From: Candidatus Binatus sp. | GTDB lineage: Bacteria > Desulfobacterota > Binatia > Binatales > Binataceae | Direction: 5' to 3' | Assembly (NCBI RefSeq): GCF_036567905.1 | Contig: NZ_DATCTO010000034.1 | Coordinates: forward strand, 10,085-74,084 | DNA length: 64,000 nt | Translations under genes and position numbers: made by a program | The notes under the pieces: generated by a model | The model's input: only the letters and a program-made list of their open reading frames with translations | Told to the model about the DNA's origin: nothing | The model's database searches: none | Shown here: positions 1 through 64,000 of the stretch, piece after piece | How the letters are laid out: every line of letters begins with the position of its first letter | How positions within the stretch are numbered: position 1 is the first letter of the stretch

Positions 1-1024
<1,024 letters not shown>

Positions 1025-1375
1025 GCTCACGGGTTACAATCGTAACAGTAAGTTTGATCTTATCGCCAATGGGCTGAGAGTCGCCCAAAATCTAAGCATT
1101 ACGCCGCCGTTACGAGTGGAAGCGGCGCAATCTTGACCGGGTCGATCGGCAGGGAAAGGGAGAAATACACAATCCCTTGTGGTTTTGGGACGGCTGCGCT
1201 CCAGGGCTAGCTTTGTTCCGTCAAATTTATTTTTGCGGGAAACGCAAGGGTCGTTGTGGCCGGTGGTGAGTCGTCGGGCGACTTTTCGAGCGAGAGGGCG
1301 TGCAGGATCCTGGCTGTTGACCATAACGTGATCGAGTAGCACGGCGGGCGATCGAGCGTAAGGCTGAACAGTTCA

Positions 1376-1439
1376 CCCGCTGCGGCGGGTACTGCGGCGG
1401 GTACGCAGTGTTTCCCGCTGCGGCGGGTGCGCGGTGTTT
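1376..1439. repeat. imperfect tandem duplication containing small GC hairpins
   Basis: cccgctgcggcgggt occurs at 1376 and 1414, each followed by g(c/t)...gtgttt. Each copy holds a cccgc/gcggg stem with a 4-nt loop. Confidence 0.6.
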
Positions 1440-1779
1440 GCAGTGGTGGGGTCTCGCGGTGATCTCAAGGTCAGCAGTTCGATCTGGGGCCGGGCGGGGA
1501 TTCGGCGCGCGATGCGTCGGTTACTGCGAGATGTCGCGCAGCGAGACGGCGCGCGCGGGGAGTTAGCGGATTGCCGCGCTGCCGACAAATTGCGCTTAGC
1601 GACAAAGCGCTCAGGGCGGAGGCAGAATCTTGAATCGCGCGCCCGTGGGCACGGGAGGCCAGTATTAAAAACGGGAAACAGGGCGCGCTGGATAATGACC
1701 CTCGCCTTCATCCTCGCCCTGACAGGAGAGCTTTGCATAACCGGAGGTTGATGCTGAAGCTATACGCGCTGGCGCGCGA

Positions 1780-2064
1780 GATCCTTCGCTGCGCTCAGGA
1801 TGACACAAAAAAGCGAGCGGCCACCCGTGTCATTCTGAGCGAAAGTGGTGTGATTGAGCCGAAGCCCTGAGTACTCGAAGGGGAAGAATCCCGACGGTCG
1901 CTCCGGCGTCCGGCGCTCGTTACGCACAGCTCTCTGACAGGGCGAGGAAGGAATCGGGATTCTTCGCTTCGCTCTAGAATGACACAAAAGAAGAGCGCTG
2001 GCCTCGGAGGCGACGCCCTAACCGGGGCGAGGCAAAGATCCGAGATCGTTCGCTTCGCTCTCCC
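1780..2064. repeat. cluster of about 4 REP/MITE-like short repeats in both orientations
   Basis: gatccttcgctgcgctcaggatgacac (1780-1806) and gattcttcgcttcgctctagaatgacac (1958-1985) are near-identical. A degenerate copy gatcgttcgcttcgctc lies at 2044-2060. An inverted, interrupted copy is gtgtcattctgagcgaaag...cgaaggggaagaatcc (1827-1891). Spurious ORFs across them translate as ...VILSAAKDL... and ...CHSRAKRRI... Confidence 0.75.
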
Positions 2065-2071
2065 GGATTTC

Positions 2072-3172
2072 TCATTGCGGGGGTTTCTCGGGCGGGACGA
2101 TTGGGAGCATCACCTTGAACGTCATCCCATCCTTGGATGCGCCTGCGCCCTTGGCTTCGACGCCGCCGCGCTGCGCCCACAGCCTGCCGCCGTGAAGCGC
2201 GATAATCCGCTGGCATAGCACGAGACCCAGCCCGGTTCCGGCCGGCTTGGTGGTGAAGAACGGGGTGAACAGTTGCGCGAGCTGATCTTCGGCGATGCCT
2301 ACGCCGCTGTCGCTGACCTCGACCCGCAGGAACTGGCGGTGGCGGCCCTCGGCGGTCATTTTGAAATCCCGTTCGATTCGCGTATGCAGTCGAATCGTGC
2401 CCGACGAGCCGATCGCTTCGGCCGCGTTCTTGATCAAATTCAGGAAGGTTCGTTCCAATGCGCCTGCGTCGCCAACCACGTCGGGCAGGCTGGGATCGAA
2501 ATCCTGGAGCACCACGACACCGTCGGGCGGCTGCGGGAACAACCCCGCCATCCTCATCGCCTGGTGCAGCACCAGGTGTATGTTGACCGGCTCCTCCGCC
2601 AGGCGTTGCGGCCCGCTGACCATCAGCACCTGCTCGACCAGCGAGGCGATCCGATTGACGCCGTCGAGAATCACGCTGCAGTACTGCTGCGCGCGTCCGT
2701 CATCGGGAAACATCCCGGCCATCAGCTCGGCGGCGCCCTTGATGCCCGTCAGCGGGTTCCTGACCTCATGGGCCAGGCCGGCCGGCGACAGCTGCAGGTT
2801 CAAGTCGCCGGTGGTCCGTGCCTCGGCGGCGCCTTTTTCGTGGGACAGGTCGTGAAGCAGGAGAATAACCCCGGCGAGCCGTCCCTCGGCGTTGAGCAGG
2901 GGGGAAACTTCGGCGCGAATCGTCAGTTCCCGAGGCCCCGCCGTCAGAACTGTCTCCATGTCTCCAAGGTTCTGACCGCTTTTTAGGCACGCGCCGACCA
3001 TTCGCCCCAACCAGTCGTTCTGGCGCAGGAGATCGGCCACGGTGGCGGCGCTCATTTGGGAAACCCCGAGCATCGTCGTAGCCGCGGGATTGACCGCTTG
3101 GGGTTCCATCGTGGGCGAAAGCACGATGATCGCATCGGTCAGGCTATCGATAATGTCGTGCCAGAGGCTCAA
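2072..3172 (-). CDS. PAS-domain sensor histidine kinase (NtrB-like)
   Basis: 366 aa. H-box HEVRNPLTGIKGAAELM, N-box LNLIKNAAEA, G-boxes DSGVGI and GTGLGL, with a PAS-like N-terminus. The start is TTG with GAGGG 5 nt upstream. Confidence 0.9.
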   Translation of the reverse strand: MSLWHDIIDSLTDAIIVLSPTMEPQAVNPAATTMLGVSQMSAATVADLLRQNDWLGRMVGACLKSGQNLGDMETVLTAGPRELTIRAEVSPLLNAEGRLAGVILLLHDLSHEKGAAEARTTGDLNLQLSPAGLAHEVRNPLTGIKGAAELMAGMFPDDGRAQQYCSVILDGVNRIASLVEQVLMVSGPQRLAEEPVNIHLVLHQAMRMAGLFPQPPDGVVVLQDFDPSLPDVVGDAGALERTFLNLIKNAAEAIGSSGTIRLHTRIERDFKMTAEGRHRQFLRVEVSDSGVGIAEDQLAQLFTPFFTTKPAGTGLGLVLCQRIIALHGGRLWAQRGGVEAKGAGASKDGMTFKVMLPIVPPEKPPQ

Positions 3173-3207
3173 GTTTACCCTCGGTCAGTCGCCATCAGGA
3201 GCGCTGC

Positions 3208-3352
3208 GATTATCAAGCGTAACATAAAGGACTTGATCGGCTAAGCCTGGAGTTTGCGAATATATTCCCGCCTCTGAGCGCAAAAATTCGTGAGCATTTC
3301 CAAGGATTATTAAAAATATGATTATCAAGCATTAGCCTTTTTAATAGATTAT
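3208..3352. promoter_or_regulatory. AT-rich divergent promoter region with repeated GATTAT(CAAGC) motifs
   Basis: gattatcaagc is present at 3208-3218 and 3320-3330. Further gattat copies lie at 3305 and 3347. attaaaaa/tttttaat inverted arms flank the second copy. The region lies between the divergent kinase and mltD-like genes. Confidence 0.3.
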
Positions 3353-3419
3353 CCACCGCCGATGGGTTGATTCTGGTCGTATCGGTCGGTACGGTTGTGG
3401 GCAACCTTCTCGGAGGAGA

Positions 3420-4403
3420 ATGCTTAGGACGAAGTCTATCTATCGAGTGTTTGTTGCCCTGCTGGCGGCCTTGGCTGTCGCCGGATGGGCGTCCACTCGT
3501 GCGCTCGCTGACGAACTTTACGCGCCCGAGGCTCCGTCCGGGGTGTATGCCCCGCCTCCAAGCCTGGTCGGACAACACACAGGCTTTGATCTCGAGACTC
3601 CTGCGGAAGCCGGCGCCCAGCCGATCGCGTCGCCATACGTGATTGCGCTGCCTCAGGCGGTTGCGCCGTTCCCGATTCTGCTTAATCGGTCCGTTCGCCG
3701 CTATGTGTCGGATTTTCTGAATTACCCTGACCAACTCCAAGATACCTTCGACCGCAGTCACCCGTACCTGCCCGATATGGTCCGGGTACTGAGAAGCTAT
3801 GGCCTTCCCGACGACTTGGTGTACCTGGCGTTCGCCGAAAGCGAATTTTCCAAGCGCGGCAGGGGTCCGTGGCAGTTCAATAGCGACACCGCCAAGCGCT
3901 TCGGCCTCCATATCGACAGCTACGTCGATGAGCGCCGCGACCCCGTAATGTCCACCAAGGCAGCGGCCGAGTATCTGGCCACCTTGCACGACGAGGCCGG
4001 CGACGATTGGCCGGTGACGCTGATCGCGTGGAACAACGGCGATAAGGCGATCGATCGTTATTGGTCGTTGCGCGGCCCCAATATCGAAAAGTTCGGCAAT
4101 CGGCTGCCGCGGCGAACCCGTGGGCTGCTGGGGCGTTTCATGGCCGTCGCGTATATCGCGCATCATGCCAATAGCTACGGCATCACGCCCATCAAGCTCG
4201 ACGATCCACCGGCGTATCAGATGCTGCCGGTTCGCGGCGGCACTCCTCTGAGCCGGGTCGCGCTCGATCACGGGACGACGCTGCAGCGCCTGCATGATCT
4301 CAACCCGGCGTTGCTGCGCGACGTCGTTCCTCCCTACCACCGGTCGTACAGCGTCCGCGTTCCCGTGGAAACCCACGCCAGCGCGCAGCACGTCGAATTC
4401 TAG
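3420..4403 (+). CDS. exported lytic transglycosylase (SLT domain) with C-terminal LysM-like segment, MltD-like
   Basis: Signal peptide VFVALLAALAVAGWA. SLT core YLAFAESEF...GPWQF...AAAEYL. C-terminal segment GTPLSRVALDHGTTLQRLHDLNPAL. Confidence 0.75.
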   Translation: MLRTKSIYRVFVALLAALAVAGWASTRALADELYAPEAPSGVYAPPPSLVGQHTGFDLETPAEAGAQPIASPYVIALPQAVAPFPILLNRSVRRYVSDFLNYPDQLQDTFDRSHPYLPDMVRVLRSYGLPDDLVYLAFAESEFSKRGRGPWQFNSDTAKRFGLHIDSYVDERRDPVMSTKAAAEYLATLHDEAGDDWPVTLIAWNNGDKAIDRYWSLRGPNIEKFGNRLPRRTRGLLGRFMAVAYIAHHANSYGITPIKLDDPPAYQMLPVRGGTPLSRVALDHGTTLQRLHDLNPALLRDVVPPYHRSYSVRVPVETHASAQHVEF

Positions 4404-4494
4404 TTTTTCAGGCTCTTTTCGCTGCTTGCTCCAGACCGGCATTGGCCGGTCGCCGGTTCATTCGTGAGCCGAAGCGGCGTATCCTCTTTCCTTC

Positions 4495-5757
4495 ATGATT
4501 AGCGCCGACGAAGCCCTGCAAATCGTACTCGAAAACGTAGCTGCGCTCGGGGTCGAGCGGATTCCAATGGTCGCGGCGCTTGGCCGCGTGCTCGCCCAGG
4601 ATATCAGCTCGCCGCGCGATATCCCCGGCTTCGACAACTCCGCGATGGACGGTTACGCAGTGCGCGCCGCCGATCTTGCCAAGGCGTCGGAGAAAAGCCC
4701 GGTCAAGCTGACCGTGGTCGAGACCGTGGGCGCCGGCAAGATGCCGACCCGGCGCGTGAGCGCGGGTGAGGCGGTTCGCACGATGACCGGCGCGCCGATC
4801 GCCGAGGGCGCAGACGCGGTCGTTGCGGTCGAACGGACGCGCGGCAGCGGGAGTGTGGTCGAGTTTCTCGTCGCCGCCGAGAAAGGCGATTCCATCAGGC
4901 CGCGCGGCGAGGATTTGCGCCTGGGCGATCTCGTGATGTCGGCGGGCAAGACGCTTAAGCCGGCGGACCTTGGGATGCTGGCGTCGGTGAATCGCGCGAT
5001 GGTCGAAGTCATTCGCCGCCCGCGGGTTGCGATTGTCTGCACCGGCGACGAACTGGTGGACGTCGATCAATCGCCGGCCGGTCCGCAGGTCGTCAATTCC
5101 AGCGCCTACGCGCTGGCCGGCGCGATTGGCGAAGCCGGCGCCGAGGCCGTCATCCTCAAAGTGGCGCGCGACGACGCGCGCGAGATTCGCGAGCGGCTGG
5201 CCGAGGCGATGACCTTCGACGTGGTGCTATCGACCGGCGGCGTCTCGGTGGGCCAGTTCGATCACGTCACCGGCGCGCTCGACGAACTGGGGGTGCGCCA
5301 GCTTTTTCACGGCGTCGCGCAAAAGCCGGGGCGTCCGCTCAAGTTCGGCGTCGTCGGCTACCGCCCGATATTCGGCCTGCCGGGCAATCCCGTATCCACT
5401 CTCGTATGCTTCTACCTGTACGCGCGCCCCGCGATCCTCAAGATGAGCGGGATGCGGCGCGTCGGTCTGCCGCGGGTCCGTGCGCGATGCGCCGTCGATA
5501 TCAAGATCGGCAGGGACGTCACCGAGTTTGTGCGAGTTAAACTAGAGCGCGGCGCGGACGGCTGGCTGGCGACGCCGACCGGCAGCCAGGGATCGGGGAT
5601 TTTAAGCTCGCTCTCGCGCGCCGACGGTTTGCTGGTCGGTCCGTCAACCGAAACTCTGCTGAAGGCTGGCGCTCAGGCGACCGTGCTGCTCTTGGGGCCT
5701 GACGGCGACGCGGTTGCGGCCGATGAACTGTTCGAGGGCCGGCGCCATAGCCACTGA
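4495..5757 (+). CDS. moeA: molybdopterin molybdenumtransferase
   Basis: 420 aa. N-terminus ISADEALQIVLENV...DIPGFDNSAMDGYAV, and GGVSVG...PGNPVS, both typical of MoeA. Confidence 0.9.
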   Translation: MISADEALQIVLENVAALGVERIPMVAALGRVLAQDISSPRDIPGFDNSAMDGYAVRAADLAKASEKSPVKLTVVETVGAGKMPTRRVSAGEAVRTMTGAPIAEGADAVVAVERTRGSGSVVEFLVAAEKGDSIRPRGEDLRLGDLVMSAGKTLKPADLGMLASVNRAMVEVIRRPRVAIVCTGDELVDVDQSPAGPQVVNSSAYALAGAIGEAGAEAVILKVARDDAREIRERLAEAMTFDVVLSTGGVSVGQFDHVTGALDELGVRQLFHGVAQKPGRPLKFGVVGYRPIFGLPGNPVSTLVCFYLYARPAILKMSGMRRVGLPRVRARCAVDIKIGRDVTEFVRVKLERGADGWLATPTGSQGSGILSSLSRADGLLVGPSTETLLKAGAQATVLLLGPDGDAVAADELFEGRRHSH

Positions 5758-5957
5758 ATCACGATGGTCGCGACGGCGCCGAAAATCGCAGCGCCGATTA
5801 TCACCGCCGAGAGCCTGAGCTGGAGTTTCAGTATGTTGAAAGGCAGCAGGTAAAACGTGACCATCTCGATCTGGAAGTTTGCGTAAATGACGTACGCCAC
5901 CCACAGGACCACGATCGTGCCGATGATGAATTTCGGGTTTTTGGCAAATGCGGGCAT
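5673..5957 (-). CDS. small LapA/DUF1049-like inner-membrane protein
   Basis: Only the last 94 codons of track ORF 5673..6467 look real: MPAFAKNPKFIIGTIVVLWVAYVIYANFQIEMVTFYLLPFNILKLQLRLSAVIIGAAIFGAVATIVIQWLW, with two TM helices. The 3' end overlaps moeA convergently by 85 nt. Confidence 0.5.
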   Translation of the reverse strand: MPAFAKNPKFIIGTIVVLWVAYVIYANFQIEMVTFYLLPFNILKLQLRLSAVIIGAAIFGAVATIVIQWLWRRPSNSSSAATASPSGPKSSTVA

Positions 5958-6083
5958 CGCGGGTGATCCTCCTGACGGGCGATGAGAAAAAGCTTGGCGG
6001 CTGAAGTAGCGATTGTCAACGCGAGTGGGGCGCAGTGCAAATGATGCGCTGGCGGGAGTAATTCCCGCGCGAGGGTTGGAGCA

Positions 6084-6569
6084 ATGGCGACGCGTTATCG
6101 CGTAGGCAACGGATTCGATTTTCATCCGCTCGAAGCGGGCCGCCGGCTCGTGCTGGGCGGCGTCGAAATCAAGCACGACAAGGGACTGCGCGGCCATTCG
6201 GACGCCGACGTCGCGGCGCATGCGCTCGCCAACGCGATCCTCGGCGCGATCGGCGCGGGCGACCTGGGCCGGCATTTTCCCGACAGCGATCCCCGCTATA
6301 AAGACGCCGACTCGATCGCGCTGCTCGGGGCCGTCTGGAAGCTCGCCGGCGGCCGCGGATGGCGGCTGGGCAACGCCGATCTCACGATTTTCGCCGAGCA
6401 GCCGAAGCTGGGGCCGTATCTCGACGCGATGCGCGAGCGGCTCGCCGCCGCACTCGGCGCGGATCAAGCGCGCGTCAACGTGAAAGCGTCGAGTCCCGAG
6501 GGAATCGGCGCGCTAGGCCGCGGCGACGGGATGGCGGCTGCGGCGATCGTGATGCTCGAAGCGGAATAG
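6084..6569 (+). CDS. ispF: 2-C-methyl-D-erythritol 2,4-cyclodiphosphate synthase
   Basis: VGNGFDFHPL...GHSDADVAAHAL...DLGRHFPDSDPRYKDADS. Confidence 0.95.
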   Translation: MATRYRVGNGFDFHPLEAGRRLVLGGVEIKHDKGLRGHSDADVAAHALANAILGAIGAGDLGRHFPDSDPRYKDADSIALLGAVWKLAGGRGWRLGNADLTIFAEQPKLGPYLDAMRERLAAALGADQARVNVKASSPEGIGALGRGDGMAAAAIVMLEAE

Positions 6570-6590
6570 CCCGCGCGCAGCCCAGTCCTG

Positions 6591-6947
6591 CTAGAGATCG
6601 TCGTCGCCCGATCCGTCATCGCCCAAATCACCACCGCCTTCGAGTTCTTCGACCGCTTGGTCGAATTCCGGGCCGTTGAACTCGTCGCCCATCTCCTTGC
6701 CCATCCGCTTCATCATCCGCGCCACACTCTTGGGGTCGTTCTCGTCGACATCGCCCATCTTTGACGGATCCCCGAGCGACTCCATTCGCGACTCCTCGCT
6801 GCGTGGCATCGCGAACCGCGACATCAGGCGGCGCATTTTCTTTCCCCCGCAATGCGCGCAAACGGCGGCAACCTTTTCGCTGACGCGCGTCGTTAAGACA
6901 CTGGTGATCCGCCGGCACTTCTCACATCGATATTCGTAGATCGGCAT
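6591..6947 (-). CDS. FmdB-family zinc-ribbon protein with acidic tail
   Basis: MPIYEYRCEKC...CAHCGG (CxxC...CxxC), followed by a Gly/Asp-rich C-terminus. Confidence 0.8.
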   Translation of the reverse strand: MPIYEYRCEKCRRITSVLTTRVSEKVAAVCAHCGGKKMRRLMSRFAMPRSEESRMESLGDPSKMGDVDENDPKSVARMMKRMGKEMGDEFNGPEFDQAVEELEGGGDLGDDGSGDDDL

Positions 6948-6995
6948 GGCGACGGTATTGTATCCGCTGCCAGCGCAGATTTCACGGACAATTAA

Positions 6996-7769
6996 TTACT
7001 CTGCGATCCTGAACAGCGCGCGTGTGTTGGCGGTTGTCGCCGCGGCGATTTCCTCGAACGTAGTGCATCGCAGATGCGCAATCGCGGCGACCACATCCTT
7101 GATCATCGCCGGTTCGGTCAACCGCCCCGCGAACTGGCCGCCGTACGGCCACGGCCCGTCGGTCTCGACCAGTATCCTGTTCGAAGGGATCATCCGGGCG
7201 AGATCCCGGTCGCGCTCCCGGTAGGCGACCTCGGGAGTCAGCGAAATAAAGTATCCGGCGTTGAGGATCGCGCGGGTGGTCTGCTCGTCGGACTTATGCC
7301 AATGAAAGACCGCGCGCGTCACTCCAGCCTCGCCAATTATCGCGAGCGCTTCGGCGGCGGATCGATGCGGCGCATGCAGTATCAACGCCAGGTCCATCGC
7401 GGCCGCGAGCTTCGCAAAGCGTGCGAGCGTCCGCTTCGCCGCGTCCCGCACGCCCGCGTCTCCCGCGCGGTCGCCGTACCATGGCAGTCCGACTTCGCCG
7501 ACGGCGCAAATCGAGTCGCGCTCACGCGCGATCGTCTCGAGCGCCTCGAGCGCGTCATGTTCGCTATGTTCGGCCTGCTCGGGATGAAATCCCAATGCCG
7601 GGAAAATGACGCGCGGATATTTCTTTGCCAGTTCGATCACAGCTCGATTCGACGCCGGCCCGACTCCCGGCACGACCATCGCCGATACTCCCGCATCGCG
7701 CGCCCGCTTGATTGCGCCGCAACGGTCGGGGTACTGGTCAGCGTCGAGATGAACGTGGCTGTCGATCAT
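6996..7769 (-). CDS. TatD-family metal-dependent hydrolase
   Basis: MIDSHVHLDADQY start, with later HAP...FHWH...ETDGPW motifs. Confidence 0.85.
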   Translation of the reverse strand: MIDSHVHLDADQYPDRCGAIKRARDAGVSAMVVPGVGPASNRAVIELAKKYPRVIFPALGFHPEQAEHSEHDALEALETIARERDSICAVGEVGLPWYGDRAGDAGVRDAAKRTLARFAKLAAAMDLALILHAPHRSAAEALAIIGEAGVTRAVFHWHKSDEQTTRAILNAGYFISLTPEVAYRERDRDLARMIPSNRILVETDGPWPYGGQFAGRLTEPAMIKDVVAAIAHLRCTTFEEIAAATTANTRALFRIAE

Positions 7770-7822
7770 TTCATTCGTATAGCAGGCATGCGCCGCGCGC
7801 GCATCGTATCGGGCGCGGCGCG

Positions 7823-8608
7823 ATGAGCGATCTTCGCCTGATGTGGCGCAACACGCGGATGGTCGTGCTATGCGCGATCTCGGCGGCGCTCTATGCGGCA
7901 GTGCTGGTGCCGTTCAAGGTCGTCCCGCTGATTCCCGGCGTGACCGAGCTGCGCCCCGCCAACGCGATTCCGATTGTCTGCTCGTTCCTGTTCGGTCCCG
8001 CGGCCGCCTGGGGTTCGGCGATCGGAAATATGATTGGCGATTTTTTCGGCGGAGTCTCGCCGGGCGACATTTTCGGCTTCTTCGCGAACCTGGCCTACGG
8101 TTGGATTCCGTACAAAGTCTGGGAATTGATCGGCCGCGGCCAAAGTCCCATCAGCCGCTCGCCGCTTGGAATTCTCAAGTATGCGATCGCATGCCTGGCC
8201 GCGAGCGTGCTGTGCGCCGACCTGGTCGGATGGGCTGACAACGTGCTCGTCATCAGGCCGTTCGCGATGCTCGGCAACGTGATCATCTTCAACAACATGG
8301 TGTCGGCGCTGGTGCTCTCGCCGTTCATCCTCGCGGCCGTTTATCCGCGGGTGAAAAAGGGCCGGATGCTTTACGCCGACGTGATGCCTGAGGTGAAGCT
8401 GAAGCCGGTGGGAATTCGAGCCTGCGGTTTCGCGCTGCTGATAGCGGGCGAGGGCGGCGCCTGGATTTTTGGAAATTTGCTTTCGACCGGGTATTGGGAG
8501 CCAAAGTTTCTGCCCGCATGGATGATTGTGGCCCCGTACGATAAGCCGGTCGCAATAATCGCCGGCCCGTTTCTGCTGTTGGCGTTCGCGGGCCTGTTGA
8601 TGATGTGA
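7823..8608 (+). CDS. ECF-transporter substrate-binding (S) component, QueT-like
   Basis: Internal ATG at 7823 of track ORF 7712..8608. Multi-TM protein with ELRPANAIPIVCSFLFGPAAAWGSAIGNMIGDFFGG. The stop overlaps the start of the next gene. Confidence 0.6.
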   Translation: MSDLRLMWRNTRMVVLCAISAALYAAVLVPFKVVPLIPGVTELRPANAIPIVCSFLFGPAAAWGSAIGNMIGDFFGGVSPGDIFGFFANLAYGWIPYKVWELIGRGQSPISRSPLGILKYAIACLAASVLCADLVGWADNVLVIRPFAMLGNVIIFNNMVSALVLSPFILAAVYPRVKKGRMLYADVMPEVKLKPVGIRACGFALLIAGEGGAWIFGNLLSTGYWEPKFLPAWMIVAPYDKPVAIIAGPFLLLAFAGLLMM

Positions 8609-10350
8609 AAATCGACGCGGCAATTGTTTCAGGAACTCGCGGCCCGCACGCAGTTCGGGTCCAGGGCGTCACGTTTACCTATCACGGCGCCGATCGTCCG
8701 GCCCTTCGAGCGGTGAGCTTCGTGCAGTCGGCCGGTGAGATGATCGGCGTGATGGGCGCGTCGGGCGCGGGCAAGTCCACGCTCGCCAAATGCCTCAATC
8801 GCATCATCCCGGAGTTCGAGGACGGCGATTTTCGCGGCGCGATCGAAATCGCAGGCGAGCCGCTCGAGCATCTTCGCGTCTGCGACGTCGCGCCGAAGGT
8901 GGGCATGGTCTTCCAGGATTTCGAGTCGCAATTGTTTTCGACCAACGTCGCGCATGAAGTCGCGTTCGCGATGGAACAGGTCGGCATGGAGCGCGCCGAG
9001 ATGGACCGGCGAATCATTCCCGCGCTGGAGGCGGTTGGACTGCGCGGCTTCGAGCATCGCGATCCCATGTCGCTGTCGGGCGGCGAGAAGCAGCGGCTGG
9101 CGATCGCGTCGGTGCTGGCGTTGCGACCGTCGGTTATCGTGCTCGACGAGCCGACCACCGATCTCGATCCCGAGGGCAGGGCGGAAGTGTTCGAGTTGAT
9201 CGCCCGGCTGCGCGCGCAAGGCTTGAGCCTGATCGTAATCGAGCACGAGTCCGAGGAGCTGCGCGCCGCCGATCGGATAATGATATTGCGCGAGGGGGAA
9301 ATCGCCGCGGACGGTCCGCCTGCCGAGGTCTTTGCGCGCACCGACCTGCTCAGGGAATGCGGCGTGCGTCCGCCCGGACTGAGCCACGCACTCAAACTGC
9401 TCGGAATCGACGCACAAGCGCAAAGCGTCGAGCAGGCTTACGACGCGATCGTGCGCGCCTACCCGCGTCTGGCCGCAACTTTTGTTGGCAACATCCCCGA
9501 TCCCCGCGCACCCGAACCTCCGGCGACTGCCGAAAACGCCTCGATCGGCTCCGCGTTTATGGCAATCGAGGATGTGAGCTTCAGCTACGGGGACGGGCCG
9601 CGCGTGCTCGATTCGATCGATCTCAGAGTCGAAGCCGGCGACTTCATCGCGATCGTCGGGCAGAACGGCTCCGGCAAAACCACGCTGGCCAAGCAAATTG
9701 TCGGTCTGCTCCAGCCGGCGACGGGCCGCGTGATAATCGAAGGCAAGGATCGCGCGCAGATGCGGCCGGCCGAGACGGCGCGCGAAGTCGCGTACGTTTT
9801 CCAGAATCCGGACCATCAGATTTTCGCCGCCACGGTTCAGGAGGAAGTCGCGTTCGGCCCGCGCAACTTCGGCCTGGCGGACGGCGAGATTCGGCGCCGA
9901 TGCGATGAAGCGCTCGAGGCGGTCGGCCTTCAAAACGAGCGCGGGAGCGACCCGTTCCTGCTCAGCAAGGGCGAGCGCCAGCGCCTGGCGGTTGCGAGCG
10001 TGCTGGTGCTCAGGCCGCGGATGCTGATTCTCGACGAACCGACCACCGGGCTGGACCATCGCGAGCAGCTTCGGATGATGGCGCTGGTGCGGGATCTCAA
10101 CCGCGCCGGAATCGCGATCGTGATCATCACCCATACGCCGTGGCTGGTCGCGGAGTATGCGCGGCGCGTGGTGCTGCTGCGCAAAGGCGCCAAGATTTTC
10201 GACGGCGGCGTGCGCGAGTTTTTCATGCAGGACGAACTGCTGCGCTCGTCGTCATTCCGGGCGCCGGAGATCACCGAGCTCGGCCGCCGCTTCGGCACGC
10301 TGGCGCTGACGACCGGCGAATTCGTCGCGTGGGCCAGGGGGCGCGCCTGA
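8605..10350 (+). CDS. ECF/ABC transporter ATPase, duplicated (fused A1-A2)
   Basis: Two ATPase halves are present. First half: GASGAGKST with LSGGEKQRLAIA. Second half: GQNGSGKTT with LSKGERQRLAVA. Confidence 0.9.
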   Translation: MKIDAAIVSGTRGPHAVRVQGVTFTYHGADRPALRAVSFVQSAGEMIGVMGASGAGKSTLAKCLNRIIPEFEDGDFRGAIEIAGEPLEHLRVCDVAPKVGMVFQDFESQLFSTNVAHEVAFAMEQVGMERAEMDRRIIPALEAVGLRGFEHRDPMSLSGGEKQRLAIASVLALRPSVIVLDEPTTDLDPEGRAEVFELIARLRAQGLSLIVIEHESEELRAADRIMILREGEIAADGPPAEVFARTDLLRECGVRPPGLSHALKLLGIDAQAQSVEQAYDAIVRAYPRLAATFVGNIPDPRAPEPPATAENASIGSAFMAIEDVSFSYGDGPRVLDSIDLRVEAGDFIAIVGQNGSGKTTLAKQIVGLLQPATGRVIIEGKDRAQMRPAETAREVAYVFQNPDHQIFAATVQEEVAFGPRNFGLADGEIRRRCDEALEAVGLQNERGSDPFLLSKGERQRLAVASVLVLRPRMLILDEPTTGLDHREQLRMMALVRDLNRAGIAIVIITHTPWLVAEYARRVVLLRKGAKIFDGGVREFFMQDELLRSSSFRAPEITELGRRFGTLALTTGEFVAWARGRA

Positions 10351-11141
10351 TGCCGATTTATCTGTACATCGATCGCGGCACGTTCGTTCATCGGCTGCAC
10401 CCGACGGTCAAGGTGTTTGCGCTGTTCGTCATGTTCTGGTCGGTGTACTGGGTGGACAATCCGATCGCGCTGCTGATTCCGATCGGAGTGTTGATGCTGT
10501 GGGTCGCGCAGCTTACCGATTCGTGGCCGAACTTCTACCGTCTGCGATGGCTGTTCGCGATTCTGGTTTTCACCACGACGATTGCGTGGATGGTTTTCTA
10601 CCGGCGCGGTGCGGTGCTGGTGAATGTGCCGATTTTTCACGTCAGCAGGTTGTCGCTGGTATTTGGCGTCGGGCGCGGGATCAAGCTGGCGGAGCTGCTG
10701 GCGGCGTCGGTGCTGTTTCTTTCGACCACCAAGATCGAGGAGTTCACCTACGGACTGCAACGGATGCGGGTGCCGTATCGCGTCGGCTTCGCCATCTCGC
10801 TCTCATTCCGGTTGGTTCCGTTGTTTATCGACTCGGCCGTGACGATCGTCGATGCGCAGCGGCTGCGCGGCTACGATTTCAACCAGGGCGGACCGATCGA
10901 GCGCGTGCGGCGCTACGTGCCGGTGGTGATTCCGGTTTTTATGGGCGCGCTGCGCAAGGCCAATAACATGGCGATGGCTCTGGAAGCGCGCGGCTTCGGA
11001 TTCAGCCACGAGCCGACGACGTTTATCGAGTACCAGGTGACGCCCGCGGATATCGCGGCGTTCGCGTTTCTGATCGGACTCGGTGCGCTATACTTCATGC
11101 TCTACTGGACGGGGCTGGGCGGAATCGGTCCGCTGAAGTAG
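10350..11141 (+). CDS. ECF transporter transmembrane (T) component, CbiQ/EcfT family
   Basis: ATG at 10350 overlaps the upstream TGA (tgATG) and is in frame with track ORF 10140..11141. Sequence MPIYLYIDRGTFVHRLHPTVK...ALEARGFG. Confidence 0.8.
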   Translation: MPIYLYIDRGTFVHRLHPTVKVFALFVMFWSVYWVDNPIALLIPIGVLMLWVAQLTDSWPNFYRLRWLFAILVFTTTIAWMVFYRRGAVLVNVPIFHVSRLSLVFGVGRGIKLAELLAASVLFLSTTKIEEFTYGLQRMRVPYRVGFAISLSFRLVPLFIDSAVTIVDAQRLRGYDFNQGGPIERVRRYVPVVIPVFMGALRKANNMAMALEARGFGFSHEPTTFIEYQVTPADIAAFAFLIGLGALYFMLYWTGLGGIGPLK

Positions 11142-11199
11142 CGTACTACCCGGCCGCTGTTTACTATCGGCGAGTAAATCGACATCGCGAGGAACGGTA

Positions 11200-12249
11200 A
11201 TGAGTGCCAAATCAGAATTTCTGAAAAAACCGATCGAACACGTCGATATCACGCGCGAAAGCGTCGTGCCGATCGTCGAGGCGATGGGGCAGATGGCATA
11301 CAGCGCCCGCGACCTGCATCGCGCGGCGACGATTTACGATCGGATGCTGCGCGATCGCGACTGCGGCATAATCCTGTGCCTGGCGGGTTCGCTGATCAGC
11401 GCCGGACTGAAGCGGGTCTTCGCCGACATGATTCGCAATCACATGGTCGATGCGATCGTGAGCAGCGGCGCCAACATCGTCGATCAGGACTTCTTCGAGG
11501 CGCTCGGTTTCAGGCATTGGATGGCCGAGGACCGCTTCAAGTACGGGCTCGACGACGACCAGCTGCGCGGACTGCATATCGATCGCATCTACGACACGCT
11601 TATCGACGAAGACGAACTGCGCGTGTGCGACGAGACCACCCGGAAAATCGCCGACCGCCTCGACCCGCGGCCGTATTCGTCGCGCGAATTTGTCGGCGAG
11701 ATGGGCAAGTACCTGGCCGAGACGGGCGCGAAGACCGGCGCCAGCATCGTGCTCGAGGCGTATCGCGAGGAGGTGCCGATTTTCTGTCCTGCCTTCAGCG
11801 ACTGCTCGGCGGGCTTCGGGCTGGTGGCGCATCAGGCGGCGCGGCACGGGAAACCCAAGGTCTCGCTCGACAGCGCCAAGGATTTTTACGAGCTGACGCG
11901 GCTCAAAGTGAAGAACGAAACGACGGGCCTGTTCATGATCGGCGGCGGCGTGCCGAAAAATTTTGCACAGGATATCGTGGTCGCTGCCGAGGTGCTGGGG
12001 CATGACGTGCCGATGCATAAGTACGCGGTTCAGATCACCGTGGCCGACGTGCGCGATGGCGCGCTCTCGGGCAGCACGCTCAAAGAGGCCAGCAGTTGGG
12101 GCAAGGTCGATACGACTTACGAGCAGATGGTGTATTGCGAGGCGACGATCGCGGTGCCGCTTATCGTGGGCTACGCGTATCACAAGCGCGGATGGGAAGG
12201 GCGCACCTCGCGCAAGTGGAGCTCGGCGCTGGATAAGGACCCGATATAA
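11200..12249 (+). CDS. deoxyhypusine synthase family protein
   Basis: 349 aa; ...ILCLAGSLISAGL...AIVSSGANIVDQDFFEALG...GGGVPKNF... Confidence 0.85.
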   Translation: MSAKSEFLKKPIEHVDITRESVVPIVEAMGQMAYSARDLHRAATIYDRMLRDRDCGIILCLAGSLISAGLKRVFADMIRNHMVDAIVSSGANIVDQDFFEALGFRHWMAEDRFKYGLDDDQLRGLHIDRIYDTLIDEDELRVCDETTRKIADRLDPRPYSSREFVGEMGKYLAETGAKTGASIVLEAYREEVPIFCPAFSDCSAGFGLVAHQAARHGKPKVSLDSAKDFYELTRLKVKNETTGLFMIGGGVPKNFAQDIVVAAEVLGHDVPMHKYAVQITVADVRDGALSGSTLKEASSWGKVDTTYEQMVYCEATIAVPLIVGYAYHKRGWEGRTSRKWSSALDKDPI

Positions 12250-12275
12250 CGGGAAGGGTAGATCACTTTATTGAA

Positions 12276-12300
12276 TGTGAAACCCACCGTGGGTTTCACA
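12276..12300. terminator. perfect 11-bp-stem hairpin downstream of the DHS-like gene
   Basis: tgtgaaaccca-ccg-tgggtttcaca. There is no clear T-tract, so it may be a factor-dependent or bidirectional stop. Confidence 0.45.
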
Positions 12301-12539
12301 CTTCCTTGGGCATGGGCTGCGGCCCCTGCACCCGCAGTGAGAAGACGCGAAAATCTGCGCAGCGCATCTTTTCGCGACTACGCTATGGGTGACCCCTGCA
12401 CCCGGTATTAAAACAAAGACGCGGGCTTCGCCCTGTTAGAACAAGTAAAGGGGAAGAGTGGGATCACTCAGAGCGGCAGCCCCGACGCGACGTTAATTCG
12501 CATCGAACAGGTCTGCCGCTCCGCAGGCGAGATACCTTG

Positions 12540-12863
12540 CTAGTAGTTGCTGGTACTACTGTTCGAGGTATGCTCACTTGAGCTGCTACCGGGCGAGCCC
12601 TCGTTCGAACTCGAAGATGACGATGAGTGTTCGCTGGTTGTTGCTGGCGCCACGACTACCGGGGCCGGCACCACGACTACTGGGGCAGGTGCTACCATTA
12701 CCGGGGCCGGGACTACCGCGACGACCCCCGGGGCCGGCGCCGAAGTCGTGGTCTGGCTCGTCGAGCTTGTCGTGTCAGTGCTTTGAGCGAAGCCGACGGC
12801 TACGGTTCCGAACAGCACCGCGATCCCAAAAGACAGAGCTGCAGTTTTCAATGAGTGTCTCAC
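12540..12863 (-). CDS. small secreted low-complexity (Ser/Thr- and Pro/Ala/Val-rich) protein
   Basis: Track ORF 12540..12920. GTG at 12863 with GGAGA 8 nt upstream gives VRHSLKTAALSFGIAVLFGTVAVGFA (signal peptide). This is followed by STDTTSSTSQTTT, PAPVVV repeats and SSSSSS runs. Confidence 0.55.
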   Translation of the reverse strand: MRHSLKTAALSFGIAVLFGTVAVGFAQSTDTTSSTSQTTTSAPAPGVVAVVPAPVMVAPAPVVVVPAPVVVAPATTSEHSSSSSSSNEGSPGSSSSEHTSNSSTSNY

Positions 12864-13076
12864 AATGATATCTCCATTAGTTCTCGTGATGAGGGGTTCG
12901 ATGTAAGAGTAAGATTGCATTCAGCCGCATAGCAATGACGTTTGCGATGCTGACTGCAGTTTGAGTGCTTGGGAGAACTCCCTCGCCGCTTATTTCACAC
13001 GGCGTTGGAGAAACCTGACGATCTCGAAGAGATTGCCGCGCGCCCCCGGCTCTTAGCCAGGGTGATTCAGGAGGAA

Positions 13077-13469
13077 ATGGTGATGAGGATCGTAGTTATC
13101 GTCGCTCGTATTCTCTTGGGCCTGGTGTTCCTGGTCTTCGGTTTGAACGGGCTGCTGCATTTCATGCCGAATCCTCCGGAACCGCCGCCTGCGGCTGCGT
13201 TCTTCGGCGCGCTTTGGCAGACGCACTACATGTTCGCGCTGATTTCCGGGACCCAGGTTCTAGGAGGAGCGCTGCTTGTGCTGGGCGTGGCGGTGCCGTT
13301 TGCGCTGGTGATTCTGGCTCCCGTGCTGGTGAACATCGTCGCGTTCCACTTGTTTCTCTCACCGGCGATGTTGCCGATGGCGCTGGTGATGGCTGCGCTC
13401 GAGGCGATCCTGGCATGGCATTATCGCGCGGCGTTCGCGCCGTTGTTCGGCCCCGCCTCCCGTCCCTGA
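13077..13469 (+). CDS. DoxX-like membrane protein
   Basis: ATG 13077 is preceded by caggagg. The protein has four hydrophobic helices (MVMRIVVIVARILLGLVFLVFGLNGLLHF...). Confidence 0.6.
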   Translation: MVMRIVVIVARILLGLVFLVFGLNGLLHFMPNPPEPPPAAAFFGALWQTHYMFALISGTQVLGGALLVLGVAVPFALVILAPVLVNIVAFHLFLSPAMLPMALVMAALEAILAWHYRAAFAPLFGPASRP

Positions 13470-13573
13470 TCGAATTGCCGCGCGCGCCGGTTGCGGCTGA
13501 TTTTGCCCGCGCAGCCGCGCCGTGCTAATTATCACGGGCTAATTTCGGCGTACTTCTTCAGAAGGACGATGCG

Positions 13574-13846
13574 ATGCTGTTCGTGATTATCGGCCATGAC
13601 GGACCCGGCGGCGCTGCGCTGAGGCCGCGGGTAAGGCCGGCTCATCTCGACAATCTGCGGCCGCTGGATCGGGCCGGCAAGGTGAAGATCGCAGGGCCAT
13701 TCACCGACGGCAGCGGCAGTCTTATCATCGTGGATATGGAGAGCGAGGCGGAAGCGATCGCCTTTGCCAATAGCGATCCGTACACGACCGGCGGCGTGTT
13801 TGAGCGGGTTGAGGTGAAGCCGTTCCGGCAGGTTTTCCCGGAGTAG
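13574..13846 (+). CDS. YciI-family protein
   Basis: 90 aa; MLFVIIGHD...RPAHLDNL...AGPF...GSLIIVD...A..FANSDPY. Confidence 0.8.
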   Translation: MLFVIIGHDGPGGAALRPRVRPAHLDNLRPLDRAGKVKIAGPFTDGSGSLIIVDMESEAEAIAFANSDPYTTGGVFERVEVKPFRQVFPE

Positions 13847-13877
13847 AATTTAGCAATCTCTTATCGACGGAGTATCA

Positions 13878-15083
13878 ATGGCGGGAGCGTTATCCAGTTT
13901 AAAGATAGTTGAAGTGGGCGAGATGGTATCGGCGCCGTATTGCAGCAAGCTGCTGGCGGACATGGGCGCCGAGGTCGTCAAGATCGAACGGCCCGGCGCC
14001 GGTGATCGCGCGCGCACGCGCGGACCGTTTCCCGGCGATGTCGCGCATCCCGAGAAAAGCGGACTGTTCCTCTATCTCAACACCAACAAACGCGGCGTCA
14101 CGCTCGACGTCACGCAGCCCGAGGGCTTCGAGATCCTGGAGAAGCTGGTGGCGGATGCCGACATCCTGATTCACAACGTCACGCCGCCCGAGATGGATCG
14201 GGTCGGGCTCAGCTACGAGCGGATGCGCCGCGCGAATCCGAAGTTGATCATGACGTCGATCGTGCCGTTCGGACTGACGGGTCCGTATCGCAACTATCGC
14301 GCCGAGGATTTGACAACCTGGTGCGCGGGCGGCGTGTGCGTGCTCAACGGCGCCCCGCAGTTTCCGCAGTTGCCGCCGCTGAAAACCGCGGGACAGCAGG
14401 CGGGATACCAGGGCGGAGCGCATGGCGCGACCGCGACCATCGCGGCGGCGTTCGCGCAGCTTCGCGGCGGCACGGGGCAGCATGTCGAGGTCTCGCTGCA
14501 GGAATCGGTCGCCTCGATGCTCGAGATGACGTTCGAATACTGGCCGTATATGAAAATGCTGTCGACGCGGTGGGGGCAAAAGCCGCTGGCGCCGGTCGCG
14601 CCGATGCAGTGCAAAGACGGCTACATCTTTCTGTGCTGCATCGAAGAGCATCAGTGGCGCAACTTCGTGGAGATCATGGGCAATCCCGAATGGGCCGAAG
14701 AGGAGATTTTCAAGGATCGGCTGGTGCGCGCGGTGAACTGGGACGCGCTCAAAGTGTTGCTTGAACCATGGGTCGCCCAGCAGACCGTGCAGGATTTGTA
14801 TAAGAAGGCGCAGGCCAGGCGGGTGCCGTTCGCGCCGGTATCGACGATGGGCGATCTGATCAACTCGGAGCATCTCAAGGCGCGCGGATTTTTCGCCGAG
14901 ATCGCGCAGCCGGTGGCGGGCACGCACACGTATCCGGGCGCGCCACTGAAGTACGCGCGCACGCCGTGGGCAATTCGGCGGCCGGCGCCGACGCTGGGGC
15001 AGCATAATGCGGAAGTATTCAAGACACAGCTTGGGCTTTCGCCGGCGCGGCTCGACGAACTCAAGCGCAAAGGTGTGATTTAG
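13878..15083 (+). CDS. family III CoA-transferase (CaiB/BaiF)
   Basis: LKIVEVGEMVSAPYCSKLLADMGAEVVKIERPGAGD is a typical N-terminal signature. Confidence 0.9.
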   Translation: MAGALSSLKIVEVGEMVSAPYCSKLLADMGAEVVKIERPGAGDRARTRGPFPGDVAHPEKSGLFLYLNTNKRGVTLDVTQPEGFEILEKLVADADILIHNVTPPEMDRVGLSYERMRRANPKLIMTSIVPFGLTGPYRNYRAEDLTTWCAGGVCVLNGAPQFPQLPPLKTAGQQAGYQGGAHGATATIAAAFAQLRGGTGQHVEVSLQESVASMLEMTFEYWPYMKMLSTRWGQKPLAPVAPMQCKDGYIFLCCIEEHQWRNFVEIMGNPEWAEEEIFKDRLVRAVNWDALKVLLEPWVAQQTVQDLYKKAQARRVPFAPVSTMGDLINSEHLKARGFFAEIAQPVAGTHTYPGAPLKYARTPWAIRRPAPTLGQHNAEVFKTQLGLSPARLDELKRKGVI

Positions 15084-15085
15084 CG

Positions 15086-16330
15086 ATGGCGAAGCCTCCT
15101 CTGTCGGATATTCGAGTTTGCGATTTTACCTGGGTGTGGGCGGGACCATACTGCACCCTGCAACTGGCTCATCTTGGCGCCGAAGTGATCAGGATCGAGA
15201 CCAAGACGCGGCCATGCGTGACGCGGATGCTGCCGCCGTGGCCCGACGGCGTGTTCGACAGCATCAACAAGTCCGGCTACTTCAATCAATACAACCAGGG
15301 CAAGAAATCGCTGTCGTTGAATTTCAAGCATCCCGAGGCCAGGGAAGCGGCGTGGCGCCTGATCAAGCAGAGCGACGTGGTGATCAACAACTTCGCGGCG
15401 GGCGTTATCGACAAGATGGGTTTCGGCTACGAGGCGGTCAAGAAGGTCAATCCGAATGTAGTTATGATTACTCTGTCGGGCTACGGCGACACGGGACCGG
15501 AGAGCCATTACGTGTCGTACGGGCCGGCGCAGGTGCCGTTGTCGGGGCTGTCGGCGCTGACGGGGTATAGGGGATTTCCGCCGATGCACGCCGGCTTCAG
15601 CTACGCCGATCCCAACGCGGGAGTGCATGGCGCCTTCGCGGTGATAAGCGCGCTGTTCCATCGCGCGAAAACCGGCGAGGGACAATATATCGACATGAGC
15701 CAGTGGGAATGCGCGATCGACCTGCTGGCGGAGGGGCTTCTCGAGTACACGATGAACGGGCGCGAGCCCGAGCGAAATGGCAATCGCGATCCGCAGATGG
15801 CGCCGCACGGGAATTTCAAGTGCCTCGATCTGCCGGAGAAAATCCTCGACCAGATCGTCGATCAATGGGTGTCGATCGTATGCGCCGACGACGCCGAATG
15901 GGCGCGGCTGGCGCGTGCGATGGGCAAACCCGAGCTGGCCAGCGACTCGCGGTTCGCCACGCTTGCCGCGCGCAAGCTCAACGAAGACGCACTCGAAGCA
16001 ATAGTCACTCAGTGGACGGCGACGCGCAAAGTCGCGGATGTCGTGACGGCTCTGCAAGCGGCTGGAGTCGCGGCCGGAGCCTGCGCCGATGCCAAGTACC
16101 TTTCCGAGGATCCGCAGCTCAATGAGCGCGGCTACTTCGTCTATCGCGAGCACCCCTTGGTCGGCAAACGCCAGCATTGCGGAATCCCGTGGCGGATGAG
16201 CGGCACGCCGTGCGAAATCAAGACGGCGGCGCCCGTGCTGGGGCAGCATACCGATGAGGTGATGACGGGATTGCTCGACTACAGCGCGGCGGAAGTCGAA
16301 GCGATGCGCACGAAGGGCGCGCTGGACTGA
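15086..16330 (+). CDS. family III CoA-transferase (CaiB/BaiF), paralogue
   Basis: IRVCDFTWVWAGPYCTLQLAHLGAEVIRIE. It starts 3 nt after the previous stop. Confidence 0.9.
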   Translation: MAKPPLSDIRVCDFTWVWAGPYCTLQLAHLGAEVIRIETKTRPCVTRMLPPWPDGVFDSINKSGYFNQYNQGKKSLSLNFKHPEAREAAWRLIKQSDVVINNFAAGVIDKMGFGYEAVKKVNPNVVMITLSGYGDTGPESHYVSYGPAQVPLSGLSALTGYRGFPPMHAGFSYADPNAGVHGAFAVISALFHRAKTGEGQYIDMSQWECAIDLLAEGLLEYTMNGREPERNGNRDPQMAPHGNFKCLDLPEKILDQIVDQWVSIVCADDAEWARLARAMGKPELASDSRFATLAARKLNEDALEAIVTQWTATRKVADVVTALQAAGVAAGACADAKYLSEDPQLNERGYFVYREHPLVGKRQHCGIPWRMSGTPCEIKTAAPVLGQHTDEVMTGLLDYSAAEVEAMRTKGALD

Positions 16331-16344
16331 GGTTCAGAACCACG

Positions 16345-17187
16345 ATGCGGACGCTGAAAGTTTTAATCGACGGGCTTGCGTTTCCTGAAGGGCCGCGATG
16401 GCACAGCGGGAAATTGTTTTTCTCCGACATGCACGCGCATCAGGTGCTCGCGGTCGATATGGCGGGCAAGCGCGAAGTCGTCTGCGAGGCGCCGGCGCGG
16501 CCGTCGGGACTTGGATGGTTGCCGGATGGACGGATGCTCGTGGTGTCGATGAGGGATCGCAAGCTGATGCGTCTCGATCGCGACGGGCTGAAGATGGCCG
16601 CTGATTTGAGCATGCTGGCGCCATTTGATTGCAACGATATGGTGGTCGATGCGCGAGGGCGCGCCTACGTCGGCAACTTTGGATTCGATCTGCACGCGGG
16701 CGCGCAGCCGCGCGGGACCACGCTGGTGATGGTCGCTCCGGACGGCGTCGCGCGTATCGTGGCCGAGGAATTGATGTTCCCGAACGGGATGGTGATCACG
16801 CGGGACGGAAGGACGCTCGTCGCCGGCGAGTCATTCGCCGCCCGCTTGACGGCGTTCGATATCGGCGCGGACGGATCGCTGACGAATCGGCGCGTGTGGG
16901 CCGAGTTGGGAACCAGTCCGCCCGATGGAATTTGCCTGGACGCGGAGAATGCAATCTGGGTGGCGTGTCCGACGAAGTCGGAAGTCATTCGGGTGCGGCA
17001 GGGCGGCGAGGTCGCCGAGCGGATCAAGGTGGAGACGGACGCGTTCGCATGCATGCTCGGCGGCCCAGGCGGGCGGACGCTGTTTGTGGCGACGGCGCCG
17101 AGTTCCGATCCGGAGAAATGCCGCGCGACGCGGGGCGGAAAAATCGAAATCACGCAAGTGGAAGTGCCGCGAGCCGGCTTGCCGTGA
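16345..17187 (+). CDS. SMP-30/gluconolactonase/LRE-family protein
   Basis: LAFPEGPRWHSGKLFFSDM...PNGMVITRDGRTL... Confidence 0.8.
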   Translation: MRTLKVLIDGLAFPEGPRWHSGKLFFSDMHAHQVLAVDMAGKREVVCEAPARPSGLGWLPDGRMLVVSMRDRKLMRLDRDGLKMAADLSMLAPFDCNDMVVDARGRAYVGNFGFDLHAGAQPRGTTLVMVAPDGVARIVAEELMFPNGMVITRDGRTLVAGESFAARLTAFDIGADGSLTNRRVWAELGTSPPDGICLDAENAIWVACPTKSEVIRVRQGGEVAERIKVETDAFACMLGGPGGRTLFVATAPSSDPEKCRATRGGKIEITQVEVPRAGLP

Positions 17188-17239
17188 GCGCATGCAGAGG
17201 GCTGGCGTGAGGCCGGCCTGCGTGGCGTAATGAATTGCG

Positions 17240-18562
17240 ATGGCGCTTAGCGGGAACCACGACAATTTTCGCGCGCGGCGCAAGCGGATGCTGGAGGCGA
17301 TCGCGCCGGGCGCAACCGCGATCATGCCGAGCATGCCGGTGGCGGTGCGATCGGGCGATGTCGAGTTCGTTTATCGGCAAGACAGCGACTTCTACTACCT
17401 GACAGGATTCGCGGAGCCGGAATCAGTGGCGGTGCTTTCGCCGGGGCATCCGGACGGCGAGTTCGTGATGTTCGTGCGCCCGCGCGACAAGGAGCGCGAG
17501 ACGTGGACAGGCAGGCGCGCGGGAGTCGAGGGCGCGATCGTCGAGTACGGGGCGGACAAGGCCTACGTCATCGACGAACTTGAAAAGATTCTGCCGCGCT
17601 ACCTCGAAAAGACTGAACGCGTGCATTACCCGCTCGGACTGAACGAGAAGATGGATGAGCGGGTGCTGAAACTGATTCGATGGGCGCACACGATGCGGCC
17701 GCGAACCGGAGTGGGGCCGTCGTCGATAATCGATCCGCGCGACATTATTCACGAGGCGCGGGTAAAGAAGGAGCCGGCGGAGCTCGAGGCGATGCGGCGC
17801 GCGATGGCGATTTCGGCCGACGCGCACAAGCGCGCGATGATGAAGGCGCGCGGCGGAACGGGCGAGTGGCAGATAGAGGCGGAGATCGATTACGCGTTTC
17901 GCTCCAATGGGGCGACGGGTCCGAGCTATCCGTCGATCGTCGCGTCGGGACCCAACGCGGCGACGCTGCACTACATCAACAACGATCGCGAGATGCGCAC
18001 CGGCGAGCTGCTGCTGATCGACGCGGGTGCGGAGTACGACTTTTATGCCGCGGATATCACGCGCACGTCGCCGATCGGGGCGCGCTTCACGGGCTTGCAG
18101 CGCAGCCTGTACGAAATCGTGCTCGACGCGCAGCTCAAGGCGATCGACGCAATCAAACCGGGCGCCCATTTCGACCATCCGCACGAAGTTGCTCTGCGCG
18201 TGCTGGTTGATGGCATGCGTCAGCTCGGAATCCTGCATGGATCGGCCGAAGAGATAATCGAGAAGGGCGCCTATCAGCGCTATTACATGCATCGCACGGG
18301 TCACTGGCTCGGCATGGACGTGCATGACGTGGGGCTGTACCGGGTGAACGGCGCGTCGCGAGTGCTCGAACCCGGGATGGTGCTTACGGTCGAGCCGGGG
18401 TTGTACATCTGTCAGGACGACGAGGACGTTCCGGAAAGTTTCCGCGGAATAGGGATTCGAATCGAGGACGACGTGCTGGTGACGCCAGACGGCCGCGAAG
18501 TGATGACCGCGGCGACGCCGAAGTCGATTGCGGACATCGAAGCGCTCACCACGGCGCAATAG
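17240..18562 (+). CDS. pepP: Xaa-Pro aminopeptidase (M24B)
   Basis: AMP_N segment YRQDSDFYYLTGF, plus metal-ligand motifs DAGAEYDFYAADITRT, HRTGHWLGMDVHD and GIRIEDD. Confidence 0.9.
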   Translation: MALSGNHDNFRARRKRMLEAIAPGATAIMPSMPVAVRSGDVEFVYRQDSDFYYLTGFAEPESVAVLSPGHPDGEFVMFVRPRDKERETWTGRRAGVEGAIVEYGADKAYVIDELEKILPRYLEKTERVHYPLGLNEKMDERVLKLIRWAHTMRPRTGVGPSSIIDPRDIIHEARVKKEPAELEAMRRAMAISADAHKRAMMKARGGTGEWQIEAEIDYAFRSNGATGPSYPSIVASGPNAATLHYINNDREMRTGELLLIDAGAEYDFYAADITRTSPIGARFTGLQRSLYEIVLDAQLKAIDAIKPGAHFDHPHEVALRVLVDGMRQLGILHGSAEEIIEKGAYQRYYMHRTGHWLGMDVHDVGLYRVNGASRVLEPGMVLTVEPGLYICQDDEDVPESFRGIGIRIEDDVLVTPDGREVMTAATPKSIADIEALTTAQ

Positions 18563-18738
18563 TCATTCAATACTCACACCACGAATGACAAGTGCTGCGA
18601 GCGGACCACAACCGCCGGACTGGCGCCGAGTTGACGCTGGCGTGGCTATTGGGTAGCAATCGTAAACTTGCAAAGTCAAAAATGGAAATTCTGGTTCAAA
18701 TGAAAATCCCGGACGAAAGCGAACCTAAAGGACGATTG

Positions 18739-19512
18739 ATGACAACCACGAGCCCTTATTCGATTAGCAGGCGGGGGCTGTTACGGCTCGGCGCACTAAG
18801 CGTCCTGACGACCGCAGTCTCGCCAATGATCCGGCGCGACGAGGTGCTGGCGGCTGACGAAGTCTGCAACCCTGAGGCCCCCAGGACTCCTGCCACAGCG
18901 CTGACAGCTTTGATCGATGGCAACGCGCGGTGGGCGTTGGGAGACCAGGAGCACCCGGGCGAAGATACGGACCGTCGCGTGTGTCTTGCGAATCACCACC
19001 AGACTCCGTTCGCATCGATCCTTTCCTGCTCGGACTCACGAGTTCCGCCTGAGCTGATCTTTGATCAGGGTCTGGGCGATTTGTTTGTGGCGCGCGTGGC
19101 AGGCAATACGGCGAGCGGTAGATTGATCGACAGCCTGCTTTACGGCACGAACAATCTGGAGACTCCGGTTTTGTTCGTGCTTGGCCACTCTGTCTGTGGT
19201 GCGGTGACAACCGCGGTTAATAGCTTTCCGAAGAATCATAGCCTGCAATTTGTGAATCTGATCTTTCCGGCGGTCAAACAGGCCAGAGCTATCGTCAAGA
19301 AGAATGGCGGCAACCCGAACGATCCAGCGCTAGTGATCCCGCTCGCCACCAACCAGAATGTGCTCATCACTGTCGACCGGCTGCGAAGGCAGTTCAGAAG
19401 TCAAGTCAATGCGGGCACACTCCTGGTCGCCGGAGGAGTTTATGACCTCGGCACCCAGCTGGTTACGGTTCTGACCTATACGGTCGGCGCGACCGCGGGT
19501 CTGACTCAGTAG
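18739..19512 (+). CDS. Tat-exported beta-class carbonic anhydrase
   Basis: ATG 18739 with aaagga SD. Tat motif SRRGLLRLGA. CSDSRVPPE...ARVAGN...GHSVCGAV. Confidence 0.85.
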   Translation: MTTTSPYSISRRGLLRLGALSVLTTAVSPMIRRDEVLAADEVCNPEAPRTPATALTALIDGNARWALGDQEHPGEDTDRRVCLANHHQTPFASILSCSDSRVPPELIFDQGLGDLFVARVAGNTASGRLIDSLLYGTNNLETPVLFVLGHSVCGAVTTAVNSFPKNHSLQFVNLIFPAVKQARAIVKKNGGNPNDPALVIPLATNQNVLITVDRLRRQFRSQVNAGTLLVAGGVYDLGTQLVTVLTYTVGATAGLTQ

Positions 19513-19585
19513 CGAGGCGACGCTGCCGGATAGGTCGAGCGCATCGGTGTTGCCGGTCAGACCGAGACCATCGCGGAATTCGCGA

Positions 19586-19846
19586 TTAATACCATAGCCA
19601 CGAATGACAACTGCTGCGGTCGGCCTCGCAGGACGACACGCAATTGCCTATTTCGTTTCGGCAATAGAATTCGTCGTTACCATGTAGTTCGCATACCTGG
19701 TAATTGCGATTGCATTGGTACTGGCATTTGGTCTGCGCGTAGTCGCATCGATTCGCGCATCCCGCGGCGAACAGCGACGCCGCGGCGGCGGCGAGAAGAA
19801 AGATTTTCGCGCTCACGATTGAACAACGGCGCGAGCGCGCGGGCAT
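19586..19846 (-). CDS. small Cys-rich lipoprotein
   Basis: The ATG at 19846 shares one base with the TAA of the upstream MaoC gene (TAATG). Lipobox LFAAGC, then 8 further Cys in 56 residues. GTG 19816 is an alternative start. Confidence 0.5.
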   Translation of the reverse strand: MPARSRRCSIVSAKIFLLAAAAASLFAAGCANRCDYAQTKCQYQCNRNYQVCELHGNDEFYCRNEIGNCVSSCEADRSSCHSWLWY

Positions 19847-20727
19847 TACAGTTCGATCGCGCTGGCGCTGCCGACTACGGTCTTGGTTCCATCGGCCTTG
19901 TCGCACCAGGCTTCCACTTCGGCGCGTGAGCGTATCCCCTCGGGCCGCCGTTCAACGATCAATCCTTTCGGCCCGGTGACGTCATTGCCCCACAGCACGT
20001 TGACCAGCCGCAGATCCATCTTGCCGCCGTACAGGAAGCCAAGGCCGAAACGCCGCGTCATCATTTCGGCCACCAGGCAGACCGAGAGCATCCCCTGCAC
20101 GACAATTTCCGGGAATCCCAGCTCGACGGCCTTTTGCTTGTCGTTGTGATAGTTGCGCGCCGGTCCCGAGAAGGCCATGCACATGTCGTCGGTGATCGTG
20201 CGCATCGGAGCGCCGATCGGATCGCCGCCGCGCTCGCCGATTTTGAATGAACGTGACGAATCTTTTTCGCGCGCGCGATCGACGACGAAACCCTGTTTGG
20301 CCTGTTCGGGGAGCAGGAAGCTCTGATGGGTGCGGCTGCGCGATACGATTTGTCCCGACGCGTTGCTGACGAGCACTTCGTTGACCACGTATTCGCGGTC
20401 GCGCTTGAGATAGCGGTCGATGATGACGGAGCGAGTCGTGAGCCGCTCGCCGACCATCACGGGCGCGAACACCTCCCATTCCTGGCGCGCGTGCAGATTG
20501 CCGTAAATGTTCGGCAGATACCATTGGAGCGTTTGGTAAACCGCGCTGTGGAGAATCAGCGCAGGCGCGATGGGGCCGCCGAGCGGAGAGGGGCCGCGGT
20601 ACCATGGATTGTCGTCGCCGGTGCCGGCGATGTAGGTCGCGACCAGATCGGGGGTGATGTCGGCGGTCACGGCGCCGAAGTCACGGCCCACGTACACCTC
20701 GTTGCGGTCGAAAATTTCGTTGGTCAT
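19846..20727 (-). CDS. MaoC-like (R)-hydratase/dehydratase, double hot-dog
   Basis: Start at internal ATG 20727 (MTNEIFDR). C-terminal half NYHNDKQKAVELGFPEIVVQGML. Confidence 0.75.
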   Translation of the reverse strand: MTNEIFDRNEVYVGRDFGAVTADITPDLVATYIAGTGDDNPWYRGPSPLGGPIAPALILHSAVYQTLQWYLPNIYGNLHARQEWEVFAPVMVGERLTTRSVIIDRYLKRDREYVVNEVLVSNASGQIVSRSRTHQSFLLPEQAKQGFVVDRAREKDSSRSFKIGERGGDPIGAPMRTITDDMCMAFSGPARNYHNDKQKAVELGFPEIVVQGMLSVCLVAEMMTRRFGLGFLYGGKMDLRLVNVLWGNDVTGPKGLIVERRPEGIRSRAEVEAWCDKADGTKTVVGSASAIEL

Positions 20728-20746
20728 TGTCGTGTCCTGCGCGCAG

Positions 20747-21142
20747 CTAATTTTTCCGCTTGGCTTTGATCCGATCGTTGAACTTGGCGGCGTCAAGTAC
20801 GGCGCGCCGATGCGTCCCGGAGCCGACTTGCTCGACTTCGTCGAAGGCGCGCACGGAAAAATCGAGGCGCCGGCCTTCGACTTTGGTCACTTCAGCTTTG
20901 GCGCGAACGCGATGCCCCGGCGGCGTCGCGGCGCTGTGATGTACTTCGATCGACATGCCGACCGAACTTTCGCCCGCATCGAGAAACGGCCGGATGGCAT
21001 CCATCGCGGCCAGCTCCATCATCGCGACCATCGCCGGCGTGGACATGACGGCGGCGAGCGACGCGTCGAGCTGACTGGCGAGGTCGGTGGGCGCAACGGT
21101 CCTGGCGTAAGTTCCCGTGGTTCCGATTGGAATTGGTTTCAT
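20747..21142 (-). CDS. hot-dog fold thioesterase
   Basis: 131 aa; ...VMSTPAMVAMMELAAMDAI...GMSIEVHHSAATPPG... Confidence 0.7.
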   Translation of the reverse strand: MKPIPIGTTGTYARTVAPTDLASQLDASLAAVMSTPAMVAMMELAAMDAIRPFLDAGESSVGMSIEVHHSAATPPGHRVRAKAEVTKVEGRRLDFSVRAFDEVEQVGSGTHRRAVLDAAKFNDRIKAKRKN

Positions 21143-21223
21143 CGACTTGATTCGCCGGCCATGCGATCACCGTGGCTGAGGATTTAGCACCACGCGGGGA
21201 ATTGGAACAATCGCGCGGTATAG

Positions 21224-21619
21224 TTAATCGGTGCCGGCGTAGCGTTCGACGTATTTGAGGATCGACGCGCGCTCGTCGGGAGTAAGCGGCGGCATCCCGG
21301 CGGCTCGAATCTTCGTTTCCATCAGCGGGACCTTGGTGTCCCACATCGCCGACGTCATTCCATGGGGATTGTACGGCTTGTGGCAATTGTCGCATCGACG
21401 GGCGTAGAGCTGCGCGGCGGGACTGGCCGCGTCGGGGAGCGGAGCCCTGCATCCTGAAATGAGGATCGCGAAGAACGAGAGTGCGAGGGCGGCGCGCGGT
21501 ATTTGCGTTTTCGTTGGCGACGCTGGATTCCTAGCCGGGCGGGATGCGCGCGTCGTGAAAGCGGGCGGCAAGCTGGCTGCGGATCGATCCAATAAGCGCG
21601 CGGCGGTCATTTTCGTCAA
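21224..21619 (-). CDS. lipoprotein-type monohaem c-type cytochrome
   Basis: Lipobox ILISGC and CDNCH haem-binding motif. No canonical start codon exists downstream of the HIT stop, so the 5' end overlaps the HIT gene by up to 89 nt; the start is uncertain. Confidence 0.6.
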   Translation of the reverse strand: MTKMTAARLLDRSAASLPPAFTTRASRPARNPASPTKTQIPRAALALSFFAILISGCRAPLPDAASPAAQLYARRCDNCHKPYNPHGMTSAMWDTKVPLMETKIRAAGMPPLTPDERASILKYVERYAGTD

Positions 21620-22070
21620 GGATTACCTTTCGTTCGGTCTCGGGGCGCAGCCAGATTGGTCCGCGCCGCATTTCGTCGGTTTCGTAGCGTGGCAACAGAT
21701 GCCAATGCACGTGCGGCTCCGAATTGCCCAGGCATTCGTAGTTCATCTTCCACGGCTTGACGACCGCGGCGATGGCGTGCGCGACTAGGCGCATCTCGTC
21801 GCAGAGCAGGCGGGCGGCGTCGGCGGGCATGAGGTAAAGTTCGGTCGCGTGGATCTTTGCGAGCAGCACGCAATAGCCGCGATAGAGCTGCTGATCGCCG
21901 AGGATCACGTAGGAACTGTTCAGCTCCGCAATAAAATCGGGGAAGCTGCCGGCCTTGATCCGATCGGACTTGATTTCATCGCACTTGATTTGATCGGACT
22001 TGATTCGATCGATCATCGTGCAGATACCGCAAGCGGGCTTCGTTGTTGGGGCAGGGCGGTCGGACGTCAT
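21531..22070 (-). CDS. HIT-family hydrolase with N-terminal repeat insertion
   Basis: HVHWHLLPRY histidine triad and an N-terminal CGIC. It overlaps the upstream gene as ATGA. Confidence 0.8.
   Translation of the reverse strand: MTSDRPAPTTKPACGICTMIDRIKSDQIKCDEIKSDRIKAGSFPDFIAELNSSYVILGDQQLYRGYCVLLAKIHATELYLMPADAARLLCDEMRLVAHAIAAVVKPWKMNYECLGNSEPHVHWHLLPRYETDEMRRGPIWLRPETERKVILDENDRRALIGSIRSQLAARFHDARIPPG
21945..22016. repeat. in-frame 15-bp tandem repeat (about 4.5 units) inside the HIT gene
   Basis: Units are ccgatcggacttgat, ttcatcgcacttgat and ttgatcggacttgat, plus degenerate flanking units. They encode IKSDQ-IKCDE-IKSDR-IKAG. Confidence 0.8.
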
Positions 22071-22585
22071 GCGGCGCCTGTGACAGGATTGTCGGCGGGG
22101 ACCTCGACGAGTTTGATGCTGGCGTGCTTAAGCATCTCGGCGATGGTGTGGAGCTTGTACGGGCGCGCGTAGTACACGGTGCGCACACCGGTGTTGATCA
22201 GCACCTTGAGGCAATGGATGCACGGCGTGTGAGTGACGTAAATGTCGGCGTCGCGAATCGCGACGCCGTTGCGCGCCGCTTGCGAGATCGCGTTGATCTC
22301 GGCGTGGATGGTGCGATAGCAATTCTGCTCGATTTCTCCGTCGGGCGTGCGCGATTCGTAGATGAGGCATCCGGCCTCGGTGCAATGCGGCAATCCTGCC
22401 GGCGAGCCGTTGTAGCCGGTCGCCAGGATGCTGCGGTCGCGCACGATTACGGCGCCGACCTTGGCGCGCAGGCAGGTCGATCGCTCCGCGACCTCGCGCG
22501 TGATCGTCATGAAGTAATTGTCCCAGCTCGGGCGGCGGGGCCTGGTCTCGGGAGTCGGTTTGTTCGAGCCGTCGGTCAATCCCAA
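22067..22585 (-). CDS. dCMP (deoxycytidylate) deaminase
   Basis: HAEINAI...PCIHCLKVLINTG zinc-binding motifs. Confidence 0.9.
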   Translation of the reverse strand: MGLTDGSNKPTPETRPRRPSWDNYFMTITREVAERSTCLRAKVGAVIVRDRSILATGYNGSPAGLPHCTEAGCLIYESRTPDGEIEQNCYRTIHAEINAISQAARNGVAIRDADIYVTHTPCIHCLKVLINTGVRTVYYARPYKLHTIAEMLKHASIKLVEVPADNPVTGAA

Positions 22586-22621
22586 TGCGGTTCACCTCGA
22601 TCCAGATCGATCAAATGCCGC

Positions 22622-23704
22622 TCAGATTCGGACGCAACCGAGACGGCGCAGCATCTCGTCGTAGTGCGGCACGTGATGGATTATTTCCTGAGAGTGTTCA
22701 TCCTGCTGCGGCTGCAAAGGCGCCTCGGGTTGCACGAAAGCGAGAGGCACCGGGCTGAAGGTGACGATGAACAGCGCGACGGTAAGCCATGCCGCCAGAG
22801 CGCGGCGTGGGTTCAGCGGGGTGTCGCGATCGATGGTGGACGGATGCCCCAATCCGAGCGCGACCGACAGGACAGCCCACAGCAGCCATCCGCCCCAGAA
22901 ATTCAGCCCGAGCGCAAGCGGCACCAGTACCATCAGCACGCACGAGATAACGAACAGCACCGAGATCGTGCGATGACGGCGCGGGAACAGCGCGTAGATC
23001 ACATGGCCGCCGTCGAGCTGTCCGACCGGCAACAGGTTCAGCGTGGTGACGAACAGCCCGAGCCATCCCGCGAATGCGATCGGATTGAGGTTCACGTTGA
23101 CGGTCGAAGGATCGACGCCCAGCACCAGGCGCGAGAGACCGAGAAACAGGAGCGAGTTGCCCAGCTCGAGACCGCCGGCAGATTTGTCCAGCGGCGTCAC
23201 GTCGGAAAGATACAGGCCGATGATGACGGCGGGTATCGCGAGCATCACACCCGCCCACGGGCCGGCGGCGCCAATGTCGAACATCACGCGGCGAGTGCGC
23301 GCAGGCGCTCGCATCCGGATGAATGCGCCAAAGGTCCCGATGATGAAGGGGGACGGCGGCGCCGGGATAAAATAAGGCAGGGAGGCATCGACGCCGTGGT
23401 AGCGCGAGGTCAGGTAGTGTCCCATCTCATGCGCGAGGAGAATCATCATCAGGGGAATCGAGAACGAGAGTCCCGAGCGCAGCGCCGCAACGGCGAGAAA
23501 CGGATGCGCGAAGGAGACCTCCTCGCCATTCATGTACGCGCCGGCGGTGGTGGTGGTCAGCAGAGTCAGCAAGAACAGAGCGATGTTGAGCGGCGGGATT
23601 CGCCGAGGCTCGAGCGAGCGCGCGGCCGGTTCCACCGCAGCGGTGTGGCGCGGAATACTGGTAAGGACCGTGGGAGCGTCCTTGTGTGCGGCTATTTCAT
23701 CCAT
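22622..23704 (-). CDS. site-2 protease family (M50) membrane metalloprotease
   Basis: LLAHEMGHYL; multi-TM; LPVGQLDGGH. Confidence 0.85.
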   Translation of the reverse strand: MDEIAAHKDAPTVLTSIPRHTAAVEPAARSLEPRRIPPLNIALFLLTLLTTTTAGAYMNGEEVSFAHPFLAVAALRSGLSFSIPLMMILLAHEMGHYLTSRYHGVDASLPYFIPAPPSPFIIGTFGAFIRMRAPARTRRVMFDIGAAGPWAGVMLAIPAVIIGLYLSDVTPLDKSAGGLELGNSLLFLGLSRLVLGVDPSTVNVNLNPIAFAGWLGLFVTTLNLLPVGQLDGGHVIYALFPRRHRTISVLFVISCVLMVLVPLALGLNFWGGWLLWAVLSVALGLGHPSTIDRDTPLNPRRALAAWLTVALFIVTFSPVPLAFVQPEAPLQPQQDEHSQEIIHHVPHYDEMLRRLGCVRI

Positions 23705-23706
23705 GA

Positions 23707-24537
23707 TTAAGTGCGGCCTGCGGCCGCGGCCAGCGACACCGATGAGCCAGGTCCAGCGGCGAAGTGCGCGGCAGCGTTGCCGTCGCGAACCGCGACTTCG
23801 AGCAGGCCAAGGCTTCCGAATGTTGCGAGAGGAGCACCTTTGGGCGCGTCAGCATAAGCATTAAGTAATCGCATCGCCGCGCCGCGTTTGATCCTAACGG
23901 AAAGGGATTTGTGGCGAAAGCGAGAGCCGAACTGTTCGGCCGCCTGGCGATCGATATTGCTTACCAGATTGCCGAAGCCGTCCACATAGATCACTTCACC
24001 GCGCAACTCGCGCGCCGAATCCACGGGACGCGGCAGATCGAGCTGCACGATCGAGCGGAGTGCGGGCCCCAGCGCGGAAATCGGGGTGCCGCGCCAGAGA
24101 TACGCCGCGGCAGGCGCGAAGATGTCGCGGCCATGGAAGGTGGCACTCACGTTGGTAAGACGATGGCGGGGCGAAGCCAGTTTCACGATTCGCCTGATTC
24201 CAGCCTGGCTCGCGGCGAGCCACAGCAGGCCGTTATCGGGTCCGACGAAGCGTGCGCCGGCAGAAGTCTCGATTGCAATTGGCGCGCGCGCGGTGCCGAC
24301 TCCAGGATCGACAACCGCAAGGAATACCGTACGCGCAGGGAAGTAGCGCCAGCTCTGGCGCAAAGCGATCGCTCCGGCGACGACGGATTGTGCGGGAATG
24401 CCATGAGTGATGTCGATCACGGCTGCGCCGGGAGCGATCGACGCAATGACGCCCTTCATCGCACCGGCATAATGGTCGCGATAGCCGAAGTCGGTTATGA
24501 TTGCGATCGGGAAAGGGCTTCGCGCGAGCGTCGGCAT
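23707..24537 (-). CDS. SAM hydrolase / SAM-dependent halogenase family (DUF62)
   Basis: Start at internal ATG 24537. IAIITDFGYRDHYAGAMKGVI...VVDPGVGT...GPDNGLL. Confidence 0.8.
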   Translation of the reverse strand: MPTLARSPFPIAIITDFGYRDHYAGAMKGVIASIAPGAAVIDITHGIPAQSVVAGAIALRQSWRYFPARTVFLAVVDPGVGTARAPIAIETSAGARFVGPDNGLLWLAASQAGIRRIVKLASPRHRLTNVSATFHGRDIFAPAAAYLWRGTPISALGPALRSIVQLDLPRPVDSARELRGEVIYVDGFGNLVSNIDRQAAEQFGSRFRHKSLSVRIKRGAAMRLLNAYADAPKGAPLATFGSLGLLEVAVRDGNAAAHFAAGPGSSVSLAAAAGRT

Positions 24538-24614
24538 CACGGGATAGTAGACCGCGAAACAGCGGCGTCGCGCAATTTCCCGAAGTCGAGTCCCCTCGCG
24601 CATCTAACAGGTCA

Positions 24615-26087
24615 ATGAAACGTAATTTTGTGCCGGGCGGCTGGCGAGAACAGGCTGGGGCAGTGCTGCTGATGGCCGTCGCGGTGGGCACGATGCTGCG
24701 GTTTTTTCGCCTTGGCGCGCGCGAGTTGTCGATTGACGAGTCGCTTTCGTGGGCCGAGTCGGCAGCGCCAAGCGTGACGGACGTGTTGCGGGTACAGCAT
24801 CGGCTGGATTCGGGCAAGTTCCCGATTTACGAACTTGCGCAACACGGATGGATGCGGGTGTTCGGTGAAAGCGAGGCGGCGATGCGGGCGCTGCCAGCGC
24901 TAATCGGTTCGCTGTCGATTGTGTTGGTATTCATCCTCACGGTGGAAGTGCTGTCGGCGGTCACGCCCACACGATCGGACGACAGCGGCAAGGGTGGCAT
25001 CTACATGGTGTCGGCGTTGTGCGCGCTGATTTTTGCGGTCGGGCTTCCGTCGGTCGAAATTGCCCGTCAGGCGAGAATGTATTCAATGATGCAGGCATGG
25101 ATTCTCGCGCAGGTGATTTTCCTGTTCCGCGCGCGGCGGCTGGGAGGACTGGAGAACTACGCCGGTCTTACGATTTTTTCAGCGATTGCAGTGGCCACCA
25201 ACTTTACCGCGGTGCTGGTGATGGCGGCGGAGGCGCTGTGGCTGATCTACCTGTTGCTGGTTGATGCCGATGCGCGAAGTGACGCAGGCGTGCGAAGCGC
25301 GGCGCCATGGCTGATGGGGGCCGCACTCGTTGCCGCGATGATGTTGCTGCTGCCCTTTTTTGCCGGCTTGCGATATGGAGTCGAAGGCGTGAAGCGGGGC
25401 GATTACGACTGGATCAAGCCGCCGGGGCCATGGGAGCCATTCGCGACGTTCGAGAGCGGACTTGGCAGCTGGCCGTTCCCGCTGTTTGCGCTGTTCGCGA
25501 TCATGGGCGGGATTCGGCTTTGGCGTTCGCATCGAAATGAGGCGGTGTTGATCCTGCTCTGGATCGGGCTGCCGCCGATTATTCTGTTCGCGGGGTCGTA
25601 TCTGGTTACTCCGATGCTCGTCACGCGCTTCCTGATATCCTCGTTCGTTCCGGTGTTTATACTCACTGCAATAGGGATTGAGTCTTTACCGTCGCGAAAC
25701 TACCGTGCGGCCGCAACCATCGCCATAGTAAGTCTCTCTATACTGCGAGTGTCGTCGGATCTGAGGCCGGGAGACCACCGCTGGCGCGATGCATGTCAGG
25801 TGGCACTGACTAAAGCGGGTGTGGACCGCCGCGTCGGCGCTTCTCACGATTACTATCTCGTTAGCTACTACGTTTCTGCGGCGCAGTGGGACAATCTGCA
25901 AATAGTTCGAATCCCTTTCCACGGAGCTGAGAGCGAAGCGCCGCGAGTGGCGATCATTTCGCCGACCGCGCCGCCTGCACAGGTCGCCGAGATTCGCCGG
26001 GAGTATCCGGTGGTCGTGGCGAGGTTCAAGAATGTGATCGTAGTATCGCGGCCTGAGGCGGGCGTGCAGAATGCTCCGGCCAGCTAA
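24615..26087 (+). CDS. GT-C type glycosyltransferase (GT39 / ArnT-PMT-like)
   Basis: Start at internal ATG 24615. The first loop reads RLGARELSIDESLSW. The protein has more than 10 TM helices and a soluble C-terminus. Confidence 0.6.
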   Translation: MKRNFVPGGWREQAGAVLLMAVAVGTMLRFFRLGARELSIDESLSWAESAAPSVTDVLRVQHRLDSGKFPIYELAQHGWMRVFGESEAAMRALPALIGSLSIVLVFILTVEVLSAVTPTRSDDSGKGGIYMVSALCALIFAVGLPSVEIARQARMYSMMQAWILAQVIFLFRARRLGGLENYAGLTIFSAIAVATNFTAVLVMAAEALWLIYLLLVDADARSDAGVRSAAPWLMGAALVAAMMLLLPFFAGLRYGVEGVKRGDYDWIKPPGPWEPFATFESGLGSWPFPLFALFAIMGGIRLWRSHRNEAVLILLWIGLPPIILFAGSYLVTPMLVTRFLISSFVPVFILTAIGIESLPSRNYRAAATIAIVSLSILRVSSDLRPGDHRWRDACQVALTKAGVDRRVGASHDYYLVSYYVSAAQWDNLQIVRIPFHGAESEAPRVAIISPTAPPAQVAEIRREYPVVVARFKNVIVVSRPEAGVQNAPAS

Positions 26088-26689
26088 TCGCGCGGCGCGA
26101 CCGAGACGTAACGGTTGCCGCGTTCATAAAAGCGCCATCGCCTCGAGGCCCAATGGCCGGCGTAATCGACGTTGATCCTTGGCGACCGGCCGATTCTCCC
26201 GACCGGAAGTTGGGAGTGCTCTAGATATAGCCATCCAGCGCACAAATCCCGACCATAGTCGGCGCCGGTAATAGCCAGTGCATTAGTCAATTTGCCGGGG
26301 CCATTAGTCAGTTCACGAGAATCCGGCGGTTTGCGCCGCCGCCGCGCCATCAAATCGATACCTCGCATCGGTTCGATCGCTCTAATCAGTACTGCGTGCG
26401 GTTCGCCGTCGGCGGTAGTCACCAGGTTCATCGCCCAGCTGATTCCGTAGAGCAGAAATACGTATGCGTAGCCCGGCGGCCCGTACATGGCGGCGGTTCG
26501 CCTGGTCAGACCGCGCGCGCTATGCGCTGCAAGATCGAGGGGGCCGCGATAGGCCTCGGCCTCTACGATTCGGCCGGCCGCCACGCCCTGGGCAGTGCGA
26601 TGGACGAGGACTTTGCCGATGCATTCGCGGGCCACGACCAGGACGGGGCGGGCGTAAAATTCGCGCGGCAGCCTTCGCGATTCAGTCAT
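26084..26689 (-). CDS. mpg: DNA-3-methyladenine glycosylase (Mpg/AAG family)
   Basis: Start ATG 26689. FYARPVLVVARECIGKVLVH...IVEAEAY...GYAYVFLLYG...NGPGKL. Confidence 0.85.
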   Translation of the reverse strand: MTESRRLPREFYARPVLVVARECIGKVLVHRTAQGVAAGRIVEAEAYRGPLDLAAHSARGLTRRTAAMYGPPGYAYVFLLYGISWAMNLVTTADGEPHAVLIRAIEPMRGIDLMARRRRKPPDSRELTNGPGKLTNALAITGADYGRDLCAGWLYLEHSQLPVGRIGRSPRINVDYAGHWASRRWRFYERGNRYVSVAPRD

Positions 26690-26697
26690 CGCGACTT

Positions 26698-27321
26698 TTA
26701 CTGTAGCAGTGGAAAGCAGGGCAATTCGGAGGTCAGAGTGTAACTGTACCTTCGTCCGCGCCACGTAAAGCGGCCTTGCGCGGCGCCGAAAACCTCCCTG
26801 ACGGTGGCAGATTTCCGGCTCTCCTCGAAGCTGGCGGAATCGACCGGAGCGTAGGCGAGGAAGTGGCTGGATCCGGCCGTGAGAGCAGGCTCGAGGGGCG
26901 GTTGGAAATCAAGCTTGGCGATTCCCGGCTTCGGCGCCCAGCCGTCAGGCGGGCCATCCTTGGCTCTCACGAAAGCCCACCGCGGCGCGGAGCCATTTGC
27001 GACGAGCGTCCATTGGCGGCTCTGGATGGAGCCGTGGTTATTTCGAAGCTCTTCGACACCGGGCGTGGCCATGGCAAGTTGATCGCAATGTTCCCGCGGT
27101 TCTTCGCTGGGAAGGCTCGCCTCTCTTCGAAGCGCGGTCTGCTGTTCGGCGTAGGCCGCCATTTGTTGCTCAACCGCGGAATTTGGGGGAGCGGGTTTGG
27201 CCGCAGAATGGAAGCATCCGGCAGACGCGAAAGTCAGGCATCCCACGATGAGCGAAAGAACGGCTCCATGCAGGGTACGTTGAGATACGCGCGCTGGGCC
27301 GGTTGAAAAGCGGGAAATCAT
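26698..27321 (-). CDS. hypothetical lipoprotein
   Basis: ATG 27321 (MISRFS...). Lipobox FASAGC. The longer track ORF runs through the tRNA gene and was trimmed. Confidence 0.5.
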   Translation of the reverse strand: MISRFSTGPARVSQRTLHGAVLSLIVGCLTFASAGCFHSAAKPAPPNSAVEQQMAAYAEQQTALRREASLPSEEPREHCDQLAMATPGVEELRNNHGSIQSRQWTLVANGSAPRWAFVRAKDGPPDGWAPKPGIAKLDFQPPLEPALTAGSSHFLAYAPVDSASFEESRKSATVREVFGAAQGRFTWRGRRYSYTLTSELPCFPLLQ

Positions 27322-27455
27322 ACCTGAGAGGTTTGCTCGATCAGGGGCAACGAAGTCAATGGCGAAGAGCGCTTGTATTCGCTGTCGATGGTCGCGAGGA
27401 GTCCATGGCGGATTCAATTGACAGTCTGCAGGCCAGTACCTAGACTCGCATAAGA

Positions 27456-27530
<75 letters not shown>

Positions 27531-27718
27531 TCAATTTTTTTGAGAACCATATGGTCAATGACTATCTCCGAGTCGAGCCTTCAGGGCATCATGCTACGAA
27601 ACGTCGTAGAGTTTTTACAAGCGGCTGCACGAGTCGAACCGGCTGATCGCGTCACGGCACGCTTGCGACGAACAGCCTATATTGGAGGTTCCACGATGCG
27701 TACACTACTGTCATCTGA

Positions 27719-28696
27719 GTGAGTGGCGATCCGGTGCGCAAAACGGTGGTGCAAAACCTCGTAGCCTACGCGATAGCGGCCGCAATCGTATGCTACGCTG
27801 CACGCGGCGTCTCCTGGAGGCAGGTGGCCGGCGCCGGAAGTCACGCCACGGTGTGGATTTTTCTCATCGCCAGCCTGGGCGGCTTTCTATGCTGGTTTAT
27901 CGGCGAGACAGTCTTGTATTCCCGCTTGTTCAGTTATTTTCACGGTCCGACCAGAGCGGTCGAACTGCTTCCGACCATGGCCGCCGTCTATTTCCTTCAG
28001 ATTGTGAACTCCTATGTCGCAAGCGGTGCGTTTGTGCTTTTTCTGCATGCACGCAAGCGTGTGCCCTGGATAATGGGCGGATGCACCTTGCTGTTTCAAG
28101 GCTACCTGGATGCCCTGCTGCTGGCCGCATTGACGCTCTTGGCGATCGCTCTCGTGCCGACGTCACCGATTCGGCTGGGTCTCAACTACGCCGCAGGCGT
28201 GCTGGGCGCGGGCTGTCTCATCGCTTCGTTCTGGCTCTTATGGGGAGCGCGGCTCCGGACCGGCAACTGGCTCCGATGGATCCACGAACGGCCCTCGATG
28301 GCGAGTTTCCGCATGGCGCGGCCGTCGCATTACATCAAGCTCTTCGCCATCAGGTTTCTAATCGTTCTGGGAGCGGCCTTCGCGCTCTACGGACAGTTCG
28401 TCAGCTTTCATATCGGGGTCCCGCTCATGCAGACGTTGGCCCTGACGCCATTCATTGTGGCGATTGGGAATTCGCCCTTCTCACCAGGTGGAATCGGAAC
28501 GACTCAGTTGGTCTTCACCCTGGCGTTTGCCCGGTTTGCCAGCAAGGACGATTTGTTTGCGCTGTCCCTGGCCGTGACCGCCTTCAACCTCGCGGTCCGT
28601 ATACCGATGGGACTGGCCATGGGTGCACCGCTTGTGGAAGAAGCAGTCGAGGTCGAAAGCGAATTAGTGACCAAGCGCGAGGTTGGGCAGCTATGA
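27719..28696 (+). CDS. flippase-like / LPG-synthase-TM (UPF0104) family membrane protein
   Basis: GTG start. About 8 TM helices; ...GETVLYSRLFSYF...SPFSPGGIGTTQLVF... Confidence 0.55.
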   Translation: MSGDPVRKTVVQNLVAYAIAAAIVCYAARGVSWRQVAGAGSHATVWIFLIASLGGFLCWFIGETVLYSRLFSYFHGPTRAVELLPTMAAVYFLQIVNSYVASGAFVLFLHARKRVPWIMGGCTLLFQGYLDALLLAALTLLAIALVPTSPIRLGLNYAAGVLGAGCLIASFWLLWGARLRTGNWLRWIHERPSMASFRMARPSHYIKLFAIRFLIVLGAAFALYGQFVSFHIGVPLMQTLALTPFIVAIGNSPFSPGGIGTTQLVFTLAFARFASKDDLFALSLAVTAFNLAVRIPMGLAMGAPLVEEAVEVESELVTKREVGQL

Positions 28697-29460
28697 CTTT
28701 CATGCGTTGGCAGAAGAGAAGCGTCGCCATGTTTCTAGGGCTGGCATTGTCGAGTGTGGCTTTGATGTCTCATGCTGCTGACGAGCAACAGATGCGACAG
28801 ACTGTGGAACGGGTAGCGCGTCTCTTTAGCAGCAAGTCCAGCATCGCTACGGTGAAAATGCAGATCACCAATGAAGATGGGCAACGCGATATCTCGATGA
28901 AGATCTGGTCGCTGGGAGAAAAGATTCTTGTCTGCATCACCAGTCCTCAAGACGAAGCAGGCACCGCCATCCTGAAAGAAGGCAGCGACATCTGGTATTA
29001 TCTTCCTAAGTCGAATCGCACGGTTAAAATTCCGCCTTCAATGGCAATGAATTCATGGATGGGAAGCGACTTCACTATTGATGACCTGGTAAAGGAAACT
29101 TTCCTGACACGCGATTACTCCATCAGTACCTTCTTCAAAGGAAAGCGCGGCGGAGTCGCGGTCGATGAATATACTTTGACACCGAAGCCGGATGCCGCGG
29201 TGGTGTGGGGGAAGATTATTTTGCAGATTCGCAATGCCGACGCCGTGCCCACATGGCAGGGTTTCTATGATGAGGACGGGCAGTTGGTCCGAGAGCTTAC
29301 CTTTTCTGATTACAAGTCAATGAGCGGCAGGCTTATTCCTACGCGACTCGTCATGCGGTCCACGGGCAAGGCTGGTGCGCAGACGACGATCGAGTACGAA
29401 GACATCGCGTTCGATGTGCCGATCAACGAAGGGACGTTTTCGCTGCCCAACTTGAAGTGA
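28693..29460 (+). CDS. outer-membrane lipoprotein-sorting (LolA-like) periplasmic protein
   Basis: ATGA overlap with the upstream stop. Signal peptide LALSSVALMSHA. ...LKEGSDIWYYLPKSNRTVKIP...MGSDFTIDDL... The N-terminal 337 codons of track ORF 27682..29460 were rejected. Confidence 0.7.
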   Translation: MTFMRWQKRSVAMFLGLALSSVALMSHAADEQQMRQTVERVARLFSSKSSIATVKMQITNEDGQRDISMKIWSLGEKILVCITSPQDEAGTAILKEGSDIWYYLPKSNRTVKIPPSMAMNSWMGSDFTIDDLVKETFLTRDYSISTFFKGKRGGVAVDEYTLTPKPDAAVVWGKIILQIRNADAVPTWQGFYDEDGQLVRELTFSDYKSMSGRLIPTRLVMRSTGKAGAQTTIEYEDIAFDVPINEGTFSLPNLK

Positions 29461-30719
29461 TGAGCGCACGGCTTCTACAGCTCGCGTGGCGCAATCTGTG
29501 GCGCAATCGTCGGCGTACTTTCATTACGATGGCCGCCATAGCGTTTGGCTATGTCATGCTACTGTTCGTTGCGTGCCTGATGACCGGCCTGAGATGGCAG
29601 ATGATCGAGAACGGTACTTGTCTTGTCATGTCCCAGATTCAGGTGCATGCTCCCGATTACTACCCCAGCCGTTCTATTCAGAAGACCCTGGGCGGGAGGC
29701 AAGGGACAGATGTCAGCGCTTTGCTGGCAGCCGTCATTTCAGATCGCCGGGTTTATGCTGCGGCGCCCAGAGTCTACGGATACGGCTTGCTAAGTGCGGC
29801 CCATCGCTCCGCTGGAGTTGAGCTAATGGGAATCGTTCCGGATGAGGAACCGAAGGTTACTATTCTAAATAGGCAGGTAGTAAAAGGTAGTTACCTGACT
29901 GCGCGGATGCCAAAGGGGGTAGTGATAGGAGATAAGCTCGCGAGCACGATTGGCATAGGCGTGGGCTCGGAAATCGTTTTGCTGACGCAGGCTGCCGATG
30001 GTTCGATGGGCAACGACGTGTACACAGTCGTGGGGACTTTCTGCAGTGGTCTTGATGCTGTGGATCGGGGTTTGGTTCTCATGTCTCTGTCTTCTCTACA
30101 GGACCTTTTGCACCTGGCACCGGCGAGGATTCATGAAGTTGGTATCAAGCTGAATGACATAACGGCGGCTACTACCGTGGCTGCCGCACTTGAGCTTCAA
30201 CTGGATAAAACTCTTCCCGTACGGGTAATGGCGTGGCCTGAGCTGGCGCCGGAGCTGGCCAATTACGTGCAGTTCAATCACGGCATCACCTTTGTTCTCT
30301 TTTTCATTTTCTTCCTGTTGGCGGTGATCGGTGTCATGAACACCATGCTAATGGCGGTGTTTGAGCGGACGCGTGAACTGGGCATGCTCATGGCTTTAGG
30401 AATGCGCCCAGGTCAGGTGATTGTTTTGATCCTGACAGAGGCTGGCGGGTTGGCGGTGGCGAGCCTGGTTGTGGGAGGCGCGCTTGGCGTCCCGGTCCTC
30501 TGGTATTTGCAGGTGCACGGTCTGGATTTGGGTGGCGCCACCGGCGGAGTAATCTCTTTGGCAGGAGTAGTGGTGGGGCGCCTCTGGTATGGCCGGCAGG
30601 ATTTTCCCGCCTATGGGCAAGCGGCACTCGGGCTGGCCGTCACAGCTCTGGTATCTGCGCTCTATCCCGCCTGGCGAGCTGCTCATTTTCGGCCGACGGA
30701 AGCGATTCGTAAGGTTTAA
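29457..30719 (+). CDS. FtsX-family ABC permease (LolC/E/MacB-like)
   Basis: LAWRNLWRNRRRTFITMAAIAFG, a large periplasmic loop and a C-terminal 3-TM FtsX domain. It overlaps the upstream gene by 4 nt. Confidence 0.85.
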   Translation: MMSARLLQLAWRNLWRNRRRTFITMAAIAFGYVMLLFVACLMTGLRWQMIENGTCLVMSQIQVHAPDYYPSRSIQKTLGGRQGTDVSALLAAVISDRRVYAAAPRVYGYGLLSAAHRSAGVELMGIVPDEEPKVTILNRQVVKGSYLTARMPKGVVIGDKLASTIGIGVGSEIVLLTQAADGSMGNDVYTVVGTFCSGLDAVDRGLVLMSLSSLQDLLHLAPARIHEVGIKLNDITAATTVAAALELQLDKTLPVRVMAWPELAPELANYVQFNHGITFVLFFIFFLLAVIGVMNTMLMAVFERTRELGMLMALGMRPGQVIVLILTEAGGLAVASLVVGGALGVPVLWYLQVHGLDLGGATGGVISLAGVVVGRLWYGRQDFPAYGQAALGLAVTALVSALYPAWRAAHFRPTEAIRKV

Positions 30720-30721
30720 CG

Positions 30722-32014
30722 GTGAGAAGTGTTTTTCTTCTGGTGAAGATCAGCTGGCGCAATCTCTGGCGCAATCCCCGAGGTACAGCGCTTACGGCCC
30801 TGGCTCTGGGTTTGGGTCTCGCGTTGCTTCTGATCTCTCTGGGGCTGCTCGATGGCGGGCACGAGCAAATGATCGCCGACGGTGTGCGGTTTGGTCCGGG
30901 ACATGTAGTGATACAGGCGAAAGGGTATCAAGACTCGAGCTCTGACGAGCTGCTGCTTCCGGCCCAAGTGGTCTCCAGGATCGAAGCGTTTTTGCAAACC
31001 GCGGAAATGAAGAAGATTGTGCGAGGAGTCAGTCCGAGGCTTCTAGCAACCGGGCTTCTAAGTTCCTCGGCCAATTCTGCCGGCGTGAGAATCACGGGGG
31101 TGAATCCGCAAGACGAACCCGCGGTATCGCTGATCCCGGAGCGGATAGTCGAAGGGACGTATCTGCGTAACGACAAGCCTTCTGGCGTTGTCATTGGCGC
31201 CGAGCTGGCTCGCAAGCTCGAGGTAAAGATAGGTTCTCGCGTGGTTCTCATGACTCAGGCGCTGCGACAGCCCGGCAATGAAACCAGGAATGGAGCCGGA
31301 GAAGAGATGCAAAGCACTCTTTTGCGGGTGAGTGGCATCTTCCGCACGGGATTAGAAGCGATCGACGCTAACATCATTCAACTACCGTTGCCCGCGGCAC
31401 AGACCCTGCTCGGAGTTCTAGACGGCCAGGTGACTCAGGTAGCTCTCCTGTTGCAACAGGAGGGTGACTCGCCGCTGGTAGCAAGAGCCTTGCAGAAGCA
31501 ATTGAGCGGAGCTTCGGTTGAAGTCCTGACCTGGCGAGAATCAATACCGATGCTTGCTCAGATTCTTGGGCTGGACCACGCCTTCAACTACATCATGAAC
31601 GGCGTAATACTGGCGATGGTAGGGTTGGGAATACTCAACACGATTCTCATGAGAGTACTGGAGCGCCGGTATGAATTTGGCGTTTGTAAAGCTCTTGGTC
31701 TTCGGCCTCGGCAGCTTGCTGCAATGGTCATCGGCGAGTCTCTGGCCCTCACGGCGATAAGCCTGGCCCTGGGACTAGCGTTGGGTTTGAGCGTCGCCCA
31801 TTATTTCGCAACGTCGGGATTGGACCTGCGCTGGATATTCAAGGCAGGTCTTCCACCGGCGCTTGTGTTTGATCCTATTCTCTACTCACGCTTAAGCCTG
31901 AATCGAATCGTCTGGTCTGTTAGCATTGTATTCATGATGGCGACGATCATTTCCGTTTATCCGGCGCTCAAGGCAGCGCGAACAGAACTGCCGGGCGCGT
32001 TGAAGGTGCTCTAG
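30722..32014 (+). CDS. FtsX-family ABC permease, second copy
   Basis: ISWRNLWRNPRGTALTALALGLG; same architecture as the preceding gene. Confidence 0.85.
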   Translation: MRSVFLLVKISWRNLWRNPRGTALTALALGLGLALLLISLGLLDGGHEQMIADGVRFGPGHVVIQAKGYQDSSSDELLLPAQVVSRIEAFLQTAEMKKIVRGVSPRLLATGLLSSSANSAGVRITGVNPQDEPAVSLIPERIVEGTYLRNDKPSGVVIGAELARKLEVKIGSRVVLMTQALRQPGNETRNGAGEEMQSTLLRVSGIFRTGLEAIDANIIQLPLPAAQTLLGVLDGQVTQVALLLQQEGDSPLVARALQKQLSGASVEVLTWRESIPMLAQILGLDHAFNYIMNGVILAMVGLGILNTILMRVLERRYEFGVCKALGLRPRQLAAMVIGESLALTAISLALGLALGLSVAHYFATSGLDLRWIFKAGLPPALVFDPILYSRLSLNRIVWSVSIVFMMATIISVYPALKAARTELPGALKVL

Positions 32015-32016
32015 CA

Positions 32017-32760
32017 ATGAGGGCGATGGTGACAGAATGGGCGGTGGAACTGAAGGACGCGAGGAAGACCTACCGCACTGGAATAATCGAGGTCCCGGCA
32101 CTGCGTGGGATTTCTCTCCAGATTGCTCCAGGGGAATTCGTGGCTACCGCCGGTCCGTCGGGTTCCGGCAAGACCACGCTGCTCAACATCATCGGCGGGC
32201 TCGACCGGGCGGACGCGGGCGAGATATGGGTGGCAGGGCAAAACCTTCAGCTCTTATCTTCAAGTGAGTTGGCGCATCTGCGTTTACAGCGCATCGGCTT
32301 TGTGTTCCAAACGTACAACCTGCTGCCTGTCCTTACCGCTTTGGAAAATGCCGAGTTTACGTTGCTCCTACAGGGGATACCTGCGCATAAGCGTAGAGAA
32401 AAGGTGGAAAAGCTGTTTTCTGAAATCGGCCTCGCCGGCCTTGAGGACCGTCGCCCGGCGGAGTTGTCTGGCGGGCAGCAGCAACGGGTTGCCGTGGCTC
32501 GCGCCATGGTTACAGAACCTGCGCTCATTTTAGCGGATGAGCCCACGGCGAATCTGGACTCTGCCACGGCTATCGCTCTCCTCGATGTGATGGAGCATCT
32601 CAATCGTGTTACTGGTACGACTTTCATCTTTTCCACGCATGATCCCCAGGTCATGGAGCGGGCTCATCGTTTGATCCGCTTGCGGGACGGTCAAATAGCG
32701 AGCGACGAGACGCGTGACAGGCAAGATGCGGGTATGGCGGCAAGAGGAGACGCTGGCTGA
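32017..32760 (+). CDS. ABC transporter ATP-binding protein (LolD/MacB type)
   Basis: GPSGSGKTTLLNII, LSGGQQQRVAVARAM, ILADEPTANLD. Confidence 0.95.
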   Translation: MRAMVTEWAVELKDARKTYRTGIIEVPALRGISLQIAPGEFVATAGPSGSGKTTLLNIIGGLDRADAGEIWVAGQNLQLLSSSELAHLRLQRIGFVFQTYNLLPVLTALENAEFTLLLQGIPAHKRREKVEKLFSEIGLAGLEDRRPAELSGGQQQRVAVARAMVTEPALILADEPTANLDSATAIALLDVMEHLNRVTGTTFIFSTHDPQVMERAHRLIRLRDGQIASDETRDRQDAGMAARGDAG

Positions 32761-32773
32761 CTGCAGAAAGGAG

Positions 32774-33748
32774 TCACTTGGGAATCGATGCGTCCCCGGG
32801 CACGGCAGCGATCGGCGCGTGGGCGGCGGACACGGCCGCTGCAGCTACGACCGGCTGTGCGCCTGTGATGTAGAAGCGAATGAGTTCGGTGGTGACCTGA
32901 GGGCCGCCGACAAAGGTGGTGCCTTCCTGCTTGAGCAGCCTGTAGGGCGGCGCCGCCTGGAAATAGAGGGTGTTTTTGGGAACTACCGGCTCGATGACGT
33001 GCAGGACGAAGCGCGGCCAGTTCGGCATTACCGTCGCGACATCGACTTGTGCGGTTACCTTGAGCGCGGGGAAGCTACCGGCCGGCACGGTGATCTGTCT
33101 GGACCGGTTGGCCCAAACCTCCTGACCTACGTAGCTGTAGGGCGTGATCTGCTGATGAAGCATACCTTCGGCGCCGTCGCGCGGCGCGCCGAGCACGCGT
33201 AGAAACGCCACCCACGGAACCGAGTCCGGATACAAGTCATGTGGCAGGTCTGCGGCCCCCGCCAGCCGCAACACCGTCGCATCGTTACGCCAGAACGTGT
33301 TCTGCAGCGCGCGACCATGATCGTACAGCGTCCATTGATACATGGTGCAACCCTGACGATGATTGGGAAACAGCCAGAATGCGACTTCGAACTGATAGGT
33401 CGATAGGGTGGTCACCTCGATATGGATCGTGTCGTCGTCGACCATTTCGTTCCACGACTTGACCCGGGTCAGGAGCTCGCCCGTACCGTCCTCTGTTTGC
33501 TGGGTTTCGTCTACCTCGGTGCTCGGCGGCGGGGTTATTATATCGGTGCCGGATTGTTCGCCGATCATCCCGTGACCGATCAGGCCGCGCGTCACAAGCC
33601 AGGCATCCGTTGCGCCACCTGCACTCGACTCTGTCCCCGGCGCCAGAACAACATCGGTGCCGCCCACGGCAGGCCATAGAATTAAAACTGCTGCCAGTAC
33701 GGTCAGCGATGGAATCAGAATCCAGAATCGGAACGATAAGGTCTTCAT
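32774..33748 (-). CDS. hypothetical exported/membrane-anchored protein
   Basis: ATG 33748 gives MKTLSFRFWILIPSLTVLAAVLILWPAV (signal/anchor). I could not recognise any family motif. It is co-directional with the biosynthetic operon. Confidence 0.5.
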   Translation of the reverse strand: MKTLSFRFWILIPSLTVLAAVLILWPAVGGTDVVLAPGTESSAGGATDAWLVTRGLIGHGMIGEQSGTDIITPPPSTEVDETQQTEDGTGELLTRVKSWNEMVDDDTIHIEVTTLSTYQFEVAFWLFPNHRQGCTMYQWTLYDHGRALQNTFWRNDATVLRLAGAADLPHDLYPDSVPWVAFLRVLGAPRDGAEGMLHQQITPYSYVGQEVWANRSRQITVPAGSFPALKVTAQVDVATVMPNWPRFVLHVIEPVVPKNTLYFQAAPPYRLLKQEGTTFVGGPQVTTELIRFYITGAQPVVAAAAVSAAHAPIAAVPGDASIPK

Positions 33749-34102
33749 TTTGAAACCCAATTCCTGGCCGACGAGCATCGACCGCAGCCTGGCACGCCTT
33801 TTGACGCATTTTAGGGGCCTGCTTAGCGCAAGTGCCCAAAACGCATACTGCGTGCCGGCGGCGGCTCTTCTACCTCGAGCAAAGTGTGGAGATGTGAGGA
33901 AACTCTCGGACGAGGTAGTTAAATAGTACACCAAATGGACGCGACGGGCAAAGAGCGTTGGAGAGGGAAGTGGAGTACGATTAGCGCTCAATCTCGGAGC
34001 GCGGCACGGGATCGACACGATCGCCCGCGGTGTTGTGGCCGGCCATCGACCGTCCCGGCTGGCACTGCCAGAAGCGAAAATGACAAATATACATTTTGGC
34101 GC

Positions 34103-34885
34103 TCACGCGGTACTTCGAAGTGGTCGCGGCCATTGCCAGCAGGACAAAGTCCAGCCGCGTCCTTCGACCGCAAGAGCAGCTACGTAGCCGGATGCGAGGG
34201 TCAACTCCTTCAAAGACCAACGACCGGCTTCGTCTGAATCTGGCTGGGTGCTTAACAACGCTGCAGGTTTTCCGGGAATGAGCGACACGTCGAACTGATC
34301 CAAAGGCAAAGAGAGTCCTTCGCCTCTCGCCTTGATGTAGGCTTCCTTGCGGGTCCAACAGAGGAAGAACGCGTATCTCTGCAAGTCTGTCGGGAGCGCA
34401 CGGAGTGTCGCAATCTCGTTGCGCGAGAAAAAACGCTCAGCGATCTGCTCGACTTCCAAATCGCAGCGAATGAATTCAAGGTCGATGCCGATCCCGCGAC
34501 CACGAGTAACCGCATAGAGGGCCACTCCGCGAGAGTGAGACATGTTAAAGCGGATAGCATCTCCGCCAGAGTCCCGGCTCAATGCGGGCTTTCCATAAGA
34601 ACTGTAACCGAAGGATAGGCATTTCGGTTCTCTATTCAAGTAGAAACCGAGTATAGCCCTAAGTACTCCGTGAGCGTTGATAAAGCGCTCGCGGTCCGTC
34701 CGAAAGTAAAACCGCTGGGCCCTCGTTTGCTCTTCTGCCGCAAGGGTATGCAGGAAGCTATCGCGCTGCGGCGGGAGCTCGTCCAGAAAGGCCCGCCAGA
34801 CATGTACTTCGTTACTACCTAATCTTATCGTCGCCGGTGGGAACCCCCACGGTGTGGGAGTTGAGGTGATGGGTAGTGTCTTCAT
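34103..34885 (-). CDS. Sfp-type 4'-phosphopantetheinyl transferase
   Basis: YGKPAL, FNMSHS, GIDLE, WTRKEAYIKARG motifs. Confidence 0.9.
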   Translation of the reverse strand: MKTLPITSTPTPWGFPPATIRLGSNEVHVWRAFLDELPPQRDSFLHTLAAEEQTRAQRFYFRTDRERFINAHGVLRAILGFYLNREPKCLSFGYSSYGKPALSRDSGGDAIRFNMSHSRGVALYAVTRGRGIGIDLEFIRCDLEVEQIAERFFSRNEIATLRALPTDLQRYAFFLCWTRKEAYIKARGEGLSLPLDQFDVSLIPGKPAALLSTQPDSDEAGRWSLKELTLASGYVAALAVEGRGWTLSCWQWPRPLRSTA

Positions 34886-34904
34886 GTGGACGTTCGTACC
34901 GGCT

Positions 34905-35657
34905 TTATTGCAGCTGCTGAAAAAGCGCCCGAAGCAGAAGAGGCTGTTTCAAAAAGAAATGGTCGCCGGGAAACATCCGCAGCGAGAACGAAACACTCGT
35001 CTGGGCGCGCCAGGCTTCAAGATCGCTGTCGCTCACCTTGTTATCCTGCAAGCCGCCAAATGCGGAAATGGGACAGTTCAGGGGCGGCTCAGTCGAGTAC
35101 AGGTAGGTTTCGTACACCGCAAAGTCTGCCCGTAAGACAGGAAGCATGATTTCCATTAATTCCTCGTGGCCCAAAAGCTCGCTGGGCGTGCCATTCAGCC
35201 GCCGCAGCTCCATTAAAAACTCGCTATCTGGCAGGGTATGGATAAACGGCCCGCGATGAGGGATTTGAGGAGCACGACCAGCAGATACAAATAGGTGAAC
35301 AGGATGCACGCCGTACTGTCTTCGGATCCGGCGAGCGAGCTCAAAACTGACTAATGCTCCGAGGCTGTGGCCGAAGAAGGCAAAAGGCCTGTCCAGGAGT
35401 GGAGCCAGGGCTTGAGCGAGGGCCTCGACCAGAGGCGAGAGGTGAGTGAAAGGACGCTCCGTCATCCGAGTCCCCCGTCCCGGGAGTTGAAGTGGGCATA
35501 CCTCGACATCCGCCGGCAAATTGTCGGACCAGGTGCGAAAGATCAACGCGCCGGCTCCGGCGTAAGGGAAACAAAACAAGCGAAGGCGCGTCTTTGGCCC
35601 GAGTTTACGGTGTGAAATCCAGGGGTCGAAAGCAGCGGCGGTTGTCGAGCGGCTCAT
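34905..35657 (-). CDS. type II (editing) thioesterase
   Basis: RLFCFPYAGAGA...GHSLGALVSFELA... Confidence 0.9.
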   Translation of the reverse strand: MSRSTTAAAFDPWISHRKLGPKTRLRLFCFPYAGAGALIFRTWSDNLPADVEVCPLQLPGRGTRMTERPFTHLSPLVEALAQALAPLLDRPFAFFGHSLGALVSFELARRIRRQYGVHPVHLFVSAGRAPQIPHRGPFIHTLPDSEFLMELRRLNGTPSELLGHEELMEIMLPVLRADFAVYETYLYSTEPPLNCPISAFGGLQDNKVSDSDLEAWRAQTSVSFSLRMFPGDHFFLKQPLLLRALFQQLQ

Positions 35658-35691
35658 TCAAAAGCTGTCCTTACAAAGTAGCACATCCAAG

Positions 35692-35931
35692 TTAACTCTT
35701 TGATGAATGGCGCTGTTTGTCGCGCTGCTCCATTTGTTCTCTCAGACTTAGCGGTCTCATGTCGGTCCACACTTCCTTAATATAAGCCAGGCATTCGGTC
35801 TTGGAACCGGTCTTGCCTGTGACCGTCCAGCCAAGAGGAACTTTCCTTTCGGAGGGCCAGATAGAGTACTGCTCTTCATGATTGACGACGACTCTGTATG
35901 TTGCCGAGTCTTCCCAGCCGTCACTATTCAT
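35692..35931 (-). CDS. MbtH-like protein
   Basis: ATG 35931 overlaps the NRPS stop (ATGA). [24 protein letters not shown]. Confidence 0.9.
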
Positions 35932-38900
35932 ATTGCATCCTTCATTGACCTTATCGGTGGATTGGCCCCATCGGCAAACCATCCTTCAGTCGCTTGCGCC
36001 TGATCGAGGCAAGCCCGTAGCTTCTCAGCCAACACTTCAACGTGAGGCTTGTAAACCATCGTTGCGTGATTACCCGGAACGATATGAACGTCAACTCCTC
36101 CAGCAGCCCAGTCGCTCCAACCCAAGGCCGGGTCTGACGAGGTTCCCGCAAGCTCCTGACCAGCCTTGAAGAGCGTGATTCGACCTGGGTAGCGATGCAG
36201 TGCGTAGTTCTGGGTGGCTCGAAAATCGGCTTTGCAGAGTTCGATGAATGGCTGAGCTTGGGAAACGTCGATATCCGAGGGCATTAGTCCGGCTCTTTTT
36301 GCGTGCTCGAGGACGCGCTCCAGCAGTTCGTGCTTTGGAAGGCGGGCGAGAGAATCGCGAAGGTCGAGCGAAAGACCGAAATAGCGGACAAAATCGATCA
36401 GCAGGCGCGCGTCAAAGTCCTCATCGTCGAGCTCCTCATCGGCAGTTGGGATCCGAGTATCCAGTAAGGCTAACAAAGCTACCGTCTGACCCTGAGCCTG
36501 AAACTGCTGAGCCATCTCGAGAGCTACGACGCCTCCCATGGACCATCCGCCCAAAAGATAGGGACCCCACGGCTGCACCGTCCGTAGCGCTTCGATGTAA
36601 TAAGCGGCCATGTCTTCGATGCGCGCGTGTGGTTCCTGCCCCTCCTCGAGTCCTCTTGCTTGTAGGCCATAAGAAGGCTGGTTGGACCCTAGGTAGTGCG
36701 CCAAGTGAACATAGGGGAAGACATGTCCACCGGCCGGATGTATCAAGAAGAAGGGCCGCCTGTTACCTCCCGGTTGAATAGCCACCAAAGATGAATGCGG
36801 CGGAACTTTGGCGTGCTGGTGGAGAATCTTCGCTAGATGCTCAACGGTTGCTCCCTGAAATACAGTGGCTAAGGGAACTTTCTTGCCCAGTCTCTTTTCT
36901 ATCAATGAGAACAAACGAACGGCTGCAAGGGAGTGTCCTCCCAGCTCAAAGAAATTGTCCGTCACGCCGATGGGCCTGATACCCAAAACCTCTTCCCACA
37001 GACTAGTGAGCTGGCGTTCCAAAGCGTTGCGCGGCGCTACGAACGACCTTCCCGGTTCAAAGCGTGCTCGCCCGGGCTCCGGCAGGGCGCTGCGGTTTAC
37101 CTTCCCGTTGCGCATCAAGGGCAAAGCACCGAGCGGCACGAAGACCGCCGGCATCATATAGTTGGGCAGCCTCTCCTTCAGAAAGACCCGCAGCTCGCTA
37201 GCCGTTGGCGGGGATTCCCCCTCGGCGACCACGTAGGCCACCAGCTTCTTCTCTCCGGGAGCATTTTCCCAAGCCAAGACAACAGTCTCGCGCACGGCAG
37301 GGTGTTGGCGAAGCGCTGCCTCGATCTCCCCGAGTTCGATACGGAACCCGCGAATCTTCACCTGATCATCAATTCGACCCAAAAACTCGATATTTCCGTC
37401 GAAAAGATAGCGGGCGAGATCCCCCGTCTTGTACAGTCGCGTTCCCGGCTCGCTGCTGAAGGGGTTAGGTACGAAATTCCGCGCAGTCAAATCGGGCCGC
37501 TTGAGATAACCTCGAGCCAGGCAGTCACCGCCAATATACAGTTCACCGGGAACTCCAACGGGAACCGGATCACCGTACTTGTTCAAAATATAGGTCTCCC
37601 GGTTCGTGAGGGGACGGCCGATGGGAATCCTATGGAGAGCCGAGGGCTCGCGAAGCCGTGAAGCGACCTCAAAGGCAGTTGCCGTAATGGTGGTCTCCGT
37701 CGGCCCGTAGGCATTGATTAGACGGATTGAACTCATCGGTGTTCGCTGCCATAAGTCGAGGAACTCGGGCAGCATCGTATCTCCACCGACGATGAAAACC
37801 CTGGGCTGAATATTTGGAACTAACTCCGAGACGTCTGCCCACTCTCTGGCCAATTCTTGCCAATAGCCGGTTGGGATATTGAGCACAGTGAGTCCGCACT
37901 CAGAACTCACTTTGTAAAAAGCCGTAGTACGCCATACGTCGGTAGTCATCATAACCAGGGTAGCGCCGACAATCAGGGTAGGCAGCATTTGCTCCAATGA
38001 TACATCGAAACTCAGTGAGGCAAACTGCAGCACCTTATCGCTTGAATCCAGCTCGTAGTACCGTTGAACACTAAGGCAGTGCGCCGCGATCGAAGCATGC
38101 GAAACGAGGACTCCCTTTGGCTGGCCGGTCGACCCTGAGGTATAGATTACATAAGCCAGATTCTCGGGCGTGGTTAAGCAGACCGGGTTTTCTTTACTCC
38201 TCTGGGTGATAACCTCCGAATCTGAATCCAGACAGACCACCTTTGCATGGTGTTCAGGCAATCCCACCAGCAACGCCTCCCGGGTGAGGATTACAGGGAC
38301 CTCGGCGTCTTCCAACATGAAAGCGAGCCGTTCCTTCGGATACGCTGGATCCAGCGGCAGGTAGACGCCGCCCGCCTTTAGAATGCCGAGCAGTCCAACG
38401 ACCATCTCCACGGATGGCTTGAGGCAGATTGCCACCGGTAACTCAGGGCGCACTCCCAGAAGGCGTAGATGATTCGCCAGTTGATTGGCCCGGCGGTTCA
38501 GTTCGTCGTACGTCAGCTGCTGATTCTCAAGTACTAACGCTGTCGCGTCAGGTGTTCGCGCGACCTGCGCCTCAAACAGTTGATGGATACACAGCCCTTT
38601 CGGACAATCAGCCCTGTTATCGTTCCAGTCCACCAGTAGTTGTTGTCGCTCTGTTTCGGTTATTAGGGGCAGGTCCGAGACGCGTCGCTCGGGAGTAGCG
38701 GCCACGGCCTCCAGTAGAGTCCTAAAACAACCAAGCATACGTGTAATAGTGACAGCCTCAAAGAGGTCCGTATTATATGCTAATGTACCGACTAGACCTT
38801 GATCGGTGTCCACGATATGCATGGTTAGGTCAAAGTGAGTCGTACCGGTGTCCACTTCTACTGGGCTCAGGCTCAATCCCGGCAGTTCCACCGGCTGCAG

Positions 38901-41900
38901 CGAGGCATTCTGCAGTACGAACATCACCTGGAAGAGCGGGTTGCGGCTTAAATCTCTCGTCGGGTGCAATTCCTCTACCAGCCTCTCAAAGGGCAGGTCC
39001 TGATGGGCATACGCTCCCAGACACACTTCACGTACCCGGCGTAATAGATTCCGGAAAGTGGGATTGTCGGAGAAGTCAGTGCGCAGAACAAGCGTGTTTA
39101 CGAAAAAGCCTATTAGGCCTTCGATCTCCAGGCGGTTACGGTTGGCGGTTGGCGTTCCTACAACGACGTCGTCTTGATCCGTGTATCCGTGCAACAAAAG
39201 TTGGAATGCCGCCAGTAGGGTCATGAACAAAGTAACCCCTTCCTGGCGACTTAACGCCTTCAACGCATCGCCCAAGGCCTTAGGCAATAGAATAGCTTGG
39301 TGCGCACCGTGAAAGGTCTGTAGAGCCGGCCTCGGATGGTCCGTGAGGACCTCGAGCAGCGGAGGCGCGCCAAGCAATTGGTGCTTCCAATAGGCAAGCT
39401 GAGTGTCCAGGACCTCGTCCTGCAACCAAATTCTCTGCCAATGAGCAAAATCTGCATATTGGATGGGTAGCTCAGGCAGCGATGCGGGCCTATCGGAACA
39501 AAAGGCATCGTAGAGTACCGCCATCTCCCGGATCAGGATTCCGGTTGACCACCCGTCGGAAACGATATGGTGCATCGTCAGCAGCCCGACGTGCTCGGCT
39601 TCACCCAGCCGGAGCACTGTAGCCCGCACGAGCGGACCTTCGGCCAAATCGAAGGGCCGCCGCGCCTCGTTGGTCGCAAGCCGCTGGACCTCGCTCTCCC
39701 GCTCGGGCTCAGGCAGCTCTCGCAAATCTACTATCGGCAGCGTCAACGATAGAAGCGGTGCGATAACCTGAACCGGGCGACCATCCACAATGGCAAAGGT
39801 CGTTCGCAGGGCTTCATGGCGCTTCACGATTTCGTCGAGACTTTGCTTCAGCGCCGCCATGTTGAGTGGTCCCTTGAGACGGACGGCGGCAGGGAAATTA
39901 TAGACAGAGCCGCCCGGCTCGAGCTGATCGATGAACCATAGCCGCTGTTGTGCAAAGGACAGAGGTAGTTCCCCGTCCCGAGGAACAGGCACGATGGGGG
40001 AAGCCAGTAGTCCTGCTCCGCAGCCTACATCAATGCTTTCAGCCAGGCCGGCAACGGTGGGCGCTTCGAACAGGCGGCGCAGCGGCATCTCCACCTGGAA
40101 GGCTTCGCGGATTCGGGAAACGACCTGGGTAGCCAACAGCGAGTGCCCACCTAGCTGAAAAAAGTTATCGTAGATGCCCACCCGTTCGACGCTCAGGACC
40201 TGGCTCCATATCGTGGCGAGCAGCTCTTCCGTAGGCGTGCGACATGCCACGAATACCTGGTCCAGCTCGGGCCGCCGGTCATCGGGTGTCGGCAGTGCGC
40301 GGCGGTTTACCTTACCGTTAGCGGTCAGCGGGAAGGCGTCCAGTAGCACGAAGACCGCTGGCACCATGTGCTCGGGCAGCTTGTCCTTTAGAAAACTGCG
40401 CAGCTCGCTGGCGGTGGGACGTGACTCTCGCTCGGCGACTACATAGGCCACCAGCCGTTTCGCTCCGGCCCCAACTTCCTGAGCCTGTACAATAGCCTGC
40501 AGCACGGCCGGGTGCTGTCCGAGTGTCCCCTCGATTTCGCCAGGCTCGATTCGGAACCCGCGGATCTTGACCTGATGATCGCTACGACCCAGGAACTCGA
40601 TGTTTCCGTCCGGCCGGTAGAGCGCGAGGTCCCCGGTCTTATACAGCCGCGCTCCCGGCTGCCCGCTGAAGGGATCTGGAATAAACTTCTCAGCGGTCAA
40701 ATCAGGGCGCCTGACATAGCCTCGCGCCATGCCCACGCCGCCGATGTACAAGTTACCCGCGACGCCGATCGGAAGCAGGCGAAGCAGGTCATCTAAAATA
40801 TATGCTTGTGCGTTCGGTATAGGTCGTCCGATAGGAGCTGCACAATCAGGGCTGTATTCTTCGCACGGCCAATATGTAGAATCGATGATTGTCTCAGTCG
40901 GCCCATACACATTGTACAGCTTCGCCCCAACGCGGCTTTGGAGCCGCGTGACGATCTGGGGCGCCAACGCCTCACCGCCGCACATCACAGCGCGCAGGGC
41001 GAGGCTTTCGTCGAAGGCGGGCTCCTCAACCAGAAGCCGGAGAAGCGATGGCACGCAGTGAAGAATTGAGATTCGCTCGCTGCGGATGGTGTCTGCCAGG
41101 TATCGGCTATCACGATGACCGCCAGGTTCCGCAACTATCAGGGTTCCTCCCGCCAACAGCGTCGCGAGCAATTCGCGTCCAGCGGCATCGAAGGTGATGG
41201 GAGTCTTCAAAAGACAGCGGTCGCTGGATGACAGCTCCAGTGTCTCCATTATCCAGTTGACAGCATTAGTCAGTCCGCCGTGTTCGACCATTACTCCCTT
41301 CGGCTGTCCGGTCGAACCTGAAGTGTAAATCACGTACGCGAGGCTTTTGGCGGTTGCGTTAGCCTGCGGGATGTTTTCGCCATGCCTGGCGATGGTTTCC
41401 CAGTCCGAATCCACGCACACCACCGCGATTCCAAGCTCCGGCATAATGTTCCGCAGAGTTTTCTGAGTCAGCAGCACCTGCGCGCGAGCATCTTCCATCA
41501 CGTAGGCTATGCGCTCTTTGGGATACTCCGGATCCAACGGCACGTAAGCTCCGCCCGCCTTAAGAATGCCAAGGATCCCCACGACCATCTCCAGCGAACG
41601 GTCCATGCAGATTGCGACTGGAACTTCCGCTCCGACACCGAGACCTTGCAGGTGATACGCAAGTTGATTGGCGCGAGCCTCGAGTTCAGCGTAGGTCAAA
41701 CGGCGGTTCTGAAAAACGAGCGCTACATTCTCTGGCTGTTGCCGGGCCCGTTGCGCGAAGAGCTCGTGGATACACTTGCTTTCAGGGTAGTCGGTTCGCC
41801 TATCGTTGAACTCAACCAGCAGCTGGCGCTGCTCGTCGGGGCTCACGATATCCAGATCTGCGATTGGCGATTCCGGATTTGCGCAGACACTCTCGAGCAG

Positions 41901-43196
41901 AGTGCGGAACTCTTGCGCCAGGCGGTCGACATCCTCCGCGCTAAAAAAGCTGGAATCGTAGTGAAGCTCCGCGACCAGAAGGCCCCCTCGCTGCGGGCAG
42001 GAGAGTTTCAACTTGAACCGGTCAAAACAGCTGTATTGCTTCTGAATGGAAAATATCGTGGCGCCCTCGGTATGATTCGCGTCCGCATCCTGGAATTCAA
42101 AAGCTACCGGAAAGAAGCGGCACGGCTCGATTTCGGCATCCAATCGAGTAAGTTGTTCAGAGTCGAAATACTCCTGCCATTCAACGGCTTCTCGCGCCGA
42201 TCTATTAGTCCGTTCCAGAACTTCACTGAACCGAAGCTGCTCTTCGAGCTGGAATTGAACAGGCAAAGTCTTTGCAAACGGGCCCAGCGCTTCCTGCAGC
42301 CCTTCGTAAGTACGCCCATCGCACGCCAAGCCGACCACAAAGTCTGATTCGCCAGTGAGACGCCAGAGCAGGATTTGCCAACAAGCCAGGAAGAACGCAG
42401 AGGCCGAAGCATCATACCTGGCCACGAGCTTTTTAATCTTCGGGGTCAACTCAAGATTGACCGGCGACGCCAGAATCCGGGGCTCGAAGGCCGCCCTTGC
42501 GGAAGGTCGCTTTTCGAAAGAAAACTTCGGAACGCGGAAAGCTGAGCCGTCCGCTTCGCGCCAGTGTTTATTTCCTTCGTGCGTTTCTTCCGATTCCAAC
42601 AAGTTATTTTCCCACTCGGCGAGATCGGCATATTGACTGGGGTCGCCTGATGGTTCCTCGCAACGTACGAAACCGGAATAGCGGCGGCTAATCTCACGCA
42701 CCAGAATCCTGAGCGATGCCGCATCCGCACACAGCGATGGCAGATTGACGAGCAACATGTGCCGGTCGGCCGCAAGGGTCAGCAAAGAGATGCGCAGAAC
42801 CGGACCGTTCGCAAGGTCGAAGGGAATCCGGCCAACCTTCTCAAACAGCGCCTCGATTTCCGCCTCTTGGCGTGAGGTGTCCCGGTTGCTCAAGTTGCAT
42901 TCCTCTATCCAGGGCGCACTTTGCTCGTTCACCGCCTGGAGAGGAATGTTTGTTCCCTGCGGACAACGAAAGCCGGTTCGGAGGATCTCGTACCGGTCGG
43001 AGATGTCCCGCAGGACAGCCTTTAGAACCTGCAGGTTGAGGCTGCCCTCGATGAGGACGGCGCATTGCGCACGATACGGCAGTTGGTCGCCGGCCTGCTG
43101 CAGTGACCACAGATGCCTCTGCTGAGGTGAAAGCCGGAACCCTTCGATCACGTCCATTTGCATTCGAGTAATTCTACTTTCGCGCGACGGCTTCAA
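35928..43196 (-). CDS. bimodular NRPS: C*(non-canonical)-A-T-C-A-T-TE
   Basis: 2422 aa, counted by hand. C* spans about aa 15-455 (nt 43154-41832), with [12 protein letters not shown] where HHxxxDG is expected. A1 is aa 475-975 (41774-40272; [28 protein letters not shown]-like, GKVNR). T1 is GGHS(1019)L. C2 is aa 1075-1510 (39974-38667; [10 protein letters not shown]). A2 is aa 1535-2040 (38594-37077). T2 is GGHS(2089)L. TE is aa 2145-2400 (36764-35997; GGWS(2219)MGG). Confidence 0.95.
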
Positions 43197-44757
43197 TGCT
43201 CGGTTGCGACGGTATGAGGTTCTTGCGCTTGACGTGTTTCAGTTTTTGAAGATTAACTTCCTGCTGCTCCTTGCGGACAGCAACCCGTTGCTGCCGGTCC
43301 GCTGCGGCGAGCGTTAGCTTGAGTGCGTCCAGTCTGGTGGTCGGTTCTTGAAGTATGCGGCGCAGAAGTATTTCGAAATGCTGCGACATGCGGGCAATCG
43401 TCGCGTTATCAAACAGGTCGCTGTTGTAGCGCATCGAGGCGGAAAGCGATTCGGGCGTTTCGATTATCAACAACACCAGGTCGAGAGTGGCGGCGCGGCG
43501 TTCGAGCGCCACCGACTCCATAACAAGTCCCCCGGAATTCATGCGCAGCCCTGTTTCGGCCGCCAGAAATGGAGACGCGCCCTGTTGCGCGATCCGGTGG
43601 GGCTTGTCGAGCACGAACATCACCTGGCACAGAGGTGGGCGGCTGAGTTCGCGGGGCGGCCGTAGGCGCTCAACCAATAGAACGGTAGGGTAATCCTGAT
43701 GCTCGAGAGCCGCCAGCACATTGAGGCGAACCTGGCCAAGAAATACCCCGAACGCAGGGTTCCCGGAAAGATTCGCCCTTAAGACTACGGGGTTCGTAAA
43801 GAGGCCGACTATACCTTCGAACTCCGCCCGGCTCCTACCCACCATAGGAGTTCCCACCAATAGGTCTTCCTGGCCGCTATTGTAAGAAAGCACCACCTGG
43901 AACGCTGCCAGAAGCACCATGTACAGCGTCGCTCCATGAGCCTTGGCGAGAGCCTTGAGCCCGGAGCTCAGCTCCGCGTCCATAGTGAAGTCGTGCGATG
44001 CCCCCTGATAAGTCGGAACCGCCGGACGCGGCCGATCGGTCGGAAGGTCCAGGATGGGCAGCTGGCCGGCCAGTTGCTCGCGCCAGTATGCCCATAGCCG
44101 CTCTCCATCCGGGCCTGCCAGCATCTCGGCCTGCCAACGGACATAGTCAGTGTATTGCAGATCAAGAGGAGGCAGATGCGCTTTCACACCGGCGCTTTCC
44201 GCCGGGTATAGGACGCCGAGTTCATCCAAAAGTATCGCGAGAGACCAGAAGTCGATCGCTATGTGATGCACGACCAGCAGAAGGATATGTTCCCGCGCCG
44301 AGCGCATGATCAGGCTCACGCGCAGCAACGGCCCTCGTTCCAGATCAAACGGGCGATACGCTTCCTCGAGCAGCCGGGCGTTCAGTTCGTCGCCGCTCCA
44401 GGCCGAGCCATCCACTTCCTCGAGGCTAACCTTCAGGTGTTCGTGGACCTGCTGGGCCGGTTTGCCGGAGTGTGCGGGAAAAGTAGTGCGCAGCGAAGGA
44501 TGGCGATCGACCAACCTCTGCAACGCGCGTCGCAGTGCCGCAACATTTACGCCGGACGAGATACGTGCCGCAAAATTGACGTTGTAAACCGCGCTATCCG
44601 GCGCCAGTTGATAAAGAAACCAAATGCCCTGCTGATTGTACGAGAGAGGATAAAGTGATTTGGAGTCGCGCGCCTGCTTGCGAAGAAGCTCGGCAAGGAG
44701 CGCCCGCTTTTCGCCCGGTGAAAGATCGGTGATTCGCCTGGAAGTGCTGCTATTCAC
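43174..44757 (-). CDS. free-standing condensation (C) domain protein
   Basis: 527 aa; LSYNQQGIWFLYQ..., active-site HHIAIDFWS (aa 164-172) and a C-terminal charged helical tail. It overlaps the PKS stop by 4 nt and the NRPS start by 23 nt. Confidence 0.9.
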   Translation of the reverse strand: MNSSTSRRITDLSPGEKRALLAELLRKQARDSKSLYPLSYNQQGIWFLYQLAPDSAVYNVNFAARISSGVNVAALRRALQRLVDRHPSLRTTFPAHSGKPAQQVHEHLKVSLEEVDGSAWSGDELNARLLEEAYRPFDLERGPLLRVSLIMRSAREHILLLVVHHIAIDFWSLAILLDELGVLYPAESAGVKAHLPPLDLQYTDYVRWQAEMLAGPDGERLWAYWREQLAGQLPILDLPTDRPRPAVPTYQGASHDFTMDAELSSGLKALAKAHGATLYMVLLAAFQVVLSYNSGQEDLLVGTPMVGRSRAEFEGIVGLFTNPVVLRANLSGNPAFGVFLGQVRLNVLAALEHQDYPTVLLVERLRPPRELSRPPLCQVMFVLDKPHRIAQQGASPFLAAETGLRMNSGGLVMESVALERRAATLDLVLLIIETPESLSASMRYNSDLFDNATIARMSQHFEILLRRILQEPTTRLDALKLTLAAADRQQRVAVRKEQQEVNLQKLKHVKRKNLIPSQPSIEAVARK

Positions 44758-47700
44758 TTTCCACCGACTTCCTCTTTAGCCAATAGATCAGCGAGCAACG
44801 AATTCACTTCCTCATCCGAATACTGGTCGAGATTATCCAACAGATGCTCATCGACGCCGCCGTTTCCTTGCTGCCCCTGGAGGTGGCCATTTGCCGAGGC
44901 AAGAGCAGCTGATGAGTCAGGAGTCTCAGATGTAAGCAGATGAAGCAGTTGCGACGCAGCCTGTTCGACGCTGGGTCCCGAGAGAAACGTAACCATCGGC
45001 ACGTTCACGCCCAGCTCCACCGCGATCCGGTTCTTCAACTCGACCGCCATCAAGGAGTCCAGTCCCAGATTGCTGAGCGGTTGCTCTAGGTCCAGCCTGG
45101 ATGCGGGCAACCCAAGCACACGAGCCACCAGCTCAGTCAGATGGGACCGGATTAATTGAAGGCGTTCCGCCGGCTCTGCGGCAAGGATCGTATTTCGCTT
45201 CTCGGCGGAATGACCCGCTTGGGGCGAGTTGTCTGCTTCCTCACGTGCGAGCTCAGAAAGCAGCGGTGGTTGTGTTCCCGCAGGAAAAAACTGGCGATAG
45301 AGCGCCCAGTCAACGGGTACGGCCGCGACCTGGGTCGAGCCTTGACGAAGCAGGCGTTCCATCACGTCCAGCGCTTGTGCGGGTGCGATGCTCCTGATTC
45401 CCGCCAGCGCGAGGCGCGCGGCAAGGCGTTTTCCTCCCGCAGTTTCCGCGAAGCCCAATCCGCTCCATGCTCCCCAGTTGATGCTCAGCGCCGGTTTGCC
45501 TAGCGCCCGTCGATGATGAGCCAGTGCGTCGAGGAAGGCGTTTGCCGCCGCGTAGTTCCCCTGGCCAGGCTGGCCTAAGAGGGAACCGGCGGACGAAAAA
45601 AGTACAAAGAAGTCCAAGGGGTCGTCTTTGAGGAGTCGATCCAGCAGCCAGCCGCCGATCATCTTGGGCCGCATGACCGAATCCATTGCCGCCGTATCGA
45701 GTTGCGCCAGCAGTCCGTCCTGCAATACTCCCGCCGCGTGCACTACGCCTCGGATCGGCGGCCAACCCTCGGCTCGAAACTCATCTATGTAGGCGCGTAA
45801 CTGTCCTTCATCAGCCACGTCCACCGAGGCCAGATGCACGCTCGCTCCCAAAGCTTCCAGCTCGCGAATCGCGGCAATTTGATGGGCCAGGCGGCTTCCC
45901 GGTTCCGCTGAGTTCCATCGCGCGCGCGGTGGAAGCCTGGTGCGTCCCATAAGGATCAGCCGGCGCGCCCCTTGCTCTACCATCCAGCGGGCGACCGAAA
46001 GGCCCAGGTCTCCGAGCCCTCCGGTGATCAAGTAGCTGCAGTCAGCGCGCCAGCCAAGTGGAGCGCGCTGCGTGGCGCAACGAGGTTTGCGGATCAAGCG
46101 GGCTGCGTGTCGCCGACCTTGCCGGAACGCAATCTGATCCTCGCCGTCCGGAGCGGAGATTTCTTTCCACAACTGATGAGCGGCATCGCCGGGAACCGAA
46201 GGCCTGGGTTCCAGGTCCATCAGACCTCCCCAGAACATGGGATGCTCCTGAGCGACAACGCGACCCAATCCCCAAAGAGGCGATTGAGCCGTGTCCAGGG
46301 GCAAGGTCTCTTCCCCCGCCGGCTGTGCGCCGCGTGTGATCAGCCACAGGCGGGGTAAGTTACTGCGTTCGACCCGAGCCAGCTCCTGCACTAACTGTAA
46401 TACACTGTTACAGCCAAGAGTCTGAACTGTCTTCAGCGAAGCGACGGTAGAGTCCTGTGGAAGGGACGCATCAAGGCTCCAGAGATGCACAACCGCCCGG
46501 CAGATCGGCTGATCCTGCGCCAATGCCGCATCGAGAAGCTGTCGCATGTCCTGCGGTCGTTCGGCATTGATGCGAAAATGCTCGCCGTCCGTGCGCTCGT
46601 ACGATTCGCCGCGCGTGACAACGATGATGTTGTCTCCTTGCGCCTTGATCAGTGCTCCAAGCTTTTCTCCGACGCCGCTGCTGTCGGCAAAGATAAGCCA
46701 GTTGCCCGGGCTGGCGGGCGCGGACGGTTCCGGGGCCGGCTGCTCATTCGAACGCTCTCTTGGCTGCCACTGAAATTCGTAGAGCCAGTCGTCAATATTC
46801 TCATCGGCGCCGCGCTTTGGATCGCGGCCGATGCTATCGAAGCGCAGTCCTACAATTTCGACCGCAACATGGCCAGTTTCATCCAGGAGCCGCACGTCTC
46901 CCTTGACGCTGCCGGCGTCGGGTTCTTGCAGATGGGCGTGACTCCAGAGATGCAAAGCCGGAGCACCATGGACCCGAATCTCATCTATATGAGTGGGCAT
47001 GTAGGCGCCCTGTTCGTCGTTTTCCGCCGCTTGAGCGGCTACACCCGCTCCTAGGGTCTGAAAGCAAGCGTCCAAGAGGGCAGGGTGGAATTGACAGGCG
47101 TCGAACTCTCGATGCGATCCATCGGGGACTTGCACTTCACCGAGCATTTCACCATTGCATCGCCACAACTGAGTAATGCTCTGGAAAGACGGGCCATAGG
47201 CGACGCCACTTTCGCCAAGCCTGAGGTAGTAGTCTTGTCCTGAGATCTGTTCCGAGCATCGAGCCTGGACTTGAGCCGGCGCTTCGGGTTCGATAACCGA
47301 GGCAATGCCGGGGGCCGGCTCAGGACAAATCTTTGCCGTCGCATGTAGCGTCCACGATCGATTGGCTTGCTCCGCGTCGCGCGGGCAACTGTAGATATGA
47401 AGGGATGCGGCGGCGTCGGCGCCGGGAGAGAGGATCACCTGAAGGGTCAGAGTTGCGCCGTCGGGGACGAAGAGCGCTTTGCGGAATTCCACATCTTTCA
47501 GCACAAAGGACTGCGACGGGAACGCCTCAGCCGCGGCCTCCAACGCCATCTCGACATAGAGCGCGGCGGGAAGCACCGCGAGTCCTTCGACGCGATGGTC
47601 ATCCAGGTAGGACAGCGCGCTTCTGTTCAGAGCGCTCTCCCAGAAGTGGGTTTCGGTCTGCGCGGATTTGAAATGCCGGCCGAGAAGAGAATGCTTCGCG

Positions 47701-50700
47701 GCTCCATCGCTCGAGACGTACTGCAATCGACCGCGGATATCTCCCGCCGGCGGGTCCATCCAACAACGCTCCCGATCCCATGGATAGGACGGAAGCTGAA
47801 CGGATCGGCCCGGTGTAGGATAGATGCGGCTCCACTCGATCGGATAACCCGAGGTATAAAGGGCGCCCAGCGACCCGGCTAATACTTTAGCTTCTTCTTC
47901 CTCGTGCCTTAGCGACGGGATTACCGCGCCTTCTATCCCGGCGCGGCGAAATTCCTGCTGAATGCTACTGAGTAGAATGGGATGCGGACTGAGCTCCAGA
48001 AAAATGTCATGTCCGTCTTTCAGCAAGCGCTGAACCGCAGTTGAAAAGAGGACCGGTTCTCTGAGGTTGCGGCTCCAATAGGGCGGGTCGAAGCTCAAGC
48101 CGTCGGCAAGCTGGCCGGTTACCGTAGAGTAGATCGGCAGCGGAGCGGGCCGAGGCTGTAGTCCTTCCAGCGCGCGCTCCAGGTCAGCGCGCAGAGGCTC
48201 CATCTGCGGACTATGAGCGGCAAAATCAACCTTGATTATTCGGCAGAAGATGTCCTGGCGCTGCAATCGACTCACGATGGTTTCGAGCGCTGCGGGATCT
48301 CCCGACAAGACCGTCGAAGTGGGACCGTTGCTGACCGCGATCGATACGCGATCTTCGAAGCCGGCAATGGCGCGCCGAGCGTCCGCGATGGAAAGGTCCA
48401 CCGCAGCCATCGCTCCGCGCCCAATCGCCGGCTTGACGAGTAGGCTGCGGCTGCATATCACCCGCGCCGCATCTTCGAGGCTTAGCGCGCCGGCGACGTG
48501 AGCGGCCGCGACCTCGCCCATGCTGTGACCCACCACCGCGTGCGGCACGATACCCCGGGAACGCCACAGGGCCGCAAGCGCCACCTGAATCGCAAACAAA
48601 GCCGGCTGCAGGACGTCGACTTCGGTCAGCCGGGAGCGGGCCGCATCGGTGGCGGAGAGTTCCGCAAGCAAGGACCAGTCTCCGTGGGGGCGCATCGCGA
48701 GGTCACAGCGTTCGATGGCTTCGGCAAAGGCGGCGTCATGCTGCAAGAGCGCCCGTCCCATCCCAAGCCATTGGGAACCTTGCCCGGGAAATACAAAGAC
48801 CAGTTTTCTCTGGCGATCGGAAAGCTTGCGGCCCGAAGACAGCCCGGGACAAAGCTCTCCGCGGGCATAAGTCTCAAGCGCATCGGCCAATTGCGATGTT
48901 GAATTGCCGGTCGCGGCGAGCCGGTACTCGTGATGACTTCGCCGCGTGCCAGCCGCGTAACAAATGTCGTAGGGCGGCGCCGTCAACTGCGGATCGATCA
49001 GGAAGTCGTGATAGCTTCGCGCGAGCGCCTGCAGCGCCGGCGCGCTGCGTGCCGACAAGGGCAGCAGGTAGGTGGACGCGGCATCGCGGGTTCCGTTCTC
49101 GCGTTGCGCAGCACGCATTTCCGAATCGAGGGTAGGAGCCGCTTGCATGACCACATGGGCGTTGGTTCCACCAAAGCCGAATGAGCTGACTCCGGCGAGC
49201 AGGGCTATATCCGGCTGCGCAGGCCATGGGCACAGCGCCGTGTTCACGCGCAGCGGGAGTCGATCGAAAGGAATATGAGGATTGGGCTCCTCGAAGTGCA
49301 GGCTTGGTGGAATCTCCCGATGGTGAAGCGCCAGCGCCACCTTGATTAATCCAGCGATACCGGCTGCGGCCTCGAGATGACCCAGGTTGGTTTTGACCGA
49401 GCCAAGGAGACATGGGCGGTCAGGAGGACGATCGAGAGCTAGCACCGCGCCCAAGGCCTTAGCCTCGATAGGATCGCCCAGGAGCGTGCCGGTGCCATGG
49501 GCCTCGACGTATTGAACATCGCCGGGCGAGACCGCGGCGCGCCTATAGGCTTCTCGCAGCACAGCTTCCTGCGCTTGAGGATTAGGAGCCATGAGTCCGT
49601 TGCTGCGTCCGTCCTGATTCATAGCACTGCCGAGAATGACGGCGTAGATCGGATCGCGATCGGCCAAGGCTTTCGATAGCGGTTTGAGGACGACGACTCC
49701 GGCGCCCTCGCTGCGGACGTAGCCGTTGGCGCGCGCGTCGAAGGCTTTGCAGCGCCCGTCGGGCGCCATCGCACCGGCCTTGCTGAAATTGATCGTAATT
49801 GCAGGCGACAGGATCAGGTTCACGCCGCCGGCCAATGCCAGAGTTGACTCTCCGCTTCTCAGGCTGTTGCAGGCTTGGTGGACCGCGACGAGTGACGATG
49901 AGCAGGCAGTGTCGAGCGCAATGCTGGGTCCGCGGAAATCGAATACGTAAGAGATACGGTTGGCCGCGATACTCAGGGCATTGCCCGTGCCGGCATAGGC
50001 GTCAATACGATCCAGGTCATTGAATTGAATCCGGCCGTAATCGTTGTTCGAGATGCCGATGAACACACCGGTGGGCGTGCCCGCAAGGCGCTCACGCACC
50101 TGTCCCGCGTCTTCCAGCGCTTCCCATGTCAACTCGAGTAGCAGGCGTTGCTGGGGATCCATGCGCGCGGCTTCTCGCGGCGAGATACCAAAGAAGCGCG
50201 CATCGAACTGATCGACGTGCTCGAGAAAACCACCCCAGCGCGTGATAATTTTGCCCGGGACCGCGGGATCAGGATCGTAAAAATCGTGCAGGTCGAAGCG
50301 ATCCGCGGGAACTTCCCGGATCGCATCGACTGCGTTGCGAAGCAGATTCCAGAAAGCTCGCGCGTCCGCTGCGCCAGGAAAGCGGCAGCCTATCCCGATG
50401 ATGGCGATCGCTTCGGCATTGGCCTCCCGAACCCGGCTCGCTTCGGCGGCCGGCGGCGACGGGCTCGACGAGTCCGCCAAACCGCGGGCGAGAGCTTCGA
50501 TGGTCGGAAACTCATATGCCAACTCGGCGGGCAGGTCTCGTCCCAGCCATTGCGCAAGGTCGCCGGAGAGACTGACCAACTCCGTCGATCCCAGTCCGTA
50601 GCTGGCGAATGGTTCCCCGACGTCGATCTCGTTCGCTCCGATTTCCAGCAGCTCGGAAAGTTTGGACACCAGCCAGGCCTGGATCGCCGCCGCGCCGGGT

Positions 50701-50780
50701 GTGGGATTGCCTTGCTCGCGCTGCCCATCGCGTTCCGCGTCATGCCGGATGGCGCCGTTAGTTTGATTTCCGGCCATCAC
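44754..50780 (-). CDS. type I PKS module: ACP-KS-AT-DH-KR-ACP
   Basis: 2008 aa, counted by hand. ACP1 is aa 31-101 (YGLGS). KS is aa 122-548 (DTAC(293)SSS, EAH(428)GTGT, NLGH(468)LE). AT is aa 660-950 (GHS(753)MGE; VDFAAHS). DH is aa 1030-1315 (H(1062)[24 protein letters not shown]). KR is aa 1355-1775 ([12 protein letters not shown] at the LDD position, SSAGS...Y(1743)AAAN). ACP2 is LGLDS(1909)L. There is an acidic C-terminal docking-like tail, and no ER or MT. Confidence 0.95.
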
Positions 50781-52603
50781 TCACTCTTCGCGCACTGTTC
50801 CAGCGTCCCGTTCCGAAACCTGGCCTCGCAAACACGGCGCTGAACCTTGCCGCTGGGGGTCTTGGGAATGTCGCCAGCCCTCAATAGTACGACCGCATGC
50901 ACTCGCACGTCATGCTCTTCTGCCACTGCGCGGCGAATGGCCCGGCTCACCGCGTCGAGATCCGCCGGAGACCGCCCGTTCGGATGGCTCGCGTGTGATC
51001 TGTCGTGCGATTCGCCGTTAGACTGGTGGCGCTCCGATTGGTAGTGGCGCTCCATTTCGGCGGCGATGATCAAACGCTCCTCGTCGGCGACATCGACCGA
51101 AAACGCCACACAACAACCCGGCCGCACTGCCGTATGGCTTTGCTCGACGGTCAATTCGATGTCGTGTGGGTAAAGGTTGCGACCGCCGATGATGATCAGA
51201 TCCTTCAGCCGGCCGGTGACAAATAGCTCACCGTCTCTCAAGAATCCCAGGTCTCCGGTGCGAAGAAACGGCCCTTCACCAGTATCTGCCAGGTAGGCGT
51301 GGAAGATGAGTTCTGTTTCCTCAAGCCGGTTCCAATAGCCCCGGGCCACGCTCGGGGCGGACACCCAGATTTCGCCCAGCTCATCAGGTGCACAGGCAGT
51401 CGATGATTCAGGATGAACGATAACGATTTTCGTGTCCGGCATCGCGCGACCACATCCAACCCGCGTGCGGACGTTCAACTGCTGGTCGGAGGTCTCCACG
51501 ACGCCGTTGTGTTCAAGCGCCGTCGCCTGGGTCGTGCACAGGACGGGCGCATCTTCTACGACTCCGCCCGATACGATCAGCGTGGCTTCGGCGAGCCCAT
51601 AACAGGGATAGAAGAAGTTTGGGCGGAAGCCACAAGCTGCGAAGGCCGCGGCAAACCGTTTCAGGGTGTCCGCACGGACCGGCTCGGCGCCGTTGTACGC
51701 CACCTTCCAATTGCTGAGGTCCAGACCGTCGCACTGTTCCGGAGTAATCTTGCGAGCGCATATTTCGTACGCGAAATTCGGGCCTCCACTTACAGTGGCT
51801 TCATAGCGCGAAACCGCCTGAAGCCACCGTACCGGCCGCTGAAGAAAGGACTGCGGAGGCATGAGAACGCACCCACGTCCTCCATACAGTGGCTGGATAA
51901 TTCCATTGGTAAGTCCCATATCATGGAAAACCGGCAGCCATGTCACGGAGACAGTGTCCGACGTAATCTCGAAAGCTTGGCTGATGTGGGCCGAGTTCTC
52001 GATAAGATTCCCATGACTGACCATTACGCCCCTCGGTACAGCGGTGGAGCCCGAGGTGTATTGGAGCAAAGCGAGGGTATCGCTGGTCGCCCCAGGGTTT
52101 CGCCAGTCCTGCGCCGCACCGCTGGGAACCTTGTCGGTGGCCAACCACTGTATTGTCTGCAGTTCTGGAGCTTGCGCGAAAAGGCCCTCAATCTTGGCCA
52201 GGATCGATGACGTGGTCAGCGCCAGCATCGGTTGAGCATCGTTTGCGATGGTGCGAAGCCTCGGGAGAGTCCGCTGCGGCTGCGCCATATTCGGCGGGGG
52301 CGTCGGGACGGCAACAACCCCGGCATATAAACATCCAAAAAAAGCCGGGATGAACTCAAGACCCGCGGGATAGAGCAATAGGGCTCGCTCCCCGCTTGCT
52401 CGGTAGCTTTGGAGCAACGCACCAATAGTGCGTGCCTGCCGGTCCAAGGCCGCGAATGTCAAATTCGCTCCTTCGATCTCTCCGTCGGCCAGGTAAGTGT
52501 AGATCCGCTGCTCTGGCTGCTGGAGCGCCCGCCAACGAAGAAGTTCGACGAGAGTAGAAGCTTTGGCGGTAGTTCGACTCACCCCTAGCTGATTCGGTTG
52601 CAT
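50777..52603 (-). CDS. fatty acyl-AMP ligase (FAAL)
   Basis: 608 aa; STLVELLRWRALQQPEQRIYTYL...LTFAALD...LQYTSGST...GDLGFLRDGELFVTGRLKD. It overlaps the PKS start by 4 nt. Confidence 0.9.
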   Translation of the reverse strand: MQPNQLGVSRTTAKASTLVELLRWRALQQPEQRIYTYLADGEIEGANLTFAALDRQARTIGALLQSYRASGERALLLYPAGLEFIPAFFGCLYAGVVAVPTPPPNMAQPQRTLPRLRTIANDAQPMLALTTSSILAKIEGLFAQAPELQTIQWLATDKVPSGAAQDWRNPGATSDTLALLQYTSGSTAVPRGVMVSHGNLIENSAHISQAFEITSDTVSVTWLPVFHDMGLTNGIIQPLYGGRGCVLMPPQSFLQRPVRWLQAVSRYEATVSGGPNFAYEICARKITPEQCDGLDLSNWKVAYNGAEPVRADTLKRFAAAFAACGFRPNFFYPCYGLAEATLIVSGGVVEDAPVLCTTQATALEHNGVVETSDQQLNVRTRVGCGRAMPDTKIVIVHPESSTACAPDELGEIWVSAPSVARGYWNRLEETELIFHAYLADTGEGPFLRTGDLGFLRDGELFVTGRLKDLIIIGGRNLYPHDIELTVEQSHTAVRPGCCVAFSVDVADEERLIIAAEMERHYQSERHQSNGESHDRSHASHPNGRSPADLDAVSRAIRRAVAEEHDVRVHAVVLLRAGDIPKTPSGKVQRRVCEARFRNGTLEQCAKSE

Positions 52604-53073
52604 TAGCTAAGCGATATCCATGTTCATTAGAATTACCCGGTTGATCCACGCGGCCAGCGAAGTGCCGGCCTTGCCTTTCGGATCTTCAAGACTGCTTCGC
52701 TTCTGCGAGGAATTATTTATCGCAACTGAGGTTTTTTGGGAAACGAAACGTCGCTGAAGACATTGACTCGTGTTCTTTAGAGAACCAAATGGCGAAGCAA
52801 AAACGAAGACTTGCGGTTCGCTCCCTAAGCCGCCGCTGTCTCCAAAGGAATTCAGCGCTTTGGGTTCATCAAATACCTTTCCCGAGGCCCTATGCAGCGC
52901 TGACCCGATATCATCCGCGATTCGGACGCCCCAGCTTCGCGAAAAGCCGTTTCGCAGCCGCGGATGCCGTACCGTCCTTGCTCCGCTTGATGAGAGACTC
53001 AGTCGATCCCTAATATGGATCGTGGTAGATGGCGGGTTCATGCGTTGAGCATTGTCGCTCAGGGAGAAGTATC

Positions 53074-54117
53074 ATGCATCGACTATCGTGGATCTGGATT
53101 AGGTACGGTGTCATGGTTGTGGTGCTGGGCGCTGCGCTGGCCGCGCCGGCCGGGGCGGCGACTCCGGACGCCTGGATCACCACGAAAATCAAGCTGGCCC
53201 TGTTGACCACCGAGGGCGTGAGCGGGACGGCCATTAAGGTGGACACGGTTATGGGCCAAGTCACTCTGTATGGCAAGGTGCACTCCGCCGAGGAGAAGGC
53301 GAAGGCCGAGAACATCGCTCGAAAAGTCGAGGGCGTTGAAGGCGTGCGCAACTTGTTGCAGGTGGTCGCCCCACAGCATGAGAAGGCGATGCGACTGTCT
53401 GATGACGACCTCAAGCAGCGGATCGAACAGGCGTTACAGGCCGATCCCTCACTCAAGAGCAGCAGTATCACTGTGCAATCCGTGAACCATGGCGTCGTGC
53501 TGCTGGGCGGCACGGCAAAGACCCTCAGCGCTCACCTGCGCGCCGTCGAGGATACGGCCACGGTGCCGGGTGTTGGCCGGGTCGCCAGCGAGATCCAGAG
53601 TCCCGACACCCTGGCCGATGCGGAGATCTGGCGCGCGCCCACGCCGCCGTCCAGCGCGGGATACGGAGCTTGGGACACCGCCAACGACATATGGGTCACG
53701 TCGGCCGTGAGGATGAGCTTACTGGCCGATAGCAACGTTCCGGGATTCGAAATCGATCTGGACTCGTGGAACGGGGTGGTGACGCTGTTCGGGATTGTAA
53801 ACTCACAGGACGCGAAAAGCGCCGCGCAGGCCGATGCCCTCAAGGTGAGCGGAGTAAAGCGCGTGGTGAATGAACTGCAGGTGGTGCCGAGCGCGAAGCA
53901 GCAAGCCGTGAACGCGAGCGACGGCGAGCTGCAGCGCACGGTCAGGAAGGCTCTCGACGAGCATCAGTTCAAATACGTCGGCCTCGAGGTGAGGAACGGC
54001 GTCGCGCGGCTGACTGGGACCGTCCCCACCGGCGCGCGGAACCTGGAGGCCGCAGTGCTAGCGCGTTCGGTTCCGGGCGTGCGCGCGGTCCAGGACGATC
54101 TGCGCCTGCGGGACTAA
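53074..54117 (+). CDS. periplasmic protein with four BON domains (OsmY-like)
   Basis: ATG 53074 after agggaga. Signal peptide VVVLGAALAAPAGAA. Four repeats of the pattern ...V.V....G.VTL.G.V.S...K..A......V.GV..V.N.L.V. Confidence 0.85.
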   Translation: MHRLSWIWIRYGVMVVVLGAALAAPAGAATPDAWITTKIKLALLTTEGVSGTAIKVDTVMGQVTLYGKVHSAEEKAKAENIARKVEGVEGVRNLLQVVAPQHEKAMRLSDDDLKQRIEQALQADPSLKSSSITVQSVNHGVVLLGGTAKTLSAHLRAVEDTATVPGVGRVASEIQSPDTLADAEIWRAPTPPSSAGYGAWDTANDIWVTSAVRMSLLADSNVPGFEIDLDSWNGVVTLFGIVNSQDAKSAAQADALKVSGVKRVVNELQVVPSAKQQAVNASDGELQRTVRKALDEHQFKYVGLEVRNGVARLTGTVPTGARNLEAAVLARSVPGVRAVQDDLRLRD

Positions 54118-54235
54118 CCCAACGCGGCTGCGGCCCGACGCCACCCGAAATATTTGGGTTTGCGGGGGCTTGTCTCGATTTTAGAATCGCGCGCATGGAA
54201 GAAGCAGTCATCCGATCTAGAGAGCAAATGATTCC

Positions 54236-55378
54236 ATGGCTTGCGACACACGTCAGGACTGCCTTCGCCATCGTCTCGCCGCCGGCATCGCCTTGATCGC
54301 GGCGTGGTTGGCGAGCCTCAACGCATTCGCCGGCGCCAGATGCAGTCCGTTCGGCGACCCCCCAGCACAGGTGGACCGAGGCTGGTACGCCAGCTTTGTG
54401 GCCGCGCGCAACTCGGTATGCCTCGGCGGTAAGCTGTTGGGCCCGTGGACCGACCGAAACGGCGACGCGCGCTACGCCTGTCTCTACGAGCCTGCGGGCG
54501 CCGCCGAGCGAGAACCGCTGCCGATGTTGGTATTCCTTCATCCATCCGAAACGAGCGCCTACTCGGTAATTCTCACCGGCCTGGTTGGGCTGATTGACAA
54601 AGGAGTTCTCAAGCAAGGGGCTCCCGGTTTCATTCTGCTTGCGCCACAAGGCCGCTACACGACGCATCTCTATCCTGGATACGATTCGAACGCGCTCGGC
54701 TGGGACAACTGGTACCGGCAGCTGAGTCTCACTGGAGCGGTCGCCGTAGGTGATGCGACTTACGACGAAAACGCGGACGCAGCTTCGATTGATCATTTCG
54801 TCGATGAAATGACCGCCACAGGAAAAGTCGATCGTCAGCGGATCTATATGATGGGCTGGTCCAACGGCGCCGCGATGGCGCTGCTATACGCATTGAATCG
54901 GCCGTGGGTCGCAGCCGCGGCCGTCTATTCCGCGCCCGACCCGTTCGCCGCGCTGTTCGACGTGTGCACCCAGACTCCAGTAGCGGTCGCTCCGGTGGGC
55001 GACGGCCAGGCGCGAGTGTTCAATCCGCGGGTACCGCTGATGCACGTGCACAACGATTGCGACATCGGCGGAATTTGTCCGAACGGCAGCAGGTTTGCAC
55101 ACCGTGTGCGCGCGCTCGGCGGCAGCATCGAGGACGTTATCGTCGATTCGTCGGGAATCCGGGTACCTTCGTGCGACGACTCATGCGGCACCGATGAGAT
55201 GGCCGATGGCGAGATCTCGACCGTCGCAAGTTTCCGCGGCCTGGTTCGTCACATGCGCTGGCCGGCTCGGTGGAACGAGCGGATGTTGAACTTCCTCAGA
55301 CGCCATCCGCTCGGCATTTCGAACGATCAGGACACGCGCGACTGGTCGCTCGAATCGCCGACTGCGCGAGGCGATTAG
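54236..55378 (+). CDS. secreted alpha/beta-hydrolase (esterase / PHB-depolymerase-like)
   Basis: Signal-like N-terminus. Nucleophile elbow MGWSNGAAM preceded by LPMLVFLHP. Cys-rich C-terminus. Confidence 0.55.
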   Translation: MACDTRQDCLRHRLAAGIALIAAWLASLNAFAGARCSPFGDPPAQVDRGWYASFVAARNSVCLGGKLLGPWTDRNGDARYACLYEPAGAAEREPLPMLVFLHPSETSAYSVILTGLVGLIDKGVLKQGAPGFILLAPQGRYTTHLYPGYDSNALGWDNWYRQLSLTGAVAVGDATYDENADAASIDHFVDEMTATGKVDRQRIYMMGWSNGAAMALLYALNRPWVAAAAVYSAPDPFAALFDVCTQTPVAVAPVGDGQARVFNPRVPLMHVHNDCDIGGICPNGSRFAHRVRALGGSIEDVIVDSSGIRVPSCDDSCGTDEMADGEISTVASFRGLVRHMRWPARWNERMLNFLRRHPLGISNDQDTRDWSLESPTARGD

Positions 55379-55413
55379 AGCGGACTAACGGGGATATACG
55401 GCCCTTTGGTTAT

Positions 55414-55689
55414 ATGAGTGACCTTAATCAACGATCAAAGCATACTTTATTTTACTGGTCATGCTACCGTGAGCTTGTGACTAATCGAAAACTGACTAAA
55501 GCAGTATGTATCTCAACTATGATTCTAGTTGGCAGCGTGTGGGCCGGCGGATGCGCCGTGTTCGTGCCGGTAGATACCGGCCCGCCTCCCGCAGAGGTCA
55601 CGCGGACCTCCACTACCACCCAGAGCAACGTCCCGAGTCCCGCCGTAACCACGCAGAAGACCACGACCACACAGACCAGCGGCGATTAG
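55414..55689 (+). CDS. small Thr-rich lipoprotein
   Basis: Lipobox VWAGGC followed by ...TSTTTQSNVPSPAVTTQKTTTTQTSGD. ATG 55519 (MILVGSVWAGGC) is a shorter alternative start. Confidence 0.5.
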   Translation: MSDLNQRSKHTLFYWSCYRELVTNRKLTKAVCISTMILVGSVWAGGCAVFVPVDTGPPPAEVTRTSTTTQSNVPSPAVTTQKTTTTQTSGD

Positions 55690-55803
55690 CGCCAGTCTCG
55701 AATTGACAGCGTTCGGCAACGAGCCTTGTGTTCAAAGTAACAATTGGTGGGTCGGAAAAGTCCGATCGCCAACTCACAGCCAAAGTCCAAGGGAGAAACT
55801 AAA

Positions 55804-56091
55804 ATGAATTCAGTGCAACGATTTGCCATCAGCGTCGTGGCTACTGCGGCCTTCGCCTGCGTTGCCGGATGCGGCACCAGCACCAAGGAAGTTGACACCA
55901 CCAGTTATGTCCCCGCCGCGCCGGCTCAAGTCGTCGTGCAGCCCGCGCCTGCACCGGTGGTTCCTCCTACTACGACCAGCAACACGTCGATCGATCGCTC
56001 AAGCAATTCAAGTGACTCGGGCAATGCCGGCACCGTGAATAGCTCGAGTTCCCATCACAGCGAATCCACCACCGTGACTCCCAGCAACTGA
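55804..56091 (+). CDS. small Ser/Thr/Pro-rich lipoprotein
   Basis: ATG 55804 after aagggaga. Lipobox CVAGC. PAAPAQVVVQPAPAPVVPPTTTSNTS...SSSSHHSES, resembling the 12540 protein. Confidence 0.6.
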   Translation: MNSVQRFAISVVATAAFACVAGCGTSTKEVDTTSYVPAAPAQVVVQPAPAPVVPPTTTSNTSIDRSSNSSDSGNAGTVNSSSSHHSESTTVTPSN

Positions 56092-56115
56092 TCGCAGCTG
56101 GGGGAGAATACTGCG

Positions 56116-56517
56116 ATGCGAAACTATCGCAATCGAAAAAGAACAGCGGTGGCCACATTCGCGATCGCGTCATTGATTGGCGGCGGACTGCTGGCCTTCA
56201 GTGCCCGCGCCCAACCGGGTCCCCCCGACTCCTCGAGCTCCGTGTCGCGGCAGAACGACAGCGTAAACGTCACCGCGGAGCATCATTACAACTCCCCGGC
56301 TGAACGTGCGCACGACGATCTGCTGATCACCGAGGTCAAGAGCGCACTTGCCCGCGACGGTGTTACCGACAACTATCCGGTTGCCGTCGATTGCGACCAT
56401 GGCAAGATCTTGTTGAGCGGCGTGGTCAAGTCGGCCCAGGCCGCGCAACATGCCGGTGACATTGCGGCCGCCGCACAAGGCGTCACCGGGGTAAAAAATC
56501 AGCTGACCTGGCATTAG
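56116..56517 (+). CDS. single BON-domain periplasmic protein
   Basis: Signal peptide, then DDLLITEVKSALARDGV...VDCDHGKILLSGVVKS..QA..AGDIA....GVTGVKNQL. Confidence 0.8.
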   Translation: MRNYRNRKRTAVATFAIASLIGGGLLAFSARAQPGPPDSSSSVSRQNDSVNVTAEHHYNSPAERAHDDLLITEVKSALARDGVTDNYPVAVDCDHGKILLSGVVKSAQAAQHAGDIAAAAQGVTGVKNQLTWH

Positions 56518-56543
56518 CCGGCCGTCAGCGGGGTTAAAGCACG

Positions 56544-56699
56544 ATGTTATTGATTCTCATCATCGTACTGATTCTATTCGCCGGCGGCGGTGGTTACCGA
56601 ACCTATCATCACGGCGCCAGGGATCCGGGCGGCCTGTTGATGCTGGTGCTCATGATCATGTTGGTCGTCTGGCTAATCAACGGCGGCCTTCACATCTGA
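56544..56699 (+). CDS. unlisted 51-aa two-helix membrane peptide (DUF3309-like)
   Basis: My own translation, below the track length cut-off: MLLILIIVLILFAGGGGYRTYHHGARDPGGLLMLVLMIMLVVWLINGGLHI, ending at TGA 56697-56699. It starts 27 nt after the BON gene. Confidence 0.55.
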   Translation: MLLILIIVLILFAGGGGYRTYHHGARDPGGLLMLVLMIMLVVWLINGGLHI

Positions 56700-56822
56700 C
56701 CATTAGCTTACGTCGCAGCCGCCAATTGCGGCGCCGTCGGCCGAAGTCGAACCAGCGAAAGCCAATTCAACCCGTCGGATCGACAGCGATTCTAGCTCTT
56801 CGCTGTTGATCCGGTCCCGCGG

Positions 56823-57161
56823 TCAAAATCCAAAAAAGAGGTTGACGCCCTCGGGCGGCGGCGGCGGGTAGTAGTCCGGCTGCGGCGGATAATATTCGTA
56901 GGGCTCAGGCGCATAGTAGTAGTCCGGCTGAGGCGCGTAATAATAGTCCGGCTGAGGCGCATAATAGATGTTGGGTCCGCGGCCGCGATCGCCGTGATCA
57001 TTATGCTGATCGCCGCCGCGGCCGCGATCGCCGCCGTGATGGTCGTCGGCGCGAGCCGGCCCGACCGAGACACTGCCGATCACCAGGGCAAACGCGACCG
57101 CCGTCGCGATCCTGCCTATCTTAGAGCGCGATGCCTTTTTCGGCTTGGGCGATATTTGCAT
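56823..57161 (-). CDS. secreted His/Asp/Gly-rich plus Tyr/Pro octapeptide-repeat protein
   Basis: ATG 57161 (MQISPKPKK...). Signal peptide AFALVIGSVSVGPARA. DDHHGGDRGRGGDQHNDHGDRGRG, then YYAPQPDY x3-4 and PPPPP. Confidence 0.6.
   Translation of the reverse strand: MQISPKPKKASRSKIGRIATAVAFALVIGSVSVGPARADDHHGGDRGRGGDQHNDHGDRGRGPNIYYAPQPDYYYAPQPDYYYAPEPYEYYPPQPDYYPPPPPEGVNLFFGF
56868..56963. repeat. four 24-bp in-frame tandem units
   Basis: gtagtagtccggctg recurs at 56868 and 56916, and gtccggctgaggcgc at 56922 and 56946. These encode the YYAPQPDY repeat. Confidence 0.8.
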
Positions 57162-57193
57162 GGTGACTCTCCATCGCGGGAGCGACTCCCGGT

Positions 57194-57745
57194 TCATTTG
57201 CTCTCTTTGGCCTCTTTTTTCGCCGCAGTCCGCGCGCGGCTCCGGAACAGCGAGTCGGCGACCTTTTTCTGCGCGTCCGACATGCTGTTGTACAGAGCCT
57301 CGAAGGCCGGAATGAATTTCTTCATTCCAGCGTCATGCGCTTCGATCACGGACCCATAGGATTTGACGACTTCGACTGCGTTCAGCGACTTCGCGTTTGC
57401 CGCCCGTTGCTTTTGCAGCTCCACCATCGCCTGCGCGTTATCGCGCATCACTTGGGCGAGGTCGTCCCATTGAGTCTTCTGCGCGTCCGTGATGTGGAGC
57501 TTTTTGTGCAGCTCCGTGATCCGCGCCTCGACCGATGCAATTCCGTGCGCTTCCGGCGCTGGCGCCGCCATCATCTCGGGCGGCGCAGCCTGCGCTACCA
57601 CCTCGCCGGCCGCGGGCGACTTGGTCGCAGCCGCCTGGGAGAAATCACCTGAGGCCGCAAACAAAGGGCCGGCGAGAACGATAGCGCCGAGCAGAGCTGC
57701 CGCCGCGCTGGCCGCGCATGCGGCCGGATGCTTGAGCAGGATCAT
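57194..57745 (-). CDS. periplasmic Spy/CpxP-like (LTXXQ motif) protein
   Basis: ATG 57745 (MILLKHPAACA...) with a signal peptide. Motifs HITDAQKTQW and MSDAQKKVAD; helical, with a Lys-rich tail. Confidence 0.5.
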   Translation of the reverse strand: MILLKHPAACAASAAAALLGAIVLAGPLFAASGDFSQAAATKSPAAGEVVAQAAPPEMMAAPAPEAHGIASVEARITELHKKLHITDAQKTQWDDLAQVMRDNAQAMVELQKQRAANAKSLNAVEVVKSYGSVIEAHDAGMKKFIPAFEALYNSMSDAQKKVADSLFRSRARTAAKKEAKESK

Positions 57746-58265
57746 GATGTACACTCCCTTGTAGTTGCGATTGCTGAAACGTTGAAACTCCCGCGCGCTC
57801 AAAATTCGCCGCCGCTTCAATTTGATTGTTCCCACATCCGATGCGCTTGCGGCGACGGACGATTTTGGAACCTCCGCCAGTCTCGCCTAAAGGGTACGAG
57901 AATTCCACCTGCATTCGCCGAAAGAAAGTGCCCTACAGCACATTCGTGTGCGCTACCCAACTTAAGCAAGTTCTGGCGGCCCCCGCCGCCTGGCGCAACG
58001 TTGAACAAAGCAAATCAAATGAACCGCGGGCGCGAGCGACGTGCTTCTAGTTCACGCTCCTAGCGCGGACACGCTCTCACGACTCGCAGCAGAACTCGAT
58101 GGCGATGATTTCGCCGGGCCGTGGATCGAGAGTCTCTTTAGCCGAAGGCCTGCCCGCTTGCGGTAGTTGCGTCCAAAATCAGGACGCGCTCGCGGCAAGC
58201 GCCTCGCGCAGATCGGCGATTGGCAAGGGAATAGTCGCGCGCGAGCGAAGCGAGTGCGCCTTCCT

Positions 58266-58700
58266 TTACTCTTCTTCCCCTGTCGAGGAGGAAGTCCTTA
58301 TAGCCGCACTTTCCGGTTCACGTAGGCTACAGTCTTCGAGATGGTACGGGTACTTCCAATAACCGCCCTTCAAACCGCCTGAGAAAATATAGCGGAAAAA
58401 TAAAGCGGACCCCTTGTCTTTTCGCGCCGATTCTGAACTGGTCTCAAAAACTGGCAGGGCACCACATTCGGGGCACTTGTGCGCTTCCCTCTTCTCTTCG
58501 AGCAGTATGGCAGCCAGGCGGGTGACGGGGTCGATGTCGTCTTTGTCAACTCCAGGGCGAAGCTTCGAATCAAGTAGTTGACGAAGCTCATCGAGCGCTG
58601 ACGTAAGCGTAGCGAGGTTATTCATGATTCCAGAGCCAATACCCAATGCAACTAGAAGAACGATCAGGAGCGCCACCAAAAACAGGTCGTGTGGATTCAT
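58266..58700 (-). CDS. hypothetical N-terminally anchored protein
   Basis: TM helix LFLVALLIVLLVALGIGSGIM and a single CPECG. The gene is low in GC. Confidence 0.45.
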   Translation of the reverse strand: MNPHDLFLVALLIVLLVALGIGSGIMNNLATLTSALDELRQLLDSKLRPGVDKDDIDPVTRLAAILLEEKREAHKCPECGALPVFETSSESARKDKGSALFFRYIFSGGLKGGYWKYPYHLEDCSLREPESAAIRTSSSTGEEE

Positions 58701-58743
58701 CGTGTTTCAGGGAAGAATCGCGCGTGAGGGCGCGCTTCCCCGC

Positions 58744-59361
58744 TCATTGCTCTGATCGCCTGAGAAGAAGAGCGCTGATACGGTGAATAGCGACCGCGAA
58801 AAGTGCGCGCTCGGATTCGAGCTGTAGCCGATGGCGACGGCAACCTTCTAGTACCTTTGTCAAGCCGATCTTGTTGGCAGGAATGCTCTTAGACGAATAG
58901 CGCGATCTGGCAACTAACTTGTGTGTGGCGACGTGGGCCGTTCTTGTTCCACGCGCGATCGAGCCAACCTGAGCCTTGAGCACCTCGACCCTACACTCAA
59001 AGAGAGGAATTAACTTTCTAACGAGTGACGGGTCGTCGTCCAGCTCAGATGCTAGTTTTGATAGGTGCTCCGGTGTCAACTCAGCTTTCTTTTCGGTCTC
59101 GGCTGCCTCTGCCAGATCCATGTGCGTCTTTGTCTTGTCGGCCGCGAGCGCCTCGAACCTCTCAAGACGTTGTTGAAAGGCTCGACGGATATTTGTGATC
59201 AGTGGTTTGTCCGAGGAGACGGTCGCGATCAGCTGTTCGAGGTTCGCTTCGGCAGCCTCCAGTTCATCTTCTAAGCCTTCATTTTCGGCGGTCAGACGGG
59301 CGATCTTCTTGGTCTCCTCCTCGATCATAGTTTGCAATTCAGCAGCAGATTTCATCGCCAT
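58744..59361 (-). CDS. hypothetical coiled-coil protein
   Basis: ATG 59361 with GAGGAA 8 nt upstream; the track start at 59367 is a TTG. The N-terminal half is Glu/Ala/Leu heptad-like. Confidence 0.5.
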   Translation of the reverse strand: MAMKSAAELQTMIEEETKKIARLTAENEGLEDELEAAEANLEQLIATVSSDKPLITNIRRAFQQRLERFEALAADKTKTHMDLAEAAETEKKAELTPEHLSKLASELDDDPSLVRKLIPLFECRVEVLKAQVGSIARGTRTAHVATHKLVARSRYSSKSIPANKIGLTKVLEGCRRHRLQLESERALFAVAIHRISALLLRRSEQ

Positions 59362-59375
59362 TTCCAAACTTCCTC

Positions 59376-59918
59376 TTACGGTTTCGTTCCGCCCAGAAAC
59401 GTTCCGTCAGTGTCGCGGGCTGCCCGCGCGGCTCGCGCGCGACCACCGGCTGCAAAGCGTTCGTAGTCGGCGAGGTTCGCCTCGGACTTTTCTGACTCCG
59501 GCATGAAGGTGCCGTCGAAATACCGCCACGCGCTCCGGGCGCGAGCGAGTCCGCCAGCGCGACCGCGCGGGAGTGGCGCTCTCATCGCTTGAGCAAATTT
59601 CTCGACCGCGCCACCGATGACCGGCGCGACCTGCGCCGCTCCGACGATCTGCGCCGCGAGAATTCGAAGCTGGCGCTCGCTCTCGACTCTGGCGCGGACT
59701 TCCGCGTGCTCGCGCTCAAGTCGCTGGATGCGGCAGAGCAAATCGCTGGTAGTGTGATCTGGTGTGCGTCTGTCGCTGCGATCGAGTAGCCACATGTCGC
59801 TGGATTGTACGCTCGAAGTTGGCGCTCGGAAACGCTTGGAATCTGCCCATCCATACGCGCTGGAGCGAAGCGCTTGCGAAGCGCCGTAATCCCCGCTCCA
59901 CCATCGGGCGTTGAACAT
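59376..59918 (-). CDS. hypothetical protein
   Basis: Its stop sits within the RBS of the next gene, implying coupling. There is no SD at 59918 or at the internal ATG 59795, so the start is uncertain. Confidence 0.4.
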   Translation of the reverse strand: MFNARWWSGDYGASQALRSSAYGWADSKRFRAPTSSVQSSDMWLLDRSDRRTPDHTTSDLLCRIQRLEREHAEVRARVESERQLRILAAQIVGAAQVAPVIGGAVEKFAQAMRAPLPRGRAGGLARARSAWRYFDGTFMPESEKSEANLADYERFAAGGRARAARAARDTDGTFLGGTKP

Positions 59919-59948
59919 CGATTCGAGTTGCGGCTATGTAGTTGCTGT

Positions 59949-60650
59949 ATGCGGGGATTCACCAGCAAGCTCCGTGGACGGGCGGTAGCGGGCCTCCTGG
60001 TCGTATTCACGGCGGCGATTGCGACCTTGGCGACGGCGCAAAAGGCGCAAAGCACGGACCTGACCACGCCTTCGTTTCTGGTTGCCACCCCCGATCTTCA
60101 GGATCCGCTGTTTCAGCACGCCGTCATCTTGATGATCCCGTCCACCGAGCCGCCGCTGCTCGCCGGCGTCATAATCAACAGTCCGGCCAAAGTGCGGGTT
60201 CGGGATATGTTCCCGCAAGCGCGCCAGCTCAAGCTCACGCAGGAAACGATGTACCTGGGCGGGCCGGTGGAACCTGACGAGCCGTCAGTGATCTTTCGCG
60301 CGTCGTCGGCGCCCGCTTCCGCGACGCGAATTTTCGACGACACTTACGTCGCCACCGGCCACGACGCCATCGCCGGGATCCTGAAGGACCCGCAATTCGC
60401 CGATCTCCGCGTCATTTTAGGCAAGGCTCAGTGGTTGCGCGATCAGCTCCTCAGCGAGGTTATGCGGGGCGCGTGGTACGTGGTCCCGGCCAAGTCCGAG
60501 CTGATTTTCAGCGATCCAAAGGATTTATGGTCCACCCTGGTCCGGGGCGGCGATCTTCAGGAAGCCGAAGCAGGGCAGGCACCCGCGCCGAATTTGCCTC
60601 AATGGCGTTTCGATGCTACAAACTGGCAGCGTCTAATCTCACCCAATTGA
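59949..60650 (+). CDS. YqgE/AlgH (DUF179) family protein with predicted signal peptide
   Basis: ATG 59949. N-terminus RGRAVAGLLVVFTAAIATLATAQ, then FLVATPDLQDPLFQHAVILMI...AGVIINSP...YLGGPV. Confidence 0.7.
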   Translation: MRGFTSKLRGRAVAGLLVVFTAAIATLATAQKAQSTDLTTPSFLVATPDLQDPLFQHAVILMIPSTEPPLLAGVIINSPAKVRVRDMFPQARQLKLTQETMYLGGPVEPDEPSVIFRASSAPASATRIFDDTYVATGHDAIAGILKDPQFADLRVILGKAQWLRDQLLSEVMRGAWYVVPAKSELIFSDPKDLWSTLVRGGDLQEAEAGQAPAPNLPQWRFDATNWQRLISPN

Positions 60651-60704
60651 TTGGCAAGGCGGTTGATCCCGCGCCGCGCAGAACTTCTCAAGGGGACACC
60701 ATCA

Positions 60705-61133
60705 ATGACACGCTTCAAGGAACGCAGTTTCGGTCACGTGCTTCGTGAGCGCCGCCGGCAGCTCGACCTGACCCAGGAAGAGGTCGCGCGCCGGATCAAG
60801 ACTTCCACGCCGTACATCGGACACCTCGAATCGGGCAAACGCCACCCGTCGGACAAGATCGTAACCCGACTTGCCGAAGTGCTCGGGCTCGATCGGCGGG
60901 AACTATTTTTTCTGGCCAATCCGCGCGCGCAGGCGATCCTCAGCCCTGAGCCCGAGACCGACGCGAAGTCGGCGTGGGAAGATTTCCGCAAGGACGATCA
61001 AATCAGGCGCATCCACAGCATCTCGGGCGACGAGATGGAAATGCTGTCGCGCGTGTCGCTTCTCGGCGACGTGAAATCGCCGCGCGACTTCATCTATATA
61101 CTCAACACGGTTCGTCACGCGGTCGGCAGATAG
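60705..61133 (+). CDS. XRE-family HTH transcriptional regulator
   Basis: ATG 60705 after aagggga. FGHVLRERRRQLDLTQEEVARRIKTSTPYIGHLESGKRHPS. Confidence 0.75.
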   Translation: MTRFKERSFGHVLRERRRQLDLTQEEVARRIKTSTPYIGHLESGKRHPSDKIVTRLAEVLGLDRRELFFLANPRAQAILSPEPETDAKSAWEDFRKDDQIRRIHSISGDEMEMLSRVSLLGDVKSPRDFIYILNTVRHAVGR

Positions 61134-61251
61134 CAGGTTCAGATCGTCCTTCCAAAGCCGTCGGCCGCCGCCACGCCCGTCGCCCCCAACACGAAAATTG
61201 CGGCGCTGAGCAGACCGATCATGGTCGCGGTGGCGAGCGCCTCGACGCCCG

Positions 61252-61593
61252 CTATCGTCGCGAACCGGTCAGTCCCAGTGCGGTGCGCAGCTTTTGTTTG
61301 AGCAGTTCAATGAGTTTGTCTTCCCAGCAGACGTAGTTGTCGGGAACGTCGAGCACCAACACTTTCCCCGCGTGCGCTTCGCCGAACCGGTCGCGGATAT
61401 GCCGGCGATGCGCCTCTTCCATGACGCAAATCACGTCGGCCTCCTCGACCAGCTCCAGACTGACCGGATTGCGCGCCCACGGTTCCGTACCTGCCGATGT
61501 AACCCACATCGGAGCGCACATTTCCGCCAGCACCATCGCGGCCGTCGGGCTGCGATCCAGATTACCGGTACAAACCATCAGCACCTTCTTCAT
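61252..61593 (-). CDS. low-molecular-weight phosphotyrosine phosphatase / ArsC-like
   Basis: VLMVCTGNLDRSP (CX5R-S P-loop). Confidence 0.7.
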   Translation of the reverse strand: MKKVLMVCTGNLDRSPTAAMVLAEMCAPMWVTSAGTEPWARNPVSLELVEEADVICVMEEAHRRHIRDRFGEAHAGKVLVLDVPDNYVCWEDKLIELLKQKLRTALGLTGSRR

Positions 61594-61809
61594 GGGAATC
61601 GATTATGCAGGATGCTTCGTCATCTCGACATAGCCTTCAGCGTGGCCCTGGTCGGCTGCTTTCGCTTCGAGGTCAATAATGCAGGCCAGGCGCGGCAGTC
61701 ACGCGCGATCTGATTGCGCCCGTATATTCAGATGACGCACCGCCGCGCAGTGATTTTCAAGCCGGCATATTTCGCCAAGATCCCCGCACCTCCAATCGGG
61801 CCGCGCCGA

Positions 61810-62472
61810 TCACACGCAGCCGCCTATCCAAATCACTCGGCCGATGATTTTCACCGTGGACACTACCATCGCTTCGTACTTCGGATTGTCGCTGCGCACC
61901 AGCAACTTTCCGTCCGGACGCCGCTGGATTCGCTTCACCGTAAGCCCGCCGTCATGGCGCAACAGATAGATCCCGTCCTGTCTGAAGCGCGGCTCCGCCA
62001 GATTGGCGAGTATCAGGTCCGAATCCTCGACCGTCGGCGCCATCGAATCGCCCACTACCTCGATCAAAATTAAGTCGCGCGACTCCGTGTTCAGCCGCTG
62101 CTTGACCCAGCCCGCGCGGAACGCGATCGAGTCCACCACCTGGTCGCTGCGAAGTATCCCGTCGCGCCCGCTCGAAAATCGAATCCGGTTGCGCGGCATG
62201 AAGATGAAGTCGCCGTGTTCAACTGCCCGCGTGATCGCCTGCGCACTCTGCGCCGCCTCCGCGCCCGTCGCCAGCCATTCCACCGACACCCGCCCCGCTC
62301 GCGCCAGCGCCATCAGGTTCGCGGCGCTCGGGTTTCCCGTGCCCTTTAACCATTTGTAGATTGCGTTGTCCGATACCCCGACCGCGGTCGCCGCCGCGAC
62401 CACCGAGCCGAATGAATGGATCACCTGCGTCAGCCGGGCGCGGAATTCTGCGTCAACTACTGTGGTTGACAT
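61810..62472 (-). CDS. phage CI/LexA-like repressor (HTH plus S24 peptidase)
   Basis: N-terminal HTH AAATAVGVSDNAIYKWLKG. C-terminal GDSMAPT...VKRI Ser/Lys dyad. Confidence 0.8.
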   Translation of the reverse strand: MSTTVVDAEFRARLTQVIHSFGSVVAAATAVGVSDNAIYKWLKGTGNPSAANLMALARAGRVSVEWLATGAEAAQSAQAITRAVEHGDFIFMPRNRIRFSSGRDGILRSDQVVDSIAFRAGWVKQRLNTESRDLILIEVVGDSMAPTVEDSDLILANLAEPRFRQDGIYLLRHDGGLTVKRIQRRPDGKLLVRSDNPKYEAMVVSTVKIIGRVIWIGGCV

Positions 62473-62500
62473 AAATCTCCTAGTGTGAAATAAGATTTAT
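62471..62500. promoter_or_regulatory. AT-rich inverted repeat (candidate operator) at the repressor start
   Basis: ataaatct (62471-62478) and agatttat (62493-62500) flank 14 nt, in the divergent region between the repressor and the rightward genes. Confidence 0.3.
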
Positions 62501-62790
62501 AAAACGCATGATCTTGCCACAAGCAAACCACTCTCTATTAAAGCCCAAACCCCCGCCCCCAAAAGCGCGTTCAATCTCCCCCGGTCGCCGTGCCATCTCT
62601 TCGTCAGCTTACCCCACACCGCTCGCCACTGATCGATCTTACCGCCTACACACTTTTAGCCTAGTTCGAGACTCAGCGCCCGCTGCGGCGACGACTTTTC
62701 TTTTCAGTTCGACCAGCCCGCCCGCTCAGTTTTCTTCGCTCCCTTCATCGCTACGCTGTCCGATATTCCCCCAACTCGCGCGGAGGATTT

Positions 62791-63012
62791 ATGGAACCCG
62801 CGGCCGCTCCCGTTCGCCTCACCGTTTCTAATCGCCTCGTTGCTTGTCTGTGGTGTCACGCGACCACCACCCACGCCGACGTAATTCGCAACCACGGCCT
62901 GTGCCAAAGCTGCGTCCACGATAACCGCGAGATTAGTTGGCGTCTGGTTTACGACCGCGATCGCAATATCGGCTCGATTCCCTCCAATCTTCGCGTCGCG
63001 TACGGCTTATGA
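62791..63012 (+). CDS. small zinc-ribbon protein
   Basis: GGAGGA SD 5 nt upstream. CLWC...CQSC. Confidence 0.55.
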   Translation: MEPAAAPVRLTVSNRLVACLWCHATTTHADVIRNHGLCQSCVHDNREISWRLVYDRDRNIGSIPSNLRVAYGL

Positions 63013-63512
63013 ACGCCGTCCCCAGCCGGATGCCCGCGCTCGACCGTGCCCTGTCGATGGCGCCGCGTTTCAATCCTTTCCCGGCCGCCGCGCGGACCTC
63101 GCTCTTCGATCAGATCGGTCATTCAATCGGTGACGACGCCGCCGACAAGCTGATCGCGGATTTCGGCGGCCGCCGCTTGTACATCCCGGTAGCTCCCGCA
63201 CCCGGCGACCTGGTCACGCGCTCCATTGGGCTGCCCGCGGCGCTGGCGATGGCGCGCGTGTTTGGTGGCGATCGCCTGTTGATTCCGGTCACCAGCAATC
63301 AGGCGCGCCGGCGCGTGCGAATTGTCGCGATGCGTGCCGACCACGTCAGCATCTCGCGCATCGCCCACGAACTCCGATGCACTGAGCGATACGTGTACAA
63401 GGTGCTCGCCCTTTATCGCGCTCCCGAAACCCCGGCCGCCGCGCCGGCCGCGTCAACGTCCGCGCCGATCGCCGAGCGATTGAAACGTGGACCCATCAAG
63501 CAGCGGTTCTGA
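63009..63512 (+). CDS. Mor-family-like transcriptional activator
   Basis: ATGA overlap with the upstream stop. ADFGGRRLYIPV... and a C-terminal HTH ISRIAHELRCTERYVYKVL, the pattern I associate with phage Mu Mor/C. Confidence 0.55.
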   Translation: MNAVPSRMPALDRALSMAPRFNPFPAAARTSLFDQIGHSIGDDAADKLIADFGGRRLYIPVAPAPGDLVTRSIGLPAALAMARVFGGDRLLIPVTSNQARRRVRIVAMRADHVSISRIAHELRCTERYVYKVLALYRAPETPAAAPAASTSAPIAERLKRGPIKQRF

Positions 63513-64000
63513 CGCCTACAGCCCTGAATTTTTGACCGCCGTCGAATGCGTGCTCGCCAACGAGGGTGGCTATTCGTCCAATCCGGCCGACCCCGGCGGC
63601 GCCACCAACTTCGGAATTTCAGCCCGTTCGCATCCCGGACTCGCGGTCGCGGACCTCACCCGCGACGCGGCGGTGGAAATCTACTGGCGTGAATGGTGGT
63701 TGCGATTCGGATTTGCCCGCTTGCCCGCCGCGGCCGCGGCCAAGACCTTCGATCTCGCCGTCAACATGGGCGCCGGCGACGCGATCCGATGCCTTCAGCG
63801 GGCGCTGCGCGCGTGCGGCCTGCCCGTGACCGAAGACGGCGTGATTGGCGCCGACACCGCGGCCCAGACCGCGCGCGCTGATCCGGCCGCTCTGATCGCG
63901 GCGTTGCGTTCGGAGCTGGCGGCGCATTACCGGCTTGTCGCTGCCAACCAGGGCAAGAACCAAAACAAGTTCATCAAAGGATGGCTCACGCGTGCATACC
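63487..64000 (+). CDS. GH108-family lysozyme (phage endolysin-like), truncated by the window end
   Basis: My own translation from GTG 63487: ...FLTAVECVLANEGGYSSNPADPGGATNFGIS...EIYWREWW...FDLAVNMG, followed by PG_binding_3-like LRACGLPVTEDGVIGADT. There is no stop in the window. Confidence 0.75.
   Translation, partial: MDPSSSGSDAYSPEFLTAVECVLANEGGYSSNPADPGGATNFGISARSHPGLAVADLTRDAAVEIYWREWWLRFGFARLPAAAAAKTFDLAVNMGAGDAIRCLQRALRACGLPVTEDGVIGADTAAQTARADPAALIAALRSELAAHYRLVAANQGKNQNKFIKGWLTRAY

Follow-up and report, generated by a model that had tools for sequence, protein, structure and literature searches.

Gene organization and distribution of the cluster

Seven co-directional genes occupy positions 34103 to 52603 on the minus strand of the window, i.e. 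the whole stretch of 64,000 nucleotides that was analysed (Table 1). They encode a FAAL, a PKS with the domain order ACP-KS-AT-DH-KR-ACP, a free-standing C domain (free C), an NRPS with the order C0-A-T-C-A-T-TE, an MbtH-like protein, a type II thioesterase (TEII) and a Sfp-type PPTase. The positions of the open reading frames are exactly those given in an earlier note on this DNA, and the domain order read there was reproduced by Pfam with E-values from 1e-20 to 1e-186.

Table 1. Features of the cluster and of its neighbourhood (positions in the window; positions of the PKS and NRPS domains from ACP1 to TE are approximate)
Feature	Position	Strand	Remarks
FAAL	50777-52603	-	608 aa; Pfam AMP-binding 4.7e-59
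Single-module type I PKS	44754-50780	-	2008 aa; Pfam, motifs
PKS ACP1	50466-50693	-	
PKS KS	49290-50414	-	
PKS AT	47859-48800	-	
PKS DH	46815-47693	-	
PKS KR	45462-46703	-	
PKS ACP2	44946-45155	-	
Free-standing C domain (free C)	43174-44757	-	527 aa; Pfam Condensation 1e-104
NRPS ORF	35928-43196	-	Start at TTG 43196
C0, C-like domain, NRPS N-terminus	41802-43163	-	PSLCADA where HHxxxDG expected
Remaining NRPS part (A1 to TE)	35928-41759	-	Pfam, motifs
NRPS A1	40311-41759	-	
NRPS T1	40038-40223	-	
NRPS C2	38634-39974	-	
NRPS A2	37071-38564	-	
NRPS T2	36822-37013	-	
NRPS TE	36012-36755	-	
MbtH-like protein	35692-35982 (ORF); 35692-35931 (from M18)	-	79 aa from M18; Pfam MbtH 1.4e-23
Type II (editing) thioesterase TEII	34905-35657	-	250 aa; Pfam Thioesterase 1e-48; GHSLG
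Sfp/HetI-type PPTase	34103-34885	-	260 aa; Pfam ACPS 4.8e-20
Conserved secreted hypothetical protein	32774-33748	-	About 324 aa from M91 of long ORF
Lol-like export set	28693-32760	+	Pfam, NCBIfam
LolA_like periplasmic protein	~28693-29460	+	
LolC/E-like FtsX permease 1	29457-30719	+	
LolC/E-like FtsX permease 2	30722-32014	+	
LolD-like ATPase	32017-32760	+	

The genes are tightly packed. The FAAL and PKS genes overlap by 4 nt, as do the PKS and free C genes. The 23-nt overlap that had been reported between free C and the NRPS exists if TTG 43196 is the start, but not with the ATG starts of the public calls of the identical gene (2411 or 2409 aa), with which the two genes are about 10 or 16 nt apart. 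Provided that the MbtH-like protein starts at M18 (coordinate 35931), its gene shares a 4-nt ATGA overlap with the stop codon of the NRPS. Gaps of 34 and 19 nt separate MbtH from TEII and TEII from the PPTase, respectively.

The reading frames of the operon contain no frameshifts or internal stops and the catalytic motifs are intact throughout, with C0, which lacks the histidines, as the sole exception. The carrier serines of ACP2, T1 and T2 are present, and the N-terminal ACP is recognized by a Pfam PP-binding match and by GLGS, a motif visible in its sequence. The PPTase carries the motifs GIDLE and WTRKE and matches the NCBIfam HetI family at 2e-67, below the HetI cut-off. Eight domains of the PKS, free C and the NRPS were compared to those of 11 relatives, which yielded dN/dS values of 0.08-0.38. 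No recognisable sigma-70 promoter was found upstream of the FAAL, no regulator is encoded in the operon and the host organism is uncultured, as might be expected if the cluster were a functionless relic that is silent or decaying. Given the intact frames and motifs, the strong purifying selection and the retention of the cluster in dozens of species-level genomes, such a relic is extremely improbable.

Homologues of free C number more than 1,390, and the full gene set was found in 42 of 80 species-level loci. The relatives, which are exclusively MAGs or metagenome contigs, are labelled Binatia, Acidobacteriota, Verrucomicrobiota and Alphaproteobacteria, with a median amino-acid identity per domain of 57-82%. 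Near-identical clusters are present in uncultured soil and peat bacteria that carry several phylum labels. Some relatives have no FAAL-PKS at all or contain an ACP and a FabF-like KS instead, so the lipid part appears to be evolutionarily flexible.

A characterised relative was not found in literature searches. The best match of a plasmid tblastn search was 52% identical and lies within an unrelated cyanobacterial cluster. One evidently mislabelled entry aside, the relatives are annotated only as 'condensation domain-containing' or 'hypothetical'. These searches agree with the earlier note, in which the exact architecture could not be matched to a characterised pathway. The cluster is an uncharacterised member of a well-known type of assembly line and belongs to a large gene-cluster family. 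The system is standard in kind, and it is the wide distribution rather than the architecture that deserves attention.

Predicted priming and extension of the acyl chain

The product of the first gene is predicted to belong to the FAAL class rather than to the acyl-CoA ligases. It matches the NCBIfam FAAL families PRK05850 (1e-134) and FadD32 (1e-129) far better than acyl-CoA ligases (about 1e-47). Overall, the FAAL profiles score from 1e-134 to 1e-100, all below their equivalog cut-offs, which indicates a member of the class and not a named orthologue.

The PKS consists of one KS-AT-DH-KR-ACP module without an ER (Pfam). The Cys-His-His residues of the KS are intact (DTACSSS, EAHGTG and KTNLGH), as are the GHSxG motif of the AT (GHSMGE) and all three DH motifs (HxxxGxxxxP, YGP and DxxxQ). 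The KR carries a ten-residue motif and YAAAN, and its LxD motif is conserved in the relatives.

The specificity of the AT determines the structure of the enoyl unit. The domain matches DEBS AT3 at 1e-81 and the salinomycin PKS AT 6iyr at 2e-78, compared to 2e-49 for the salinomycin PKS AT 6iyo and 2e-51 for CurL. In this PKS, 6iyr represents the methylmalonyl AT and 6iyo the malonyl AT. The E-values thus differ by some 30 orders of magnitude in favour of methylmalonyl over malonyl ATs. Within the family, the AT contains FASH in 33 loci and FAAH in 20 loci (the window and 19 others), together with VDV[LI]QP. The canonical methylmalonyl motif is YASH or FASH; since the AT in the window has FAAH instead, the extender unit is uncertain. 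On sequence grounds, the AT is most likely of the methylmalonyl type, with methylmalonyl-CoA as extender. Because the domain groups with methylmalonyl-specific ATs, the enoyl unit is probably 2-methyl-branched, and a 2-methyl-2-enoyl chain appears more likely than the plain trans-2-enoyl chain that had been proposed before.

Single-module PKSs form polyenes iteratively in other lipopeptide pathways. The module described here, with its lone KS and no ER, might likewise iterate and yield a poly-unsaturated (methyl-branched) polyenoyl chain instead of a once-extended fatty acid, and the flexible lipid part of the family would be compatible with this. However, pairing a dedicated FAAL with a loading ACP at the N-terminus is the classic set-up for a preformed long chain that is extended once (FadD26/PpsA), and FAAL and PKS are conserved together in 42 loci. 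Iteration is consequently judged unlikely, and a single extension is assumed below.

Free-standing C domain and C0

Free C has an intact HHIAID motif. The Gly of HHxxxDG has been substituted by Phe, a replacement that is kept in the relatives. Its nearest structures are the LCL-type C domains of Txo1/Txo2 (1e-85). The starter C domain of SrfA-A reached only 5.5e-30, and an assignment as starter-type (Cs) domain was rejected; RzmA was absent among the matches at 1e-20 or better. Free C would therefore combine a lipoinitiation-like function with an LCL/hybrid-type sequence. Its likeness to LCL domains is expected, because the acyl group would be accepted from a PKS ACP, but is harder to reconcile with relatives lacking the PKS.

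About 35 relatives have the equivalent of free C, with 60-70% identity and an intact HHxxxD, fused immediately before A1 in a single ORF of 2454-2522 aa with the order C-A-T-C-A-T-TE. Free C is orthologous to the N-terminal C domain of these single-ORF NRPSs (for example in locus L056, 9974-17338), which identifies it as the putative acylating domain. It is predicted to transfer the acyl chain at the PKS-to-NRPS junction.

C0 corresponds to the domain that was designated C* in the earlier note. Its position at the N-terminus of the NRPS was read correctly; the description has to be corrected in that the domain lacks the histidines and represents a lineage-specific insertion. Both catalytic histidines are missing from all 30 relatives that carry C0, nearly all of which contain [PS][SA][LF]CAD at this position. 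In about half of the family C0 is absent and an HH-containing C domain is fused to A1. By these sequence features, C0 is a clade-specific insertion and presumably non-catalytic.

The same type of domain is found elsewhere. It starts all 26 unrelated large NRPSs that were examined (best C0 match at the N-terminus), and in each of them this domain is devoid of the histidine pair. The A domain follows directly in 24 of them, and in the other two a normal C domain comes first. The class is recognized by its N-terminal location, a start motif of twelve residues, [LP][PSA]x[LMI]C[AMS]D where HHxxxDG would be expected and the subsequent A domain. C0 thus appears to be part of a widespread class of histidine-less N-terminal C-like domains in NRPS initiation modules. 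The class is not known to have a published name.

C0 might still be a live, non-canonical domain for lipoinitiation or modification, with free C doing another job, such as proofreading or off-loading onto a soluble amine. The domain is under purifying selection (dN/dS 0.19-0.38) and retains the motifs C1, C2, C4 and C6 as well as an invariant Asp, and its occurrence at the head of many large NRPSs implies that some function is needed. Against this stand the loss of the histidines throughout the family and the unrelated NRPSs, the variation of the nearby Cys and the many family members that do without C0. Similarity to the dehydrating CmodAA domains is also low (AmbE 2e-9, McyA 2e-10) compared to the ordinary LCL domain of TycC (7e-32). 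A CmodAA assignment is further disfavoured by the N-terminal position without an upstream module and by A1, which is not specific for Ser or Thr. Overall, an active C0 is improbable. The role of C0 is deduced solely from the missing residues and the selection: it is probably a structural platform for A1 and possibly a docking site for free C.

A precedent for such a role is the X-domain, which has the C fold but is no longer catalytic and has been retained to scaffold or recruit (PMC10510592). C0 matches the glycopeptide X-domain of Tcp12 (PDB 4tx2) at 3e-21, with ordinary LCL domains being closer. The X-domain is located at the C-terminal end of the assembly line and recruits P450s, whereas C0 is N-terminal and no P450 is present.

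Adenylation domains, MbtH and predicted product release

Both A domains carry Asp235 and Lys517. The code of A2, DVENIGAITK, agrees with the arginine code DAENIGAITK in 9 of 10 positions. The same holds for two variants in the family, DLEDLGAITK compared to DAEDLGAITK (VarF) and DVENVGAITK compared to DVENVGAINK (LybB), each with 9 of 10 positions (characterised arginine codes from PMC12283262, Table S12). The substrate of A2 reads as arginine.

The code of A1, DARHMGVIDK, is invariant in 43 loci. The nearest codes are those for Glu (DAKDLGVVDK and DAWHFGGVDK), and a basic residue is found at position 239. The family has a second A1 code, DMKN[FL]GIANK, whose closest counterpart is DMKDLGMVDK for Asp/beta-OH-Asp. 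A1 reads as specific for an acidic residue, with Glu more likely than Asp, at an agreement of at most 6 of 10 positions with any characterised code.

The MbtH-like protein, which displays the ten-residue MbtH motif, was found in every relative with C0, and A1 probably depends on this partner. The second C domain is intact (HHIVSDG). For the TE (GWSMG), hydrolysis is predicted as the simplest mode of release.

The arginine codes closest to A2 stem from synthetases of the siderophores azotobactin, pyoverdine (PvdI) and variochelin, the PvdL-type profile PRK05691 is the best NCBIfam match of both FAAL and NRPS, and an MbtH protein is encoded. A lipopeptide siderophore or metallophore could thus be considered as product. 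However, the cut-off of PRK05691 is 4090, far above the score of 1846 reached here, and one acidic residue plus arginine form no obvious chelating set. Among the scanned ORFs of the window, neither a hydroxamate-, catecholate- or hydroxy-Asp-forming enzyme nor a TonB-dependent receptor was found. Such a product is highly unlikely.

Neighbouring exporter and secreted protein

A Lol-like export set and a hypothetical protein lie next to the operon. The latter has an N-terminal hydrophobic segment that resembles a signal or anchor, and no match in Pfam or NCBIfam. It has 304 homologues, with 70-99% identity and mostly about 290-345 aa among those listed, and its homologue adjoins the PPTase in 19 loci. 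The structure model (pLDDT 41) was unusable.

The export set matches NCBIfam lolCE at 1e-34 (119 bits against a cut-off of 362) and LolD at 7e-65 (219 against 308). As both scores fall below the equivalog cut-offs, the set was rejected as the housekeeping LolCDE and would be a paralogous system. It resembles the lipoprotein-release system LolCDE/LolA and the MacB-type exporters of lipopeptides or siderophores in its two FtsX/MacB-type permeases, its LolD-like ATPase and its LolA_like protein. Many lipopeptide clusters have MacB-type pumps at their flanks. Next to the set, neither a membrane-fusion nor an outer-membrane component was seen. The ATPase (54-94% identity) and the second permease (about 65-77%; 42% in one locus) are syntenic with the NRPS in relatives labelled Binatia, Verrucomicrobiota, Acidobacteriota and Alphaproteobacteria. 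By this synteny, the functional unit would be larger than the seven genes, with the Lol-like exporter as a further part and, in the closer relatives, the secreted protein. The adjacent ABC system probably exports the lipopeptide.

Comparison with known systems

The mycobacterial glycopeptidolipid pathway employs a FAAL, a single-module Pks, the NRPSs Mps1/Mps2 and an MbtH-like protein. The loading by a FAAL onto a PKS, the single extension with beta-processing, the hand-over by a C domain and the MbtH protein are shared with glycopeptidolipid and FadD26/PpsA-type systems in a comparison at the level of architecture. Unlike that pathway, the cluster would incorporate only two amino acids, ends in a TE instead of reductive release, and lacks E domains as well as glycosyl or methyl tailoring. 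It also contains a free-standing C domain and the histidine-less C0 before A1, and its hosts are unrelated to mycobacteria.

The pyoverdine synthetase PvdL (PRK05691; PDB 9lcq) joins an acyl chain, which its FAAL-like domain has activated, to Glu as the first residue. The same acyl-onto-Glu chemistry is predicted here. However, PvdL has no PKS and its Glu code is DVWHFGRINK, whereas Tyr and Dab modules and pyoverdine maturation genes are lacking here.

The corallorazine cluster crz, from a family described as widespread, encodes a bimodular NRPS for an N-acylated dipeptide with a 2-enoyl-type acyl chain (PMC11342130). Its NRPS, Cstarter-A(Ser)-T-CmodAA-A(Gly)-nMT + T-TD, uses reductive release, and the acyl chain is built by acyl-CoA dehydrogenases, a ligase and an ACP (crz3-6 acyl genes; PMC11342130). 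A PKS, a FAAL and a TE are absent from crz. Membership in its family was rejected, since the amino acids, the order of the domains and the release domain all differ.

Proposed biosynthesis and product

From the domain content, the cluster probably encodes a functional FAAL-primed PKS-NRPS line for an acyl-Glu/Asp-Arg lipopeptide. The FAAL would adenylate a fatty acid that is loaded onto the N-terminal ACP of the PKS. A single extension by KS and AT would follow, with methylmalonyl-CoA as the most likely substrate. The B-type KR and the DH would then leave the chain on the second ACP as an (E)-2-methyl-2-enoyl thioester, or as the plain 2-enoyl thioester if malonyl-CoA were used by the AT instead. 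Free C would transfer the acyl group in trans to the amino group of the acidic residue on T1 (Glu as best guess, Asp possible). Subsequently, C2 would add the arginine from T2, and the TE would free N-(2-methyl-2-alkenoyl)-Glu/Asp-Arg, most simply via hydrolysis. TEII would edit misprimed carriers and the PPTase would activate the four carrier domains. In comparison to the colinear route outlined earlier, the domain order and the overall logic are kept; the plain 2-enoyl chain, the role of C* and the extent of the functional unit are revised.

A more far-reaching reading combines the assembly line, the Lol-like extractor, the LolA-like carrier and the secreted protein in a unit of about 25 kb, a horizontally mobile module that would bring acyl-Glu/Asp-Arg to the outer membrane or surface. 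Doubtful as this is, the NRPS would on that reading make a lipid for the envelope or surface of diderm soil bacteria of several phyla, delivered by a Lol-type route of its own, and not a secreted antibiotic. C0 would in that case define a general class of scaffolds through which NRPS initiation modules recruit partners acting in trans.

Organization and integrity of the gene cluster

The seven minus-strand genes of the cluster (FAAL, PKS, free C, NRPS, MbtH, TEII and PPTase; 34103-52603) were all found as open reading frames at the positions assigned to them in the earlier note, and the domain order read there agrees with the Pfam assignments (see the table). The junctions between the genes are also largely as described before. 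FAAL and PKS overlap by 4 nt, as do PKS and the free C, NRPS and MbtH share an ATGA if M18 is the start of MbtH, and the two other intergenic gaps of the cluster measure 34 nt and 19 nt. The 23-nt overlap between C and NRPS, however, depends on a TTG start of the NRPS at 43196. In public gene calls the identical NRPS gene begins with an ATG (2411 or 2409 aa), leaving about 10 or 16 nt between the two genes. Inactive catalytic residues had been named beforehand as an observation that would count against a functional pathway. All catalytic motifs checked in the cluster are present, the sole exception being C0, the C-like domain without histidines at the N terminus of the NRPS. The cluster is real, intact and under selection.

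Features of the window and of one relative, with strand and basis of assignment
Feature	Position	Strand	Content or remark
Flank genes	11200-12249; 13878-16330; 23707-24603	+; +; minus	Deoxyhypusine synthase homologue, two tandem family III CoA-transferases, SAM hydroxide adenosyltransferase (duf-62 type)
tRNA-Gly(CCC)	27456-27530	+	Coincides with the left boundary of the low-GC3 region holding exporter and cluster
Probable exporter	28693-32760	+	Lol-like ABC set
Conserved secreted protein	32774-33748	minus	About 324 aa; between PPTase and ABC ATPase
MbtH, TEII, PPTase		minus	MbtH, Thioesterase and ACPS, one each in three small genes (Pfam)
NRPS	35928-43196	minus	Two Condensation, two AMP-binding, two PP-binding, one Thioesterase (Pfam)
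C0	41802-43163	minus	N-terminal domain of the NRPS
Free C	43174-44757	minus	One Condensation domain (Pfam)
PKS	44754-50780	minus	PP-binding, KS, AT, PS-DH, KR, PP-binding (Pfam)
FAAL	50777-52603	minus	AMP-binding (Pfam)
Four-BON-domain protein	53029-54117	+	Divergent from FAAL
Second BON protein	56116-56517	+	
LTXXQ protein	57194-57835	minus	Spy/CpxP-like
Prophage-like regulators	60651-63512		HTH_3 protein, CI-like repressor with S24 peptidase domain, Mor-family activator
ACP and FabF-like KS	8395-9860 (locus L056)		Also in L042, L061 and L071

No sigma-70-like promoter was recognized upstream of FAAL in consensus scans, and the promoter and terminator scans performed no better than on shuffled sequence. 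Few obvious Shine-Dalgarno sequences were seen upstream of the cluster genes. The translation and transcription signals of this lineage may differ from the consensus used by the scanning tools. An Rfam scan of 26-56 kb yielded no riboswitch upstream of the operon, a tRNA being the sole match.

Initiation of the lipid chain

The best NCBIfam matches of the FAAL protein are FAAL families. When the AT of the PKS was compared to solved structures, it came closest to DEBS AT3 (1e-81), 6iyr (2e-78) and 6iyt (1e-69), whereas 6iyo and CurL reached only 2e-49 and 2e-51, respectively. 6iyr and 6iyo are the methylmalonyl and the malonyl AT of the same salinomycin PKS, and 6iyt is an ethylmalonyl AT. The diagnostic AT motif, preceded by VDV[LI]QP, is FASH in 33 loci; the window and 19 others have FAAH. 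Taken together, the structure scores and this motif favor methylmalonyl-CoA as the extender unit, although the Ser-to-Ala change in the window leaves some doubt.

The KR displays a B-type LxD motif, which occurs throughout the family as LQD, LHD or LRD. In the DH of the window all motifs are present; among 54 relatives the first motif (HxxxGxxxxP) is conserved in 51, and a regular expression for the second (DxxxQ/H) matched only 10. From the extender unit and the KR and DH motifs, the chain is predicted to be an (E)-2-methyl-2-enoyl fatty acyl group, or the plain 2-enoyl group if malonyl-CoA is used. Compared to the 2-enoyl chain proposed earlier, a 2-methyl branch is now probable, given the closeness of the AT to methylmalonyl ATs and the FASH/FAAH motif of the family.

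The onset of the pathway differs among the relatives. The place of FAAL-PKS directly upstream of a fused NRPS is taken in alphaproteobacterial relatives by a small stand-alone ACP together with a FabF-like KS. Some Verrucomicrobiota relatives (L035 and L036) have no acyl-activating gene nearby and nothing comparable upstream. This replacement or absence of FAAL-PKS indicates that the lipid-initiation part is modular, joined to a constant C-A-T-C-A-T-TE core.

The free C and the C0 domain

Two architectures can be observed among the relatives. The split form is found in about 30 loci, the window among them; here a gene of its own encodes the C, and a C0 of about 1.4 kb lies between C and A1, the adenylation domain of the first module. 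In the fused form (about 35 loci, including those labelled Verrucomicrobiota and Alphaproteobacteria and several Acidobacteriota) there is no C0, and the orthologous C continues directly into A1 within a single ORF of 2454-2522 aa. This fused C is 60-70% identical to the free C and its HHxxxD is intact. Since an orthologous C with an intact HHxxxD is joined to A1 in loci without C0, the free C appears to be the ancestral, functional acyl-transferring domain and C0 a clade-specific insertion. MbtH is present in all C0-bearing loci and in some of the fused ones.

In the C0 of the window, PSLCADA is found where HHxxxDG would be expected. Both histidines are absent from the domain in all 30 relatives having it (motif [PS][SA][LF]CAD), and the C-domain motifs C1, C2, C4 and C6, as read from invariant positions, are retained. 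The dN/dS of C0 is 0.19-0.38, compared to 0.11-0.19 for the internal condensation domain of the NRPS and 0.15-0.23 for the free C. C0 is therefore kept by selection, under a looser constraint than the other two domains. The degenerate motif had at first suggested that C0 is a dehydrating CmodAA domain. This was rejected, as AmbE and McyA are only weakly similar, C0 sits in the wrong place for such a domain, and A1 has no Ser or Thr code.

Relative to the loci L005, L012 and L058, C0 of the window shows dS values of 1.2-1.7 at 51-56% identity; for the domains on either side, dS is 0.3-0.8 and identity about 75-92%. In the locus L001 the TE is only 57% identical, versus 80-91% for the other domains. 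This mosaic divergence, in which C0 is out of step with its flanking domains, suggests recombination within the NRPS gene.

C0-type domains are also found elsewhere. In an exhaustive HMMER search, many large NRPSs were found to match C0 best at their very N terminus; multi-module NRPSs, through their summed scores, took over the ranking, which became usable only after filtering for N-terminal matches. All 26 NRPSs inspected begin with a common motif and have an LP[AS]LCAD-type sequence in place of HHxxxDG. In 24 of them the C0-type domain is followed directly by an A domain, and in the other two, P0241 and P0276, by a normal C. Unrelated C0-headed NRPSs of 2.4-6 k aa are P0241, P0244, P0253, P0257, P0276, P0282, P0285, P0355, P0365, P0366, P0371 and others. 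Judging from these sequences, C0 belongs to a widespread class of histidine-less N-terminal C-fold domains, which are probably non-catalytic and would support the first A domain as a platform. C0 might also dock the trans-acting C. This class is not known to have a published name or function. The split (C + C0) and fused forms of the C constitute a natural experiment that could show the role of non-catalytic N-terminal C-like domains.

The peptide part and the predicted product

The Stachelhaus codes were taken by alignment to GrsA-PheA, for which the reference fragment gave the expected DAWTIAAICK. The code of A2, the adenylation domain of the second module, is DVENIGAITK. It could be resolved with a compilation of codes from characterized pathways (PMC12283262, Table S12), in which it matches the Arg code DAENIGAITK (AvCA_25570) at 9/10 positions. 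The family variants DLEDLGAITK and DVENVGAITK also agree at 9/10 positions with Arg codes, namely DAEDLGAITK (VarF) and DVENVGAINK (LybB), and the text of the same paper gives the Arg consensus D-[AV]-E-D-[IVL]-G-A-[VI]-[TD]-K. On the basis of these 9/10 matches, A2 is confidently predicted to be specific for arginine.

The A1 code, DARHMGVIDK, is invariant in 43 loci, and its best match to any characterized code in Table S12 is only 6/10. The nearest codes are those for Glu (DAKDLGVVDK and DAWHFGGVDK) and Asp (DMKDLGMVDK), and the Arg at position 239 of A1 fits an acidic side chain. An alternative A1 code, DMKN[FL]GIANK, occurs in Verrucomicrobiota and some Binatia loci and is closest to the Asp/beta-OH-Asp code DMKDLGMVDK. 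In the Acidobacteriota MAG L041, A1 is Ser-like (DVWHISLVDK) and A2 Asn/Asp-like (DLTKFIEVCK), which points to amino-acid swapping within the family. No match to the exact codes of A1 and A2 was found in the literature. The GWSMG motif of the TE is intact. The predicted product is an acyl-Glu-Arg, less likely an acyl-Asp-Arg, which would be released by the TE, most simply through hydrolysis.

The probable exporter and the conserved secreted protein

Four genes converge on the operon, encoding a LolA_like periplasmic protein, two LolC/E-like permeases and a LolD-like ATPase, and their scores are far below the equivalog cut-offs of the housekeeping Lol system. The ATPase is syntenic with the NRPS in loci of all four phylum labels (54-94% identity), and so is the adjacent permease (about 65-77%, with 42% in one locus). 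ATPase and permease probably belong to the functional unit, as its exporter. The route set out in the earlier note, from FAAL activation to release by the TE, is essentially right. It has to be amended by the probable 2-methyl branch, a peptide of an acidic residue and Arg, an inserted and seemingly dead C0, and a larger unit that includes the exporter.

The conserved secreted protein has 304 homologues, among which Candidatus Binataceae is the only organism name given; neither the protein nor any of these gave a domain match, and none has an informative name. It is syntenic in 19 loci, mostly with Binatia-type labels. Its AlphaFold model, from an alignment of 16 sequences, is unusable (pLDDT 41). 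Among the window ORFs scanned, no regulator, TonB-dependent receptor or hydroxylase was found near the operon, which argues against a siderophore product.

Distribution and possible horizontal transfer

Public data contain at least 1,394 proteins homologous to the free C. The best 120 clusters of these are 69-99% identical to the free C and are nearly all from metagenomes or MAGs, with no informative name in any source. Scanning a single genome for each species gave 98 relatives; 80 loci, all of them from MAGs, were retained. Their labels comprise 'uncultured delta proteobacterium', Candidatus Binatia, Binataceae and Binatus, Acidobacteriota (Terriglobia, Acidiferrales, Edaphobacter), Verrucomicrobiota, and Alphaproteobacteria (Acetobacteraceae, Stellaceae, Rhodospirillales, Sphingomicrobium). 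L001 (91%) and Candidatus Binatus soli (88%) come closest among the 80. Together with the BON-domain gene beside FAAL that L001 has in common with the window, this makes a Binatia bacterium the very likely source of the window. An identical cluster protein is found in three Logan assemblies (SRR2029815 to SRR2029817).

To determine synteny, every domain of the window was compared with the 80 loci by tblastn. Of these loci, 42 carry the entire FAAL-PKS-C-NRPS-TEII set, many others being cut by contig ends, and the median identity per domain is 57-82%. Among the NRPS-PKS clusters of uncultured bacteria from soil and peat, this family is one of the more widely shared. Between members labelled as different phyla the amino-acid identity amounts to 60-90%, which points to horizontal spread and to a function under selection. 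There is a residual chance that mis-binning of MAGs lies behind these cross-phylum labels, although several of the loci are situated on contigs of at least 1 Mb.

The base composition bears on horizontal transfer as well. In the cluster and the transporter beside it, GC3 lies at 0.54-0.69, compared to mostly 0.7-0.8 for flanking genes, and the overall GC is 0.58 versus 0.61-0.62 for the flanks. The lower GC3 and GC, the tRNA-Gly at the edge of this region and the high identity across phylum labels together suggest that the cluster was transferred horizontally. No repeat of the tRNA-Gly 3' end or other att-like repeat was found elsewhere in the window, and no integrase was matched among the ORFs scanned in the low-GC3 region near the tRNA. 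A tblastn search of a plasmid collection gave no family members, the best matches being C domains of 45-52% identity from unrelated cyanobacterial or Methylocystis clusters.

Relation to known systems

The cluster follows the logic of a FAAL-primed PKS-NRPS lipopeptide line. The mycobacterial glycopeptidolipid pathway and FadD26/PpsA-type loading share this logic. The predicted acyl-Glu start is like that of PvdL, whose profile is the best NCBIfam match, far below the cut-off. The corallorazine cluster also makes a lipodipeptide, but its domains, amino acids and release chemistry differ (PMC11342130). Literature searches on Binatia and Acidobacteria BGCs, lipodipeptides and FAAL-PKS-NRPS systems yielded no relevant match to the cluster family. 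The cluster is an uncharacterized new example of a well-known type of system. A specialist in assembly-line enzymology would find nothing surprising in it; its value lies in natural-product discovery and ecology, the understanding of assembly lines is unchanged and no new concept is added. The predicted acyl-Glu/Asp-Arg is small, can be synthesized chemically and is testable without growing the producers. The wide spread over phylum labels and the split and fused forms of the C make the cluster a worthwhile target for synthesis or heterologous expression.

Other genes of the window

The four-BON-domain protein beside FAAL is also adjacent in L001 and L073. It is followed by the second BON protein and the LTXXQ protein, and these genes look like a small envelope-stress group beside the cluster. 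Prophage-like regulators lie farther out on the same side, and the remaining flank genes include the deoxyhypusine synthase homologue and the CoA-transferases.

Follow-up and report, generated by a model that had tools for sequence, protein, structure and literature searches.

Interface (I) domains were reportedly described by Reitz et al. in 2019 in NRPS modules for β-hydroxy amino acids. They are a recently recognised and poorly understood subtype of the condensation (C) domain and are now profiled in antiSMASH 8 (PMC12230676). In the characterised cyanochelin B cluster the β-OH-Asp module CcsL comes after the TauD protein CcsK (PMC12628792), and a preprint on cyanochelin C names the domain a β-OH-Asp-specific interface domain. 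As far as its citation in PMC13638107 goes, the I domain of glidomide is reported to be essential, being indispensable for GlmF-dependent hydroxylation, whereas in myxoglucamide, where MxgA (FAAL-ACP-C-Ox) is followed by MxgB (I-A(Glu)-PCP), a 2026 report describes an I domain without the HHxxxDG motif that is dispensable in vitro, also for hydroxylation, the His-His C domain alone being enough for condensation (PMC13638107).

The cluster analysed here lies on the minus strand of a 64-kb stretch of DNA from Candidatus Binatus sp., the whole of which is referred to as the window. Its NRPS opens with a C-like domain, denoted C*, that resembles the I domains of cyanochelin (CcsI/CcsL), glidomide and MxgB in having a C fold without His-His placed N-terminal to A-T, a His-His C domain ahead of it, either free-standing or the last domain of the preceding protein, and a position in the same clade of our tree. 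The cluster further resembles that of myxoglucamide, which starts FAAL-ACP-C, and may share with it the loading of Glu. It is unlike the known examples in that no αKG/TauD dioxygenase is fused to the C domain, encoded between the genes or present in the window, in that its first A domain is not of the Asp, His or Asn type, and in that the donor is a full reducing PKS module in a host of the phylum Binatia.

Organization of the gene cluster

The assembly line starts with a fatty acyl-AMP ligase (FAAL; 608 aa, 50777-52603; Pfam AMP-binding, NCBIfam PRK05850 at 450 bits and FadD32 at 433 bits), the predicted activator of a lipid starter, and continues with a type I PKS of 2008 aa (44754-50780) for which Pfam matches to two PP-binding stretches, ketoacyl-synt, Acyl_transf_1, PS-DH and KR give the order ACP-KS-AT-DH-KR-ACP. 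The PKS is predicted to add one malonyl unit, so that its C-terminal ACP (Pfam PP-binding, aa 1881-1942 of 2008) would carry a 2-enoyl or 3-hydroxy acyl chain. It is followed by the gene for a free-standing C protein (527 aa, 43174-44757), in which Pfam places a lone C domain (Condensation, 351 bits, aa 35-489, 43291-44655) ahead of a basic C-terminal tail (aa 490-527, 43177-43290), and by the NRPS gene, organized as I-A1-T1-C2-A2-T2-TE. C* occupies 41832-43157, and the remaining NRPS domains, assigned by Pfam, are A1 (40311-41759), T1 (40038-40223), C2 (38634-39974), A2 (37092-38564), T2 (36822-37049) and TE (36012-36755). Known Pfam domains leave no residue of the free C protein, the PKS or the NRPS unassigned.

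The longest open reading frame of the NRPS (35928-43196) begins with TTG, and the 23-nt overlap with the free C gene, which the initial annotation had cited in favour of a complex, depends on that start. We regard the overlap as a start-codon artefact because the ATG at 43163 gives an N-terminus (MQMDVIEGF...) in line with those of homologues; the gene would then span 35928-43163 and leave a 10-nt gap after the TAG stop of the free C gene (43176-43174). On contigs that encode an identical free C protein, the called NRPSs are 2409-2411 aa long.

The A1 specificity code, DARHCGVID(K), is not an Asp, His or Asn code; we take it to resemble the Glu/Gln codes of published tables, and the A1 substrate would be Glu-like. 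The A2 code reads DVELVGAIT(-). Downstream of the NRPS are an MbtH-like protein (79 aa, 35692-35931; from its translation and from PF03621 precomputed on the Logan contigs with the identical free C protein), a type II thioesterase (34905-35657; Pfam Thioesterase, 167 bits), an Sfp-type phosphopantetheinyl transferase (34103-34885; Pfam ACPS and AASDHPPT_N) and a protein at 32774-34018 with a likely start at M91, giving ~324 aa and an N-terminal hydrophobic anchor. The last of these has no match in Pfam and NCBIfam scans; it adjoins Binatia clusters downstream and its position is kept in 12 related loci.

Fold and motifs of C*

C* is a full-length domain of ~440 aa, with aa 9-453 aligning to the C domain of the NCBIfam model PRK05691 and aa 22-450 aligning to TycC6 in a PDB sequence comparison. 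Its AF2 model (pLDDT 84.4, pTM 0.86) superposes on solved C domains with TM 0.8-0.85. In a three-way alignment of C*, free C and C2, the PSLCAD stretch of C* (aa 151-161, nt 42714-42746) lines up exactly with HHIAIDFWS of free C (aa 164-172, nt 44242-44268) and with HHIVSDGWS of C2, and the alignment contains no alternative His-His near the motif; misalignment of LPSLCAD, raised earlier as an objection, is thus not the explanation. The Asp of HHxxxD is retained, core motifs C6 and C7 are degenerate, and a conserved acidic stretch lies at nt 42585-42635. The arrangement recognised in the initial annotation, in which a PKS ending in an ACP is followed by a lone C domain with HHIAIDFWS and then by a second, full-length C-like domain lacking HHxxxDG, is thereby borne out by Pfam, the alignments and the predicted fold.

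The free C protein fits a C rather than an E domain, both by its Pfam Condensation score and by its best matches, which are LCL-type regions of PvdL and AusA, and its Binatia orthologues all read HHI[AV][IV]DFWS. For the terminal C domains that precede C*, an identity as E domains, under which C* would be a DCL, was likewise rejected on account of their LCL-type motifs (TMHHIISDGWS).

Relationship of C* to interface domains

The N-terminus of CcsL (BAU16061) from the cyanochelin B cluster is 40.5% identical to C* (E 6e-97) and shares NLPSLCAD, whereas ordinary C domains show at most 30% identity with E no better than 1e-44. Matches of ~30% identity on proteobacterial plasmids (Variovorax, Azotobacter) proved to be ordinary internal C domains and were not retained as relatives. 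Because C* is homologous to the cyanochelin modules and has the same architecture, we assign it by sequence to the I domains, a known His-less subtype of C-like domain. It has the C-superfamily fold at full length, lacks the HHxxxDG histidines, groups in the tree with the domains that open TauD-associated Asp modules and sits directly N-terminal to an A domain with a real C domain upstream, in the order C then C*-A-T.

Relatives of C* are encoded at more than 587 loci in species-representative genomes, and more than 100 homologues share [LS]P[AS]LCAD. Among 102 related domains His-His is absent throughout, and a single one, which reads HALCAD, carries a His at either of the two positions, so the missing histidines are a family trait and not a sequencing accident. 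Placing the C domains on a phylogeny, as had been proposed, united all C* copies in a single clade, which a long branch sets off from canonical C domains and in which the Binatia group is nested. C*-A-T opens the polypeptide (no more than 60 aa from the ORF N-terminus) in 94 of 96 assessable copies, and in the same proportion a terminal or free C domain lies within 6 kb upstream; His-His is kept in 93 of these 94 upstream domains, and a TauD-type dioxygenase is encoded between C and C* in 71 of the 94. The A domains that follow mostly carry DLTKLGHVG (Asp), some having His-like or Asn-like codes. The donor upstream varies between FAAL-ACP-C, PKS-T-C, NRPS A-T-C and a free C. The suggestion that C* might belong to a known and characterised PKS-to-NRPS interface domain is therefore correct in that the subtype is named and partly characterised, but not in its restriction to PKS-to-NRPS junctions. 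The usual partner of the subtype, a TauD-type β-hydroxylase, could not have been guessed from a cluster that has no hydroxylase.

The strong conservation of LCAD, including the HHxxxD Asp, could indicate that C* is a non-canonical catalyst acting through the Cys/Asp of LCAD in dehydration, ester formation or Michael-type thiol addition to an enoyl chain, with free C doing a different job. DH and KR in the PKS make an α,β-unsaturated acyl donor plausible, and other His-poor C-like domains are catalytic, CmodAA of AmbE being a weak PDB match. However, about a quarter of the family has I, V, L, S, N, W or M in place of the motif Cys (SALIAD in 14 cases, PALVAD in four, and others), C6 and C7 are degenerate, the family tracks TauD hydroxylases and no particular donor chemistry, and the MxgB I domain is dispensable (PMC13638107). 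Catalysis by the Cys/Asp of C*, as first envisaged, is in our estimation very improbable.

Other atypical C domains are less close. X domains of glycopeptide assembly lines have the motif HRxxxDD, unlike C*. The X domain of teicoplanin (PDB 4TX2, 4TX3, 6M7L) is likewise an inactive C-like platform for trans-acting oxygenases, and its structure matches the prediction for C* with TM ~0.8; however, X domains occupy the C-terminal end of the last module, beyond its T domain, and recruit P450s (Oxy), whereas C* is N-terminal, is ~23% identical and falls in a different clade, and no P450 was found in the window. Starter C domains (such as RzmA Cs, PDB 7C1H-7C1U, and, in PvdL, the first C domain behind FAAL-T) are also N-terminal C-type domains facing an acyl donor and share the fold with TM ~0.85, and the best NCBIfam match of C* is the region of PRK05691 that follows its FAAL-like N-terminal part, to which the FAAL of the window itself matches. 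Starter C domains keep His-His and themselves catalyse N-acylation of the first amino acid, whereas C* has no such His and is accompanied by a separate His-His C domain; since it also clusters with TauD-associated domains, a degenerate starter C, as the match to the first C region of PRK05691 might have implied, was rejected. CmodAA (AmbE, PDB 7R9X) is similarly an atypical C domain tied to amino-acid side-chain modification, but its sequence match to C* is weak (E 2e-9), it works on the peptide of the donor side, downstream of the Ser/Thr module, and it is neither N-terminal nor paired with a terminal C domain. A match to PDB 8JBR had hinted at a C-like domain at the start of McyA, following the terminal C domain of McyE; 8JBR is McyA module 2 (C-A-PCP), and this parallel was dropped.

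The basic tail of the free C protein

The core of the tail, NLQKLKHVKRKNLI (nt 43213-43254), belongs to a segment of the form ...[DE][RK]QQQ...QKLKxxKRKx[IV] that is present after essentially every C domain upstream of C*/I, across phyla and with or without TauD. The charged tail that had been noted in this protein is thus a conserved feature of C domains ahead of the C* type. In relatives, the same segment serves as linker to a TauD domain fused to the protein, and stand-alone TauD proteins again carry a K/R-rich variant of it at their N-terminus. We infer that the tail is a candidate docking peptide, for which co-occurrence suggests contact with the I domain. The earlier proposal that free C and C* work as a pair is very likely.

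Absence of a nearby hydroxylase and selection on C*

No TauD homologue was found by phmmer (E<10) in the 64-kb window, nor within the ±10 kb flanks at 16 of 17 related Binatia loci, and Pfam scans found no oxygenase among the scanned ORFs of the window. At locus L016, the 5.5 kb that separate C from C* likewise encode no oxygenase, but a PIN toxin and a DUF1206 protein. This suggests that the hydroxylase was lost rather than relocated in the Binatia lineage, although the genome, of which the window covers 64 kb, could carry a hydroxylase or other partner at another site. The I domain might accordingly recruit a trans-acting β-hydroxylase or other tailoring enzyme from outside the window, so that residue 1 would be modified, for example to β-OH-Glu. 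The need for the glidomide I domain in hydroxylation, as that work is cited in PMC13638107, would fit such a role, as would the persistence of purifying selection on C*. A distant partner is also conceivable, since at seven loci outside Binatia, with A domains of the Asp or Asn type, no TauD lies between C and C*. Against this, distant encoding would be atypical, given the 71 of 94 loci with the hydroxylase directly between C and C*; no TauD is present in the regions searched; and the cluster is otherwise self-contained, with exporter genes and those for the PPTase, the MbtH protein and the type II thioesterase. We therefore regard recruitment from outside the window as unlikely.

C* is under purifying selection, with dN/dS of 0.16-0.38 in seven orthologue pairs, some of which have dS near saturation. 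These values exceed those of free C (0.11-0.19) and C2 (0.10-0.19), and C* evolves faster than any other domain of the assembly line, its dN being 1.5-3.5 times as high as in free C, which indicates that constraint on it is relaxed. The highest dN of all domains, together with the dispensability of the I domain of myxoglucamide in vitro (PMC13638107), would be consistent with C* being a functionless relic of a β-hydroxy-amino-acid module, tolerated since its removal would disturb NRPS folding. However, dN/dS stays well below 1 even in the pairs near saturation, C* is complete and frameshift-free in well-assembled orthologues, and RLSPQQ, LCAD and EWxNxLLESEE survive a divergence within Binatia down to 50% identity, so that a relic without function is distinctly improbable.

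Discussion

Our results favour, with moderate confidence, a model in which C* is a non-catalytic scaffold or docking partner, the free C protein forms the bond in trans and the hydroxylase has been lost. The FAAL and PKS would produce an acyl chain one ketide longer, held on the C-terminal ACP, and free C, its His-His intact, would act in trans to join this chain to a Glu-like residue loaded by A1 on T1. C2, A2 and T2 would then attach residue 2, and the TE would release an N-acyl dipeptide. The view that a single catalytic C domain is needed between the polyketide and amino acid 1 is upheld, and docking or scaffolding, the first of three options offered for the additional domain, is probably the right one. 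The I domain would form no bond; it would fill the place usually taken by a cis C domain against the A domain and serve as a landing platform for the trans-acting C domain, probably via the conserved basic tail. A dead C fold may be kept next to A1 because C domains have been reported to boost the activity of their cognate A domains (bioRxiv 10.1101/2023.11.13.566838). In most relatives the same platform would also host a TauD-type β-hydroxylase acting on the T-bound amino acid, and its loss from the Binatia lineage would have left only the split-module junction, C and then I-A-T.

This scaffold model has to be set against the report, as cited in PMC13638107, that the glidomide I domain is indispensable for hydroxylation, which would make hydroxylase recruitment and not C docking the core role. 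More tentatively, the split-module junction might itself be the conserved core of the I-domain system, with C docking by its QKLKxxKRK tail and the hydroxylase an optional third partner that reuses the tail motif. This generalisation, which we regard as possible but doubtful, fits the report that the MxgB I domain is dispensable for hydroxylation.

The I-domain class itself is known; what is unusual is a Binatia lipopeptide cluster that keeps an I domain without a nearby hydroxylase gene. The Binatia clade is set apart by having no dioxygenase in the regions searched, an apparently Glu-like A1 code and a C* under purifying selection. For genome mining this calls for caution, as an I-domain match alone predicts neither a β-hydroxy amino acid nor a siderophore. 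The conserved tail motif could serve as a natural docking pair in the engineering of split-module NRPSs. If the split-module reading is true, the Binatia clade would be a natural experiment that separates docking from hydroxylase recruitment. By keeping an I domain and a dedicated upstream C domain with no hydroxylase nearby, it offers a clean system for other roles of I domains, for which A-domain support, docking of a C domain in trans and gating of chain transfer are candidates.

Results

The cluster, encoded on the minus strand, comprises in order a FAAL (50777-52603), a type I PKS (ACP-KS-AT-DH-KR-ACP; 44754-50780), a free C protein (43174-44757; 527 aa, one condensation domain followed by a 38-aa tail), an NRPS (C*-A-T-C-A-T-TE; 35928-43196 as longest ORF) and then an MbtH-like protein, a type II thioesterase and a PPTase. 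In 12 Binatia versions of the cluster, the next gene downstream of the PPTase encodes a conserved ~324-aa protein (32774-34018, minus strand; likely start near 33748) with a hydrophobic anchor at its N-terminus; it matches nothing in Pfam or NCBIfam and may be an exported pathway component. A LolA-like protein, two MacB/FtsX-type permeases and an ABC ATPase adjoin the cluster on the plus strand (27682-32760); going by this adjacency, they are likely to form a lipopeptide export system.

The initial annotation correctly described two C domains, the second His-less. When C* is aligned with both the free C (motif HHIAIDFWS) and C2, the internal C domain of the NRPS, an 11-residue His-less stretch of C* falls exactly on HHxxxDG, and there is no alternative His-His nearby. 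C* is full length, with aa 9-453 covered by NCBIfam and PDB alignments, and its AlphaFold2 model (pLDDT 84.4, pTM 0.86, from a 12-sequence alignment) matches solved C domains at TM 0.8-0.85. The 23-nt overlap reported between the two genes arises only if TTG at 43196 is the start. An ATG at 43163 yields MQMDVIEGF..., in agreement with homologue N-termini, and leaves a 10-nt spacer behind the stop codon (TAG) of the free C; the NRPS measures 2409-2411 aa in gene calls on contigs encoding an identical free C protein. Translational coupling of the two genes is dispensable, since in one MAG (locus L016, 2570-8015) they are separated by a 5.5-kb insertion, whose contents include a PIN-domain toxin and a DUF1206 protein.

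The type of C* is the interface (I) domain of Reitz et al. 2019, reportedly introduced there as a non-canonical C-superfamily member linked to siderophore β-hydroxylases, and its membership of the I-domain clade is very probable. The opening domain of CcsL (BAU16061; Leptolyngbya sp. NIES-3755 plasmid 2) is 40.5% identical to C* (E 6e-97) and contains NLPSLCADA; CcsL is preceded by CcsK (BAU16062), a TauD/TfdA-type protein (TauD). The D-threo-β-OH-Asp residue of cyanochelin B has been assigned to CcsK/CcsL (PMC12628792), and the preprint on cyanochelin C uses the term "β-OH-Asp-specific interface domain". NRPS Motif Finder (PMC10212144) also lists the I domain as a category, and antiSMASH 8 (PMC12230676) provides a profile for it. 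In glidomide biosynthesis the I domain is reported to be indispensable for GlmF-dependent hydroxylation (cited in PMC13638107). For myxoglucamide (MxgA, FAAL-ACP-C-Ox; MxgB, I-A(Glu)-PCP), coupled condensation and hydroxylation proceeded with just the His-His C domain, the I domain was dispensable in vitro, and the authors concluded that I domains have context-dependent roles (PMC13638107). In substance, then, C* is a known, characterised subtype with published functional data, an outcome that the initial annotation had itself listed as counting against its reading.

A search of a 5.8-billion-protein collection with C* returned 192 relatives at E<=1e-10, and among the best 120 of these, which were aligned, nearly all that cover the motif position carry [LS]P[AS]LCAD there. 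A cryptic catalytic role of the LCAD Cys/Asp, to which this conservation might point, is very improbable and is weakened by the replacement of the Cys with I/V/L/S/N/W/M in about one quarter of family members. Scanning one genome per species gave more than 587 loci encoding C* relatives, the best 80 of which belong to Binatia, many cyanobacteria (Nostoc, Microcoleus, Scytonema), Acidobacteria and single Chloroflexi and Actinomycetota MAGs. Annotation of loci with HMMs made from the window's own domains gave 102 bona fide C* copies, 96 of them assessable. C* begins within 60 aa of the ORF start and is followed by A-T in 94 of the 96, and in 94 of the 96 another C domain, either the last of the preceding protein or free-standing, lies within 6 kb upstream; His-His is kept in 93 of these 94 upstream domains (typically TMHHIISDGWS). 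Because the upstream donors vary (FAAL-ACP-C, PKS ...KR-T-C, NRPS ...A-T-C or free C), the recurring unit is "...carrier-C ] [ C*-A-T..." and is not specific to PKS-NRPS junctions. The free C of the window (44242-44268) and its Binatia orthologues always read HHI[AV][IV]DFWS, in which Phe replaces the Gly of HHxxxDG; Gly is likewise replaced, by L, I or A, in several cyanobacterial C domains that precede I domains.

A ~345-aa protein or domain with the sequence of a typical TauD/TfdA Fe(II)/αKG dioxygenase lies between C and C* in 71 of 94 junctions, either encoded on its own or fused C-terminally to the upstream C domain. In these loci, the A domain after C* mostly carries the Asp code DLTKLGHVG, with smaller groups of DSALVGEVW (His-like) and DLTKIGEVG (Asn-like). 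The order FAAL, PKS, free C, I-A-T-C-A-T-TE is kept across 17 related Binatia loci; among the matches listed, the closest relatives (83-86% identical) are Candidatus Binatus soli UBA7539 and an "uncultured delta proteobacterium" MAG. Within ±10 kb, a TauD homologue occurs in L013 alone among the 17. A phmmer search of the 64-kb window for TauD gave nothing at E<10, Pfam and NCBIfam scans found no oxygenase among the other ORFs of the window, and domain annotation left no stretch of the megasynthases unassigned that could hide one. A hydroxylase or other partner encoded elsewhere is unlikely. Secondary loss of the hydroxylase is favoured by a neighbour-joining tree, in which the C* domains together make up a single clade, separated from canonical C domains by a long branch, with the Binatia group, TauD-bearing L013 included, nested within it, although support is weak. 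Hydroxylase-less I domains also occur beyond Binatia, since four Nostoc and Halotia loci with Asn-type A domains (DLTKIGEVG; L029, L037, L038, L064) have no TauD between genes or within ±10 kb.

Throughout the Binatia clade, the A domain beside C* (A1) has the code DARHCGVID(K), which is not an Asp, His or Asn code. Published codes include DAWHFGGVDK and DAKDLGVVDK for Glu and DAWQFGLIDK for Gln, beside which we take the A1 code to be Glu/Gln-like. Its Arg suggests a substrate with an acidic side chain.

The charged tail noticed on the free C proved to belong to a motif (...[DE][RK]QQQ...QKLKxxKRKx[IV]...) that follows essentially every C domain preceding an I domain, in all phyla, as the linker into the TauD domain in fused versions and as the end of the C protein in split ones. 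The Binatia free C retains it (NLQKLKHVKRKNLI) although no TauD follows. In L019-L083 (e.g. L026 8937-9983, L041 17942-18971), a similar K/R-rich motif stands at the N-terminus of stand-alone TauD proteins, which suggests a common docking or linker peptide that was copied at the gene split. I domains contain a conserved acidic stretch (17 residues in the consensus, an 11-residue counterpart in C*), and a docking contact between tail and I domain is an attractive reading of this co-occurrence.

Pairwise Nei-Gojobori comparison of the window with seven orthologous clusters gave dN/dS of 0.16-0.38 for C*, 0.11-0.19 for the free C, 0.10-0.19 for C2 and 0.17-0.25 for A1, dN being highest in C* among all domains. 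C* is intact even in lineages with dS near saturation, and is clearly under purifying selection, with relaxed constraint but no decay; that it is a tolerated relic, as the relaxation might be read, is improbable. L004, L007 and L011 were left out; their NRPS and PKS ORFs are in pieces on MAG contigs, probably through assembly frameshifts and not as real pseudogenes. In L012 and L014 (~10001-11330), identity to the window is just 55% in the C* segment, against 75-91% in the flanking free C, A1, C2 and TE, and the dS of C* is higher as well, which suggests domain-level recombination or a burst of I-domain divergence.

Discussion

The mechanism that we cautiously favour is one in which the free His-His C would condense the ACP-bound acyl chain, probably 2-enoyl because the PKS contains KR and DH, in trans with amino acid 1 on the adjoining carrier T1. 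The I domain would be a non-catalytic C fold that preserves the usual C-side partner of the A domain, which fits the reported boost of A-domain activity by cognate C domains (bioRxiv 10.1101/2023.11.13.566838), and would give the trans C a surface on which to dock. In relatives a hydroxylase shares this platform; in the window lineage it would have been lost, and the TE would release an N-acyl dipeptide as the product.

The domain type of C* is already known; what is new is a conserved, hydroxylase-less, non-Asp C to I-A-T junction in Binatia. This junction is useful for telling apart two roles of I domains, docking or scaffolding and the recruitment of a hydroxylase; as the Binatia version shows, an I-domain match alone does not predict a β-hydroxy amino acid.
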